64,000 nucleotides of DNA from Bilabrum cf. latius (Eukaryota): the NCBI GenBank assembly GCA_965178125.1, contig OZ237753.1, positions 496,001 through 560,000 of the forward strand. The letters run 5' to 3'. How positions within the stretch are numbered: position 1 is the first letter of the stretch; each line of letters opens with the position of its first letter. Shown here one piece after another: positions 1-64,000 of the stretch. The notes under the pieces were generated by a model. The model did no database searches and was not told the origin of the DNA. It saw nothing but the letters and a program-made list of their open reading frames with translations. The position numbers and the translations under genes were made by a program.

Positions 1-223
1 CCAGTGGCTCCCACCCAAACACCCCGACCCCCAGCCCAACCCTATGCCAGAGCCCAGAGCCGCCCCCCCGTCTCGTGATTTTCCCTTCCTTGCCTACTCT
101 CGAGCACGCAGACAATAATGCCCAGTACTTGGAAACACCATTGAAATATGTACACGGCTTCACCCTCTGGTACCTGATACCACGCTAGCTCCAATCACTG
201 GTCTTGGATCCAACCGGACAGGC

Positions 224-811
224 TCACCCGAGCTTCTCGATGTCCGCCATGATCGTCTCGGGCGTATCCCGCGCGCCATATGCCTTCACGAACTTGCCAT
301 CCTTGGTGTACAGGTACTTGCAAAAGTTCCAGGATGGCTCCACCCCGCTGTCCTTAACGAGAGTTGCGAACAACGACGACTGCGCGCTTCCCTTCACGTC
401 GGCTTTGGCAAGCAGAGGGAACACTTCCTCGGGCTTCTTTCCTACGTATTTGCTCGCGAATGCGAGGATCTCCTCGTTGCTACCGGGCTCCTGTTTTCCA
501 AACTGGTTGCAAGGCTGACCGATCACCGTGGCCTTGCCGCCGTCCTGGATAGTTTGCAGGCCGACGTAGTGGGGCGTGAATCCGCACCTGCAAGTGCATA
601 ATTTAGTCAATGACTCCCATGATTCACATCTGCTTACATGCAGCCCAGGTGTTCTTACAAAAGGCACCGGCGGACACGGCACATGTCAATCTCACTTGCT
701 TGCCACATTTGTCACCAAGACTGGTTTGTCACCGGCCAGCTCGCCAATCGTAGCCTCTGAGCCGTCAATTTTCGCTACCTTAATGTCCCTAACAGTTCCA
801 GCTCCTGCCAT
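224..811 (-). CDS. GPX: Glutathione peroxidase family protein, Cys-type (~159 aa, 2 exons: 811-696, 587-224)
   Basis: Removing a GTGAG...TTGCAG intron (588-695) gives VLVTNVASKCGFTPHY, followed by PCNQFGKQEPG and SWNFCKYL, the three GPx signature motifs. Ends in TGA. Confidence 0.9.
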
Positions 812-1125
812 TATCGGTTCGAAAATGAGATGTGACGTGGCAGTTGCACATGCAAGCTGTGAGGCATTGGATGCCGATCGGAGCGAATACTTCCGGAAAG
901 TCGGCGTGCGTGGTGAGAGAGCATGATCAATGAATGTTGCTTGGCTCATACATGATCGTAGTGCGTCACCATGGCGACTATGGCAGGCGCAATCCAAGCT
1001 GACGGCACCACCAACCCTCGCAGGCAACCACTTGGTGGCCTAGAGAGCTGGGAATTGCAAGCGTTGTTAGTCTACCCCATCTTAGTTCGTTCAGCCGCAG
1101 TGATTTCAGCCCGAGCCAATGCTGC

Positions 1126-2005
1126 TCAGAAATCCAGGCAGTTACCCAGGCTCCTGCCCTGCTTCTCGAGCGTCAGGCAGTACCACCCCAGTGCCCCCTT
1201 GGAGAAATTGTTCGGGGGCCGACCGCACTCGACCGTGTCTCTGGCGAACGCCCCAGACACGTTGTATCCATGGTACTGCATGTAGTAGCTCCCAGAGAAC
1301 TCCCCCGTCCGGTCGCAACCAGCCTCACAGTGCATGTCCATGACAAGGGGCAGTCCGGACGGGTGCGGCGTGGTCAGCATGCGACGCACGTTGCTCAGGC
1401 GCTCCGGGAGCTGGTCAATGGCCCACAGCACGTCCGTGTTGTTGACGAGATAGTCCCGGATGTCGGCTGGGGTGTCCTGCGAGCAAGAATCCGAGCATGT
1501 GCGGCTGAAGATGCACGGCGCTGTGAAGGGAGAACTGGTGATTCGCAACCCAGAACAACGCCAAAACGTCAGTGATATCACAATACATCGGTAGAGGGAG
1601 GCCGTGTTAACTCCTAAAACTCACTTCAGGTGGCAGCAGGGCTCCGACAAGGAGGTACTCCGTGAGGTTAGCGTTCGGGGGGTTCTTCGCAAAGTAGTCG
1701 AGCTCAAGGTAGTAGTCAGCCTCAAACGGATTGTCGAAAGAGATATCTAGGAAGAAAAATTCTGATGGCAGCGAAAGTCCAGCTTCTTGGGCCCTTTTCG
1801 CCATGAACTAGTCCAGCTCCTGTCGTGCAAACGTGTCATTCACCCTCGGGAAGTTGCTCCTGAACAGAAAATTGGTAATGCCAGCGCTAACGTTGTAGTG
1901 ATCAACTAGGTGCGTCCGGCTGTACTCTAGATTCTCGGCCGATGCCTACTTTGTTGCGGTAGCAAGCACCAAACCTGCTGCAACTATTCCTGGCAAATTT
2001 TGCAT
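1126..2005 (-). CDS. Secreted protein-tyrosine/dual-specificity phosphatase-like protein (~243 aa, 2 exons: 2005-1625, 1476-1126)
   Basis: Hydrophobic signal-like N-terminus MQNLPGIVAAGLVLATAT. Two in-frame TAG (1946, 1808). Phase-0 GTGAG...CGCAG intron at 1477-1624. CX5R loop HCEAGCDRTG near 1305-1335. Ends in TGA. Confidence 0.7.
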
Positions 2006-2248
2006 CTGCGATCGTTCCAAAGGTCACTCTGAATGTCGCCGGTCGATCAGCAAAGAATTAAGTCGCAGATTAAGCAGTAGATATACTTATTCTCTTACAA
2101 TACTGTTCGTGGATAGGTATAAGCGATGTGATTTGAGACTTCATGCCATATCACATCTTCATCTTTGATATTATGCAACACTCGTCATCCACCTGCCACG
2201 TCTCGAAAAAGCAATCTATCCAGTTATTTTGGCAGCAGAACTACTACT

Positions 2249-3451
2249 ATGGCTGCAGGTCGCGTTCTTGCATCCTCATAGAGACTCGCAAGCTAGGTGA
2301 AGGGCTGCCGCTACGCGTTTGGCCTCACTGGAGGCATCGCAAGCGGCAAGAGCCACGCACGTCGTGTGCTTGGTGCACTTGGTGCTTTCTCCGTTGACGT
2401 CGACAAGATTGCCTGGTCCGTGTACGAGAGAGGTAATCCGGCGTTTGATGACATTGTCAAGTCACCAACCTTCGGCAAGTCTGTGCTAGGAGAGGATGGC
2501 AGGATCGATCGACAGAAACTAGGATCCAAGGTGTTTGTCAGCGACACCGCCCCCATGGAAGAACTAAACCAAATTGTGTGGCCGCGAATCCCGCTTATAG
2601 TGCGAAATCACCTGCAAGGAGCGATCAACAGAGACGACCATCGCAGGGTCGTGGTTATGTCCGAGGAATGGCAAGAATGGGCGGAAGACGCTGGTGACGT
2701 GCCGGCCGAGTTCGCGCGGCTTTGCTCCTTGATCGACGATTCTATCGCAGTGGCAACAAGCACTCGAGAATCAGAGCAGGAAAAGCTGGAGGCTGAGGCA
2801 GCGGAGTCGGAATCAGACGAGAGCAACGGGGGGGAGAGGGACGAACAATCGGTCGTGCGACCGAGCATCCTCAATCCGGTCGAGAGGCAGCTGCGAGCCG
2901 AGGCAAAAGCAATGGCGGCGAAGCGCCAATTCCTGGCGGATGAGGTGGAGGCCATGAACGACCCGGAATCGTCCAGCAACTTCAGCCTCATGTCAACGCC
3001 CACGACGCCAGACGTCCCAATGCTCGAGCTGGTGGAGCTGCCTGGGGCCGTGGCCGTGATCGAGGCCGCGGTGATGGTGGAGGCGGGCTGGCACGGTGCC
3101 ATGCAGGAGGTGTGGCTGTGCGAGGTAGACGAGGGCGAGGCGGTCAGGCGGGTGGTGGAGAGAGACGGGGTCGAGGAGGAGGAGGCGAGGGCGAGGCTGG
3201 GCAAGCAGGCCACCGCGGGGGACAGGCAGAGGGTGGCGAGCGTGGTGATCGACACCACGGGGTCACAGCGGGTCACCAGGTGGATGCTACTCCGAGAGTG
3301 GACCGCTCTGGTGAGAAGACTGCAGGCTCAGGACGCAGCAGCAGCAGCAGCAACGAGTGAGGACGAGTTGGACGCGGAGGGGGACTAGAAGGAGGGGGGA
3401 TAGGGTAGTGACGATGATGCGGTTGGTGTTCATAATGAAGGCCGATAGTAA
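2249..3451 (+). CDS. coaE: Dephospho-CoA kinase (CoaE/DPCK) with a long acidic insertion (~400 aa)
   Basis: P-loop GLTGGIASGKS, plus DVDKIA, GRIDRQKLGSKVF, LNQIVWPRI, IEAAVMVEAGW and RVVERDG motifs. ATG 2249 is reached through two TAGs. The C-terminus reads through three TAGs to TAA at 3449-3451. Confidence 0.85.
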
Positions 3452-3640
3452 ATGAATAATAACCAGCACGCCCGAACCTGCCAAGCCACCAGCTGCAGCC
3501 GCAGTACAGTGACTTGGTTCCGCCCCTCCGAGCAGCGAGCAAGCCCTCGTAGACCAATAACGTGGTGCACATAGGTGAGTGCATCGTTTTGAGTGGAAGT
3601 GCTTTGGCCTTTTCTTTGCTTCCTCCCTCCCTCAGCCGCA

Positions 3641-4583
3641 TCAGTTCCCCCCGTTGGGCCGGAACACGGAGCCCTTCATCGATATCGCCTTCTTGTGCTC
3701 CGGAGGACGGTGCGGTGACCCGAACACGCCCTCGCCTACCATTGATGAGGCCCTGGTGTGCGTACCCAGATCAATTTGAATGGGGCCGGAACCGTTGGGG
3801 TTGAACTTCTTCCCAGTCTCGTAGATTTCCTTGGCCGTGCGGTGGTCTCGGAGCCTGTCGAACTGCGTGCTCCTCGCAAACTGCCTCTGGCGGCGTAAAG
3901 GGGATGAAGGTCCGCTCCCTGATAGAGCCATGCTTCCAGCAACTCGGATGGGCGAGTGGGCAAGCCGCGGGCTGCTCCGATGGGATCCCGGTAATGACCC
4001 CGCCGGCCCCTCGGCTTGCTTGCTCTCATCGTGCTCGCTGGAGGCCTCCGAAGTTCCAATACGACCGGTGCTCCTCATCGGTGAAGTAGCAATACCATGC
4101 GTCTGTGACAGGTCCGACTCTATAATCTTCAGCTCTTTTCGCACTCTGCCCCTGTACTGCTCGGTTCGAACCGGGTCTACAAACTCGTCGTAGCGCGTCG
4201 CGTCGCTGCTCCCAAATCCCTTCTTCCGGGTCTTACTTGGCTAAAGAACGCTATAGTACGTAGTTTTGGGGTCACGGTAGGGCCCTTCGTTATGCTTTGG
4301 CCGTTCGCCGAAGTATCTGGAACCCACAGCTGCCTCCTTCTTGGGAGGGATCGTGTACATTCCCTTTCCTTTGCACTTCGCGGGGATTTCCTTCCACGGC
4401 TCAGCGTACTTCTCAGTCGATGCTACATACGCTACTTTTGCTGCGGTTCAAGAGGATGGATGGCGTCGCCGAGCTGGAGTGGCCGGTAGAAATGCCAACC
4501 GACATAGAGCAGCCAGAATCAACGACAATCATACCTTCTTTTTCCTATCCAGGCACCATAAACTGGGAGTAAATTTCTGGCAT
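3641..4583 (-). CDS. Conserved-looking hypothetical protein (~282 aa, 2 exons: 4583-4535, 4440-3641)
   Basis: A phase-1 GTATG...CGCAG intron (4441-4534) joins the frames. Two in-frame TAG. The motif KKGFGSSDATRYDEFVDPVRTEQYR resembles a motif I recall from uncharacterised flagellate proteins (unverified). Ends in TGA. Confidence 0.55.
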
Positions 4584-4888
4584 GATTTTCACTTTGGTGG
4601 AGTACATCGTAGTGCACTAGATCGAGTATCGAGTCCAGATTTAGGAGCCGAGCACCGAAACCAGCATTCTGCATGTGATGAGTGAACGTACGAAGTTCTG
4701 GCTGTTGCATGTTCCAGCACCATGGAGTGACAAAGCCATTTCTTGCCCTCAAAAGTGGCACAAAGGCTTCCTCGGCGTCCTCAAATCGAAGGTGCTATAC
4801 AATTAGTTAGATTTTCTCGTCTCTGTGTGGATAATAGTCTCTCTGTGGTGAGGTCGCCACCAACGAACACCCCGTCGGCACTAAAAGC

Positions 4889-7800
4889 ATGGTCGTAATG
4901 CCGCCAAAGATTGGCAACAAGTAGATGAATGAAGCACATAAAGCTCCTTCATGGAAGGTGTGCGGGCTGCATCCATGTTGGTGGGGTGCTGCTGTGCTCC
5001 TGGTGTGTCTGGCGGCGACAGCAGCGATCGCGGTCAGTGCGCGTATGAACGAGAGGGATGACAGCTACCAAAAGTTCGAAGACCGCGCAAGGCTCCGAGT
5101 AAATGCGTTGGCACAAGCATTCTACAGCCACTTCCCAGAGCTAGCAGGTCTTCGAGCAGCCCTGGAAGGGGCTGCAACGAGCACTGAATATCTCGGGTCG
5201 CGCAACCTTGCTGGCGAGGCTGTCGCAGACCAAATCGTCGCAGCAAACACAGGCAGAGTTTCTGGTGTTGGATATAGTGTCGAAATAGACCGAGTGCATA
5301 TCTCAGCGATGCAGGCAATCTTGGATAGTGTGTACTAGTCCAACTTGAACCGACAGCAAGGCGCCGAACTGCTCTCGTTTGGACCAACGGGACTAATGCC
5401 CCTCTCACAGGCAAACCAGTCTGAAGTAACCCCGAGAAGAAGCTACCCGCTTGTCCTATTCGGAGACTACAACGATACCACGGTGAGTGGTCTCGGTCTG
5501 GACCTTGCGACCAACTCTGCGAGGTACTAGGCTATCCAGACGGCGAGCACATTCCAGACGATCGCGATGACGGAGCCGCTGATACTGGTGAGCAGGGGCA
5601 AGCAAGTCAGAGGCGTCCTGGTGACCGCCCCTGTGTACTCTAACACCGGCCTGGAGCCAGGCGGTGGCCCTACAAAGCTGCCTCCCAACACAAACCTGGC
5701 CGAGCTTGCCGGCGATGTGGCCCCCGGGATCAACCGTGTGACGAGTCCACAGGAAGTGGTGCAGCAGGAGCAGTACACTCACAACGCGAGCGACGCCTGT
5801 GGGGAGGCCTTCAGGGCCGTGTGCCTGCCCTTCACCTCTGCAGAGGACGCGCTGGCGGCCTACAACCAGAGCCTCATCGATGTGCAAGAGGGGAGGAGGG
5901 AGCACCCCCTGGAGCCGTGCAGCAGCAGATGCGTGAACGGGCATCTCATGCGCGGCCATGTGCTGTCCATCTTCTTTTTCGCCGCGATATCGAATCAGGC
6001 AGAGCTGGTGCGGGACGCCGACTCCCCCGTGGCCATCTACAGCGAGGACGTGACCGACCTAGTGAGCGAGGCCCAGGAGAGGCTGAGCGACGGAGCGGGT
6101 AGACTCAACGGACGAACGGAGAGGCCATACGACGGGTATGCGTATGCCGCAGCGACGCAGGGCTTCTAGGATCTGGCCAACTCGCCCCTCTTTGACTTGT
6201 TCTCTGTCGGCACGGAGGCAGTGCCTCGCCACAGCGTCCCTGCAGGGCTGGGTCAGTTCCAGTACGCCCTCAATGACGTGCGCGAGGTGGATGACCCGGC
6301 CTCTGATGAGGCCCAGGAGCGGGTGCTGAGCTTCGTCAAGGAGCGTGCCACGAGGAGCTCGCGGGAGGTGCTGGGGTACCTCGTGCCAGTGGGCAACCGG
6401 GTGTGGTCCATCCACGTGGCGATCACTGATGAGTTCTTCGAGAATCAGGGAAGGAACGCGATCTTGGCTCCGTTGCTGGCGGGAGGTCTTGTGTCCATTG
6501 CCATCACTGCGCTTGTTGGCATGGCATTCTGGCAGCAACGGTCACAGGAGCTCAGGGACTACCAGGCCAGGGCAGAGCAGCAGGGGCGGTTTGAGGCAGC
6601 ACAAAAGGCCCACCAGATCCTCGTGTCTTTCGTGGTGCACGAGCAGCGCAATCCCCTGCACCTGTGCAGCGGCAGCCTGGGTATGCTGAGGGAGGCCTCG
6701 GCCAGCGCGGGTGAGGCTGCTGAACAGGCCCTTGCTGTGCTGGAGGGGGCCCTGATCGAGAACCGGACCGCAGCCGAGCAGTGCACACAAGCAGCTGAGC
6801 GGCTGATGCTGGCGGCATAGATGGAGGAGGGTCCGGATGCCAGCGATGCAGACAAAGCATCTGCAGCAGCCGGGGCAGAGACAAAGCCCCTCAGCTCCAG
6901 CAGCGGTGCAGCAGCTGCACGCACCCAGGAACAGCTCAAGGCCCTGCAGACCCTTGGCTCTGCCACCAGGAAACTCACTGCCGGGGCACAGCAGCTGGAG
7001 GACGCGAAGCACCTGGTCGGAGCGGCCCACAGCCAGATCCGGGCGGGCGGGGGCGACATGGACGTCATCCACCAGGGTACAGAGACCCTGCATCGGCTGG
7101 TGAACGACCTGCTCGACCTCAGCAGGCTGCAGCAAGGCAAGCTGCCCATCTCGCCCGCACCCATGGACCCCCGCAGGCTGATCGTGGCAGTATCTTCCAG
7201 CCACCAGTCGTTCGCAGAAGTGCCTCTTCGGTTCCACGTGGCTGCCTCTGTGCCCCCCGTGGTGCTCGCAGACGAGCTGAGGATCACGCAGATCCTTGCC
7301 AACGGCCTGACGAACGCGGCCAAGTTTTGCAAGAGCGGGTACATCATGGTGGACCTGCAGGTGAGGCTGAGACCCATGAGCAGACATATCGTGGAGGAAG
7401 AAATCAGGTCCAGCAGGTGGGCCCGCATGTACGATAGCGACGAGTAGAAAGGCACGGACCTGGCGGGACGCTCCTCCAATTGGAAGTCACACGGGCACTT
7501 CAAGATGATCCAGTGGGCAATCGAGCAAGAGGCCAAGGTCATGCAGGGAGAGGAATCCGCCGATGGAGGTCCGAAGCAGTTCGAGCAGAAGCAGGGCGAG
7601 GAGACGAGATGGGCTCTGGGGATTGGCATGGAGCCAGCGGAGGCAGGTGGCCAGACTACCGGGTGCCTTGGCAACGAGGACACGGTGAAGCACGCAGGCT
7701 CTAGCCACCTTTCTCGTCTTGAGGCTATTCGCAAGGAGCAGTTGTCCGCATGCACCGAGCTGTGCGGTGGATCTGAGGAGGTGGGCGCAGAGCTCCTGCA

Positions 7801-10800
7801 AGCGATCGAGCGCGCCAGGGCCAGGAAGCCATCTGCCCTGGCTGCCCCCGTGCTGCGTGGAGTCAAGCAGGTCTTTGCCGAGCGGGACTAGCGGCCGCTG
7901 GGAGGTCCTGTGGCTGGGGCCATGGCGGCCATTCCCAGCATCGTGGACCGCGTGCTGCCGCCAAGCGCACTGCTCAGCGGGTTCTCCACGGTCCACGCTG
8001 GCTCTCGAAGGAACACGAGGAGGACCAGCAAGCAAGGCGCTGATGGCCAGGAGGGCCTAGAGCGTATGCTGGCTCTCGAGACGGACACGCTTGCGGCACG
8101 GACGCTGCGTCCTATGACCACCAACTCCATCGAGATTCATGGCAACAGCAACAACACAGGTCACTCCTCCGCGCCATCAGACTCCTCCATGACCAAGGGT
8201 AGCAAAGAGGAAGTACGTTCGGCTTCTCAGCAGCTACCTCCTCTCCTTGCCCCCATGCTAGTGTTCAGGGTGATCGACACAGGGAAGGGGCTCGGGGGCT
8301 CGGGGCCTGGGCGGCACAAGCTGTTTTCGGCGTTTGTCACGGGCGATGCATCCAGCAAGGGTAGCGGTGGCAAGGGGGGGACAAGCGGAGGCAGCACCGG
8401 GGACAGCGACTCGGACGAGCTGGGTGAGAGCTTTGAGTCGGAGAGCCCAGGTCCCCAGGCAGCCGGGCGAGCTTCTCGAGAAGCGAGCGGGCACGTGCCA
8501 TTTAAGCCGTCAGCCCCTGACGGCAGCGCCAGCTCAGTGGCCAAGTAGAAGGGCTCTGGGCTAGGCCTGGCCATGGCGGAGGAGCTGACCAAGCAGATGG
8601 GCGGGGCCATCGAGCTGAGGACGGAGAAGAGGAGGAAGAGGACCGTGCTGGAGGTGGCGCTGCCGCTGCGGCCCCCATGGCGCGTGGTCCGAAGGATGGA
8701 GGCAGGGGCGGTGAGCAAGCTGCCCAGGGATGCCAGCGCAATGTGGGAGCAGCGACTGCAGGTGGAGATGCAGGCGCTGAACCGCGCCATCACCCGGCTG
8801 TCTGCAGGAGACACGGACGGCGCTCTCGAGGAGTGCACGGCGAGAAGGATCAGCAGCGAGACATGGGGCACAGACAGCGGGCCTGTGTCCATGCCTGCAG
8901 CTGATGTATCTGAGCAGGACGTGCAGCAAGCTAGTAGTCACCACGGAGCTAGCACTAGCACAGGGGGTGCTGCTCACGGTCGCGGGAGCCCCTCCGCCTA
9001 GACACTGAAGGAGACAGACCAGCCGGTAGTGCCGCCCCTCTCTGCGGCACTGAATCCGGGATCCGCCCGCACCATCGCGAGCGCAAGGGGGTACCCGGAC
9101 GCTACACAAGGCAACGAGGAGTCGTCAGGCTTTGTCCCTAGCTAGGATGGCTCGCCCGCAGCGCAAGGTCGCAACCTACCGGAAGGGATGTGCATGTCCT
9201 AGCGGTCACGGTCCACGAGCCATGCCTTTAACGGGCCCCGTTCGAACGACAGGCATCGCACTAGGAGGCAGCAAGCCGTTTTGCGTGCGCTGCAGCAAAT
9301 CTTAGAGGCGAAATAGGCGGGGCCTCGTGCTAGTGACACACTCAGCTTGCCTGTGGTTGCCGGTCGACCCCGAGAGATGACTGCAGATCTTCATGAGGAT
9401 CACACGCACGCCCCCAAGGTATCCACGCTAGAGGCTGTCTTGATGCTGGAGAAAGCAAACCTCAGGTAGCTGCTCGTGCACATGCGATCGCTTAGCGGTC
9501 GGTTTGGCGGGCTTGAGGGCTCAGGTCCAGCGCGAGGCAGCCAGTTGCTCGCAAGAGAACGCACCAGCAGCCTCGTGAATCTCTCGATCCCACATGGCAA
9601 CACCAACGCTGGAAATGGTGCTGATCCATCGCGAGAACGAGACTTCTCCGCCTCATCAGCATTAAGTCGCAGCTAGGGAGATGAGATGGCCGCTTCTGAT
9701 AGCACCTAGGCTGGCCTGAGGGCAGCAGGCCGATGGTCGGACCGCATGCAGAGGGCTTAGGCACAGGCATCCATGCGGAGGGACGAGCGGCTGGACAAGA
9801 TGCCGGCCAGGGGTTTGCTGAGGCGCGTGGATCACGCTCGTGCCGCTGCCACGGACGGCAAGAGTGACTCCAGGTCTCAATCCGCTGCTGCAGTGGACCC
9901 AGGCAGCAAGAAGGTGAAAGGCACCAGCAAAGGCGGCATGTCCAAGGACAATTGGTCTTCGTCCACCAACAGCACTGGCTAGCTTCACGGACAAATCCTG
10001 CTAACAGACTTGACAGCAGGCGCGCTGCCGGAGCCGGACGAGGCAGATGCCGCGGACGAATCATCCGACCCGGTAGAACGAATGCGGCTGAATAAAGGGA
10101 AGAAGTCCAGCCGGGTCATGCCAAATGTGCCATTGTCAGCGTCCATCACTGATGAGGCCAGCCCCCTCACCCCAATGGCAGCATCTCCCTCTAATGCTCC
10201 GATGCCGGCAGATAAACAGTCTTCGTCCATGTCCAAGCAACTGAGGGAGGCCTTCAGGAGGGGTCTATCCGGAGGAAGCACCAGCACGCACTCTAGCAGC
10301 AGAGGCAGGACAGCCTCCGACATGACGACTGCAATGGGAGGCGTGCAATCGTCCACTGCTACACAACGGGGGCAGCCCTCCCGCAGCTCTGCCGGCACCG
10401 TGCCAGCTGCTCCCCCGATGCCACCGTCCCACGCCCAGGGCCCACTCTCTGGTCTGCACGTGCTGCTGGTGGACGATGAGCGCGCCCTCAGACGAATGGC
10501 CTCCCGCATGTTGCAGCGGCTCGGTGCGACCTCGGAGGAGCTGGAGGACGGGCAGGAGTGCGAGGCTGTGCTGAAGGGCAGGGGGCAGCTGGCAAGCAAA
10601 CATTCTGCTCACCGTGCAGCAAGCTCCGGCCGTTAGTTCGACTTGGTCCTGATGGACATCGTGATGGTGCATTCCAGGGGCACGGACGTGTGCAAGCACC
10701 TCCTTGAGCTGGGATGCAGGGTGCCCATCTTCGCCATGACGGCCAACCACGATGCTTGGAACCTGCCGGAGTACAGAGCTGCCGGCTTCTACGGTCTGCT

Positions 10801-11227
10801 GGCGAAGCCGTACTCGCAGAAGCAGCTCTCAGGCAAGCTGAGCACGCTGGTCAGGAGCGGTGTCGTGGACGCGGTGAGACAGGAACAGATGCGCTGGGCC
10901 CAGGGAGGCGCGGCAACACGTGCTCGGCCAGTGGACGAGCTGTGGCGCCGGAAAGACAGGCAGCTGTACCCCGAAGCGCCTGCTGAATCCACGGATGCGA
11001 CTGGGTCTGACCAGCCGCATTCGCTCAGCGTCGTGCCAGAGGCCGGTAGCGTGGAACCGGGTGCAGCATCCAGTCGAGGCAAGCACTCGGGGGAGCAGAT
11101 AAGCGTCAGCCCGGCCATGAAGGGGTCCATCGGAATCGAGGTGATGTCATCATCTTCCGGCGCGGGAGGCGCTGCCGCAGGTGGCAGGCGAAAGCGCAGG
11201 GTAGTCAAGAAGAAGTCCAAGGGGTGA
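4889..11227 (+). CDS. Membrane-bound hybrid sensor histidine kinase, copy 1 (TM-CHASE-TM-HisKA-HATPase-REC, ~2112 aa, intronless)
   Basis: All ORF pieces are in one frame, separated only by TAG (about 18), with a final TGA. TM WWGAAVLLVCLAATAAIAV. CHASE-like LGLDLATNSARYqAIQTA...TEPLILV...APVY and VGNRVWSI. H-box FVVHEQRNPLH, N-box DELRITQILANGLTNAAKF, G1 VIDTGKGL, G2 GSGLGLAM. Receiver LLVDDE...FDLVLMDIVM...AMTAN...AKPY. Confidence 0.92.
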
Positions 11228-11377
11228 GTCGCTCGGGATATTAATTTGAATATCGCGAGGACTTGCGTTCCATGGTGGCAATCGACATGCTACGCGTTGC
11301 GCCTATCTTTGTCTTGTTTGAAATATAATTTGCTTGACCATCAGACTAGATCTACTCGGTATAAATTCCAGAGCGAC

Positions 11378-14300
11378 TCACCCCTTGGACTTCTTCTTGA
11401 CTACCCTGCGCTTTCGCCTGCCACCTGCGGCAGCGCCTCCCGCGCCGGAAGATGATGACATCACCTCGATTCCGATGGACCCCTTCATGGCCGGGCTGAC
11501 GCTTATCTGCTCCCCCGAGTGCTTGCCTCGACTGGATGCTGCACCCGGTTCCACGCTACCGGCCTCTGGCACGACGCTGAGCGAATGCGGCTGGTCAGAC
11601 CCAGTCGCATCCGTGGATTCAGCAGGCGCTTCGGGGTACAGCTGCCTGTCTTTCCGGCGCCACAGCTCGTCCACTGGCCGAGCACGTGTTGCCGCGCCTC
11701 CCTGGGCCCAGCGCATCTGTTCCTGTCTCACCGCGTCCACGACACCGCTCCTGACCAGCGTGCTCAGCTTGCCTGAGAGCTGCTTCTGCGAGTACGGCTT
11801 CGCCAGCAGACCGTAGAAGCCGGCAGCTCTGTACTCCGGCAGGTTCCAAGCATCGTGGTTGGCCGTCATGGCGAAGATGGGCACCCTGCATCCCAGCTCA
11901 AGGAGGTGCTTGCACACGTCCGTGCCCCTGGAATGCACCATCACGATGTCCATCAGGACCAAGTCGAACTAACGGCCGGAGCTTGCTGCACGGTGAGCAG
12001 AATGTTTGCTTGCCAGCTGCCCCCTGCCCTTCAGCACAGCCTCGCACTCCTGCCCGTCCTCCAGCTCCTCCGAGGTCGCACCGAGCCGCTGCAACATGCG
12101 GGAGGCCATTCGTCTGAGGGCGCGCTCATCGTCCACCAGCAGCACGTGCAGACCAGAGAGTGGGCCCTGGGCGTGGGACGGTGGCATCGGGGGAGCAGCT
12201 GGCACGGTGCCAGCAGAATTACCGTCAACCAATCCGCGATCGCTTGCAGCTGGAGACTACACGCCTCCCATTGCAGTCGTCATGTCGGAGGCAGTCCTGC
12301 CTCGGCTACCTGAGTGTGCGCTTGTGCTCCTTGACAGGCCCCTCCTGAATGCCTCCCTCAGTTGCTTGGACATTGATGTGGGCAATTTGCATGCCTGCAT
12401 CAGCTAATCTGTTCTCGGGGCTTGATCAAACAAATTCGACACTCCCAACGGTGTGTGTGGACCAGATTCACTAATGACAGACGAAGATGATGGCGCTCTC
12501 GGGTTCGCCTCGCTGCTCTGCCTTGGTGGCTTGGCTTGCCGCAGCATAGGATCTGTCCCTTCGTCACCATCACCAGTGGACTACCCCGATTCCTGGACGC
12601 AATCAGCCCTCAAGTCGACGTGAAGTGCATGTCCGTGCAGCCTGCCAGTGCTATTCGTGGAAGACGACCACTTGCCCTTGCTCCCTGCAACTTTGCCGCC
12701 TCCACGTGCCTGCCGACCTACTGGCTCGACTACAGCGGCCGAAATAGATCGCTGGTCATGGTGTCCCTCCAATATCGGCGCGCGAGCATGAAAAGACTGC
12801 CGCACGTGATCTCTGGCAGAAGGACCCAACTTGTCTAGCCTCGCATCCCTTCGCTTGGAGGCCTGTACGTCGGCCCTCTGCATGCGGTCCGACCACCGGC
12901 CTGCTGCTCTTAAAGTTGCCTTGAAGCTGGCACTTGCAATTGCAGCATTTCTCCTGCTCTGACTGTTCATAGAGGATGCCGACTTATTATCTCTATCCTG
13001 AAAAGCAACTGCATGCCCAGTTGCCTTTGAATTGCCGCGCTGCTTTACAACGTACGGCTGACTGCCGCTTCGCCGCCCTGATAGTAACTGACTACTGCGA
13101 GCGAGCCCAGGCCCCTCAAGCCCGCCAAACCGGCCACTAAGGGATCGCATGTGCACGAGCAGCGACCTCAGCTCTGGCTTTCCCAGCATCAAGACAGCCT
13201 CTAGCGTGGATGTCTTTGGAGCATGTGATTGGTTCTTTCCGGCAATGCTTTCTTCTTTGGGCCGCCTGGCATCGAATGGAAGACCGAGACCAGGCTCTAC
13301 GCAGATCGATCGGCCTGCCTGCCTCCATTCCAGGAGTTGCTGCAGCACACGCAGCACAGCCTGCTGCCTCCTAGTGCGACGCCTCTCTGTCGGGCGAAAG
13401 ATTGATCCATTGAGTGCACGGCTCGTAGACCGTGAGCGCGATGACGCTGCATGGTCGTCTGGCAGGCTGCGCTCCTGCGTGGCAGGCGATCTATCAATGC
13501 TCGAAACGAAGTTGGATGACTATGCGAGGCCAGACGCGGCTGCAGGATACCCCCTTGCGCTTGCGATGGTGCGGGTGGGTCCCGGATTCAGTGCCGCCGA
13601 GAGGGGCGGCACTACCGGCTGGTCCGTCCCCTTCAGTGTCTGGACGCAGGGGCTCCCGCGACCGTGAGCAGCACCCCCTGTGCCAGTGCTAGCTCCGTGG
13701 TGACTACTAGCTTGCTGCACGTCCTGCTCAGATACATCAGCTGCAGGCATGGACACAGGCCCGCTGTCTGTGCCCCATGTCTCGCTGCTGATCCTTCTCG
13801 CCGTGCATTCTTCAAGAGCGCCGTCCGTGTCTCCTGCAGACAGCCGGGTGATGGCGCGGTTCAGCGCCTGCATCTCCACCTGCAGTCGCTGCTCCCACAT
13901 TGCGCTGGCATTCCTGGGCAGCTTGCTCACCGCCCCTGCCTCCATCCTTCGCACCACGCGCCACGGGGGCCGCAGCGGCAGCGCCACCTCTAGCACGGTC
14001 CTCTTCCTCCTCTTCTCCGTCCTCAGCTCGATGGTCCCGCCCATCTGCTTGGTCAGCTCCTCCGCCATGGCCAGGCCTAGCCCAGAGCCCTTCTGCTTGG
14101 CCACTGAGCTGGCGCTGCCGTCAGGGGCTGACGGCTTGAATGGCACGTGCCCGCTCGCTTCTCGAGAAGCTCGCCCGGCTGCCTGGGGACCTGGGCTCTC
14201 CGACTCAAAGCTCTCACCCAGCTCGTCTGAGTCGCTGTCCCCGGTGCTGCCTCCGCTTATCCCCCCCTTGCCACCGCTACCCTTGCTGGATGCATCGCCC

Positions 14301-17300
14301 GTGACAAACGCCGAAAACAGCTTGTGCCGCCCAGGCCCCGAGCCCCCGAGCCCCTTCCCTGTGTCGATCACCCTGAACACCAGCATGGGGGCAAGGAGAG
14401 GAGGTAGCTGCTGGGAAGCCGAACTTACTTCCTCTTTGCTACCCTTGGTCATGGAGGAGTCTGATGGCGCGGTGGAGTGACCTGTGTTGTTGCTGTTGCC
14501 ATGAATCTCGATGGAGTTGGTGGTCATCGGACGCAGCGTCCGTGCCGCAAGCGTGTCCGTCTCGAGAGCCAGCATACGCTCTAGGCCCTCCTGGCCATCA
14601 GCGCCTTGCTTGCTGGTCCTCCTCGTGTTCCTTCGAGAGCCAGCGTGGACCGTGGAGAACCCGCTGAGCAGTGCGCTTGGCGGCAGCACGCGGTCCACGA
14701 TGCTGGGAATGGCCGCCATGGCCCCAACCACGGGACCTCCAAGCGGCCGCTAGTCCCGCTCGGCAAAGACCTGCTTGACTCCACGCAGCACGGGGGCAGC
14801 CAGGGCAGATGGCTTCCTGGCCCTGGCGCGCTCGATCGCTTGCAGGAGCTCTGCACCCACCTCCTCAGATCCACCGCACAGCTCGGTGCATGCGGACAAC
14901 TGCTCCTTGCGAATAGCCTCAAGGCGAGAAAGGTGGCTAGAGCCTGCGTGCTTCACCGTGTCCTCGTTGCCAAGGCACCCGGCAGTCTGGCCACCTGCCT
15001 TCGCTGGCTCCATGCCAATCCCCAGAGCCCATCTCGTCTCCTCGCCCTGCTTCTGCTCGAACTGCTTCGGACCTCCATCGGCGGATTCCTCTCCCTGCAT
15101 GACCTTGGCCTCTTGCTCGATTGCCCACTGGATCATCTTGAAGTGCCCGTGCGACTTCCAATTGGATGAGCGTCCCGCCAGGTCCGTGCCTTTCTACTCG
15201 TCGCTATCGTACATGCGGGCCCACCTGCTGGACCTGATTTCTTCCTCCACGATATGCCTGCTCATGGGTCTCAGCCTCACCTGAAGGTCCACCATGATGT
15301 ACCCACTCTTGCAAAACTTGGCCGCGTTCGTCAGGCCGTTGGCAAGGATCTGCGTGATCCTCAGCTCGTCTGCGAGCACCACGGGGGGCACAGAGGCAGC
15401 CACGTGGAACCGAAGAGGCACTTCTGCGAACGACTGGTGGCTGGAAGATACTGCCACGATCAGCCTGCGGGGGTCCATAGGTGCGGGCGAGATGGGCAGC
15501 TTGCCTTGCTGCAGCCTGCTGAGGTCGAGCAGGTCGTTCACCAGCCGATGCAGGGTCTCTGTGCCCTGATGGATGACGTCCATGTCGCCACCGCCCGCCC
15601 GGATCTGGCTGTGGGCCGCTCCGACCAGGTGCTTCGCGTCCTCCAGCTGCTGTGCCCCGGCAGTGAGTTTCCTGGTGGCATAGCCGAGGGTCTGCAGGGC
15701 CTTGAGCTGTTCCTGGGTGCGTGCAGCTGCTGCACCGCTGCTGGGGCTGAGGGGCTTCTTCTCTGCCCCGGCTGCTGCAGATGCTTTGTCTGCATCGCTG
15801 GCAACCGGACCCTCCTCCATCTATGCCGCCAGCATCAGCCGCTCAGCCGCTTGTGTGCACTGCTCGGCTGCGGTCCGGTTCTCGATCAGGGCCCCCTCCA
15901 GCACAGCAAGGGCCTGTTCAGCAGCCTCACCCGCGCTGGCCGAGGCCTCCCTCAGCATACCCAGGCTGCCGCTGCACAGGTGCAGGGGATTGCGCTGCTC
16001 GTGCACCACGAAGGACACGAGGATCTGGTGGGCCTTTTGTGCTGCCTCAAACCGCCCCTGCTGCTCTGCCCTGGCCTGGTAGTCCCTGAGCTCCTGTGAC
16101 CGTTGCACCCAGAACACCACGCCAACCATTCCTGCTATGATTATGGACACAAGACCTCCCGCGAGCAACGGAGCCAAGATCGCGTTCCTTCCCTGATTCT
16201 CGAAGAACTCATCAGTGATCGCCACGTGGATGGACCACACCCGGTTGCCCACTGGCACGAGGTACCCCAGCACCTCCCGCGAGCTCCTCGTGGCACGCTC
16301 CTTGACGAAGCTCAGCACCCGCTCCTGAGCCTCATCAGAGGCCGGGTCATCCACCTCGCGCACGTCATTGAGGGCGTACTGGAACTGGCCCAGCCCTGCA
16401 GGGACGCTGTGGCGAGGCACTGCCTCCGTGCCGACAGAGAACAAGTCAAAGAGGGGCGAGTTGGCCAGATCCTAGAAGCCCTGCGTCGCTGCGGCATACG
16501 CATACCCGTCGTATGGCCTCTCCGTTCGTCCGTTGAGTCTACCCGCTCCGTCGCTCAGCCTCTCCTGGGCCTCGTTCACGAGGTCGGTCACGTCCTCGCT
16601 GTAGATGGCCACGGGGGAGTCGGCGTCCCGCACCAGCTCTGCCTGATTCGATATCGCGGCGAAAAAGAAAATAGACAGCGCATGGCCGCGCATGAGATGC
16701 CCGTTCACGCATCTGCTGCTGCACGGCTCCAGGGGGTGCTCCCTCCTGCCCTCTTGCACGTCGATGAGGCTCTGGTTGTAGGCCGCCAGCGCGTCCTCTG
16801 CAGAGGTGAAGGGCAGGCACATGGCCCTGAAGGCCTCCCCACAGGCGTCGCTCGCGTTGTGAGTGTACTGCTCCTGCTGCACCACTTCCTGTGGACTCGT
16901 CACACGGTTGATCCCGGGGGCCACATCGCCGGCAAGCTCGGCCAGGTTTGTGTTGGGAGGCAGCTTTGTAGGGCCACCGCCTGGCTCCAGGCCGGTGTTA
17001 GAGTACACAGGGGCGGCCACTGATACACCCCGTAGCAACCGCCCCCTGCTCACCAGTAGCAGCGGCTCCGACATTGCGATCGTCTGGAATGTGCTCGCCG
17101 TCTGGATGGCATGGTATCGTGGCGTGCTGGTTGCAAGGTCCAGACCGAGGGCTTGCACCTCGAGATCGCTGTAGTCGCCAAACATGACAAGCAACGAAGC
17201 CCGTCTAGGAGCTAATATGCTCTCGTTGGCCTGAGAGAGGGGGATGAGGCCGGTCGGTCCGAGAGCGAGCATCTCGGCGCCTGGCTGCCGGTTCAAGTTG

Positions 17301-17743
17301 GAGGGATATTCCGCATCCAAGATTGCCTGCACCACTGAGATATGGACGCGGTCTATTTCGACACTATATCCAACCGCAGACACTCTGCCGGGGTTTGCTG
17401 CGACGATTTGGTCTGCTACAGCCTCTGCCGCAAAGCTGCGCGACCCGAGATATTCAGTGCTAGTAGCAGTCCCTTCCAGGGCTGCTCGAAGACCTGCTAG
17501 CTCCGGGAAGTGGCTGTAGAATGCTTGCGCCAACGCATTTACTCGGAGCCTTGCGCGTTCTGCGAACTTTTGATAGTTGTCGTCGCGCTCGGTTGTCTGA
17601 ACCGTGACAGCGACCACGGCTGTCACCGCCAGGCACACAACGAACACGATTGTGACCCACCAGCAGGGATATAAACCACAATATTTCTATGAAGGGGCCT
17701 GTAGCGGGTTGCGTTTCGGTTTGTCCGCTTTAATCGCTTGCAT
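11378..17743 (-). CDS. Membrane-bound hybrid sensor histidine kinase, copy 2 (~2121 aa, intronless)
   Basis: Inverted paralog of 4889-11227, in a single frame broken only by TAG. Same domain order, identical C-terminal 194-aa ORF, terminal TGA. ATG at 17743 aligns with the copy 1 N-terminus (APSqKYCGLYPCWW vs APSWKVCGLHPCWW). Confidence 0.92.
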
Positions 17744-18279
17744 CGTAGCCAAGTGCGTAATGCCGACGAAATGTTCCACTGCAATGAAATCGCAGCAGAG
17801 AACAACAAATCCTGCACAAAGCAGACTAATTTATCTAAAAGACAGTATTCAGCCAATTTCTCGTACTTGAGGACGGTTTATTTCGACAATAGATGCGGGG
17901 GCGCTTTGTTAAACCGATGGAGCAGCAATTCCATTCGCGGTGCGGTGCACTCATCACATCGGAGCTGGTTCTCGGTTTTTAATTAACGCTCAAATTGTCA
18001 TCTTACGGAATACGACGCTCTCCGAATGTGCTCGCAGAGACGAAATCACGGTATTTTCATGTAGCAGGTCTGTCTGCAACAAGTTCTATGTGCTGGTGGA
18101 GAGTGTTCCTCCCATTGAGGAGATTACGTGAGTCCGATGTGTTACGGGATTGACTGGACAGGGCTCTGAGATGATGTCTCGAGTGTGACAATGGTATGAC
18201 AGTTGAAACATAAACTCAATCTCCGCGTCCAACGGAGCGAGCGCCTAGAATCTGGCGTGGAAACTTGGAGCCGAATCCG

Positions 18280-21200
18280 TCACTTGCGTTTTCCGCCCTT
18301 CTTCTTCCCTTTGCCTCCCTTCTTGCCCTTCCCCTTACCTGCTCCCTTCCCTCCCTCTGTTTTTCTTGCCTCATCAATGTCCATCCCTGCGGCCCTCGGC
18401 TTCATGAACTTGTCGAATTCGCGCACGTCCTGGCCCCCGAACGACACGCGCTTCCTTTCCGCTGCTGCTGTGCTGTCGTCGCTGCCACCGTCGGCTCTCT
18501 TCTTGCTCTTCTTCTCGGACTTGGGCTTCTTCTTTTTCTTGCCAGAGGAAGACTTGCTGTCGCTAGAAGAAGCAGATGCTTGCTGCGTTGGGGTCGCCGG
18601 GGCGCTCGCCCTGTTGGAGGAGGACGAAGATGAGGATGAGGATGCAGCGGTTGACTTGGACGAGCCGGCGGCTGGCTTGACCATCTTCTTGCGCTTGCCC
18701 TTCAGCTTGAACGCGCGGGCGCTCCCGCTCGCGTCAGCCTCCCCAAGAATTGCATCCGCCCGCACCCTTGCCTCCTCAAGCAAAGTCTCCTTGCTGGTGG
18801 CCTTGCGCATCCCCATGGATTCCAGCTTGTCGGCCCCGGTTCGCTTCCTCTCGTCGTGCAACCGCTGCATCTCGGACTCTTCGTACACGGCCATTGCAGC
18901 CGACTCGGCCGCCCTCCTTCCCATCGCACGCTCGGCGTCTCCTGCGCCGATCGTGGCAAGCCTCTTCTTCTTGCCCTTGACTCGCTTCCCGAGCACACCG
19001 CCCACGGATGCCGTTCCGGCCGCGGCATCCGACGGCTTGGAATCTGCCGCACTGGACTCGTCCGCTGCGTCGTCCTCCTCCGTTCCGTCGTCAGCGCCAT
19101 TCTCAGTGCGCCTCCTCTTCTTCTTCTTCCCGCCCTTCTCCTTCCTTCCCTTCTTGCCCTTCTTCTTCCCACCAGTGTCCTTCTCGCCCACCCCATCGCT
19201 GGGGTCGTCAGCCCTTCCGCTGCTCCCGTTCTCCATCTGCTCCCTACCGCGCTTCTTGCCTGCCTTGGTCGGCACGACAAGAGCCTTGCTACCGGCAGCA
19301 GCTGTTGCACCCTCGTCCTCCTCGCCGTCGTCCTTCATCGGCACGCTCTCTCCACGGGCCTTCGCCTTGGCAGCTCGCTTGGCCTCTTTGCGCTCCTTGC
19401 GTCTCCGCGCATTCTCCTTCTTCTTCCTGGCTTTCTCCTCCTCTTCAATCCTTCGCAGATCGGCGGCTGACGGGCTCACTCGGCTCCTCCTCCGCCTGAG
19501 CTCCTTGACCACCTTGCCTCCCTTACGCATCCGAACCACAAACTCCTCCTCTTCCTCCTCATCTTCGTCACTATCGTCGCTGTCCGCAGACTCAGAGTCG
19601 GACTGCTCCATCGCAGCCGCACCACCAGCGGTGGCCTCGCCCTCCTGCTCCTCGTCCTCGCCGTCGTCATCTACCACGTCCTTTGCACCGGGCGCAATCT
19701 TCCTGAACTTGGCGACAAAGAAACCATCCATGTTGTGCACGTGCGGCAGGAACCGCCTGGCCAACTTTACGCTCGGGTGGAACCGGTGGTGGAAATATGC
19801 CGGCATTGCCTGTGAGGAAAGCACCAAAAAGGGCAGCTCAAACGCACGATAGTTGATGCCGAAGCACAAACAAACATGGATGTCCACGCAGGACGTAGCC
19901 CCGGCCTGTATCATGGCAGGACGCGGAGTTACAAAACACGCGGTGGGTTTCAATCTAGCGATGGTACAGTTGCCGCGCCGTGGACGTGGAAAGCGCCTAG
20001 GCGTGGCTTCAGGAATGCATCGCGGAGCATAGGGCAAGGGGAGCCAAGTACAACGAAAAACCAAAGAACCAAGAGGGCAAGCAATGGGAATCGTTCTCAC
20101 GGGTCTTCCGACGTCGATCTTGTCCTGCACGGGCACGAGCTTTACCTTGCGCTTGCGAAGCACGTAGTCTACCACGGCCTCGTTCTCCTCCACGCTGACG
20201 CTGCAGGTCGAGTACACAAAGATACCGCCCGTCGGGCTGTTGTGGTCCACCGCATCGACGGCGGCAAGGCAAAGCTGTTTCTGCAAGTAGGCCATCTTCT
20301 TGACGTCCTCGTACGTCTTCTGCGTCTTCACGCTGGGATCCTTGGCGATGACTCCGAGCCCGGTGCACGGGGCATCCAGCAGCACTCGGTCAAAGGACCC
20401 AAGCCCAAACACCTTGTGGATCTCTCGGCCATCAAGGCAGCTCGCGACCGAGCAAGTCACGCCCAGTCTGGCCAGGTTGGCCACCAGGGACCGCGACCTC
20501 AGCGGGCTGGGATCGTTGGCGACGAGGGCGCCGCGGTTCCGCATCAGCTGCGCGATGTGCGTGGTCTTGCCTCCCGGGGCCGCCGCCACGTCGATGATCC
20601 TCTCACCTGGCCTGGGATCCAGGGCCAGGACGCTCATCATTGAGCTGGCGCTCTGGATGAAGTAGTGCCCCGTGAGGTACTCGGGCGTGGCTCCGATCGG
20701 GATGTTGCTCTCGTGCACGACGAGTCCGTCTCTGCTCCATTGAGCGAGGGGGTCGAGGTTGACGCCCCTGTTGATGAGGGCCTGGGCCACCTGCTTGCGC
20801 CGGGCCTTGAGCGTGTTCACACGCAGCGTCAGCGGCCTCGGCTGCTCGTTGGCCTCGAAGAATTCCAGCGCTTCCACCGGTTTGAAGATCTTCAAGAAGA
20901 GCTCCACCAGCTCCTGCGAGTAGCCGTAGTAACCCACCGCGTCCTCGGTCAGCCTGTCGAGGTACTCTGTCCTGTCCCGGCCTTCCTCCCTGCGCGCCTT
21001 AAAGTCGCTGAGGACCAGCACGATGGACCTCATTCTCTCCTTGACGACCTCCAAGTCGGGGGGCAGCTTCCTTTCTTCCTCCATCTCCGCCTCGGTCGGC
21101 AGGTGGTAACGGTCAGACTCTGCGCCCAAGGTGTGCAGCTGCATCTCAGCCTTGGCGGCTTCAATTTCCTGCTTTCTTGCGCGCTCAACCCTCTCCGCAA

Positions 21201-22057
21201 ACTCCTCGAATCCTTCACCTTGCCTGCGGATCATGTCCTCGGCGCCAGCACCGCCGTCCTCGTCCACCCCGTCTCCCTCGTCGTCGTCGCTGTCGTCATC
21301 ATCGTCGGAATCGGCAGAGCCATGCCCGAGGGAGGGCCCCGATACACGGCCAGCAGGGCCGTCATCAGAGCTATCGATGTCGCTATCATCGTCGTCGCCC
21401 TCGTCCTCGTCACTGTCCTCGTCACCATCCCCGAACAAGCTCACTTTCTTCGATTTGGCGCGCAGCGCCACTGCTCGCTTCAGCTCTGCCTCCCTGTCGG
21501 CATCCAATTCATCATCGCTATCACTGTCTTCATCGCTGTCATCGCCACTGCTGTCTGCTTGGCCGTCTTGGTCGTCACCAATAGCAGCAGAGACAAACTA
21601 CTCAGCCTTGCTTGGCTTGCGATCTGCTGCTTCCTCATCAGACATGTCGAATTCTGCGCCTTTTAAGGAAGACCAGTCGGCATCCTTTGGTTCCGAATCA
21701 GAGACTGCCTTGCCTGCAGACTTCTTGCTTTTGCTCTTGCCGTCCACTCCCTTCGATAAGCGAATTCTCTCAGCTCGCTCGTCTTCTTCCTCATCGCTAA
21801 CTTGCGGATCCCCATCTGCATCCAATATGGGGCCATTATGGCTAAATTCATCCTCAGACACGTGCCTAGCCGCAGGTTTACTTGCTTCGGCTGCGCGGGT
21901 AGGAAATAATGCGGCATGGTGGGCACAGGTGGAGCAGCTGCACAGCTGCCTGCATTGGCTTGAACTCTCCATGACATGGCTTACAACTCTTCCGTCGGCT
22001 CTTTTTATCCTTTCGCTTCTTTTTGCTGGCGCTACCTGGGGATTTCACCTTGGGCAT
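18280..22057 (-). CDS. NOP2: 25S/28S rRNA cytosine-C5 methyltransferase NOP2/NSUN1 (~1130 aa; exons 22057-21985, 21890-20101, 19809-18280)
   Basis: Motifs RVNTLK, IGATPEYLTGHYFIQ, DVAAAPGGKT, DRVLLDAPCTGLG, VYSTCSVSVEENEAVVDY and FLPHVHNMDGFFVAKF, with acidic N-terminal and Lys-rich C-terminal tails. GT-AG introns at 21891-21984 and 19810-20100. One in-frame TAG at 21598. Ends in TGA. Confidence 0.93.
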
Positions 22058-22391
22058 CTGCGTACTTAATGTACTTTTGTGTCTGGGAGGAACATGGCAG
22101 CTTGGGGGTTCTGTACGAACGTTCGCTTTTGCGCTTAGCGTGCACTGCACTTTCCGTTCACCACAACACTGTTGGCAATGACACAATAAACCTGGTTTTT
22201 CGAGCAGACAGCCATATAGGTGGCATTTGTAACAAGATGATTTTGCTCCACGAGCTTGAATTGCTTCTCCGAGGTTCGCTGGCGACAAAGTGCAGGAGCG
22301 CAGATAATGAGACAAAACGTTGAATCAACGACAGACTCAGCTAGCAAACATAATTCGACCAGTACAGCAGGCAGAAAGGGGCAACTCTGCG

Positions 22392-24937
22392 TCAGCTAAC
22401 CACACAGCAATCTTCCCCGCTGGGACGCGGAGCACGAATCTTGAATCGTTCCGGGCGGTCCCCGGCGTCGAACAGCTCCACGTCCCCGCGGATGATCCCC
22501 TGCCTCGTTGAGTTGTACGTCACCTCCTCCTCAAACCGGAACCGCTTCGTGCTGGAGAAGGACTCGAGCGACAGCACGGCCTGTCCCATCCGGTCGTTGG
22601 AGGATCCCACGTCGTAATCGTACACGGTCAGGAAGACGTGCCCCTTGGTGAGCTGTACCTTGGTCTTGTAGTTGAGCACGAGGTCGGGCACCTCGGTCTC
22701 GCACACCCACTCGGGGTCCAGGGTCTGCATCTTGGGCTGCGTCTGCGGCTGCGCGTCGTAGGTAGAGCAGCAGCCCGCGGCGTGCATCTTGCGGAGGGCC
22801 CCCGGGGGGTCGCTGAAGAACACAACGAACGGGTCCGACATGCCCGACATGTCCGATGCCACGAGCCCCTCGGCGCTGAGATGGTGGAACCGAAGCACAG
22901 GGCACGACATCTCGGGGCGGTCCGGGGCGGCAAGCTGGGGGGGCTTCCTGCACGAAATCAAGACGTTTGCCGACACTGGCTTGTGGTCCGACGTCCACAT
23001 GCCAGGGTGGCTGTCCACTTGAAGGAAACGGGCGTGCCTCCTGAGCCTCGGCAAAGACCGGAGCAAAACCCTGTCCGTGTAGCTCGGGATCCTCTTCTTC
23101 TTCTCTTCGTAGACGTGCCCCTCCACCTGCAGCAGCTTGAAGGTCGGCTCGAAGTTGTACTCGCCCTCGATGAACTGGGCGAACACCTTGCCCTCCCCCT
23201 GGTGCTTCCTCAGCTGGTCGGCAGACTGGATCACGCCGAACTGCTTCTCTCTCACAAGTCCCTTTACGTGCTCGAACAGCTCAACGTGGGGCTTGTCCTT
23301 CCAGTGCTTTGCCTTGTACTCCTTGAAATCGGTCCTGTAGTTCAGGTCTCCCATCCAGAACGCGTGGTCGAACTGCGCGTCCAGATCCACCTCCGGCTGG
23401 GGACCCAGCCGAACCTCGCTGATGATCTCAGCGACGTCCAAGTCACGCACATCTGCGTACTGCAGGTGTGCCGCTAGGTGAGAGCCCACGAACACCATCC
23501 TGGTCCCGTAGATCCGCATGCAGATCGCGCAGCCGCCTTTGTTGGGGAATGTCCTAGTGGGCCCTCCCGTGGCCTCATAGCTGGACTAGACCTCGTCAAC
23601 TCGAGGCATGTGCTCCTTTCTAACCAGCACTAGCATGCCGATCTGGCCTAGCATCTGGCATTCCACCACGGAGTAGCCCTCCCCCGCAGTGTCGGTGACC
23701 TTGCCGAACACGGGACTCAGGGCCCTAACCTCTGCCGCCGTGCGGGCGGTCGCTTGTGCCCTGCTGGCCGCATCCACGTCAGCTGCCGCCGTGCTGGCGT
23801 CCACAGAGGACCGACGGGCCAAGCGGAGCCGATCCGGCGCCGCGCCACTTCCTGCGGAGCCACCCGAATTCATGGAGGCGATTGTGCTCGCCTTGGCAAG
23901 GCCGCGAGCGGGAGCACCTGCTCCTGCTCCGCCGCTCGCCGGCATCTCGATCTCTCCTGGCGCTGCGCCTGGCGGCATCTCACCATCCCCGCTCGTGACC
24001 GACCCTCTTCGCGCGATGCTGCTGCTGCTCCCCGCGCGGGATCGAATCCCGGCGGAGCTGCCTCCAGCCGAGACCATCGAGGCGGCCCTGTGCATTTGTT
24101 TCTGCTGCAGCATGCCGCGGACGTCTGGTGCCGACCCTTTCGAGGCGTGAACTTGCTCCTAAATCGCTTCCAAGTCTTCCATTTCTGCCTCCTCCTCGTC
24201 GGAGTCGTCGTGCGTGACCTGGACGACGCCGTCGATGCCGCTGAGGGCGATGTCCGAGGCGTCCACTCCGCCTGCTGCACCAGACGACGACGGAAGAGAT
24301 TGGCCTGATGCGTTTCCTCCAGCTGAGCTAGCTTTGCTGGCATGCTGAATTGCCTACAATTTCTTGAGTGCCTTCTTCTTGGCTTTCTCGCTCGTGCTTG
24401 CGTAGTGGGATTCTTGCACGGACACTGCGATGACATCGAAGCCGCCGCCGCCCTCCGGAATCCATGGTGACACCGTATCAGCAGAAGTTTCTCCTACATT
24501 CCAGGTGCAGCACCTCACGCGCAACTTCCGAATCTCAGAATCTGCCTGCGTTACAAGTGGGTCGGGCAGCAAGTCGCAACAAGGCCAGTGAGCGGTAAGA
24601 AGCAGGTGGCTCAAAATATCAGCCTAGAAAGATACATGCTGCCAACTAGTCGGGTCAGTGCTGTCATCCAGGAAGTCGTGGGGTTTGCGAGAGCTTCGCA
24701 CCAAAACTGCTAGCAGGCAATGAAGCTTCTCACCAAGCTTGCATCATACTAGAAGTCCCTACTCCCGCTAGACTTGTGAGCAACGCTATCAGCACTTGTA
24801 CCACGCCTATCCGGCCTCAACTAATACGATGTTTGAGATCGCGAGCTCATCGGCTATCTGCCACCCAGATCATGCCCACCGTCCGATGCTGAAGCCTTCG
24901 CGGGCAAGCCTCCCGACTGCATACCTTCACCATCCAT
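22392..24937 (-). CDS. Inositol polyphosphate 5-phosphatase with C-terminal C2 domain and CaaX box (~785 aa; exons 24937-24734, 24545-22392)
   Basis: 5-phosphatase motifs TWNVGE, AVSVQE, NKGG, SHLAAH, FWMGDLNYR, PSYTDRVL and SDHKPV. C2-like SDMSGMSDPFV...TLDPEW...VYDYDVGSSNDRMG. Ends CCVVS-TGA. Six in-frame TAG. Confidence 0.88.
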
Positions 24938-25241
24938 GAATGTTACAAATTATATAATAACACAGTCCTGATATTTAGCAGCGGCTCAGTTTTTGCTTTT
25001 CGCGGAAAACTTCTCCCCGTCATGATTGTCTTCATCATTCGAATTTCCGCAGACTCAAACTCAACACTTACGGCCATATTTGTGTGACATGAGAGCCCAC
25101 ATTCGCAATTCTAGTCTGGAAATAGCATTCAACGCTTCTAAATATAACCACAAAGCTGCCAAGAAGGACTTGGAATATATTTTTGCTGCGAACTCGGCTA
25201 TAATCACCGCTGTTGAGATCGCAGGGAAATCGGGAACAGCG

Positions 25242-27932
25242 ATGCCGGATTCAAGTTCTGGTCCAGGCCCTCTTGAGGAGTCATTTTAGTTGGTAACCAA
25301 TCTAGTTCGACGATACGTCTGCCCAGATTACCTGAGGTTGTTGTTTTCTGGGTCGTTCTCGATCGAAGCGCTCCTGATTGCCCTTGACGTTTTTACGACC
25401 TGCCAACGCGTTGAAATTGATGGCGCGTTAGTCCTGGAGTCTGCCAGGTCCGCCAATTTAACAATGTAGCATTTAGCTGGTTACTCATTGCTGCAGGACT
25501 TAAGCTTGGACTGCGGCAGGGACGCGAGTGGCGCACCTGAAAGCGTTGCATGTGTGATCGCAGGACTGCGGGAGCTGTCGAAGCTCGAACAGCTCAGTTT
25601 ATTTGGCGTGTCTCTAGCGGATCCAGTTGGTAGGACTCTGCGTGATGCTGTAGCTTGCATGCCAGTGCTAAAAGGCCTGACTCTAATGCATTGTGCAGTG
25701 TCCATTGCGAGCCTTGCAGCGGCCGTGCGGGCCTGTCGGGGTTTGTAGAAGGTGCAGCTGTCGCAACAGGACCCGATCGCGATGCCCACAGATCCAATGA
25801 TGGACGATGGCACGTCCTCCTTCACTAGTGACGCTCCCCTGTGGGAGGCCGTGTCGCAGTCCGCAACCATCCGCGACGTCTCATGCCCCGTCCCACACCC
25901 CAGGGACAGTGCGGGTGTCGATGCCCTCCGCAAGGCGGTTGCAACCAGTCGCACCCTGGAGAGCATCCTCCTGTACCAGACCTACACGAGACCCGGGGGT
26001 GCCAGCGTCTGCACAGCGCTGGCCGACGGAGCCGCCGCGAATCGAGGTGGGTCCGTGCTGCGGCGTGTTGAGCTGCAGGACGTGGCCATGTACGCCAACA
26101 TGGCGGACTCTGCGCAGCTCGGAAGGTTGATCCTCTCGGCCCCAAGATTGGAGGAACTGCTGCCCGGTGACCACATGTTTGGGGCGGCCGTGACTGCCCT
26201 GATCAATGCGATCGCAGACCCCCGCTCCAGGCTGCATTGCTTGTCCATTTGCGACTGCGACCTGCGGGAAGTCACCGGGTGGGGTGAGATGCTCGCCTCC
26301 CCGCACTGCTTGTTAACAACTCTAGACATGCCCAGCTGCGGCTTGAAGGCAAAGAATGCTCGTGACATTGCAGAGGGTCTCAGGACCAACAGCACGCTGA
26401 CCGAGCTAAACATAAGCCACAACTCGATCGGTCATGACGGGCTGACACACCTCGCGCGGGCAGTGACAGGCAACACAACCCTGAAAACACTCTCTCTCAA
26501 GAATTGCAACTACGGGGACGACATGATGGGCCGTGACGCATCCCTGCAGGCAGTCGCTGATTTGCTGGCGGAGAACTGCACCCTGCGGGCGCTCCACATC
26601 GACAATTACCAGTGGACGAGAGAAAAAGGCCTCCGCAATGTCGGCGCCGCGCTTGCGACCAACTGCGCCCTGACACATTTGTCCTGGTCGAGCATTAACA
26701 TGGGCTCTCTATTCGCGCGAGACCTGGCCAGCAACAGGGCACTCGTTTATCTGCATGCTGGATGGCTGAGCGCCTCCCCGCCGTACATCGCGGCGATCGA
26801 GGCGCAGCCCACGCTCCAAACGTGCATCTTGAACTGGAAAGGCACCATTCGGAGCCACTCGAGGGCACTCGGAAAGGCAGTGAGCTCCAGTCCCGGACTA
26901 CGCTCCATCAGCGGCATGTTCGACAAGTACATCAGGGTCGACAGGTGGGCGCAAGTGAGGACCGCCGTCGCCTGGATGGAGGCTGCGGGTATCGAGACAG
27001 GGGCTGGCGAAGATGCCTGTACCGGCACTCAAGCACGCATAGGAGAAAAGGAGTGTGTCACAAGGTGTGTCACAAGAGGTAGATACGACACCAGCCGTGC
27101 TGCTGCTCTCGTCAGGCTGCTTGACACGGATCCTGACGCACCCGCGGAGTACCGCGCCGGGTTGAAGGCAGAGGATGCGCTGTAGTACGCTGCATGTGCG
27201 CTAGAGCCCCTCGCGAATGTGGCACGGGAGTGGCTGCCGGGCGCAGCTATTCAAGCGGTTGCAACCGGTGCTTCACGAGGGGCGGACAGGTAGGTGGTCG
27301 GTAGTGGTGGTGGTGATGATGATGATGATGATGATGATGATGACGGCGCTGACTGCATCCTGTTTAGAGTGGGTCCAGCCGACGCGGGTTCGGTTGGCTC
27401 TGGGGAGGGCTAGGAGGCGTAGGAGGAGGCGTAGGAGGAGGCGTGGCTTGAGGCAGGCCGGGGCTGCATCGTGCTTGCGACTGCGCTAGTGGAGGCATCT
27501 GAGGGCGAGTGGATCCACCCGGTTGGCCCGGGTTGCAGCTGCATGGAGCAGGTTCACAGGTCGCTGCGCGAGGTCGTGGCGGCGATTGGTCAGTGGGACG
27601 TAGTGCCGGTGATTTGGCGAGCAGCAAGGGAGCGCTGCCTCGAGGTGCTCGCCGTGGAAGGCAGGCGGAGACGTGAACGAATGCTCGTGTGGAAGCGAGC
27701 CACAGATGCGAAGCGAGACGCGTCCATGGTATTCAAGGCAGCAAGCGAGGGCCGGCCACTAGAGCTGGCGAGACGTCTCCGACTTGGGAAGCTGGCGGGA
27801 GGGCTAGCAATGCCAGGGCAGTTTATATCGGAAGATGGAACGCGCACGCATGCTGGGCCTCTAGCTGCCGCGCGGGCCGGTGGCCACGCCGACTGCCAGC
27901 AAATCTTGCTGGATGCAGGCGCTCTGGATTGA
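25242..27932 (+). CDS. Ribonuclease-inhibitor-like (RNI/NLRC3-type) leucine-rich repeat protein (~896 aa)
   Basis: Repeats LTTLDMPSCGL, NSTLTELNISHNSIGHDG, NTTLKTLSLKNCNY and NCTLRALHIDNY. A single frame with several TAG (e.g. 25287, 25746, 27183) ends in TGA. The C-terminal PLAAARAGGHADCQQILL is ankyrin-like. Alternative in-frame ATG at 25089. Confidence 0.75.
27315..27345 (+). repeat. (GAT)n microsatellite encoding poly-Asp within the LRR gene
   Basis: About nine GAT triplets after GGT triplets, in the reading frame of the LRR gene. Confidence 0.85.
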
Positions 27933-28425
27933 TTCGACAACCATGCAATAAGTCTGTTCCCTTTTAAGATCTTCAACAGAACATGTAAAAAGCAAATCTT
28001 AAACGCAAGCACTCAAGACAGTTCTGGCCCAAAACGGCTGGAGGCCAAGTCCTTTCGGAGAGGCATTTCCAAGAAGTCTATTGGAGCACTGCGATACGAA
28101 GGGGGCACGACAAAGGCGAACAAAACATGGCGGAGTAGTTTGAAGCCACATCGGGCCAGATTCCAATCAGCACGGCTGGCTCCCCTCAGACAAGCGTCAG
28201 TGATAAATGTGTGGTTGAGCTTCACCGGGCAACGCGGCCCGTCAGAGCAAATTTGGATTTGGATGTTGAGCACATGTATCATCACGGGGAAGCAGCCAGC
28301 CAGATTCGCACATGCAAGGCGATCGGCTCGGGCGGTAAAGCACTTCTACTCACTCACATCGTAAGGTTGTGATCCGAGCTGCGGTGCGCCGTGAGGCCTT
28401 CGGTGTTGCGGGCCAACGTACCATT

Positions 28426-31145
28426 TCACTCCGATGTGGTGACTGCCCTCAGGTGATCTGACAGACTGACCCAGTCGTTGCTTCGAATCTGGTCCACATC
28501 AGGCATCTGCCCGATTCTGAGGAGCTCCATGGCAGCAACTGGTTCGGGGTCGGCAGCAATTCCACCAACCGCCACAACCTGCGTTAGAGATGATTCGGGC
28601 AAATCAGAAGAAAGACAATGCTAGCACGGATGCATCTCAGATACCAGTCAAGGCACATTAGATGTCGCGAAGCGCGGCAGGCATGAAAAACCTGACGGCG
28701 CATACGAGGCAGCGCAAGTCACATCAAGCGCGCCAGCCCCAAAAACGCAAGAAGCCTTCTCTCAGAGTAAGTGTCGGTTAAATTTGAACTTCACAGGAGT
28801 CCTCAGAGATTGTTCACAACCATCATTGAGAAAGCTAGGCACGTTCACGCGGGCGCAGTTGCTCCCGGCCGGCAGTGCACCGTCTCTCACCTCTTGCTTT
28901 GCCTTGTCCACATAGAAGAACAGGCTGCGAGTGGTTGCTCCCTTCTTGGAAGTCTTGGAGATTATCTCCAGGTCACCTCTGTCCACACCAGCGGTGGAAC
29001 CGGCGTACCGGATCATGGCGCCCCACTGCTCCGTCCTGCGAATCAAACAAACAAAGAGACATGACGAGCAAATCGTGGCGATCGGGGGTGCTAAATGCTC
29101 GCGTGGCAACAGCTCTCATGGGAGCAGAGGCAATGGCAACGCCTTTGAGTTCACCGGGAGAACATCAGTTGGCTAACTGACTGATAGTCTCACCAGAAAA
29201 ACGGCACGCAGCCGTACGTCGTTGGCTTGCCTGCCATGTTGGACGCCGCGACACGGCCCAGGTCCGTGGCGACGTTCCAGTGCTCCACGCGGGTGAGGAC
29301 CGCCTCGTCGCGGGAAGAAGCCCCCACCCTGGGCAGGGGAAACGCGGCGATGTCGCCGGCAGCGTACACGTCCTTGCCGGCGTGCATCTGGGCGTCCACG
29401 GCGATCCCACCCCTCGTCTCTCGAAGGCCAACACGGAGGCCCTCGTTGCCCTCGAGGTAGTCGGTCACGGGTACCATCCCCGCCCCGATGATGACGATGT
29501 CGGCGGGGACGCGCTCCTCGTCGTCGGGCTGGCCGTTGGGGTGCACCACGGCGGCTCCCACCCTGTTTTCGTCGGTTGCTGTGGGCTCGAACCGGACCAT
29601 CTTGTGGTCCAGTCGGAAGGTCGCGTTCTTCCTTTCTGCTTTGTCCTGCATGACGAGCCCCACGGGCTCTCCCATGGGGCCCAGGGGACACGGTGACATG
29701 TCGATGATGCACAGCTGCTTGAGCTTCTGAGGGGCGCCTCTCTTCGGCCCATCATCCTGTTCTTCACCATCGGTCCCGCTCTCGGAGTCTCCATCATCGC
29801 GCGGCTCTTCCACCTTGAACTGCTGCTGCAGAGCGCTGGCGATCTCCATGCCAATGAAGGAGGCCCCAATCACCACCACGCGCACGCCCTTGGAGCCTCT
29901 CTCGCGCTGGCACCTGGCGATGTCTCGCATGATGGCGGCGTTGTCTCCCGCGTACCGCACCACGTGGATCCCTTCCATGTCTGCGCCCTCTATGGAGAAC
30001 TTTTCGGTGGCCATCATGGAGGGGCGGAAGGTGCGCGCGGGTCCGCCGGTCGCGCACAGCACCTTGTCGTAGGTAATGCTCGTGGAGGTCTTGCCGGTGT
30101 CGTCCCCTGTGACTCGCATGCGGATGGTCTTTCCGTCCGCGTCGATCCTCTCCACCTCCCTGCCAAGTACCAGGCTCACGCCCATTGACTTGTAGAGCTT
30201 CTCGGTAGCTCGTGCGTTCGGCCTGTCCGTCGTGAAGGGCACCTTGGTGACATCGACCTGCAGGGCCTTGCTCGTCTTAATCCTGTAATAAAAAGGGTGC
30301 TCCTCGCGTGAGATGAGGGTGATTTTCCCCTTGAAACCCACTTCTTGGCTCCGCAGCGTCTCGACGGCAGCCATGGAGGCAGGGCCGCCTCCAATCACCA
30401 CAAAGTGGCGCTTGTCGGCCGAGTCTGGTTTCACGGCAGCCGGCATACGAATCCCTTGCAACTTCTTTTGCGATGATGCGGGAACGTGGATTTGGATGGT
30501 TCCGTCTTCGCATTCTTCCACATCGTAGTGGCAGACGTGCTCCGTGCAGGGCCCATCTTCAATATCTCCCGTCCGTACGTCAAAACAAGCACCGTGAAAC
30601 GGACATATCAATCTATTTTCATTCAGAACTCCTCCTTCCAGCGATTTGTTGTCGTGACTGCGTTTAAAAACCTCGTAAGGATAGGGAGAAAGAGCGTTTC
30701 AAGGCACACGAGCGTGGCAAACACAAAAGTACTACCATTCAAGGGGTGTCCAATAAATGCGACGGTGCGTCCCACATTCAATTAAACTCACGAGCACTTC
30801 AGCGATACGGCGTGCAGCTCATTCGAGGCTGTCTTGGCGATTAGCACCGAGGAGGACATCCCCGGCACCTTGGCCTTTGTCAGTGTGCCCGGTTTCAAAC
30901 TCGAAGCATTAATGCTCTTTAGGCGAATAGCCTTTATTCTTTTCCCAGGGGCAGACATAAAGTAGAATACCTGCATCGCAGGGACGAACAGGAGAAACAA
31001 CAACAAGATTCGCTGGTCAACCTCAAACCTGTTCAAGCTCCTGGCAACCTATTAAGCTCACAATTATTGGAATCAGAACACCCAGTACCCCAGCCAAAAG
31101 CATGATTATATTCTCGGGGAGCTCGAAGCCCATAAGCTCCGCCAT
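28426..31145 (-). CDS. Rieske [2Fe-2S] plus FAD/NAD(P)H oxidoreductase, AIFM3-like, with N-terminal membrane anchor (~674 aa, 5 exons)
   Basis: Exons 31145-31062, 30970-30792, 30657-29194, 29035-28891 and 28578-28426, with GTGAG...CAG introns. Splicing yields Rieske CSH...CPFHGACFD, VVIGGGPA, LCATGG, VVIGASFIGME, YAAGDIA, RVEHW and VPFFWTEQWGAMIRYAG. Hydrophobic IIMLLAGVLGVLIPIIVFYF at the N-terminus. Ends in TGA. Confidence 0.9.
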
Positions 31146-32184
31146 GCTTGGTGAAGGCCGGCCTTGTTTGTGTGGCTGTGGCTTCAAACGAGACTGGTAT
31201 AGAACGCAATGTAACGTGCGTTTTGCAGTTTCTGTTGCCTACGTGTTAGTGTCGACAGCCTGTCGTTCGTCCCCGCGGCTCGCCGCCCGCACTGGGCCTG
31301 TTTGGCAGCTTTAAAGGGGGTGTATGTAGAGGGACAGATATTCTGCAGGCTTCTGGATCCAAACGATATCTGCCTCACCTGCTATGCAGAGTTCACTCAG
31401 TTCAGTAGTGCGGCGCTCGGCACTTCAGCAGCAGAGGACTATAGCAAGACTGCCGGCTGCAACAACTCATTGGAATCACATCACGCACAAGCACTGCATC
31501 ATCGCTCAAGCTGCAGTGCTGGTTCCGTTCCGTCCGCGTACCTAACAGCGTTAGACTAACACACCGCTAGGCCGGGCTGGGCGGTCCCTGTGACCGTGGT
31601 CGCTCTAGCCGGCCTGTCACGTGACACGGTGACAACCTGTTAGTTCATCTAAATGCAGGGCTCGCTGACAGAACCGCCAGATCAATTGGGTGAGAGGCGC
31701 AATAAATGCAACAACACGTCCGACAACAGCAGTGCGGGAGCTGGCCCAGTGCCGTGCGCCTGGTGTTGCGACCAAAGCTGTACATAAATGAAGATGAATA
31801 CGATAAATACGAAAACAAGAAAACGGACATTTCAGGTTAATACACGGCCACGGACATCTCAGACGTCGCTGGTTACGAGTTTGATATTTGATAAAGCGTA
31901 GCTTTTTGCCTCAGTGAGGAGCGAACCCGGATTGTGTCCTTTGCATATTGACGGTCACCACGATTTTCCAGACTTGCGTATTGCAGCTGGATTTGGTGTC
32001 CTTTGCTTCAATTGGGCTGCTTAATATAGTATTTCGTTGAAGACACTCGTGTATTTCTAGCTAGTCACTCCAGTCAACAGCAGGAAAGGACTTAGTGTCG
32101 AGGAGCCAGTGACACACTATTGCGGTCACAGCTCGATTTTGCGCGAATATCGACATCAGTTCATTTTTAGGTACTATTAACGGC

Positions 32185-35100
32185 ATGTATACACTTTTCA
32201 TGGCTGTGATGCTAGGGTGTCTGTCCGCAAATGCGTCTTTAACTCGACAAAGGCATGACGACAACAGCCCATGGAAATGGCCTCAATGGCTTGCAGGTGT
32301 CGTTGGACTGAACGAGCGCAGCGAAGTCAACATGCGAATTGAAGCAGATTCAAGTGATAGTTCCTGCACTTCGATCGATGGGTGCCTCGCAGAGGCAGCT
32401 TACCTGCTCGGTTCACCTCCCCCAGGTTCGTCGCGGGGCCGCGACTCTGGTTCACCTGAGAGACCCATACCCGCAAAATCTCAAACTAGCGCTGCGCCGA
32501 GGCATTTGCAGACTTCACCAAACCCCTCGCCATCCCCTGCAGGGCCTGCGGTTGTCCGCAGCGCTGCCAAGATTGCGCACGGAGTGGGTGGCGCCGGAGC
32601 CCCATCTCTGTAGAACTCCGACATATTCGGGGAGTCTGCTGCATCCATTTCTGACGTGGACGGTGACGGGATTCCTGATGTGGCAGTTGGAGCGTTCTTT
32701 GCGGACGACGGGGCGACTGATTCTGGCTCGCTGTGGGTGCTGCTGATGAACAGCGACGGCACGGTCAGGGCCTCGCAGGAGATCTCGAGCACGCAGGGCG
32801 GGGCCAGCTACACGGCGTCAGCATCCGGCCGATTAGGCTACAGCGTGTCCCACCTGGTGCAGTCCTGGGCCGAGAGCGAGCACCCTGGGCTGACCAGGCT
32901 CGTAGCTGGCGAGCCGGGTCACAGCGGTGGCGGGCGCGTGCTTGTGTTCCAGTTGAATCCAGATGCCACCGTGAACAGCACGCAGGTGATCAGCAGCGGC
33001 GTGGGTGGTCTGCCACCTGGTACCACGTCGAGCGGTGACGAGTTTGGGAGCGGTGTGTCCGGCCTCGTGGGCGACGTTGACAGCGACAACTACAACGATG
33101 TGCTGGTGGTGGCTCGGTCCGCAGACGCAGGCGGAACCGACCTGGGTTCTCTGTTTGTGCTGTACATGAATGGAGACGACACCGTACGAGCCGTATCCAG
33201 GATCAGTCAGGCTACTGGGGAGGGGCTAGACGTGCTGTCTCCGTCTCGGCAGCACCCGAGAGCCGTGACCGTGATACCTCCTCGCACGGTTGATGCAGAA
33301 TCTGACGTAGTCATTGGGTTTCCTACTCTTCAGATCGCCGTGCTTTTCTCGCTCGATCCCAACGGTGGGGTGAACAGCACAGTGCACGTGATTGGGGATG
33401 GGCTGGGCGGCATGCCCAGCGCCTCGATCGCGAGTGAGTCTGCATTCGGATACTCCATTGGCTCGATTGGCGACACCGATGGTGACGAAGTCTTCGATAT
33501 CGCAATTGGAGCACCGGCTGACACCACCGGTGGCATTGACAGCGGCGCCGTGTACATCCTGTACATGGCTGAGCACAACGCAACCGATCCAGTGCGTGAC
33601 TTCACCAAGCTGACTAGGCTGACATCGGGCCTGAGTGGGATAGTCCAGGCAGGAGGGCACCTGCGCGTGGGTGGCTTCAATAGCGACATCGACGGGGACG
33701 GGCGCGTGGATTTAATAGTTGGCATGGCTCTGGATGACACGGGTGGGACCAACCGCGGTGCCATCGTGGTGGCACTCATGGGTGGCTCTGTTGCTAGTTC
33801 TAGCCCGACACCGTCCTCAAGCCCATCAACGAGCCCGACACCTAGTACATCACTAAGTCCCGCTGCAGCCGGCGATATCGTGCGTGTGACTGAGGTCGGT
33901 AGTGGGCTGAGTGGCTTTCCCAGCGGACTTGTGGATGCTGACGATTGGCTGGGCTTTCGTCTGCAGGGCATCGGGGATTTGGACGGGAATGGAGTGCCTG
34001 ATCTGGCTGTTGGAGCGACGTACGACGACGACGGTGCCACGAATGCTGGGGCCGTGTACGTGGTGTTCCTGCAGTTGGACAGCAGCGTGAAGCGCGTGCA
34101 GAAGATCTCGTCGCTCTCTGGTGGGTTAAACGAGACGCTTCAAGCTGCAGCAGATTTTGGGTTCTCTCTTGGCACTCTGCATCAGCCGTACGGCGACGAT
34201 CCAGAGCTCACTAGGCTGCTGGTGGGGCAATGGGATGCGACCATCGGGGCGGCGTCACGAGCCGGTCGCGTGTGGGTGCTCCGGCTTTGGCCCGATGGCA
34301 CCGTGGCACATGCGCAGCCTATTGATGGCCTGCAGGGCGGGCTGGAGAATACGGACTTCCACGACAACGATGATAAGAATTTTGGGTTTGACGTGATTGG
34401 TGACATCGGTGATTTGGATGGTGACTCGATCAACGACATCGCCGCAGGCGCTCCTGACGCGCAAGGTGTATCTTCTAGCGATGGTGCGGTGTACATTTTG
34501 TTCATGCGCCCAAACGACACGGCCCGCGCGTACAGCAAACTCTCGAGGGCAGCAACAGACGGGCTGAGTGCCTTGTCAGGTTATGACGGGATTGGTCGCA
34601 GTCTTGCGGCAATGCCTGTGTTTGATCCGAACAGCACTGCAGTTCTGCAGATTTGCATCACCGATGGTACCGTATCGCGGGTGGCAATAGCGCAGATCGA
34701 CTTGACCGGATCTGTGTTGGGAGGTAGTTCTGTCGTGTAGCTGGGCCGTGGTGTTGGCGGGATCTCGACTGGGGATGTGCAGTCCTCTAGCGGCTTCGGT
34801 GCTGATGTAGAGTATTTGGGAGCTATGGACCAGTCGGGGCAAGTGGTGCTGGCGGTCGGTGCCAATGGTGATGATTCTGGTGATGGCACCAACGGGGGCG
34901 CTGTATTCCTGCTGTTCCTGGATCCGCTTGCCGCTGATCCAATGCAGCCTGTGCAGCGGGTGGTGGCGATCAACACCGCCCATCCGCTCATTGACCCCCT
35001 GACAGGTGGTGGTGAGCAGCTGCAGTCGATTGCGCTTCTTGGTGATGTGGATGGGGACGGTCGCAATGACTTGGCGCTAGGCATGCCTGGAGAGACAGTG

Positions 35101-38100
35101 GGATCTACTGAGGACGGCGCGTTTCTGATTGCCATCATGGGCGGGTTGGTGCCTAGCCCGAGCCCATCGCCTTCCCCCACACCCACCAGTAGTCCAACAC
35201 CTAGTATCACGGCCTCGACGAGCCCTACCCCTAGTACATCACCAAGTCCCGCTGCAGCCGGTGAGATAGTGCGTGTGACTGAGGTAGGTAGTGGGCTGAG
35301 TGGCTTTCCCTCCGGCCTCGTGGGATCAGGAGATGATCTGGGCTCTCGTTTGCATGGCATCGGCGATCTAGACGGGGATGGCGTGCCCGACCTGGCTGTT
35401 GGAGCGAGGTATAATGACGATGGAAACTCAAACGCTGGGGCCGTGTATGTGGTGTTCCTGCAGTCAGACAGCATGGTGAAGCGCGTGCAGAAGATCTCGT
35501 CGCTCTCTGGTGGGTTGAATGAGACTTTGGCCTCAAGCGGGGAATTCGGAAGGTCGGTGGGCACCCTGGTATAGCCCAATGGAGATGATCCCCACTTGCT
35601 CCGGCTGCTGGTGGGACAGCCGAGAGTAACCATCGGGACTGCATCGGAAGCTGGCCGAATGTGGGTGCTCCGGCTGTGGCCCGATGGCACCGTGGCACAT
35701 GCGCAGCCTATCGATGGCCTGCAGGGCGGGCTGGAGCATACCGACTTCCACGATAATGTTGATAAGCTGTTTGGTCTCTCCTTTGCGGGCGATATCGGAG
35801 ACCTCGATGGGGACCAGCTAAATGACGTGGCGGTGGGAGCGCCTAACGCCAGAGGAGCTGGTAGTGACGATGGTGCTGTTTATGTACTCTTTATGCGCGC
35901 CAACGACACAGCGAAAGGGTATTCAAAGCTATCAAGAGCTAGCACGGATGGGTTGAGCGCCCTAGGATCGAGCTATGTCGGTATTGGACGAAGCCTGACT
36001 GTATTGCCGGTATTTGATCCGAACAGCACAGCGGTTGCGCAGCTGGCAATCGGAGACGTAGCTGCAGAGCGAGTAATTTTGGTCAGCATTGGTAAAGGTG
36101 GGACCGTGACTCCGGAGAGTGATTTAGTGAGGATAGGCCGCGGAGCGGGTGGCTTATCTACAAGCGACGTGTCATCCTCTTCGCAGTTTGGCTCTGACGT
36201 GGAATACCTGGGTACAATAGGTGAATCTGGTCAGCATCTCCTGGCTGTCGGTGCGAGTGAGGACGACTCGGGCGATAACACCAACGGAGGCGCCATCTTC
36301 CTGGTTTTTCTGGATCCGGATGCATCTGATCCGCTTGAGCCTGCCGTGGGCGTGGTGGAGATCAACATTGCCCATCCGCTTATTGACCCTCTGACTGGTG
36401 GTGGTGAGCAGCTGCAGTCGATTGCGCTGCTGGGCGATGTGGACGGCGACGGTCGCAATGATCTGGCGCTGGGCATGCCTAGAGAGACAGTGGAGTCCTC
36501 TGGAGACGGGGCGTTCCTGATCGCGATCATGGGAGGGTCGGTGCCTAGCCCAAGCCCCAGTCCATCTACCACCCCATCGGTGACTCCTTCGCCAACGCCA
36601 ACCCCCTCCCAATCGCCCACGCCGACTGTCACGCCGAGCGCGACGCCCAGCCCTGCGAGTGCCGGGGTCGTGGTGAGCTCATCTTTGATCGCTCAAAACA
36701 TCGGTGGTTTCTAGCCGGCTTCCCTATCGAATGAGGCGTGGTTCGGTAGGAACCCGGTGGGAATAGGAGACATCGACGGAGATGGTGTGCAGGACATTGC
36801 AGTCAGTGCCCCGACGGCGAACAGTCCCAACACAGACTCTGGGGCGGCATGGGTGTTTCTCATGCACCTGAACGGGACGGTCAAGAGCCAGCAGGAAATT
36901 TCTGGGAATGTCGCGGGCATCGGATTTTCGTCATCTAGCAACGCCTGGCTTGGTTGGTCCATTTCTAGACTGGATTAGCCGAGCGGTGATTCCCCGGAGC
37001 TACCGCGCCTGGTTGTCGGGGAACACTCGTACGACGTAGGGTCTGAAAATGCGGGTCGCTTCCACATTTTTCGACTGAATCCAGATGCAACCATCAATCA
37101 CACACAAACCGTTCAGGACGGGGTGGGTGGTCTCCCCGCAGGCACAGCAACAGTCGCAGATAGATTTGCAATCAGTGTTTCTGGCAAGGTCGGCGATGTG
37201 GACGGCGACGGGTACAACGACCTTCTAGTTGGATAGAGGGAGGCAGATCTTGGGGGCACAGGCAGGGGTGCGCTTTTCGTGCTTTTCATGAACGGAGACG
37301 ACACTGTCAGGGCACTAAATCGCATCAGCCAGGCCACAGGGGAGGGTCTGGACGTGCTGTCTCCGTCACTTCCGGAGGTAGCCGCGTCGATTGCAGTGAT
37401 ACCCCCTCGAACTAGCGGCGCTATATCTGATGTCCTGCTGGGCAGCAGCGGAAACAAGGCTATTCTATTCTCTTTGAACAATGCTGGTGATGTCAACAGT
37501 ACTGTGCACGTGATTGCAGACGGTGAAGGTGGCATGCCATCCGGCTCGATTGCGTCCGGGTCTGCCTTTGGTGATCCCGTCGGCTCCCTGGGCGACGTGG
37601 ATGGGGATGACATCGACGATGTCATCGTGTCGGCTAGGGATGATAATACTGGTGGAACAGAAAGTGGCGTGCTGTTCATCCTGTTCATGGCCTCCTTCAA
37701 TAGCAGCGATCCCGTGCGAGACTTCGTCAAGCTGTCCGTACTATCGCCAGGCCTGAGCGGTATAGTTCCCACCGGCGGGAAAATGCGAGCAGGCAGTGAG
37801 AATGTGGACATAGATGGAGACGGGCGCGTGGATCTACTACTTGGCTTTGCAGTCGCAGACACAACCGGCACTGGTCGTGGCGCAATGGCGGTGGCATTCA
37901 TGGGCGGGCTAGTGGCGAGCGCAAGTCCCACTCCATCTGTGACACCGTCTATCTCGCCCACGCCCTCGCCTTCAGCCTCGCCTGCTGGACCAGGGGTAGT
38001 TCGGAGCGCGGTAAGAATTGCGCACGGGGAAGGAGGCGCCGGTGCACCTTCATTTGAGAACTTTGACTTCTTCGGGCACGCTATTTCGGCTGTAGGTGAC

Positions 38101-41100
38101 ATAAATGGCGATGGGACTCCAGATGTTGCCGTGAGTGCTCGCGGTGGCGACGACGGCGCGGCAGACTCTGGTTCACTGTGGGTGTTGCTGATGAATAGCG
38201 ACGGTACGGTTTCGTCGTCGTAGGAGCTATCCAGTACGCAGGGTGGTGCTAGCTTTACGGCTGCTACAGGAAACGATTTTGGTGTTGCTGTTTCAATGCT
38301 TTTGTGCAGCCCGAAGGCAGCCGTGTGTTTTCCTCGGCTGGTAGTAGGCGATCCCGGGCACATTGGAGGCGGTCGTGTGTTCATTTTTAGAATGAATTCT
38401 GACGCCACAGTGGATGCCACTTTTGTAATCGAGAACGGGGTGGGCGGACTGCCGCCAGATACGAACACTGCAGACAATTATTTTGGCGGCGCTGTGAGTG
38501 GGCTTGTCGGAGATGTTGATAACGATGGCTACAGCGACGTGCTAGTATCCGCAAGCTATGCTGACGATGGAGGAACAGATCTTGGTGCTCTGTTTGTGCT
38601 GCTAATGAAAGGCGATAATAGTGTGCGGGAGGTGAATCGCATTAGCCAGGCCAGCGGGAAGGGCCTGGACGGACTGTCACCGACTCGGCCACTGCTAGGT
38701 CAGTCGATATGCGTACTACCGCCTCGATCTGATGGTGCTGTAGCGGATGTGCTGCTTGGGTCAGGGCCGCAAGAAGTAATTGTTGTTTTTTCGCTAATTT
38801 CTAACGCTACGGTGTATGGTTCTGTACACGTCATCGGAGACGGGCTGGGGGGCATGCCCAGCGAGTCCATTTCTAGCGGTTCTGGCTTCGCGGAGGTAAT
38901 CGGTGCCGGTGGAGACGCAAATGGCGACGGGATTGTTGATATGGTTGTTGGTGCTCCGTATGATGATGATGGCGGCCTGGACAGCGGCGCAGTGTATATC
39001 CTGTACATGGCTGCGCACAACGCTACTGACCCTGTGCGTGAATACACCAAGCTGACAAGGCTAACAACGGGCCTGAGCGGGGTGGTGCAGGTCACAGGGC
39101 ACATGAGATCAGCAACACACAATGCAGACATTGATGGAGATGGCCGCATAGATCTAGTGCTGGGTATTCCCTTGGATGATACGGTCGGGACTGATCGCGG
39201 GGCAGCTGTAGTGGTGTTCATGGGGGGCTCCGTTGCTAGTTCTAGCCCGACCCCTAGTGTGACCCCGTCTGTAACTCCATCCGTCACGCCTTCAACCAGC
39301 CCAGTCGCTGCCGGCGATGTCGTCCGGTCTGTCGCCATTCGAGACGGCCAGGCCGGGCTGCCTTCAGGTGTGCACTTGGGATGGGACTATTTCGGGGACG
39401 GTGTGGCGAGCCTGGGTGATCTTGATCAAGACGGCATGCCTGACATCGCTGTCGGTGCACCGGGGACAGGCATGGATGCCGTTGACAACTTAGGTACTGT
39501 GTTTGTGCTGTATCTGCACCGGAACGGGACGGTAAAGAGTCATGTTGAGATTGGGGCTGGCCAGGAATCGAGCGGGTTTGACTTCGAGCCCAGTGAACTT
39601 GGGGAGGGATGGTTCGGTGCAAACCTGGTGGCGATGGATCAACCAGCTGGGGACGAGGGCCAGCTGGTGCGGCTGGTGGTGGGTCAGCCACAATTCGACA
39701 GTGCATCGGTGAATGCTGGCCGGATCTGGGTGCTACGACTGCTTCCCAATGCGACAGTGGCGCATCACCAGCGGATCGGTCAGGGAGAGGGCGGCTTGCC
39801 ATCCTCGCTGTTTGAGCCGGCATCGCTGTTTGGCGAGGGCCTCGCTACTCTTGGGGACGTGGATGGGGATGCGCTGAATGACTTGGCCGTAGGAATGCAT
39901 TTGGACGATGCGGCTGGATTGAACGATGGCAGTGTTCACATCCTGCTGATGGCTGCAGATGACACGGTGAGGTCTCACTCACGGATCAGCCGGGCTGCAG
40001 GCGAGGGCTTGCAGGGCCTGTCTCTGTCTCATCAGTTTCTTGGGTAGGCTGTTGCTGCGCTGTCTCCTGCTGGGACTAGTGCAGGCCCCGTGGACATTGC
40101 CATGTCGCTTCCTCCGTCCGACATGATCGTGCTGCTTCCACTCAACAGCAGTGGATAGGCAGGCGGCAATTGGTCGGTGATTGCAGATGGACGAGGAGGC
40201 GTGCCGGCTAACACGATTGCAGTTGACTCAAAGTTCGGTATTAGCATGGCAAGCATCGGGGACATCAACGGTGACGGGCATGAGGACCTGGCCGTGGGGG
40301 CCAATGAGGACAGCACGAATAACTACAAGCAGGGTTCTTTGTTCCTGCTGTTTCTGGACCGCCGCAATGTCACCTTGGAGCCAGTGGTGGGCATCAGTCG
40401 TCTTGGGAGCAGCTCAAGTGGCCTGGGGAGTGGAATCGTGACTACGGGTATGAGATTTGGGTCTGGCATTGCAAACGTGGGCGATCTGGATGGAGACGGC
40501 ACAACTGATTTGGTTGTAGGCGGCCAATCCGGGGGCACGCAGTTTGCAGGTGCGGTGGTGGTGATGTTCATGGGGGGCGTGCAGCCGTCTGTGAGCCCAA
40601 CTCCGAGCACCACTCCATCATCTTCCCCGAGTCTCTCGCCAACGCCAAGCATCACAGCATCAGGCACCCCTGAGCCTACGACTACCGCGACAGCAACTCC
40701 GACATCCAGCGAGACACCATCTCCAACTCCCAGTCACACTCCCACTCCCACTTCTACCGCGAGCCCGTCAAGCAGTCCGACGTCTGGCACCACTCCATCC
40801 GTGTCCCCGACAGCCTCCAGCACGCCCAGTCCTGCTGCACCCGGGACCGTGCTCGGTCAGCAAACGATCGGCGGATCCACGGGCGGCGCCCCGTCTACTG
40901 TGGCTGTGGTACAGGGCGCCTTTGGGTCTTCCATGGCGAACCTCGGGGACATCGATGGGGATGGTGTGGAGGACCTTGCTGTGTCTGCTACTGGGACTGG
41001 GACTGAGTCTCCTGGCTTGGTGGCGGTGTTCCGCATGGCGGCCAACGGAACCGTCAAAGCGAGCTTCGTGATGGACTCGGACTCTGGCTTGCTGGGCTTG

Positions 41101-44100
41101 TCGGGTGACACTGGGGTGACGATGGAGGGTGCCCGGCTGGGAGCAATACGGCAGCCGCTGGGCGATGATCCCGATCTGGTGCGTCTGCTTGTTGGCCAAC
41201 CCAAGGGAGGCACGGCCAACCCTGAAGGCAGGCTGTGGGTGGTTCGACTGCAGCCGAATGGTATGCACAAGAGCCATGTGATCATCGGGGCTGACGGCGA
41301 GGGCGGCTTTGAAGGCTTTGCGGATGCACTGACATCGCTGGGCGGTGGCGTGACTGGCGATGCAGGGGATGTGGATGGTGATGGGCTGCATGACATAGTG
41401 CTGGGCGGGCCTGGGTACCGGCTGATCTACGTCTTGTTCATGCGCGCGAATGACACTGTGCGCTCCTTTACTCGACTGAGCCCAGCAGCGGGGGAGGGCT
41501 TCGATGCACCTGGGCTGCCGCTTCTGAGTCTGGGCACATCCATGTCAGCGCTGCCTCCTTTCGATGGGGCGGGCCCTGTGGATCTGGTGCTGGGCGCGCC
41601 TGGGAGCGATGCTGTGTTGCTGGCTCCCCTGGGTCGGGATGGGGCGTTGAGGACTGACGGGGACGCACGCATCGTGCAGATCTCGAATGGGAAGGGAGGA
41701 GTGTAGGACGGCTCTGTGTCGCAAGGGTCGTTCTTCGGCTTCGCCGTGCAGTCTGCTGGTGACATGGATGGTGATGGCCAGTACGACCTGGCTGTGGGGG
41801 CTCCATTGGATGCAGGAGGGGGCACGGACAGAGGCGTGGTATATTTGCTGTTTCTGGATCGGTCCAATGGCACAACAGTGCCTGTACAGAGTCACCAGGT
41901 GATAGGCAGTGCGACATCTGGATTCCTGTCTCGGCTGGTGTCCGACTTCGATACGTTCGGAGCCTCGGTGGCGGTGATGCCTGACCTGAATGGGGATGGA
42001 CGGAGCGACCTGGTGATCGGCCGGCCGGGCTCCACGGTAGGCGCGCAGTTCAGCGGATCAGTGGAGGTGGTGTTCCTGAGCGCAGCCTTTCCAAGCGCCA
42101 CACCATCTGCATCGCCATCAGTCTCTATCACAGCCAGTCCATCGGCCTCCAGCTCATAGTCAGTACAACCATCCAGCACGCCTAGCAGTACGCCAGGACC
42201 AGATCCGATAGTTTCAGCATCTGTGACATCTGGCTCATATCTGCTGGACTACTGCGATGGCATGGTAGAGTTGTCGGCTACAGGCAGCAGGGTGGTGGCC
42301 CATGGCAGCGGGCAAGGCTTGCGGTACGAATGGTTCGTGGGCGTGCATCCCAGCTCGCCAGATGCGGGGTCTGCAGATGTGCGGCTAGCCGTGGCTCGGC
42401 TGGCATCTGTACTGCAAGGCCTTGCATCTGTGCCGAGCTTTGCGAGCAGTGATGCACTGGTGCTGCCAGTAGTGGCCGCATCGGACGCAAGCCAGCGCAA
42501 CTTGCAGGCAGCACAGGCGCTGGATGCTTCTTTGCTGGCACTGCCACGAGTGGGCCTGGGGCAGCGTGTGGTGTTCGAGGTCAAGCTGCGTGCAAGGGAC
42601 GCGAGTCGGGGATTGGACTCGAGCAGCCCCCTTGGGATCAGCACTCGGGGCAGCATTGCGTCCTTGGCTGTGACGAGCGTAGGTGCGCCTCGACCAGTGC
42701 TGACCCCGCGCAATACTAGTGCTGTTGTGGCAGGCCGCACACAGAAGCTGTAGCTTGGGCCCCAGCCTGAGATGTGCGGATCTACGGGAGCGCAAGTGCC
42801 TGCTGGGAGCCGACTAGCGCTTGCATTCGACTGGGTGCAAGTGGCCTCTGTGCAGGACAGGGCGCTGGCTCTGGATCCGTCAAGGCTGGTATCTGTCGGG
42901 TCTGGATCGCTTGTATCACGGTCAGTGGTAAGAGGATACACGGATGTGACCTCTTACTTGACTGGTGTGCAGGATGGGCTAGGGCAGCCTTCCTCCAGCC
43001 CCATGCCGTCAAGCACTCCGAGCGCTCCTGGTGGGTAGGTCGGTGGTCTTGGCGGCCCCGGCTTCGATGATCCCATCAATGGTCCTAACACTAGAGTCCG
43101 AAGGTCTCGAACGCTCATGCAGAGCTGGTGGGATGCCATGTTTGGTACCGTTGAGGATGAAGACGCTGAAGAGTGGTCCATGAATCATGGATGTGTTGGC
43201 CAAGAGTACTGCGGCTGGGGTAGTGATGATGAATTCGGGAGTGGTGATTCACTGGTTCGACAGCCCAGCCTTCGTGATCAAATCGAGAAGGCTGGCATCG
43301 CAGCATCAGAGCTCTCTGGCCGCTGGCTATCTGCAGGATCTGACACAGCACGCACGGTTCCAGCCACAGCTGCCCAGCCATCTCGAAGGCTGGCTTCCCT
43401 TCGAGCCACTGCCCCATTCGCTGCATTCGATGTATCGAACGCCCGTGAGGATGTGGATGTACTGGGAGGCCGGGGTGCAGCCCACGATCTGTCCGCCAGT
43501 GCTTGGTTCCGTCGGTTGTCTCGAGGTGAGTCCTCGCTCGGAAGCGCCAGCTTGACCATCCCTGCCTTCGCGCTGCGGGTGCGGCACGGGTACTTGTTCG
43601 CAGTGAGGGCCACCCCTGTGCTTGTGGGTGCAGATGGGGCTGTGTAGAATGTGCTGGGCTCTGGAGAGCAGCTGGCTGAGGGTTGGAGCCTGATAGGTGT
43701 GGGTATTCGCAGATCTCAGCTGCGGATGGGCGTGAGTGGCGGAGACAGGACGGTGTCATCTGAGCTGGGCTTCAGTATGGGCGCTGGGGCGGGGCGAGGT
43801 GCCAGCACAGGCGTGGATCCTGACTTCGATACTACTGGCACTGCGCTTGATCCTGGGTATGATGTGGAGAGACAGACACCCATCCAGGTGTACCAGTGGT
43901 CGTGCGTTGCCACACCGAGTGGAGGCACGACATAGACGGCCTGTCCCGAGCTGGTGCCGGGCAATGGCTAGCCCACGACTGTGGCTTCGATTCAGATGTC
44001 GACTGCGACGGCTGCGTCGTTCGCAGGTCAGCGGCTGGTACTGTCGGTGAATGCATCATCAGGCTTGGTGACTCTGAACGAGACAGGCAGGCGAGAGCTG

Positions 44101-47100
44101 CACGCCACGACTCGCATGCTGCAATCACAGGCTCTGGCATCATCTATCGATGCAGCGACTCTGGTCACGAGCCAGACTAGCAGTCGGGTCACGGTGGCAC
44201 TGCCGGGTCTGCCCTCAGTCGAGGTGAACGCGTTGCGGACGAGACTGACTCGGCTGTCGGCAGAAGGAGGCAACACGGTGGTATCGCCATCCGTGAAGAC
44301 CGTGCTGGATGCAGTGGTGAATGGTATTGCCCCTCAGGATGCGAGGATCTCCGTGCAGGAAGAGGGCCTGACCCTGCTGTGGACGCAAGTGAGCGGGCCT
44401 GGGATTCCGGGGCTGCGACAGATGAACTCGACTGTGGCAGCTCCTGGCGGCGGTGCGATCCTGACGTCACCAACGGCCCGCAGCATGGTGCTGCGAGCGG
44501 GCGTGCTGCAGGCGGGAGCCACGTACACGTTCCGCGTGGAGTCCTCGCTGGCATCTGTGAGTGCCGAGCTGCTAGAATCTGGAGACGCGACCGTGTCCGC
44601 CGATATCACCCTTGTTGTGAACACCCCACCGCGGCCGGGTCAGGTTGAGTTGAATGGCCTGGTGGGATCCAACCGGACCATCCCGCGCGCCTTGCTGGAC
44701 ACGGTGCGTGTATCCACAGATGGATGGATCGATGCAGCGGAAGACTTCCCGCTCGAGTTCTCCTTCTTTGTGGACACCCTGGGACTGGTGGGACAGAGGG
44801 ATGCTTTCACGGCTGTGGTGTCGCCTAGCGAGATCGCGTCCATCTTGTCTAGAGCTGGCGTGATTCCGCTGCGTGGTGCCGGGCTGGAGTCGCAGCTGTC
44901 CTCAGTGCTGCCTTCGGGTCCCACTGTCGCGGGACAGCCGCCTGTGAACATGACCATCATCGCCACTGCCAGGGACCCCTCAGGTGCGCTGGGCCTGGCT
45001 GCGACGCAGATCCAGGTAGCACCGGCGCTGGACGAGTCCGAGCTGAGGAACAGCAGCGTGGTGACGAGTGCAGCGACAGATCGGCTCAACGAGGCCATCA
45101 ACAGCGCGGCATCGAGCGACCCGGGCAAGGCGCTTGTGCTGGCCGGGGCATCTGCTGGGCTGCTGAACTCGCTGGACACGAATGACACGTCGGCACAAGA
45201 GGAGGCGTCTGGCATCCGGGATCAGGTGCTGGGGCTTGTGGCAACTGTGGCTGAGACTGTGGATGTCACGGGCGAGAACATGCAGCTGGCCGCGGAGACT
45301 GCATCCTCGGCGCTGTCCACTGCCAACGCCACGACCGAGAACCAGCTCGGATCAGCGCTGAACGCCACGGAGCTGCTGCTGACTCGCCGGCTGCAGGAGG
45401 GCGACCCTGATGAGCCCTTGGACGACGGGCCGGCAGGGTCGCTGCTGCAGTCGTTGCGCGTGGCGTCGAATGCGGGAGCATCGCTGGGCGGTGGTGAGGC
45501 AGTGGCGGGCGGGGAGCGCATGTCAGACTCGTCAGGACTACTTGGTCAAGCAATGCTGCGTGGGTCGGTCCCCGGCGAGGAGCAGCGCGTGCTGACATCT
45601 GAGAGCGGGGACGGCAGCGGGATCTCGCTTGAGATGGTGGCGGGCCGTCTGGACGTGCTCGGCCTAGACACCGCAAATGTGTCGGTGGTGGCGGGCGGGG
45701 CAGATGTGTTGGGCCTGGTGGCCATCGGCAATGGGTCGGCTGCGGACTTCCGCACGTTGGCACAGCGGTATTGCAACCGGGCTGCTGGTGCGCTGGTGGG
45801 CGAGGCTGCATCCGGTGGGAATGTATCCGACAACAGCAGTACGGGTGCGACATTCGGCGTGGCACTGGTGGATCAAAGCGGCGGCGGGAGGCGGCGCATC
45901 TTGCAAGAGTCTGGCGAGGACCTGTTTGGCGGTGTGGATGCCACGGCCATGGAGTGGAAGACGGATGGCAGCGGGGTGCGGTCGCCGCATCCGACAGAGT
46001 AGGTGGATCTGCTGTCCACGCACGATGTGGGTGGAACGGATGAGAACGCCACTGTGGGCGCGGCAGTGAACCAGACAGGCGCTGACCTAGTGGAGACGAA
46101 CCGCACGTCGATCTCCACGACCGAGTCAGTGGGCGGGGGGCTGGGATCCACAGTGTCGATCGACCTGAAGGCGGCTTCGTCGGGCGGGTCTGTCGGCTTC
46201 TCCTCCGATGCGCTTGAGGTGTGCGTATTCGTGCCCAAGGCGCCTGCACCGCCTGTGCCCGATGCGCTGGTGGGCCAGGAGCTGCCTGTGGTGGCCCTGG
46301 ATGGAGACACGGGCGGGGAGCAAGCGTTCCCGAACCCGCGCGTGGAGGAGTCGGCAATCAACCTGACGCTGCCGCAGTCGTGCAGCGAGCCGCTGCTCGA
46401 GAATCAGACAGAGCAGGTGTTCGAGGTGCAGCAGGGCCTGACAGCTGCTGCATGCATCTACTGGAATCCTGATGAAGCGGCATGGCGGTCGGACGGGTGC
46501 CAGGCAGTGGCTCTGCTGGAAGGAGGCACGGTGTGTCGATGCACGCACCTGACGGACTTCGCGTCTCGCGTGGAGCTGTTGCTGCAGTCGAACAAGGAGG
46601 TGTTTGCGGTGGGCTCGCGGCCCATCACGGCAGCTGATGTGCTGGCCAATCCTGAGACGTTCATCGCCATCGGGGCCATGAGTCTGGGCGTGATCATCGC
46701 GGCTGTGGGCACGATCTGGATCGAGCAGCGAGACCGGATCCGGTTCTCTCGGCGCCTGGTGCGGGACCCCGAGATCGCTGTGGTGCGCGACATGGTGCGG
46801 CTGGAGGGCACGGCGGAGCTGCTGGGGAGCAGCCTACGCAAGTGGGAGCGGGAGGTGCTGTCCACGACGGCCGAGCGGGGAGGCAAGCCGCTGGACCGGA
46901 AGGGGGAGAACGCGGCGCATGCACAGTTGGACGAGGCACTGCGGTTCGGGAGCCAGGCCCTGGCTGCAATCAGCGGGTCAAGCGTTGCAGCCGAGCCTGA
47001 TGCCGGCAGCAAGGGCCAGGACGGGAAGGAGCTGAGCGGGCTACGGCCCCGCGTGCAGCGCCAGATGCGTCGGAACAAGGTGTCGAAAAGAAGCATCCCG

Positions 47101-50100
47101 CTGTTCGAGCTGTTCATCCCGGGCACGCGCGCCTTCCTGGAGCAAGAGATCCTGGCTCGGGCCACGGACAAGGCCGAGGCACAAGCGAGGGACGGGTGGT
47201 GCTACTGCTGCTTCGAGTGGTGCTGCAGTGTGAAGGACCTGTAGGTCGAGAGTGAATACAAGAGTGACGATGATGGCAGCACGGCCTATGGCAACCTGTC
47301 TGTGGCCGGCGACAGTCTGCAGGGCATGTACAAGGGCGTGGTGGAGGAAGGCAAGGACAGTCCTGAAGGCAGCCTAGGCAACCACGCCCTGGTGTCTGCG
47401 CGTGGGAACAGGAGGAAGCGGGCCGGGTCAAGCAAGTCCAGGGCGGCGGTACGCAAGCCACCGAGTAGCCGTATCCGCAAGAGTGGGTACTCGGCTGCAG
47501 AGCTGTCTGCGATGAGTCCGTGCTACCGCGCATGGGTGCTGCGGTGCGACTTGCTGTCCCTATGGTGCGCGCGGCTGCCGTACGAGCACATTCTGCTTGC
47601 CGCATTCTTCCGCTTCAACTATCAGCAGGACCGCATCATGCGGCTGGGCCAGCTGCTGGCTGTGATCTTCATCGGGATGTTTGCCACGGCGTTCTTCTAC
47701 AGCATCACGGGGGCGGACTACTCCGGCATTGACGAGGACTGTGACGGCGAGGATGACTTTGCGCCCCTGGCTCTATGGGAGCAAGCAGTGTTTGCGGTGG
47801 CTGCATCGCTGCTGCAGCTGCCAGCTGGGATCCTGTTGACTGTGCTGTTTGGGATGTCCGGCGATGCATGTTTTTTGTGGCGGTACTTTCCGATTTGGCG
47901 CGAGCTGTAGCTGCGGTCTGTGGCTGAGGTGCACCTGGGCTCCAAGGTGGGCGATTTGAGGAGGAAGCTGCAGGTGCTGCAGACGTCTCTGGCGAACTGG
48001 CTGGAGACCACAGAGGAGCCGGTGGGCAGCGATGACTTCGATCAGCTGCGCACGGTGGGAGAGCTGCTGGGCGACGAGAACACGGAGAAGCTGATTGACG
48101 ATGTGATGGAAGGCAGACTGGCAAGAGGCAGCAAGCGGCTGGCAGCGGCTACCACATTCACGCTGGATGGCAAGCAGGCTGATCTAGTGGCAGACTCGCC
48201 AAGACGTGATGGCTCTAATATTGCAATGGCAGCATTGCATGATACGAAGCGAGTGACGGCCTTGCGTTCTCGCCGCACTGCCACCCGGTTGAAGCTGATC
48301 CGCGCCCTCCGCGACTATGGCGACTTCTTGGTGTAGGCGAGCCGGAGCGAGCTGGGGTGCATAGGGTACATCTGGTCCTGCAGATGCGCCGAGCTGCCGT
48401 GTTGCATCAGCGAGGCCCGTACACTTGCCCAGGCCGAGCATGAGAGGCTGGTAGCCGCTTTGACTGCTGAGCTGGCCATCAGCAAGACGCAGGGCGCCAA
48501 GGACGACCTGAAGACTGCACGGGCGCTGGGACGGCGGGCGCTGCGCGAGGTGGCAGATGCATCCAGTCAGCCCAATGTGTTCTGGTTCCTGCCTGTGGAA
48601 GTGCTGCCTGACATCTTCAACCCGGTGTCGCTGGGGTGGAAGAAGGCTCCGCGCACGTGCCAGATGTGCTGCCCGTGCATGGTGTGGTGCATGAACCGCT
48701 TGCCGGCGCAAAAGCCCTTGTTTCTGATCCAGCAGATGGCGGCTGATGGCCGTCCATATGGGTGCTGCCACACTCGTCGGGACATGCGATCTGACCCCAC
48801 GCTGCAATGGGTGGACCTGATGCGAGCCGATGCGGAAGCGAATGAATTGCCGTGGGAAAGGAAGCAGAGAGATCGAGAGAGTGCCGGCAGCTCAGGGGGC
48901 AGCTAGGGCACTGGCGTCGATGGCTTTGACCCTGTTGCCCCGATGCCAGGGAATGATGATCGTCGCTCTGATGGCATGTCTGCAGATTCGGTGCCTGTGG
49001 ATGTGCCGATGGTCCGGGCGAATGGAGCCATTCGGAAGGCAGTGCAGAACACGCGATACTGCGTGTGGTGCGACTGCTGCGAGTGCGGGCCCTTGGACTC
49101 GCTGCGGTGCGTGTGCTCTGTGGAGCGACCAGCACTGCGCGGCACTGTCGACGTCCAGCGCGAGCAGCGTGGCTCGAAGGTGGATGAGCTGACAACGCAG
49201 CTGCAGACCGCAGATGGGCAGCAAGCAATGCTTTCTGACAGAGAAGCCAAAGAAGGTGCCATTGCAGCCGACGCTGCTATGTCGGGTGTTTCCGATCCTT
49301 TGCATCAGCGCATGGCAGCGATCTACGAGCGGCACGAGAAGGATGCGCGCTAGGCGACAGAGACAGAAGTATATGATGCTGACCAGGTCCGCTTTCGGCG
49401 GCGTAAAACACCATCTGTTAAGCATCATTCATTGCAATCCAATCGAATTGGGGGATACACTGGTGGGTACTCGAGCAGCGATTCTGACTCAGACGATAAT
49501 AGGACAGGTGCTGCAAGCGCAACGCAGCAAGACCAAGAGCAACTGGGTATAGACAGTCGGTTGCGATAGACCGTCGATGGGTATGACGATCTGCCCGAAG
49601 CTGACAAGGCAGACTACAGATCAGCGCTGGCCATCGTGCTGTCAGGATTCCGAGGCAACACCAAGCAATCCACGTCCAATGGGGCACGACGAGGCTCTAA
49701 TGAAAGAGGGGCGATGTCGTTCGCCAGAGGTAGAGGTGAAAGCAACCGTGACTCGGGTGTTGGGATGTCAATGGGATTGCAGCAGCTGCTGGACGACACG
49801 CTGGGCGACGAGGGGATGCGGGCCGCAGTGCGGGGCACCCTGCTGCAGGAGGACGGCGCATGTTCCACGGCTTTCATGTACTCAGCAATCTCCTTCGTGC
49901 TGCTGGCCGCACTGCTGTCGTTCGTGCTGTGGTTCATCCTGGCGTTCGGGCTGACTCGGGGGCGGGCCGTGATCAGCGAGTTTATGGTGACGTTCTGGAC
50001 CTCCCAGGCCATCACGTTTCTGGTGACGCAGCCGCTGGTGGTGTTCGCGGCAATCGCGTGGGCCACTACGTTTGGGCCAGTGATGGGCAAGCAGTGCTCG

Positions 50101-50916
50101 TGGATGCCGCTGTGTGGTGCGAGCGACGAGGCGCAGGAGTTCTCTGGGTCTCGCGTGCTGTCGGGGCGCGTGGAGAATGTGGCCATGCTGCACGCGGTTG
50201 GGGCCACGGCGGGACTGGCTGCACGCGACAGCTTGCTGGTGTTTTCGCTGACATCGGCTCTGTCGACCGCATTCGCGCAGGAGTTCGACAAGGGCGCAGG
50301 TGCTGCGAGGGGCTCCGGGCCAGACGGCTAGGACGGTCCTGATGACGATGCCGAGGGGGAGGCGGTGGATCAGCTGGTCGTGGCCGCGACGTCTGGGGGA
50401 CAAGGCTAGTCAGCTGAGCAGGATAAGGTGGATGGAGCGAAGAAGCGGAGGAAGGCAGCAGAGAAGCGGCAGCAGGCTGCATTCTACCGGATGGAGAGAA
50501 GACTGCACGACACGCTGACTCGCGAGTTTGCCCGGTTTCGCTTCCAGGCAGCGGTGGAGCAGATCCGACGGGTGGCACGCCGCGTGATGGAGCTGGGCAA
50601 GCAGGCTGAGGAAGCTCAGAGGCTGCAGGGCCATGCAAATGGCGAGTTAGTGCACGTGGGCGGCAAGGCCCCTGCAGACGGCGGTCCTGCCCGCGTGGCT
50701 GGGTTTGGGGATGCAGTCCCACAAGAGCCTGAGCCAGCTGAGGGTGGTTTGCTGAGCGTGGCTGGATTGGACCGAGACCGCAGGATCAAGCGGCTTCGGA
50801 AAGTTGCATCAAGGGGCCGGCGGGCTGCACGGCTGCTTGAGCTGGTCAAAGCGGCGGTGCAGAAGCAGAAGTAGCGGCTGCGGAAAGAGGTCAGGGGAGC
50901 CGTGGATGGAATTTAA
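32185..50916 (+). CDS. Giant intronless receptor, copy 1 (~6243 aa): signal peptide, 7 FG-GAP/integrin-alpha-like propeller modules, REJ-like region, GPS site, 5 polycystin-1-like TM helices
   Basis: About 20 ORF pieces share one frame and are separated only by TAG (about 25); the frame ends at TAA 50914-50916. N-terminal [17 protein letters not shown]. Many GDxDGDGxxDLAVGA motifs and SPTPS linkers. REJ-like TYTFRV...VNTPPRPG...[23 protein letters not shown]...WRSDGC...[10 protein letters not shown] at 46453-46563. Hydrophobic segments at ~46660, 47644, 47785, 49873 and 49981. Confidence 0.88.
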
Positions 50917-52666
50917 AGGATCAGCCAATGAAAATGGCCAGGGTTTTGCGTTTTTGGTGAACATGCAGGGTGTGCTTAAAGTTTCGCATTTAAGCACTGG
51001 TAGATCCATCAGTATAGCCCGCGAGGTGTATCAGAAGGCATGAGGGGGAAAACTGGCGAGCGCTGCCCCTCACCGCCCGAATAGCACGCGGCTTGATTGC
51101 CGCTCAAGTCTAATTGTGACCTCTCAACTTGCACCTCCGCATGTGGTCGGGTGATCCGATCCCCCTGATCCGAGTCACTCGTGACCCAAACGCCCGCACC
51201 TCCACCTGCTCGGCCTGTGCCTCCCCCTTGCATTCCACCGTGTCCCGGATCAACCCGATGACCCCACCAATCATCATCTCTGCCACCACTCGCTTGGTGA
51301 ACCGTCACCCCTCTCTACTCCGCCCTCGTCCTAAGAGACCTCATTGGCCTCAAAGGCGCGGAGAATTCTTGTTGGATCGGACCGCGGAGAGTTGTCCTGG
51401 AATCTGGCACCTTCTTGGGGGCACGCGGAACACAGAGCGCAAAAGATAGAAAACTGTGGCATAAAGTGATTGATGCCTAGTGCGCGATGTGTACAATGGA
51501 TGTTGAAGCTGATGTTGGCCCACCCACCCGTGACTCAACAGCAGGGGTGCGACCACACATGCAGCAGCATCTACCGCCTCAAGGGCGATGGTAAGGATCC
51601 GGAGCAAGGGACTCAGCGCAATGCATAATTTTATTCTCTGTTACATCGATACCTGATTAAATTGATATATGCCGGTAGGGGGCTCACGTTCCCTCCGACG
51701 ACATGATGGGTGGAGGTGAGGGCGGGCCGAGGGCGGCCGCCCTGTGGTGGTGCTGGCGGAGGGCCAGCCCACACCATCACCGTCGCCGTCTTTCTCAGCA
51801 ACTGTACGCGGCAGGGTAGATTACCATTAGGTATGCCAAAGCTTTACCACCTCTGTATGGTCCGTCTCCTAGTCCCCCAACCCCAACACGGATTCCGTTC
51901 GGGTACCACCGCCCCCTTCCCGCATTCCTGCCCTGCCTGTGCCTCCTACCTCCATCATGCCATGCGGCTTGTCGACTTGCCCTAGCACTGCGCCTGGCGT
52001 GCGACCGCAGCCACAGCGGTGCAAGCCATTCACGCATCAACCTCATGGCCCTCAGCGAGCTCTCCCGGCTGAAATCTATGTACTGATCGCGACCATTACT
52101 CATTCGTCTACCAGTCACGATGTTAAGTGATCTGTGGGACCCTCCAACTATTTGAAAACTTGAAGCTGTGGCGACCATATCACTTGCATGCTTGGTCGCT
52201 GGCCATTTCAGTGCAGACTCTAAGCCCCCCCTACCATAAATATGGACCTGATCATGGACATTTATAGAACAAACAAAAATGATTCGCAGACCGATATCTC
52301 AATCATTAAAAATAAAATAAAATGTAGACTGATGCAAAAAATGAAGATGAAAGTATGGAATACGGTCCAGGCCAGCGCAAAAGATACGTGGTTGCCGAAA
52401 GCTCAATTGTAAGCCATTCAGCGGCATTGTTTGGAAGGGGAGCCTTGTACTACTATCGACCTGTTTAACGTAGGCTAGCCGCCAAGCAGTTTAGCTTGCT
52501 GCGCGAGTCCCAGAAGCGGTGACCACGTACAAGCTAGAGCAGGCAATCAGCCTGCTTCTTAGAGTCAACGAGAAAAAGCTTGATTGCTTTGGCTGAGAAG
52601 AATCCTTTCTAACTGCAGGTGCGTCCCCGCCTTGCAAATACTGAAATAAGCTAAAATACTACTCGG

Positions 52667-55600
52667 ATGAGATAGCCAGCGAGTACGGTGGCGAGTTGGA
52701 GCCATTCTGAGCGGAGAGATGCCTTCAGACGCGTTCCTAGACAAACCAATCAAGTACAAGTGCTAATTTTTCCCTGGCTGCTTGTGTTGTCGTCTACAAT
52801 TGGCTCAGCAAACCAACAGCTCAGGGACGTGGGCCCATCCATGGCGCCAGGGCAGCTACACCGCGGATTTCTGAACGGAGAGTCAAGACATGAAAGTTTC
52901 ATGCGCCCAATGCGATTTTCAAATGACGCATTTAACAATGAGAACGAACAGTCCCGTGATCCATGCGGATCCCTGTCCGGCCCTGCACACTCCGGCACCA
53001 GGTGTACCAGAGAATCTGCGGCCGGTTAGAATTTACTCCCCAAATGCAGGCGACCGTCCGATGCTGCCTCAAGGCTATTGCAAACTTCACCAAGTCCATC
53101 GCCATCCCCAGCTGAGCCTGGAGTGGTCCTGAGCGCGACCAAGATCGCGCACGGAGTCGGTGGCACAGGCGCGCCCACTCTGTAGAACCACGACTTCTTC
53201 GGGCGCGCTTCAGCGGCTGTCGGTGATATTGATGGAGACGGCATCGAGGATATTGCTGTCAGTGCGAGTGGGGCCGATGATGGAGGCACGGACACTGGCT
53301 CGCTGTGGGTGCTGCTGATGAACAGCAACGGCACGGTGAGGGCCTCGCAGGAGATCTCGAGCACGTAGGGCGGGGCCAGCTACACGCCAGCAGTAAACGG
53401 CGGCTTCGGCATCTCAGTCTCTCCAATTCTTTGCGGATCATACGATTCGTGCGTCCCGGGGATCGCGGTTGGCTGGGCTAGCCATGCAGGCGGTGCCGTG
53501 ATTTTGTTTCGCATGAACGCGGACGCAACAGTGAACCGTACGCAGGTGATCAGTGACGGCGTTGGCGGTCTTCCCCTCGGGACTTATAACTCCAGTGATT
53601 GGTTCGGGGAGTCCATCAGCGGGATGGTCGGTGACGTGGATGCAGATGGCTACAGCGATCTACTAGTGACTGCTCCAGCCTTTGACGCTGGCGGCACTGA
53701 CCTGGGTGCAATGTTCGTGCTGTACATGAACGGTGACGACACAGTGCGGGAGGTGAATCGCATCAGCTAGGCCACAGAGGAGGGTTTGGACGTGTTGTCT
53801 TCATCACGTCTGCATCTCGGACAGTCCATTTGCGCGATTCCGCCGCGATCTGACGGTGCTGTCGCTGACGTGTTGGTTGGGACCGGAACTGAGCAAGTCA
53901 TCGTGATGTTCTCACTGCATTCCACTGGCACGGTCAATAGTACGGTACATGTGATTGGGAGCGGGCTGGGCGGTATGCCAATCGGATCTATTTCGATTGG
54001 TGAGGCATTCGGACGTCCAATTGGATCGATCGGAGATGCCGATGGCGACGGTGTCTTTGACCTTGGCGTAGGGGCCCACTTGGAGGACTCCGGTGGTATA
54101 GACAGCGGGGCAGTGTACATCTTGTACATGACAGGGAACTATTCGAATGACCCGGTGCGTGGCTACACGAAGCTGACAAGGCTGACAACGGGCCTGGGCC
54201 TAGCGATACAAGCCTCTGGGCACCTGAGACCAGCAACACACCATGCAGACATTGATGGAGATGGCCGGACTGACCTTGTGCTAGGCATTGCCCTTGATGA
54301 CACCGGGGGAGGCGAACGTGGTGCCATCGTAGTGGCACTCATGGGTGGATCAGCCGCCAGTGCAAGCCCGACACCGTCTCCCTCTCCCTCTGCAAGCGTT
54401 ACGCCGAGTCCCGCTGCTGCCGGTGATGTTGTGCGTGTCACGAAGATCGGCACCGGCCTATCAGGCTTCCCCAGCGGACTCGTGGATGCTGGCGATTCGG
54501 TGGGTGAGCGCCTGCAGGGCATCGGGGATCTGGACGGAGACGGCGTGCCCGACCTGGCCGTAGGGGCGCGCCGAGATGATGACGGAGCCTCAGGTGCCGG
54601 AGCCGTGTATGTGGTGTTCTTGCAGTCGGACAGCAGCGTGAAGCGCGTGCAGAAGATCTCGTCGCTGGCTGGTGGACTGAACGAGACGCTGGAGGCCAAT
54701 GGGTACTTCGGCTTCTCTGTAGGCAAGCTGCATCAGCCGCTCGGCGACGATGCTGGCATGGTGCGGCTGCTTGTAGGGCAAGAACAAGCCAGCGTTGGCG
54801 GCATACCTAGTGCAGGTCGAGTGTGGGTGCTGCGGCTGTGGCCCGATGGCACCGTGGCACATGCGCAGCCTATCGATGGCCTGCAGGGCGGGCTGGAGAG
54901 GACTGACTTCCACGCCAACAATGACAATCCAACTTTCGGATCCGATGTGCTCGGCGGCATCGGAGATGTGGACAGCGATGGTATCAATGATGTGGCTGTT
55001 GGAGCTAGAAACGCCAAAGGAAGCGAAATACGCGATGGCGCTGTGTACATCCTGTTCATGTGCGCCAATGACACAGCACGCGAGTACAGCAAGATATCCA
55101 GGGCTGCAGGGGGCGGGTTGTCATCTTTAGGACCCAACTTTGACGAAATTGGCCGCACAATCACAGCCATGCCTGTGCTCAATGCCAACAGCACGGCTGT
55201 ATTCACGCTGGTCATCGGCGACTCCATTCCTGACCGTGTGGTCCTGGCGGAGATCGACTCCACGGGATCCGTGCTGAATGGCAGCTCGCTGGTGCAGCTG
55301 GGAAGCGGCGTGGGCGGCATCGCGTCAGGTGATGTGGAATCCTCGGACATTGGATTTGGCCATGTCGTGCAGTACGTGGGTCCGATGGACGACTCGGGTC
55401 AGTTGGTGCTAGCTGTGGGGGCCCCATTTGACGATTCTGGTGACGGTGATGATTCTGGTGACGACGATGATTCTGGTGACGACGCCAATGACGGTGCTGT
55501 GTTTTTGCTTTTCCTGGATCCGCTTGCCGCTGATGCAATGCAGCCTGTGCAGCGCGTGGTGGAGATCAACACCACGCATCCATTGATTGACCCGCTGGCT

Positions 55601-58600
55601 GACGGCGGCGAGTGGATGCATTCGATTGCCCTGCTTGGCGATGTGGATGGTGATGGCCGCAATGACTTGGCCTTGGGCATGCCTGAAGAGACAGTGGGAT
55701 CTACTGAGGACGGCGCGTTCCTGATTGCCACCATGGGCGGGTCGGTGCCTAGTCCGAGTCCGTCTCCATCGCCCACTCCAAGCATCACCCCATCGAGCAG
55801 TGCCACGCCAAGCATGACTCCTAGTAGTATCACTCCCACGCCGAGTCCCGCTGCTGCGGGCGACGTTGTGCGTGTCACGAAGATCGGCACCGGCCTGTCA
55901 GGCTTCCCCAGCGGACTCGTGGATGCTGGCGATCAGTTTGGCGAGCGCCTGCAGGGCATCGGGGATCTGGACGGAGACGGCGTGCCCGACCTGGCCGTGG
56001 GGGCGCGCCGAGATGATGACGGAGCCCGAGATGCCGGAGCCGTGTATGTGGTGTTCTTGCAGTCGGACAGCACCGTGAAACGCGTGCAGAAGATCTCGTC
56101 GCTGGCTGGTGGACTGAACGAGACGCTGGAGGCCGATGCGTATTTCGGCTTCTCTGTGGGCAAGCTGCATCAGCCGCTCGGCGACGATGCTGGCATGGTG
56201 CGGCTGCTTGTAGGGCAAGAACAAGCCAGCGTTGGCGGCGTGTCTAGTGCAGGTCGAGTGTGGGTGCTACGGCTGTGGCCCGATGGCACCGTGGCACATG
56301 CGCAGCCTATCGATGGCCTGCAGGGCGGGCTGGAGAGGACTGACTTTGATGCAAGTACAAGCAAGCATTTTGGATCCGATGTGCTCGGCGGCATCGGAGA
56401 TGTGGACAGCGATGGTATCAATGATGTGGCTGTTGGCGCAAAAGATGCAGACGGCAGCGACACGGGTGACGGCGCAGTGTTGATCCTGTTCATGTGCGCC
56501 AATGACACAGCACGCGAGTACAGCAAGATATCCAGGGCTGCAGGGGGCGGGCTGGCCTCTCTTTCATCAACCTACCGTAGCACTGGCCGCACAATCACAG
56601 CCATGCCTGTGCTCGATGCCAACAGCACGGCTGTATTCACGCTGGTCATCGGCGACTCCATTCCTGACCGGGTGACTCTGGCGGAGATCGACTCCACGGG
56701 ATCCGTGCTGAATGGCAGCTCGCTGGTGCAGCTGGGAAGCGGCGTGGGCGGCATCGCGTCAGGTGATGTGGAATCCTCGGACATTGGATTTGGCCATGTC
56801 GTGCAGTACGTGGGTCCGATGGACGACTCGGGTCAGTTGGTGCTAGCTGTGGGGGCCCCATTTGATGATTCTGGTGACGGTGACAATGGCGGTGCTGTGT
56901 TTCTGCTTTTCCTGGATCCGCTTGCTGCTGATGCAATGCAGCCTGTGCAGCGCGTGGTGGAGATCAACACCGCGCATCCATTGATTGACCCGCTGGCTGA
57001 CGGCGGCGAGTGGATGCATTCGATTGCCCTGCTTGGCGATGTGGACGGTGACGGTCGCAATGATTTGGCTTTGGGCATGCCTGAAGAGACAGTGGGATCT
57101 ACTGAGGACGGCGCGTTCCTGATTGCCACCATGGGCGGGTCGGTGCCTAGTCCGAGTCCGTCTCCATCGCCCACTCCAAGCGTTTCGCCTAGCGCTTCAC
57201 CTACCCCTAGCGTGACCCCATCCGTCACGCCTTCAACCAGCCCAGTCGCTGCCGGCGATGTCGTCTGGTCTGTCGCCATTCGAGACGGCCAGGCCGGGCT
57301 GCCTTCAGGTGTGCACTTGGGATGGGACTATTTCGGGGACGGTGTGGTGAGCCTGGGTGATCTTGATCAAGACGGCATGCCTGACATCGCTGTCGGTGCA
57401 CCGGGGACAGGCATGGATGCCGTTGACAACTTAGGTACTGTGTTTGTGCTGTATCTGCACCGGAACGGTACGGTAAAGAGTCACGTTGAGATCGGGGCTG
57501 GTCAGGACTCGAGCGGGTTTGACTTCGAGCCCAGTGAACTTGGGGAGGGATGGTTCGGTGCAAACCTGGTGGCGATGGATCAACCAGCTGGGGACGAGGG
57601 CCAGCTGCTGCGGCTGGTTGTGGGTCAGCCACAATTCGACAGCGCCTCGGTGAACGCCGGCCGGGTCTGGGTGCTACGACTGCTTCCCAATGCGACAGTG
57701 GCGCATCACCAGCGGATCGGTCAGGGAGAGGGCGGCTTGCCATCCTCGCTGTTTGAGCCGGCATCGCTGTTTGGTGAGGGCCTCGCCACTCTTGGGGACG
57801 TGGATGGGGATGCACTGAATGACTTGGCCGTAGGAATGCATTTGGACGATGCAGTTGGATCTAATGATGGCAGCGTGCACATCCTGCTGATGGCTGCAGA
57901 TGACACGGTGAGGCTTCACTCACGGATCAGCCGGGCAGCAGGCGAGGGCTTGCAGGGCCTGTCTCTGTCTCATCAGTTTCTTGGGTAGGCTGTTGCTGCG
58001 CTGTCTCCTGCTGGGACTAGTCCAGGCCCCGTGGACCTTGCCATGTCGCTTCCTCCGTCCGACATGATCGTGCTGCTTCCACTCAACAGCAGTGGATAGG
58101 CAGGCGGCAATTGGACGGTGATCGCAGATGGACGCGGCGGCGTGCCGGCTTACACGATTGCAGTTGACTCCAGGTTCGGTATTAGCATGGCAAGCATCGG
58201 GGACATCAACGGTGACGGCCATGAGGACCTGGCCGTGGGGGCCAACGAGGACAGCACGGATGGACATCAGCGAGGCGCTTTGTTCCTGCTGTTTCTGGAC
58301 CGCCGCAATGCCACCCTGGAGCCAGTGGTGGGCATCAGTCGTCTTGGGAGCAGCTCAAGTGGCCTGGGGAGTGGAATCGTGACTACGGGTATGAGATTCG
58401 GGTCTGGCATTGCAAACGTGGGCGATCTGGATGGAGACGGCACAACTGATTTGGTTGTAGGCGGTCGATCCGGGGGCACGCAGTTTGCAGGTGCGGTGGT
58501 GGTGATGTTCATGGGGGGCGTGCAGCCGTCTGTGAGCCCAACTCCGAGCACCACTACATCCATCACTCCCACACCCAGCGCCACAGCCACATCGACAGCT

Positions 58601-61600
58601 TCAGCGTCAGCGACTCCAAGCATCACAGCTTCAGGCACCCCTGAGCCTACGACTACCGCGACAGCAACTCCGACATCCAGCGGGACACCATCTCCAACTC
58701 CCAGTCATACTCCCACTCCCACTTCTACTGCAAGCCCGTCAAGCAGTCCGACGTCTGGCACCACTCCATCCGTGTCCCCGACAGCCTCCAGCGCGCCCAG
58801 TCCTGCTGCACCCGGCACCGTGCTGGGTCAGCAAACGATCGGCGGATCCACGGGCGGCGCTCCGTCTACTGTGGCCGTGGCACAGGGCGCCTTTGGGTCT
58901 TCCATGGCGAACCTCGGGGACATCGATGGGGATGGTGTGGAGGACCTTGCTGTGTCTGCTACTGGGACTGGGACTGTATCTCCTGGCTTGGTGGCGGTGT
59001 TCCGCATGGCGGCCAACGGAACCGTCAAAGCGAGCTTCGTGATGGACTCGGACTCTGGCTTGCTGGGCTTGTCGAGTGGCACTGGGGTGACGATGGAGGG
59101 TGCCCGGCTGGGAGCAATGCGGCAGCCGCTGGGCGAGGATCCCGATCTGGTGCGTCTGCTTGTTGGCCAACCCAAGGGAGGCACGGCCAACCCTGAAGGT
59201 AGGCTGTGGGTGGTTCGACTGCAGCCGAATGGTATGCACAAGAGCCATGTGATCATCGGGGCTGACGGCGAGGGCGGCTTTGAAGGCTTCGCGGATGCAC
59301 TGACATCGCTGGGCGGTGGTGTGACTGGCGATGCAGGCGATATGGATGGTGATGGGCTGCATGACATAGTGCTGGGGGGGCCTGGGTACGGGCTGATCTA
59401 CATCTTGTTCATGCGCGCGAATGACACTGTGCGCTCCTTTACTCGACTGAGTCCAGCAGCGGGGGAGGGCTTCGATGCACCTGGGCTGCCGCTTCTGAGT
59501 CTGGGCACATCCATGTCAGCGCTGCCTCCTTTCGATGGGGCGGGCCCTGTGGATCTGGTGCTGGGCGCGCCTGGGAGCGATGCTGTGTTGCTGGCTCCCC
59601 TGGGTCGGGATGGGGCTTTGAGGACTGACGGTGACGCACGCGTCGTGCAGATCTCGAATGGGAAGGGAGGAGTGCAGGACGGGTCCGTGTCGCAAGGGTC
59701 ATTCTTCGGCTTCGCCGTGCAGTCTGCTGGTGACATGGATGGTGATGGCCAGTACGACCTGGCTGTGGGGGCTCCATTGGATGCAGGAGGGGGCACGGAC
59801 AGAGGCGTGGTGTACTTGCTGTTTCTGGATCGGTCCAATGGCACAACAGTGCCTGTACAGAGTCAGCAGGTGATAGGCAGTGCGACATCTGGATTCCTGT
59901 CTCGGCTGGTGTCCGACTTCGATACGTTCGGAGCCTCGGTGGCGGTGATGCCTGACCTGAATGGGGATGGACGGAGCGACCTGGTGATCGGCCGGCCGGG
60001 CTCCACGGTAGGCGCGCAGTTCAGCGGATCAGTGGAGGTGGTGTTCCTGAGCGCGGCCTTCCCAAGCGCCACACCATCAGCGTCGCCATCAGTCTCCATC
60101 ACAGCCAGTCCATCGGCCTCCAGCTCACAGTCAGTACAACCATCCAGCACGCCTAGCAGTACGCCAGGACCAGCTCCGGTAGTTTCAGCATCTGTGACAT
60201 CTGGCTCATATCTGCTTGACTACTGCGATGGCAGGGTAGAGTTGTCGGCTACAGGCAGCAGGGTGGTGGCTCATGGCAGCGGGGAAGGCTTGCGGTACGA
60301 ATGGTTCGTGGGCGTGCATCCCAGCTCGCCAGATGCAGGATCTGCAGATGTGCGGCTAGCCGTGGCTCGGCTGGCATCTGCACTACAAGGCCTTGCATCT
60401 GTGCCAAGCTTTGCGAGCAGTGATGCACTGGTGCTGCCAGTAGTGGCTGCATCGGACGCAGGCCAGCGCAACTTGCAGGCAACACAGGCGCTGGATGCTT
60501 CTTTGCTGGCACTGCCGCGAGTGGGCCTGGGGCAGCGTGTGGTGTTTGAGGTCAAGCTGCGTGCAAGGGACGCGAGTCGGGGATTGGACTCGAGCAGCCC
60601 CCTTGGGATCAGCACTCGGGGCAGCATTGCGTCCTTGGCTGTGACGAGCGTAGGTGTGCCTCGACCAGTGCTGACCCCGCGCAATACTAGTGCTGTTGTG
60701 GCAGGCCGCACACAGAAGCTGTAGCTTGGGCCCCAGCCTGAGATGTGCGGATCCGCGGGAGTGCAAGTGCCTGCTAGGAGCCGACTTGCGCTGGCATTCG
60801 ACTGGGTGCAAGTGGCCTCTGTGCAGGACAGGGCGCTGGCTCTGGATCCGTCAAGGCTGGTATCTGTCGGGTCTGGATCGCTTGTATCACGATCAGTGGT
60901 AAGAGGATACACGGATGTGACCTCTTATTTGACTGGTGTGCAGGATGGGCTAGGGCAGCCTTCCTCCAGCCCCACACCGTCAAACACGCCGAGCGCGTCT
61001 GGAACACCCTCATCAACAGGGACTGCATCAGCTGCCACTACGCCGTCAGCAAATGTATCTCCATCAGCGTCGTCATCTTCATCTGCTTCTGCCACAGCGA
61101 CTGCCACAGCGACTGCCACCAGCTCCACCTCCATTGTATCGCAAATTCCCAGCACCACGCCATCGCCAACCTCGTCCGGTGGTGGTGGGCAGGTTGGTGA
61201 TCCAGGTTTGGATGATCCCATCAATGGTCCTGGCGGCCGCGGCTTGGATGATCCCATCAATGGCCCTGGCATACCTGGCTTGGATGATCCCATCAATGGT
61301 CCTGGCATACCTGGCTTTGACGATCCCATCAATGGTCCTGGCATACCTGGCTTGGATGACCCCATCAATGGTCCGAACACTAGAGTCCGAAGGTCTCGCA
61401 CGCTCCTGCAGAGCTGGTGGGATGCCATGTTTGGCACCGTTGAGGATGAAGAGGCTGAAGAGCGGTCCATGAATCATGGATGTGTTGGCCAAGAGTACTG
61501 CGGCTGGGGTAGTGATGATGAATTCGGGAGTGGTGATTCACTGGTTCGACAGCCCAGCCTTCGTGATCAAATCGAGAAGGCTGGCATCGCAGCATCAGAG

Positions 61601-64000
61601 CTCTCTGGCCGCTGGCTATCTGCAGGATCTGACACAGCACGCACGGTTCCAGCCACAGCTGCCCAGCCATCTCGAAAGCTGGCTTCTCTTCGAGCCACTG
61701 CCCCATTCGCTGCATTCGATGTATCGAACGCCCGTGAGGATGTGGATGTACTGGGAGGCCGGGGTGCAGCCCACGATCTGTCCGCCAGTGCTTGGTTCCG
61801 TCGGTTGTCTCGAGGTGAGTCCTCGCTCGGAAGCGCCAGCTTGACCATCCCTGCCTTCGCGCTGCGGGTGCGGCACGGGTACTTGTTCGCAGTGAGGGCC
61901 ACCCCTGTGCTTGTGGGTGCAGATGGGGCTGTGTAGAATGTGCTGGGCTCTGGAGAGCAGCTGGCTGAGGGTTGGAGCCTGGTAGGTGTGGGTATTCGCA
62001 AATCTCAGCTGCGGCTGGGCGTGAGTGGCGGAGACAGGACGGTGTCATCTGAGCTGGGCTTCAGTATGGGCGCTGGGGCGGGGCGAGGTGCCAGCACCGG
62101 CGTGGATCCTGACTTCGATACTACTGGCACTGCGCTTGATCCTGGGTATGATGTGGGGAGATAGGTGCCCATTCAGGTGTACCAGTGGTCGTGCGTTGCC
62201 ACGCCGAGTGGAGGCACGACATAGACGGCCTGTCCCGAGCTGGTGCCGGGCAATGGCTAGCCCACGACTGTGGCTTCGATTCAGGTGTCGACTGCGACGG
62301 CTGCGTCGTTCGCAGGTCAGCGGCTGGTACTGTCGGTGAATGCATCATCAGGCTTGGTGACTCTGAACGAGACAGGCAGGCGAGAGCTGCACGCCACGAC
62401 TCGCATGCTGCAATCACAGGCATTGGTATCATCTATCGATGCAACGACTCTGGTCACGAGCCAGACCAGCAGTCGGGTCACGGTGGCACTGCCGGGTCTG
62501 CCCTCGGTCGAGGTGAACGCGTTACGGACGAGACTGACTCGGCTGTCGGCAGAAGGGGGCAACACGGTGGTATCGCCATCTGTGAGGACCGTGCTGGATG
62601 CAGTGGTGAATGGCATTGCCCCTCAGGATGCGAGAATCTCCGTGCAGGAAGAGGGCCTGACCCTGCTGTGGACGCAAGTGAGCGGGCCTGAGATTCCGGG
62701 GCTGCGACGGGTGAACTCGACTGTGGCAACTCCTGGCGGCAGTGCGATTCTGACGTCACCGACGGCCCGCAGCATGGTGCTGCGGGCGGGCGTGCTGCAG
62801 GTGGGAGCCACGTACACGTTCCATGTGGAGTCCTCGCTGGCATCTGTGAGTGCCGAGCTGTTGGAATCTGGAGACGTGACCGTGTCCGCCGATATCACCC
62901 TTGTTGTGAACACCCCACCGCGGCCGGGTCAGGTTGAGTTGAATGGCCTGGTGGGATCCAACCGGACCATCCCGCGCGCCTTGCTGGACACGGTGCGTGT
63001 ATCCACAGATGGATGGATCGATGCAACGGAAGACTTCCCGCTCGAGTTCTCCTTCTTTGTGGACACCCTGGGACTGGTGGGGTAGAGGGATGCTTCCACG
63101 GCTGTGGTGTCGCCTAGCGAGATCGCGTCCATCTTGTCTAGAGCTGGCGTGATTCCGCTGCGTGGCGCCGGGCTGGAGTCGCAGCTGTCCTCAGTGCTGC
63201 CTTCGGGTCCCACTGTCGCGGGACAGCCGCCTGTGAACATGACCATCATCGCCACTGCCAGGGACCCCTCAGGTGCGCTGGGCCTGGCTGCGACGCAGAT
63301 CCAGGTAGCCCCGGCGCTGGACGAGTCCGAGCTGAGGAACAGCAGCGTGGTGACGAGTGCAGCGACAGATCGGCTCAACGAGGCCATCAACAGCGCGGCA
63401 TCGAGCGACCCGGGCAAGGCGCTTGTGCTGGCCGGGGCATCTGCTGGGCTGCTGAACTCGCTGGACACGAATGACACGTCGGCACAAGAGGAGGCGTCTG
63501 GCATCCGGGATCAGGTGCTGGGGCTTGTGGCAACTGTGGCCGAGACTGTGGATGTCACGGGCGAGAACATGCAGCTGGCCGCAGAGACTGCATCCTCGGC
63601 GCTGTCCACTGCCAACGCCACGACCGAGCACCAGCTCGGATCAGCGCTGAACGCCACGGAGCTGCTGCTGACTCGCCGACTGCAGGAGGGCGACCCTGAT
63701 GAGCCCTTGGACGACGGGCCGGCAGGGTCGCTGCTGCAGTCGTTGCGCGTGGCGTCGAATGCGGGAGCATCGCTGGGCGGTGGTGAGGCAGTGACGGGCG
63801 GGGAGCGCATGTCAAACTCGTCAGGACTACTTGGTCAAGCAATGTTGCGTGGGTCGGTCCCAGGCGAGGAGCAGCGCGTGCTGACATCTGAGAGCGGGGA
63901 CGGCAGCGGGATCTCGCTTGAGATGGTGGCGGGCCGTCTGGACGTGCTCGGCCTGGACACCGCAAATGTGTCGGTGGTGGCGGGCGGGGCAGATGTGCTG
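52667..64000 (+). CDS. Giant intronless receptor, copy 2 (partial, runs off the window): 5 FG-GAP propeller modules and REJ-like region
   Basis: Tandem paralog of 32185-50916 in a single frame broken only by TAG (12 counted). ATG 52667 is followed by hydrophobic VLIFPWLLVLSSTIG. The region ~57200-64000 is highly similar to ~39260-45710. Confidence 0.88.
61201..61380 (+). repeat. Coding 36-bp tandem repeat, 5 x (G[L/F]DDPINGPxxx)
   Basis: The core GA(T/C)GA(T/C)CCCATCAATGG recurs every 36 bp. The paralog has a single unit at ~43060-43090. Confidence 0.9.

What the first reader, a model, noticed from the sequence alone, without database searches (positions are those of the whole stretch)
1126..64000. 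Non-standard nuclear genetic code: UAG = Gln while UAA and UGA stay stops
Seen in sequence: in roughly 50 kb of coding sequence the frames are interrupted only by TAG (about 25 in the 18.7 kb gene, about 18 in kinase copy 1), never by TAA or TGA. Complete genes end in TGA (9) or TAA (2: 3449, 50914). Paralogs and internal repeats place TAG opposite Gln codons: 8546/14093, 8999/13640, 12257/10346 (CAA), 41704/59675, 42157/60128, 43036/61190, 63083/44794, 62162/43873, 53366/32794, 53768/33208, 34738/55295, 38221/32776 and 35572/34183. The exchange goes in both directions between copies. Other TAGs are shared by both paralogs (e.g. 6167/16472, 40045/57986), and TAGs also occur in essential genes (NOP2, CoaE). 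Established: most eukaryotic reassignments change UAA and UAG together; UAG-only Gln (NCBI table 15 type) is rare, and I recall it from the fornicate Iotanema and a few ciliates. Inference: a GC-rich protist like this could be an independent, possibly unreported origin.
Basis: partly seen in the sequence, partly recalled or inferred. Interest (0 to 1): 0.95.

Follow-up and report, generated by a model that had tools for sequence, protein, structure and literature searches.

The report
UAG read as sense codon, probably glutamine
This GC-rich eukaryotic DNA has genes full of in-frame TAG codons that stay in the spliced mRNA and behave like glutamine codons, while TAA and TGA still end genes, a rare variant of the genetic code in a lineage that could not be placed.

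Summary
In nine protein-supported frames (18,274 codons) there are 86 in-frame TAG, 0 TAA and 0 TGA. The off-frames of the same DNA hold 49-55 TAA and 407-500 TGA. Reading TAG as sense raises the longest frame from 1,405 to 6,267 codons; reading TAA or TGA as sense does not. Spliced contigs from three other runs carry the TAGs of three genes with no differing letter, so the main RNA form is unedited. TAG/CAG exchange between paralogs is as frequent as a synonymous exchange and about 18 times that of non-synonymous T/C exchanges. TAA is a real stop: about 25 in-frame TAA would be expected if it were Gln, and none occurs. A related metagenome contig ends NOP2 with TAA where the window has TGA, and it has its own in-frame TAG. 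Gln is the best-supported meaning, but columns from distant homologs are mixed. No tRNA, eRF1 or peptide evidence was available. The code type (UAG=Gln only) is known from Iotanema and a few ciliates. This organism is neither and has no named close relative here. Ten literature searches found no report of it.

The parts
224..1066 (-). Glutathione peroxidase gene, Cys type, two exons. The intron starts GTGAGA just after ...VASK. Stop is TGA at 224. No TAG in the coding part.
   Evidence: (PF00255, E 1.8e-15)
1126..2023 (-). Dual-specificity-phosphatase-like gene in two frames, so probably one intron. In-frame TAG at 1948 and 1810. Stop is TGA at 1126. The + strand frame 956-1765 is its antisense and not a gene.
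   Evidence: DSPc, weak: E 7e-4, below Pfam's cut-off
2249..3451 (+). Dephospho-CoA kinase (CoaE) gene, counted from the first ATG. TAG at 2279 and 2294 lie between the ATG and the P-loop. TAG at 3386, 3401 and 3446 lie in the tail. The gene ends TAG-TAA (3446-3451).
   Evidence: (PF01121, E 5.8e-34)
4889..11227 (+). HK1, a CHASE hybrid histidine kinase (CHASE, HisKA, HATPase_c, receiver). There are 19 TAG in the stop-to-stop frame, including 8546 inside HATPase_c and 10634 inside the receiver domain. Stop is TGA.
11378..17743 (-). HK2, an inverted paralog of HK1. It has 10 TAG, 5 of them shared with HK1. Stop is TGA.
18280..22057 (-). NOP2 rRNA cytosine-C5 methyltransferase. ATG at 22057. Introns 21891-21984 and 19809-20099 (GT..AG). 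1,130 codons with 1 TAG (21600). Stop is TGA at 18280-18282. RNA contigs end near 18177.
22392..24937 (-). Inositol polyphosphate 5-phosphatase with a C2 domain. ATG at 24937. Intron 24545-24732. 785 codons with 6 TAG (24856, 24823, 24751, 24356, 24161, 23588); the last lies inside the catalytic domain. Stop is TGA. The TAG at 24626 is intronic.
25089..27932 (+). Leucine-rich-repeat protein gene with 8 TAG (25287, 25467, 25746, 27183, 27291, 27411, 27420, 27432). Stop is TGA.
   Evidence: (LRR hits weak, below cut-off)
29190..30698 (-). AIF3-like Rieske plus pyridine-nucleotide-disulphide oxidoreductase, 3' part of the gene. No TAG. Stop is TGA.
32185..50916 (+). REJ1, a giant FG-GAP repeat / REJ / GPS membrane protein. 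The frame has 6,267 codons and 26 TAG. Stop is TAA at 50914.
52667..64000 (+). REJ2, a tandem paralog of REJ1 that runs off the window. There are 13 TAG in 3,781 codons, 7 shared with REJ1 in the alignment.

Best explanation
The organism reads UAG as an ordinary sense codon, most likely glutamine, and keeps UAA and UGA as terminators (the NCBI table 15 type of code).

Shown here:
- TAG, and only TAG, interrupts long coding frames.
- The TAGs are present in spliced mRNA.
- They lie inside catalytic domains and ahead of conserved C-termini, so ribosomes must read through them to make the proteins.
- TAG exchanges with CAG between paralogs at a synonymous-like rate.
- TAA and TGA are absent from frames and end every gene in view.
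- A second, related species shares the trait.

Inferred, not shown: a tRNA-Gln with anticodon CUA decodes UAG, and eRF1 has lost UAG recognition while keeping UAA and UGA. This is the mechanism proposed for the other UAG=Gln lineages. TAG makes up about 12% of presumed Gln codons (86 of 730).
For: Frames.
- Nine frames, 18,274 codons: TAG 86, TAA 0, TGA 0. Off-frames: TAA 49-55, TGA 407-500.
- Longest frame: 1,405 codons standard, 6,267 with TAG as sense, 1,405 with TAA or TGA as sense.

Selection.
- Between the two paralog pairs, single-base codon differences are 714 synonymous and 299 non-synonymous across 5,764 aligned codons. Both copies are therefore under purifying selection across the TAGs.

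RNA.
- Contigs of runs X5, X6 and X7 (two studies) carry GT..AG splice joints: 19808>20100 in 3 of 3 runs, 24544>24733 in 2 of 3, 21890>21985 in 2 of 3.
- The DNA-like run X1 carries none of these joints.
- These contigs cover the NOP2 TAG, all 6 INPP5 TAGs and at least 7 of the 8 LRR TAGs with 0 differing letters in those contigs.
- They end about 90-100 nt past the TGA stops.

Meaning.
- Of 29 TAG sites not shared by the direct paralogs, 12 face CAG and 1 faces CAA.
- With at least 14 of 20 flanking residues identical, 9 of 15 face CAG.
- Exchange per codon occurrence: TAG/CAG 11/52 = 0.21; synonymous TTG/CTG 20/144 = 0.14; six non-synonymous T/C first-position pairs pooled 10/839 = 0.012. 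Fisher p = 2e-9 against the non-synonymous pairs and 0.27 against the synonymous pair.
- The motif QPxGD...RLLVG occurs 5 times in REJ1: 3 copies use CAG or CAA and 2 use TAG.
- The TAG at 38221 sits in a column that is Q in 636 of 1,325 aligned stretches from 150 distant homologs, and CAG in 12 of 17 internal repeats.
- An empirical classifier on 10 TAG sites ranks Q first.

TAA as a stop.
- CAA is 22.7% of CAR codons, so about 25 TAA would be expected among the TAR codons if TAA were Gln. None occurs (P = 2.5e-10).
- Intergenic DNA holds 78 TAA in 7,553 nt.
- Gene ends: TGA 8, TAA 2, TAG 0.

Relative.
- L001 is syntenic (INPP5 then NOP2), with 74% and 60-77% amino-acid identity.
- Its NOP2 has an in-frame TAG about 105 codons before a conserved C-terminus.
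- Its NOP2 ends with TAA where the window has TGA.
Against: The amino acid is not proven.
- 16 of the 29 unshared paralog sites face non-Gln codons: GAG 3, TCG 2, AGG 2 and others. Many of these lie in poorly aligned stretches.
- The one TAG in a domain with many outside homologs (INPP5, residue 386) sits in a variable column: E 28, A 5, K 4, Q 3 of 60.
- In the two ortholog comparisons with L001, TAG faces AAG and AAC, not a Gln codon. Both are in low-complexity regions.
- Other FG-GAP TAG sites fall in columns dominated by A (949/1189), T (650/997) or D.
- The classifier's margin is small: Q -26.32, T -26.57, E -26.94. Ten true Q sites come out first in only 77% of trials.
- The receiver-domain column is variable in PDB matches.

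TAG/CAG is also the most likely mutational path whatever TAG means.

No tRNA gene or Rfam match lies in the window. No whole genome is held, so tRNA-Gln(CUA) and eRF1 could not be examined.

Only 10 gene ends in the window and 2 in L001 were seen, so occasional use of TAG as a stop is not excluded.

Contigs drop rare variants, so partial editing at a low level is not excluded.
Confidence: 0.78

Rival explanations
1. UAG is a sense codon but stands for another residue, such as Glu, Lys, Ser or Thr, as in other lineages where UAG alone was reassigned (Leu in a rhizarian, Ser in Scotinosphaera).
For: - The INPP5 column at the TAG is E in 28 of 60 homologs.
- TAG faces GAG 3 times, TCG 2 times and AAG once between paralogs.
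- TAG faces AAG in the L001 ortholog.
- The classifier puts T and E within 0.25-0.6 nats of Q.
Against: - 13 of 29 unshared paralog sites face Gln codons. No other residue exceeds 3.
- The TAG/CAG exchange rate equals a synonymous rate and is 18 times the non-synonymous T/C rate.
- TAG occupies the Q of a repeated motif and a Q-dominated outside column.
- Several non-Gln partners (CCG, CCC, CAT, AGG) are one step from CAG but two from TAG.
Confidence: 0.08
2. UAG is ambiguous: sense inside genes but also a terminator near some 3' ends. This would resemble the context-dependent codes of Condylostoma, karyorelict ciliates or Blastocrithidia.
For: - It cannot be excluded from 12 gene ends.
- CoaE ends TAG-TAA and has three TAG in its last 21 codons.
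- REJ1 has a TAG 14 codons before its TAA.
Against: - 0 of 10 gene ends in the window and 0 of 2 in L001 need TAG as the stop.
- RNA contigs run about 90-100 nt past the TGA stops of NOP2 and INPP5.
- In L001 a TAG 105 codons from the end of NOP2 is followed by conserved protein sequence.
Confidence: 0.1
3. The ordinary UAR=Gln code (table 6 type, as cited for Amoeboaphelidium, ulvophytes and many ciliates), with TAA simply rare because the genome is GC-rich.
For: The genome is GC-rich (56-64%; GC3 0.67), which lowers the expected number of TAA.
Against: - 0 in-frame TAA, where about 25 would be expected from the CAA share of 22.7% (P = 2.5e-10).
- TAA is common in intergenic DNA (78 in 7,553 nt) and in off-frames (49-55).
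- TAA ends two genes here, and it ends NOP2 in L001 at the place of the window's TGA.
- Reading TAA as sense does not lengthen any top frame.
Confidence: 0.02
4. An artefact or non-translational cause: systematic C-to-T base-call error, DNA damage, U-to-C RNA editing that restores CAG, or decaying pseudogenes.
For: TAG differs from CAG by one transition. The paralogs are duplicated genes that could in principle decay.
Against: - A C-to-T process would also create TAA from CAA and TGA from CGA in frame. None is seen.
- Contigs of four runs from three studies match the window over 18000-28200 with no differing letter listed (one in a minor X6 contig).
- Spliced RNA contigs keep TAG.
- Synonymous changes outnumber non-synonymous ones 714 to 299 between paralogs.
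- TAGs also sit in single-copy NOP2, CoaE and the 5-phosphatase.
Confidence: 0.02

Closest known systems
Iotanema spirale (Fornicata): UAG=Gln, UAA and UGA stops
   Same: The same three assignments: only UAG reassigned, to Gln, with UAA and UGA as terminators (PMC5304391; passages read).
   Different: The organism differs. The window has 56-64% GC, giant intron-poor genes, CHASE histidine kinases and FG-GAP/REJ receptors. Its NOP2 does not group with any named taxon sampled. In Iotanema UAA is the main stop; here TGA is (8 of 10).
Ciliates Hartmannula sinica, Trochilia petrani and Protocruzia tuzeti: UAG=Gln only
   Same: Reassignment of UAG alone to Gln, inferred from in-frame UAG at Gln columns (PMC11687900; passages read).
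   Different: Nothing here looks like a ciliate macronuclear genome: the contig is 64 kb, GC-rich, and carries 18.8 kb genes. In those ciliates the inference used hundreds to over a thousand aligned UAG codons and suppressor tRNAs. Here it rests on 86 codons and no tRNA.
Amoeboaphelidium protococcarum (aphelid)
   Same: A non-ciliate, alga-associated protist in which TAG is read as Gln.
   Different: Citing papers state that both TAG and TAA appear to encode Gln there (PMC6299283, PMC5304391, PMC11687900; passages read). The original paper was not seen. Here TAA is a stop. No fungal relative is among the top 120 NOP2 hits.
UAG-only reassignments to other residues: rhizarian exLh (Leu), TARA phyllopharyngean MAGs (Leu), Scotinosphaera (Ser)
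   Same: UAG and UAA have become uncoupled (PMC5304391, PMC11687900; passages read).
   Different: The partner codons here point to Gln. TTG never faces TAG between the direct paralogs, and TCG does so only twice.
Genetic code 15 in crAss-like and other gut phages
   Same: TAG=Gln with the other stops kept (PMC9523058; abstract in the search listing only).
   Different: Those are phage genomes. This is spliced eukaryotic nuclear DNA.

Membership tests
UAG=Gln, UAA/UGA=stop nuclear code (NCBI table 15 type) | In-frame UAG inside coding sequences of mature mRNA | tested here: met
   86 TAG in 18,274 codons. Spliced contigs of X5-X7 cover at least 14 TAG codons of three genes with no differing letter. 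TAGs lie inside the 5-phosphatase, HATPase_c and receiver domains.
UAG=Gln, UAA/UGA=stop nuclear code (NCBI table 15 type) | UAG positions correspond to Gln in homologs | tested here: inconclusive
   For: 13 of 29 unshared paralog sites face Gln codons; the exchange rate is synonymous-like; two repeat motifs and one outside column are Q. Against or neutral: the INPP5 column is E-rich; 0 of 2 L001 ortholog sites face Gln codons; other columns are A, T or D; the classifier margin is small.
UAG=Gln, UAA/UGA=stop nuclear code (NCBI table 15 type) | UAA and UGA absent from coding frames and used as terminators | tested here: met
   0 TAA and 0 TGA in frame, against 49-55 and 407-500 in off-frames. 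Gene ends are TGA 8 and TAA 2. In L001, NOP2 ends TAA where the window has TGA. This holds within 64 kb plus one 6.5 kb contig only.
UAG=Gln, UAA/UGA=stop nuclear code (NCBI table 15 type) | A tRNA-Gln with anticodon CUA | not testable with these tools
   No tRNA in the window. No whole genome is held.
UAG=Gln, UAA/UGA=stop nuclear code (NCBI table 15 type) | eRF1 N-domain changes that fit loss of UAG recognition | not testable with these tools
   eRF1 is not in the window. No genome is held.
UAR=Gln code (table 6 type) | UAA also used as a Gln codon | tested here: not met
   0 in-frame TAA, where about 25 would be expected (P = 2.5e-10). TAA ends genes.
Ambiguous stop/sense codes (Condylostoma or Blastocrithidia type) | The same codon also terminates genes, depending on context | tested here: inconclusive
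   0 of 12 gene ends seen use TAG. The sample is too small to exclude it.

The most novel reading that the evidence does not exclude
This is an independent and so far unreported origin of the UAG-only-to-Gln code. It would sit in a GC-rich, intron-poor eukaryotic lineage with no named close relative in the protein collections searched, and at least two species would share it (the window's organism and the L001 / P0121 relative). It would also be a case that AT-driven loss of the codon cannot easily explain.
Probability: 0.45. Interest if true: 0.8.

Novelty: new member of a known kind. Interest (0 to 1): 0.7.

Why it matters
Nuclear codes in which UAG and UAA have different meanings are very rare. 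The papers read name one fornicate, one rhizarian, one green algal genus and a handful of ciliates.

A further case would add an independent data point on three questions:
- how eRF1 can drop UAG yet keep UAA;
- how a suppressor tRNA-Gln becomes fixed;
- whether base composition drives such changes, since this genome has about 60% GC, giant genes and TGA as its main stop.

There is also a practical consequence. Gene callers using the standard code will cut most long genes of this organism and its relatives into pieces. The close relatives found here appear only as short or truncated proteins.

Tried and rejected
- **Whole genome.** None is held, so there was no genome-wide codon inference and no tRNA or eRF1 search.
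- **tRNA and Rfam scans of the window.** Nothing found.
- **The look-up of sequencing runs.** No RNA holder is listed on record. The kinds of X5-X7 are the tool's guesses. Their RNA content was inferred from splice joints only.
- **First INPP5 alignment.** It timed out and was repeated with faster settings.
- **PDB searches for conserved columns.** The receiver-domain column at the TAG is variable. The CHASE stretch had no match.
- **Pooling FG-GAP blades from outside homologs.** This put D opposite the TAGs of the QPxGD motif, because other blade types align there. The motif itself is absent from all 150 representatives, so those two columns say nothing about the residue.
- **Taxonomic placement.** By score the best named NOP2 hits are oomycetes (57-64% identity). 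In a quick single-gene tree (SH-aLRT only; the careful search did not finish) the window and its relative sit on a long branch outside oomycetes, ochrophytes, plants and the one animal. AIF3-like hits fall from 70/54/75% (unnamed) to 37%. INPP5 is at most 40% identical to anything. The placement is left open.
- **GPx selenocysteine.** The TGA after ...VASK is the start of an intron (GTGAGA), and the spliced form reads Cys, so there is no Sec.
- **Literature.** Ten searches found no report of UAG=Gln in a GC-rich non-ciliate, non-fornicate eukaryote. Subscription journals are largely missing from the library, and supplements were closed.
Full report
**What the window is.** The 64 kb have 56-64% GC and carry eukaryotic genes packed closely together. 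Pfam finds:
- a dephospho-CoA kinase;
- two CHASE hybrid histidine kinases, arranged as an inverted pair;
- NOP2;
- an inositol polyphosphate 5-phosphatase with a C2 domain;
- a leucine-rich-repeat protein;
- an AIF3-like Rieske/FAD oxidoreductase;
- two giant FG-GAP / REJ / GPS membrane proteins;
- a glutathione peroxidase and a phosphatase-like gene at the left end.

No tRNA gene and no Rfam family lie in the window. No whole genome is held for it.

**The observation.** Under the standard code the longest frame has 1,405 codons. With TAG read as sense the longest frames have 6,267, 3,782, 2,150 and 2,130 codons. With TAA or TGA read as sense the longest stays at 1,405.

The nine protein-supported frames hold 18,274 codons with 86 TAG, no TAA and no TGA. 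The two other frames of the same stretches hold 55 and 49 TAA, 140 and 137 TAG, and 407 and 500 TGA.

I made three small corrections:
- I count 8 TGA and 2 TAA gene ends, not 9 and 2.
- One TAG (24626) is intronic.
- The frame 956-1765 is antisense to a real gene.

**The TAGs are in mature mRNA.** I laid four runs on 18000-28200.

Run X1 behaves as DNA. One contig covers 18000-27292 at flat depth, and none of the intron joints appears.

Runs X5, X6 and X7, from two other studies, carry contigs with splice joints that read GT..AG on the coding strand:
- 19808 to 20100 (291 nt, NOP2), in all three runs;
- 24544 to 24733 (188 nt, 5-phosphatase), in X5 and X6;
- 21890 to 21985 (94 nt, NOP2), in X6 and X7.

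Their depth also differs several-fold between neighbouring genes. The tool only guesses these runs' kinds, and it marks X5 'probably DNA'. The joints are the evidence that they hold RNA.

These contigs cover the NOP2 TAG, all six TAGs of the spliced 5-phosphatase CDS and at least seven of the eight LRR TAGs, with no differing letter in those contigs. They stop about 90-100 nt past the TGA codons that end NOP2 and the 5-phosphatase.

So the main RNA form keeps UAG. Contigs drop rare variants, so a low level of editing is not excluded.

**The TAGs must be translated.** Three lines of evidence say so.
- Some lie inside domains: residue 386 of the 5-phosphatase frame within the catalytic domain, HK1 residue 1238 in HATPase_c, and residue 1934 in the receiver domain.
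- CoaE has two TAGs between its only upstream ATG and the P-loop.
- Between the two paralog pairs, single-base codon differences are 714 synonymous and 299 non-synonymous over 5,764 aligned codons. The frames are therefore under purifying selection on both sides of the TAGs.

**Which residue.** Of the 29 TAG sites not shared by direct paralogs, 12 face CAG and 1 faces CAA. No other residue is faced more than three times.

Because TAG and CAG differ by one transition, I compared exchange rates per codon occurrence:

| Codon pair | Kind | Exchanges | Rate |
|---|---|---|---|
| TAG/CAG | in question | 11/52 | 0.21 |
| TTG/CTG | synonymous | 20/144 | 0.14 |
| six T/C first-position pairs, pooled | non-synonymous | 10/839 | 0.012 |

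Fisher's test gives p = 2e-9 against the non-synonymous pairs and p = 0.27 against the synonymous pair. TAG/CAG therefore behaves as a silent change.

Inside the giant protein, a blade motif QPxGD...RLLVG occurs five times. Three copies have CAG or CAA and two have TAG.

The TAG at 38221 faces CAG in 12 of 17 internal repeats. It also sits in a column that is Q in 636 of 1,325 aligned stretches from 150 distant homologs.

**Evidence that does not point to Gln.**
- The 5-phosphatase column is E in 28, A in 5, K in 4 and Q in 3 of 60 homologs.
- Other FG-GAP sites fall in columns dominated by A, T or D.
- The receiver-domain column is variable.
- In the related contig the two comparable TAG sites face AAG and AAC.
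- An empirical classifier over ten sites ranks Q first by only 0.25 nats over T.

I take Gln as clearly the best reading, but not as proven.

**TAA and TGA are stops.** If TAA were Gln with the CAA share of 22.7%, about 25 in-frame TAA would be expected. None occurs (P = 2.5e-10). TAA is common in intergenic DNA, at 78 in 7,553 nt. Ten genes end in TGA (8) or TAA (2), and none needs TAG as its stop.

**A second species.** A scan of JGI metagenome contigs with the 5-phosphatase found one relative, L001 (74% identity, 56% GC). It has the same gene order, 5-phosphatase followed by NOP2.

Its NOP2 matches protein P0121, which was 88% identical to the window's NOP2 core. That NOP2 has an in-frame TAG about 105 codons before a C-terminus conserved with the window. 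It ends in TAA exactly where the window has TGA. The trait is therefore shared by at least two species, and orthology supports TAA as a terminator.

**Mechanism.** Only the decoding outcome is shown. That a tRNA-Gln(CUA) reads UAG, and that eRF1 has lost UAG but kept UAA and UGA, is inferred by analogy with the published UAG=Gln lineages. Neither gene could be looked for.

**Comparison with what is known.** From the passages read:
- UAG=Gln with UAA as stop is reported for Iotanema spirale (PMC5304391).
- It is also reported for the ciliates Hartmannula sinica, Trochilia petrani and Protocruzia tuzeti (PMC11687900).
- Citing papers describe Amoeboaphelidium as reading both TAG and TAA as Gln.
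- UAG alone stands for Leu in a rhizarian and some ciliate MAGs, and for Ser in Scotinosphaera.

So the code type is known.

**The organism is not placed.**
- By score the best named NOP2 hits are oomycetes at 57-64%.
- A quick single-gene tree leaves the window and its relative on a long branch outside every named group sampled.
- For the AIF3-like protein and the 5-phosphatase, the only close hits are unnamed metagenome proteins.
- Ten literature searches found no report of this code in such an organism.

The library lacks most subscription journals and supplements were closed, so a published description cannot be excluded.

**Verdict.** It is a new member of a known kind of code variant, possibly an independent origin. 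Still open are the residue (Gln likely), the possible occasional use of UAG as a stop, the decoding machinery, and the organism's position.

Noticed in passing
window 4943-17698: The two histidine kinase genes form a convergent inverted duplication with mosaic divergence. The inner arms 10388-11243 and 11362-12217 are 100% complementary and only 118 nt apart. The arms 5621-9183 and 13458-17020 are 97% complementary. The stretch between these arms is much more diverged. This looks like gene conversion at a palindrome centre, or an assembly effect.
   Followed up: partly
window 32185-64000: Two tandem giant genes (6,267 codons and more than 3,781) combine many FG-GAP propeller modules with REJ, GPS and a multi-pass membrane tail. 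One blade type carries a motif QPxGD...RLLVG that was found in none of the 150 best outside homologs.
   Followed up: partly
window 19809-20099: The 291 nt NOP2 intron is a multiple of three and has no TAA or TGA in frame. A naive stop-to-stop reading therefore runs straight through it and inserts 97 unrelated residues into the methyltransferase domain. The related protein P0121 was also called into this intron.
   Followed up: yes
window 587-694: In the glutathione peroxidase gene a TGA follows ...NVASK, where selenocysteine stands in some GPx proteins. Here it is the start of an intron (GTGAGA...GCAG), and the spliced reading gives Cys (KCGFT).
   Followed up: yes
window 956-1765 (+): A 269-codon frame with 6 TAG and no Pfam match lies antisense to the phosphatase-like gene at 1126-2023. 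It is most likely not a gene, so its TAGs should not be counted.
   Followed up: yes
window 3446-3451: CoaE ends with TAG directly followed by TAA, and it has three TAG in its last 21 codons. Whether UAG near a 3' end is read differently is open.
   Followed up: no
window 18280-24743 (runs X1-X7): Near-identical sequence (79-100% of sampled words) is held by runs filed under three different coded organism labels in three studies. Small shares occur in runs labelled protist and algae metagenome. The organism may live with, or contaminate, other cultures. I did not pursue this.
   Followed up: no
L001 5393-6220: Downstream of NOP2 in the related contig lies a 275-codon frame with 2 TAG and no Pfam match. 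It has no counterpart at the matching place in the window, where HK2 follows NOP2, so synteny ends there.
   Followed up: partly
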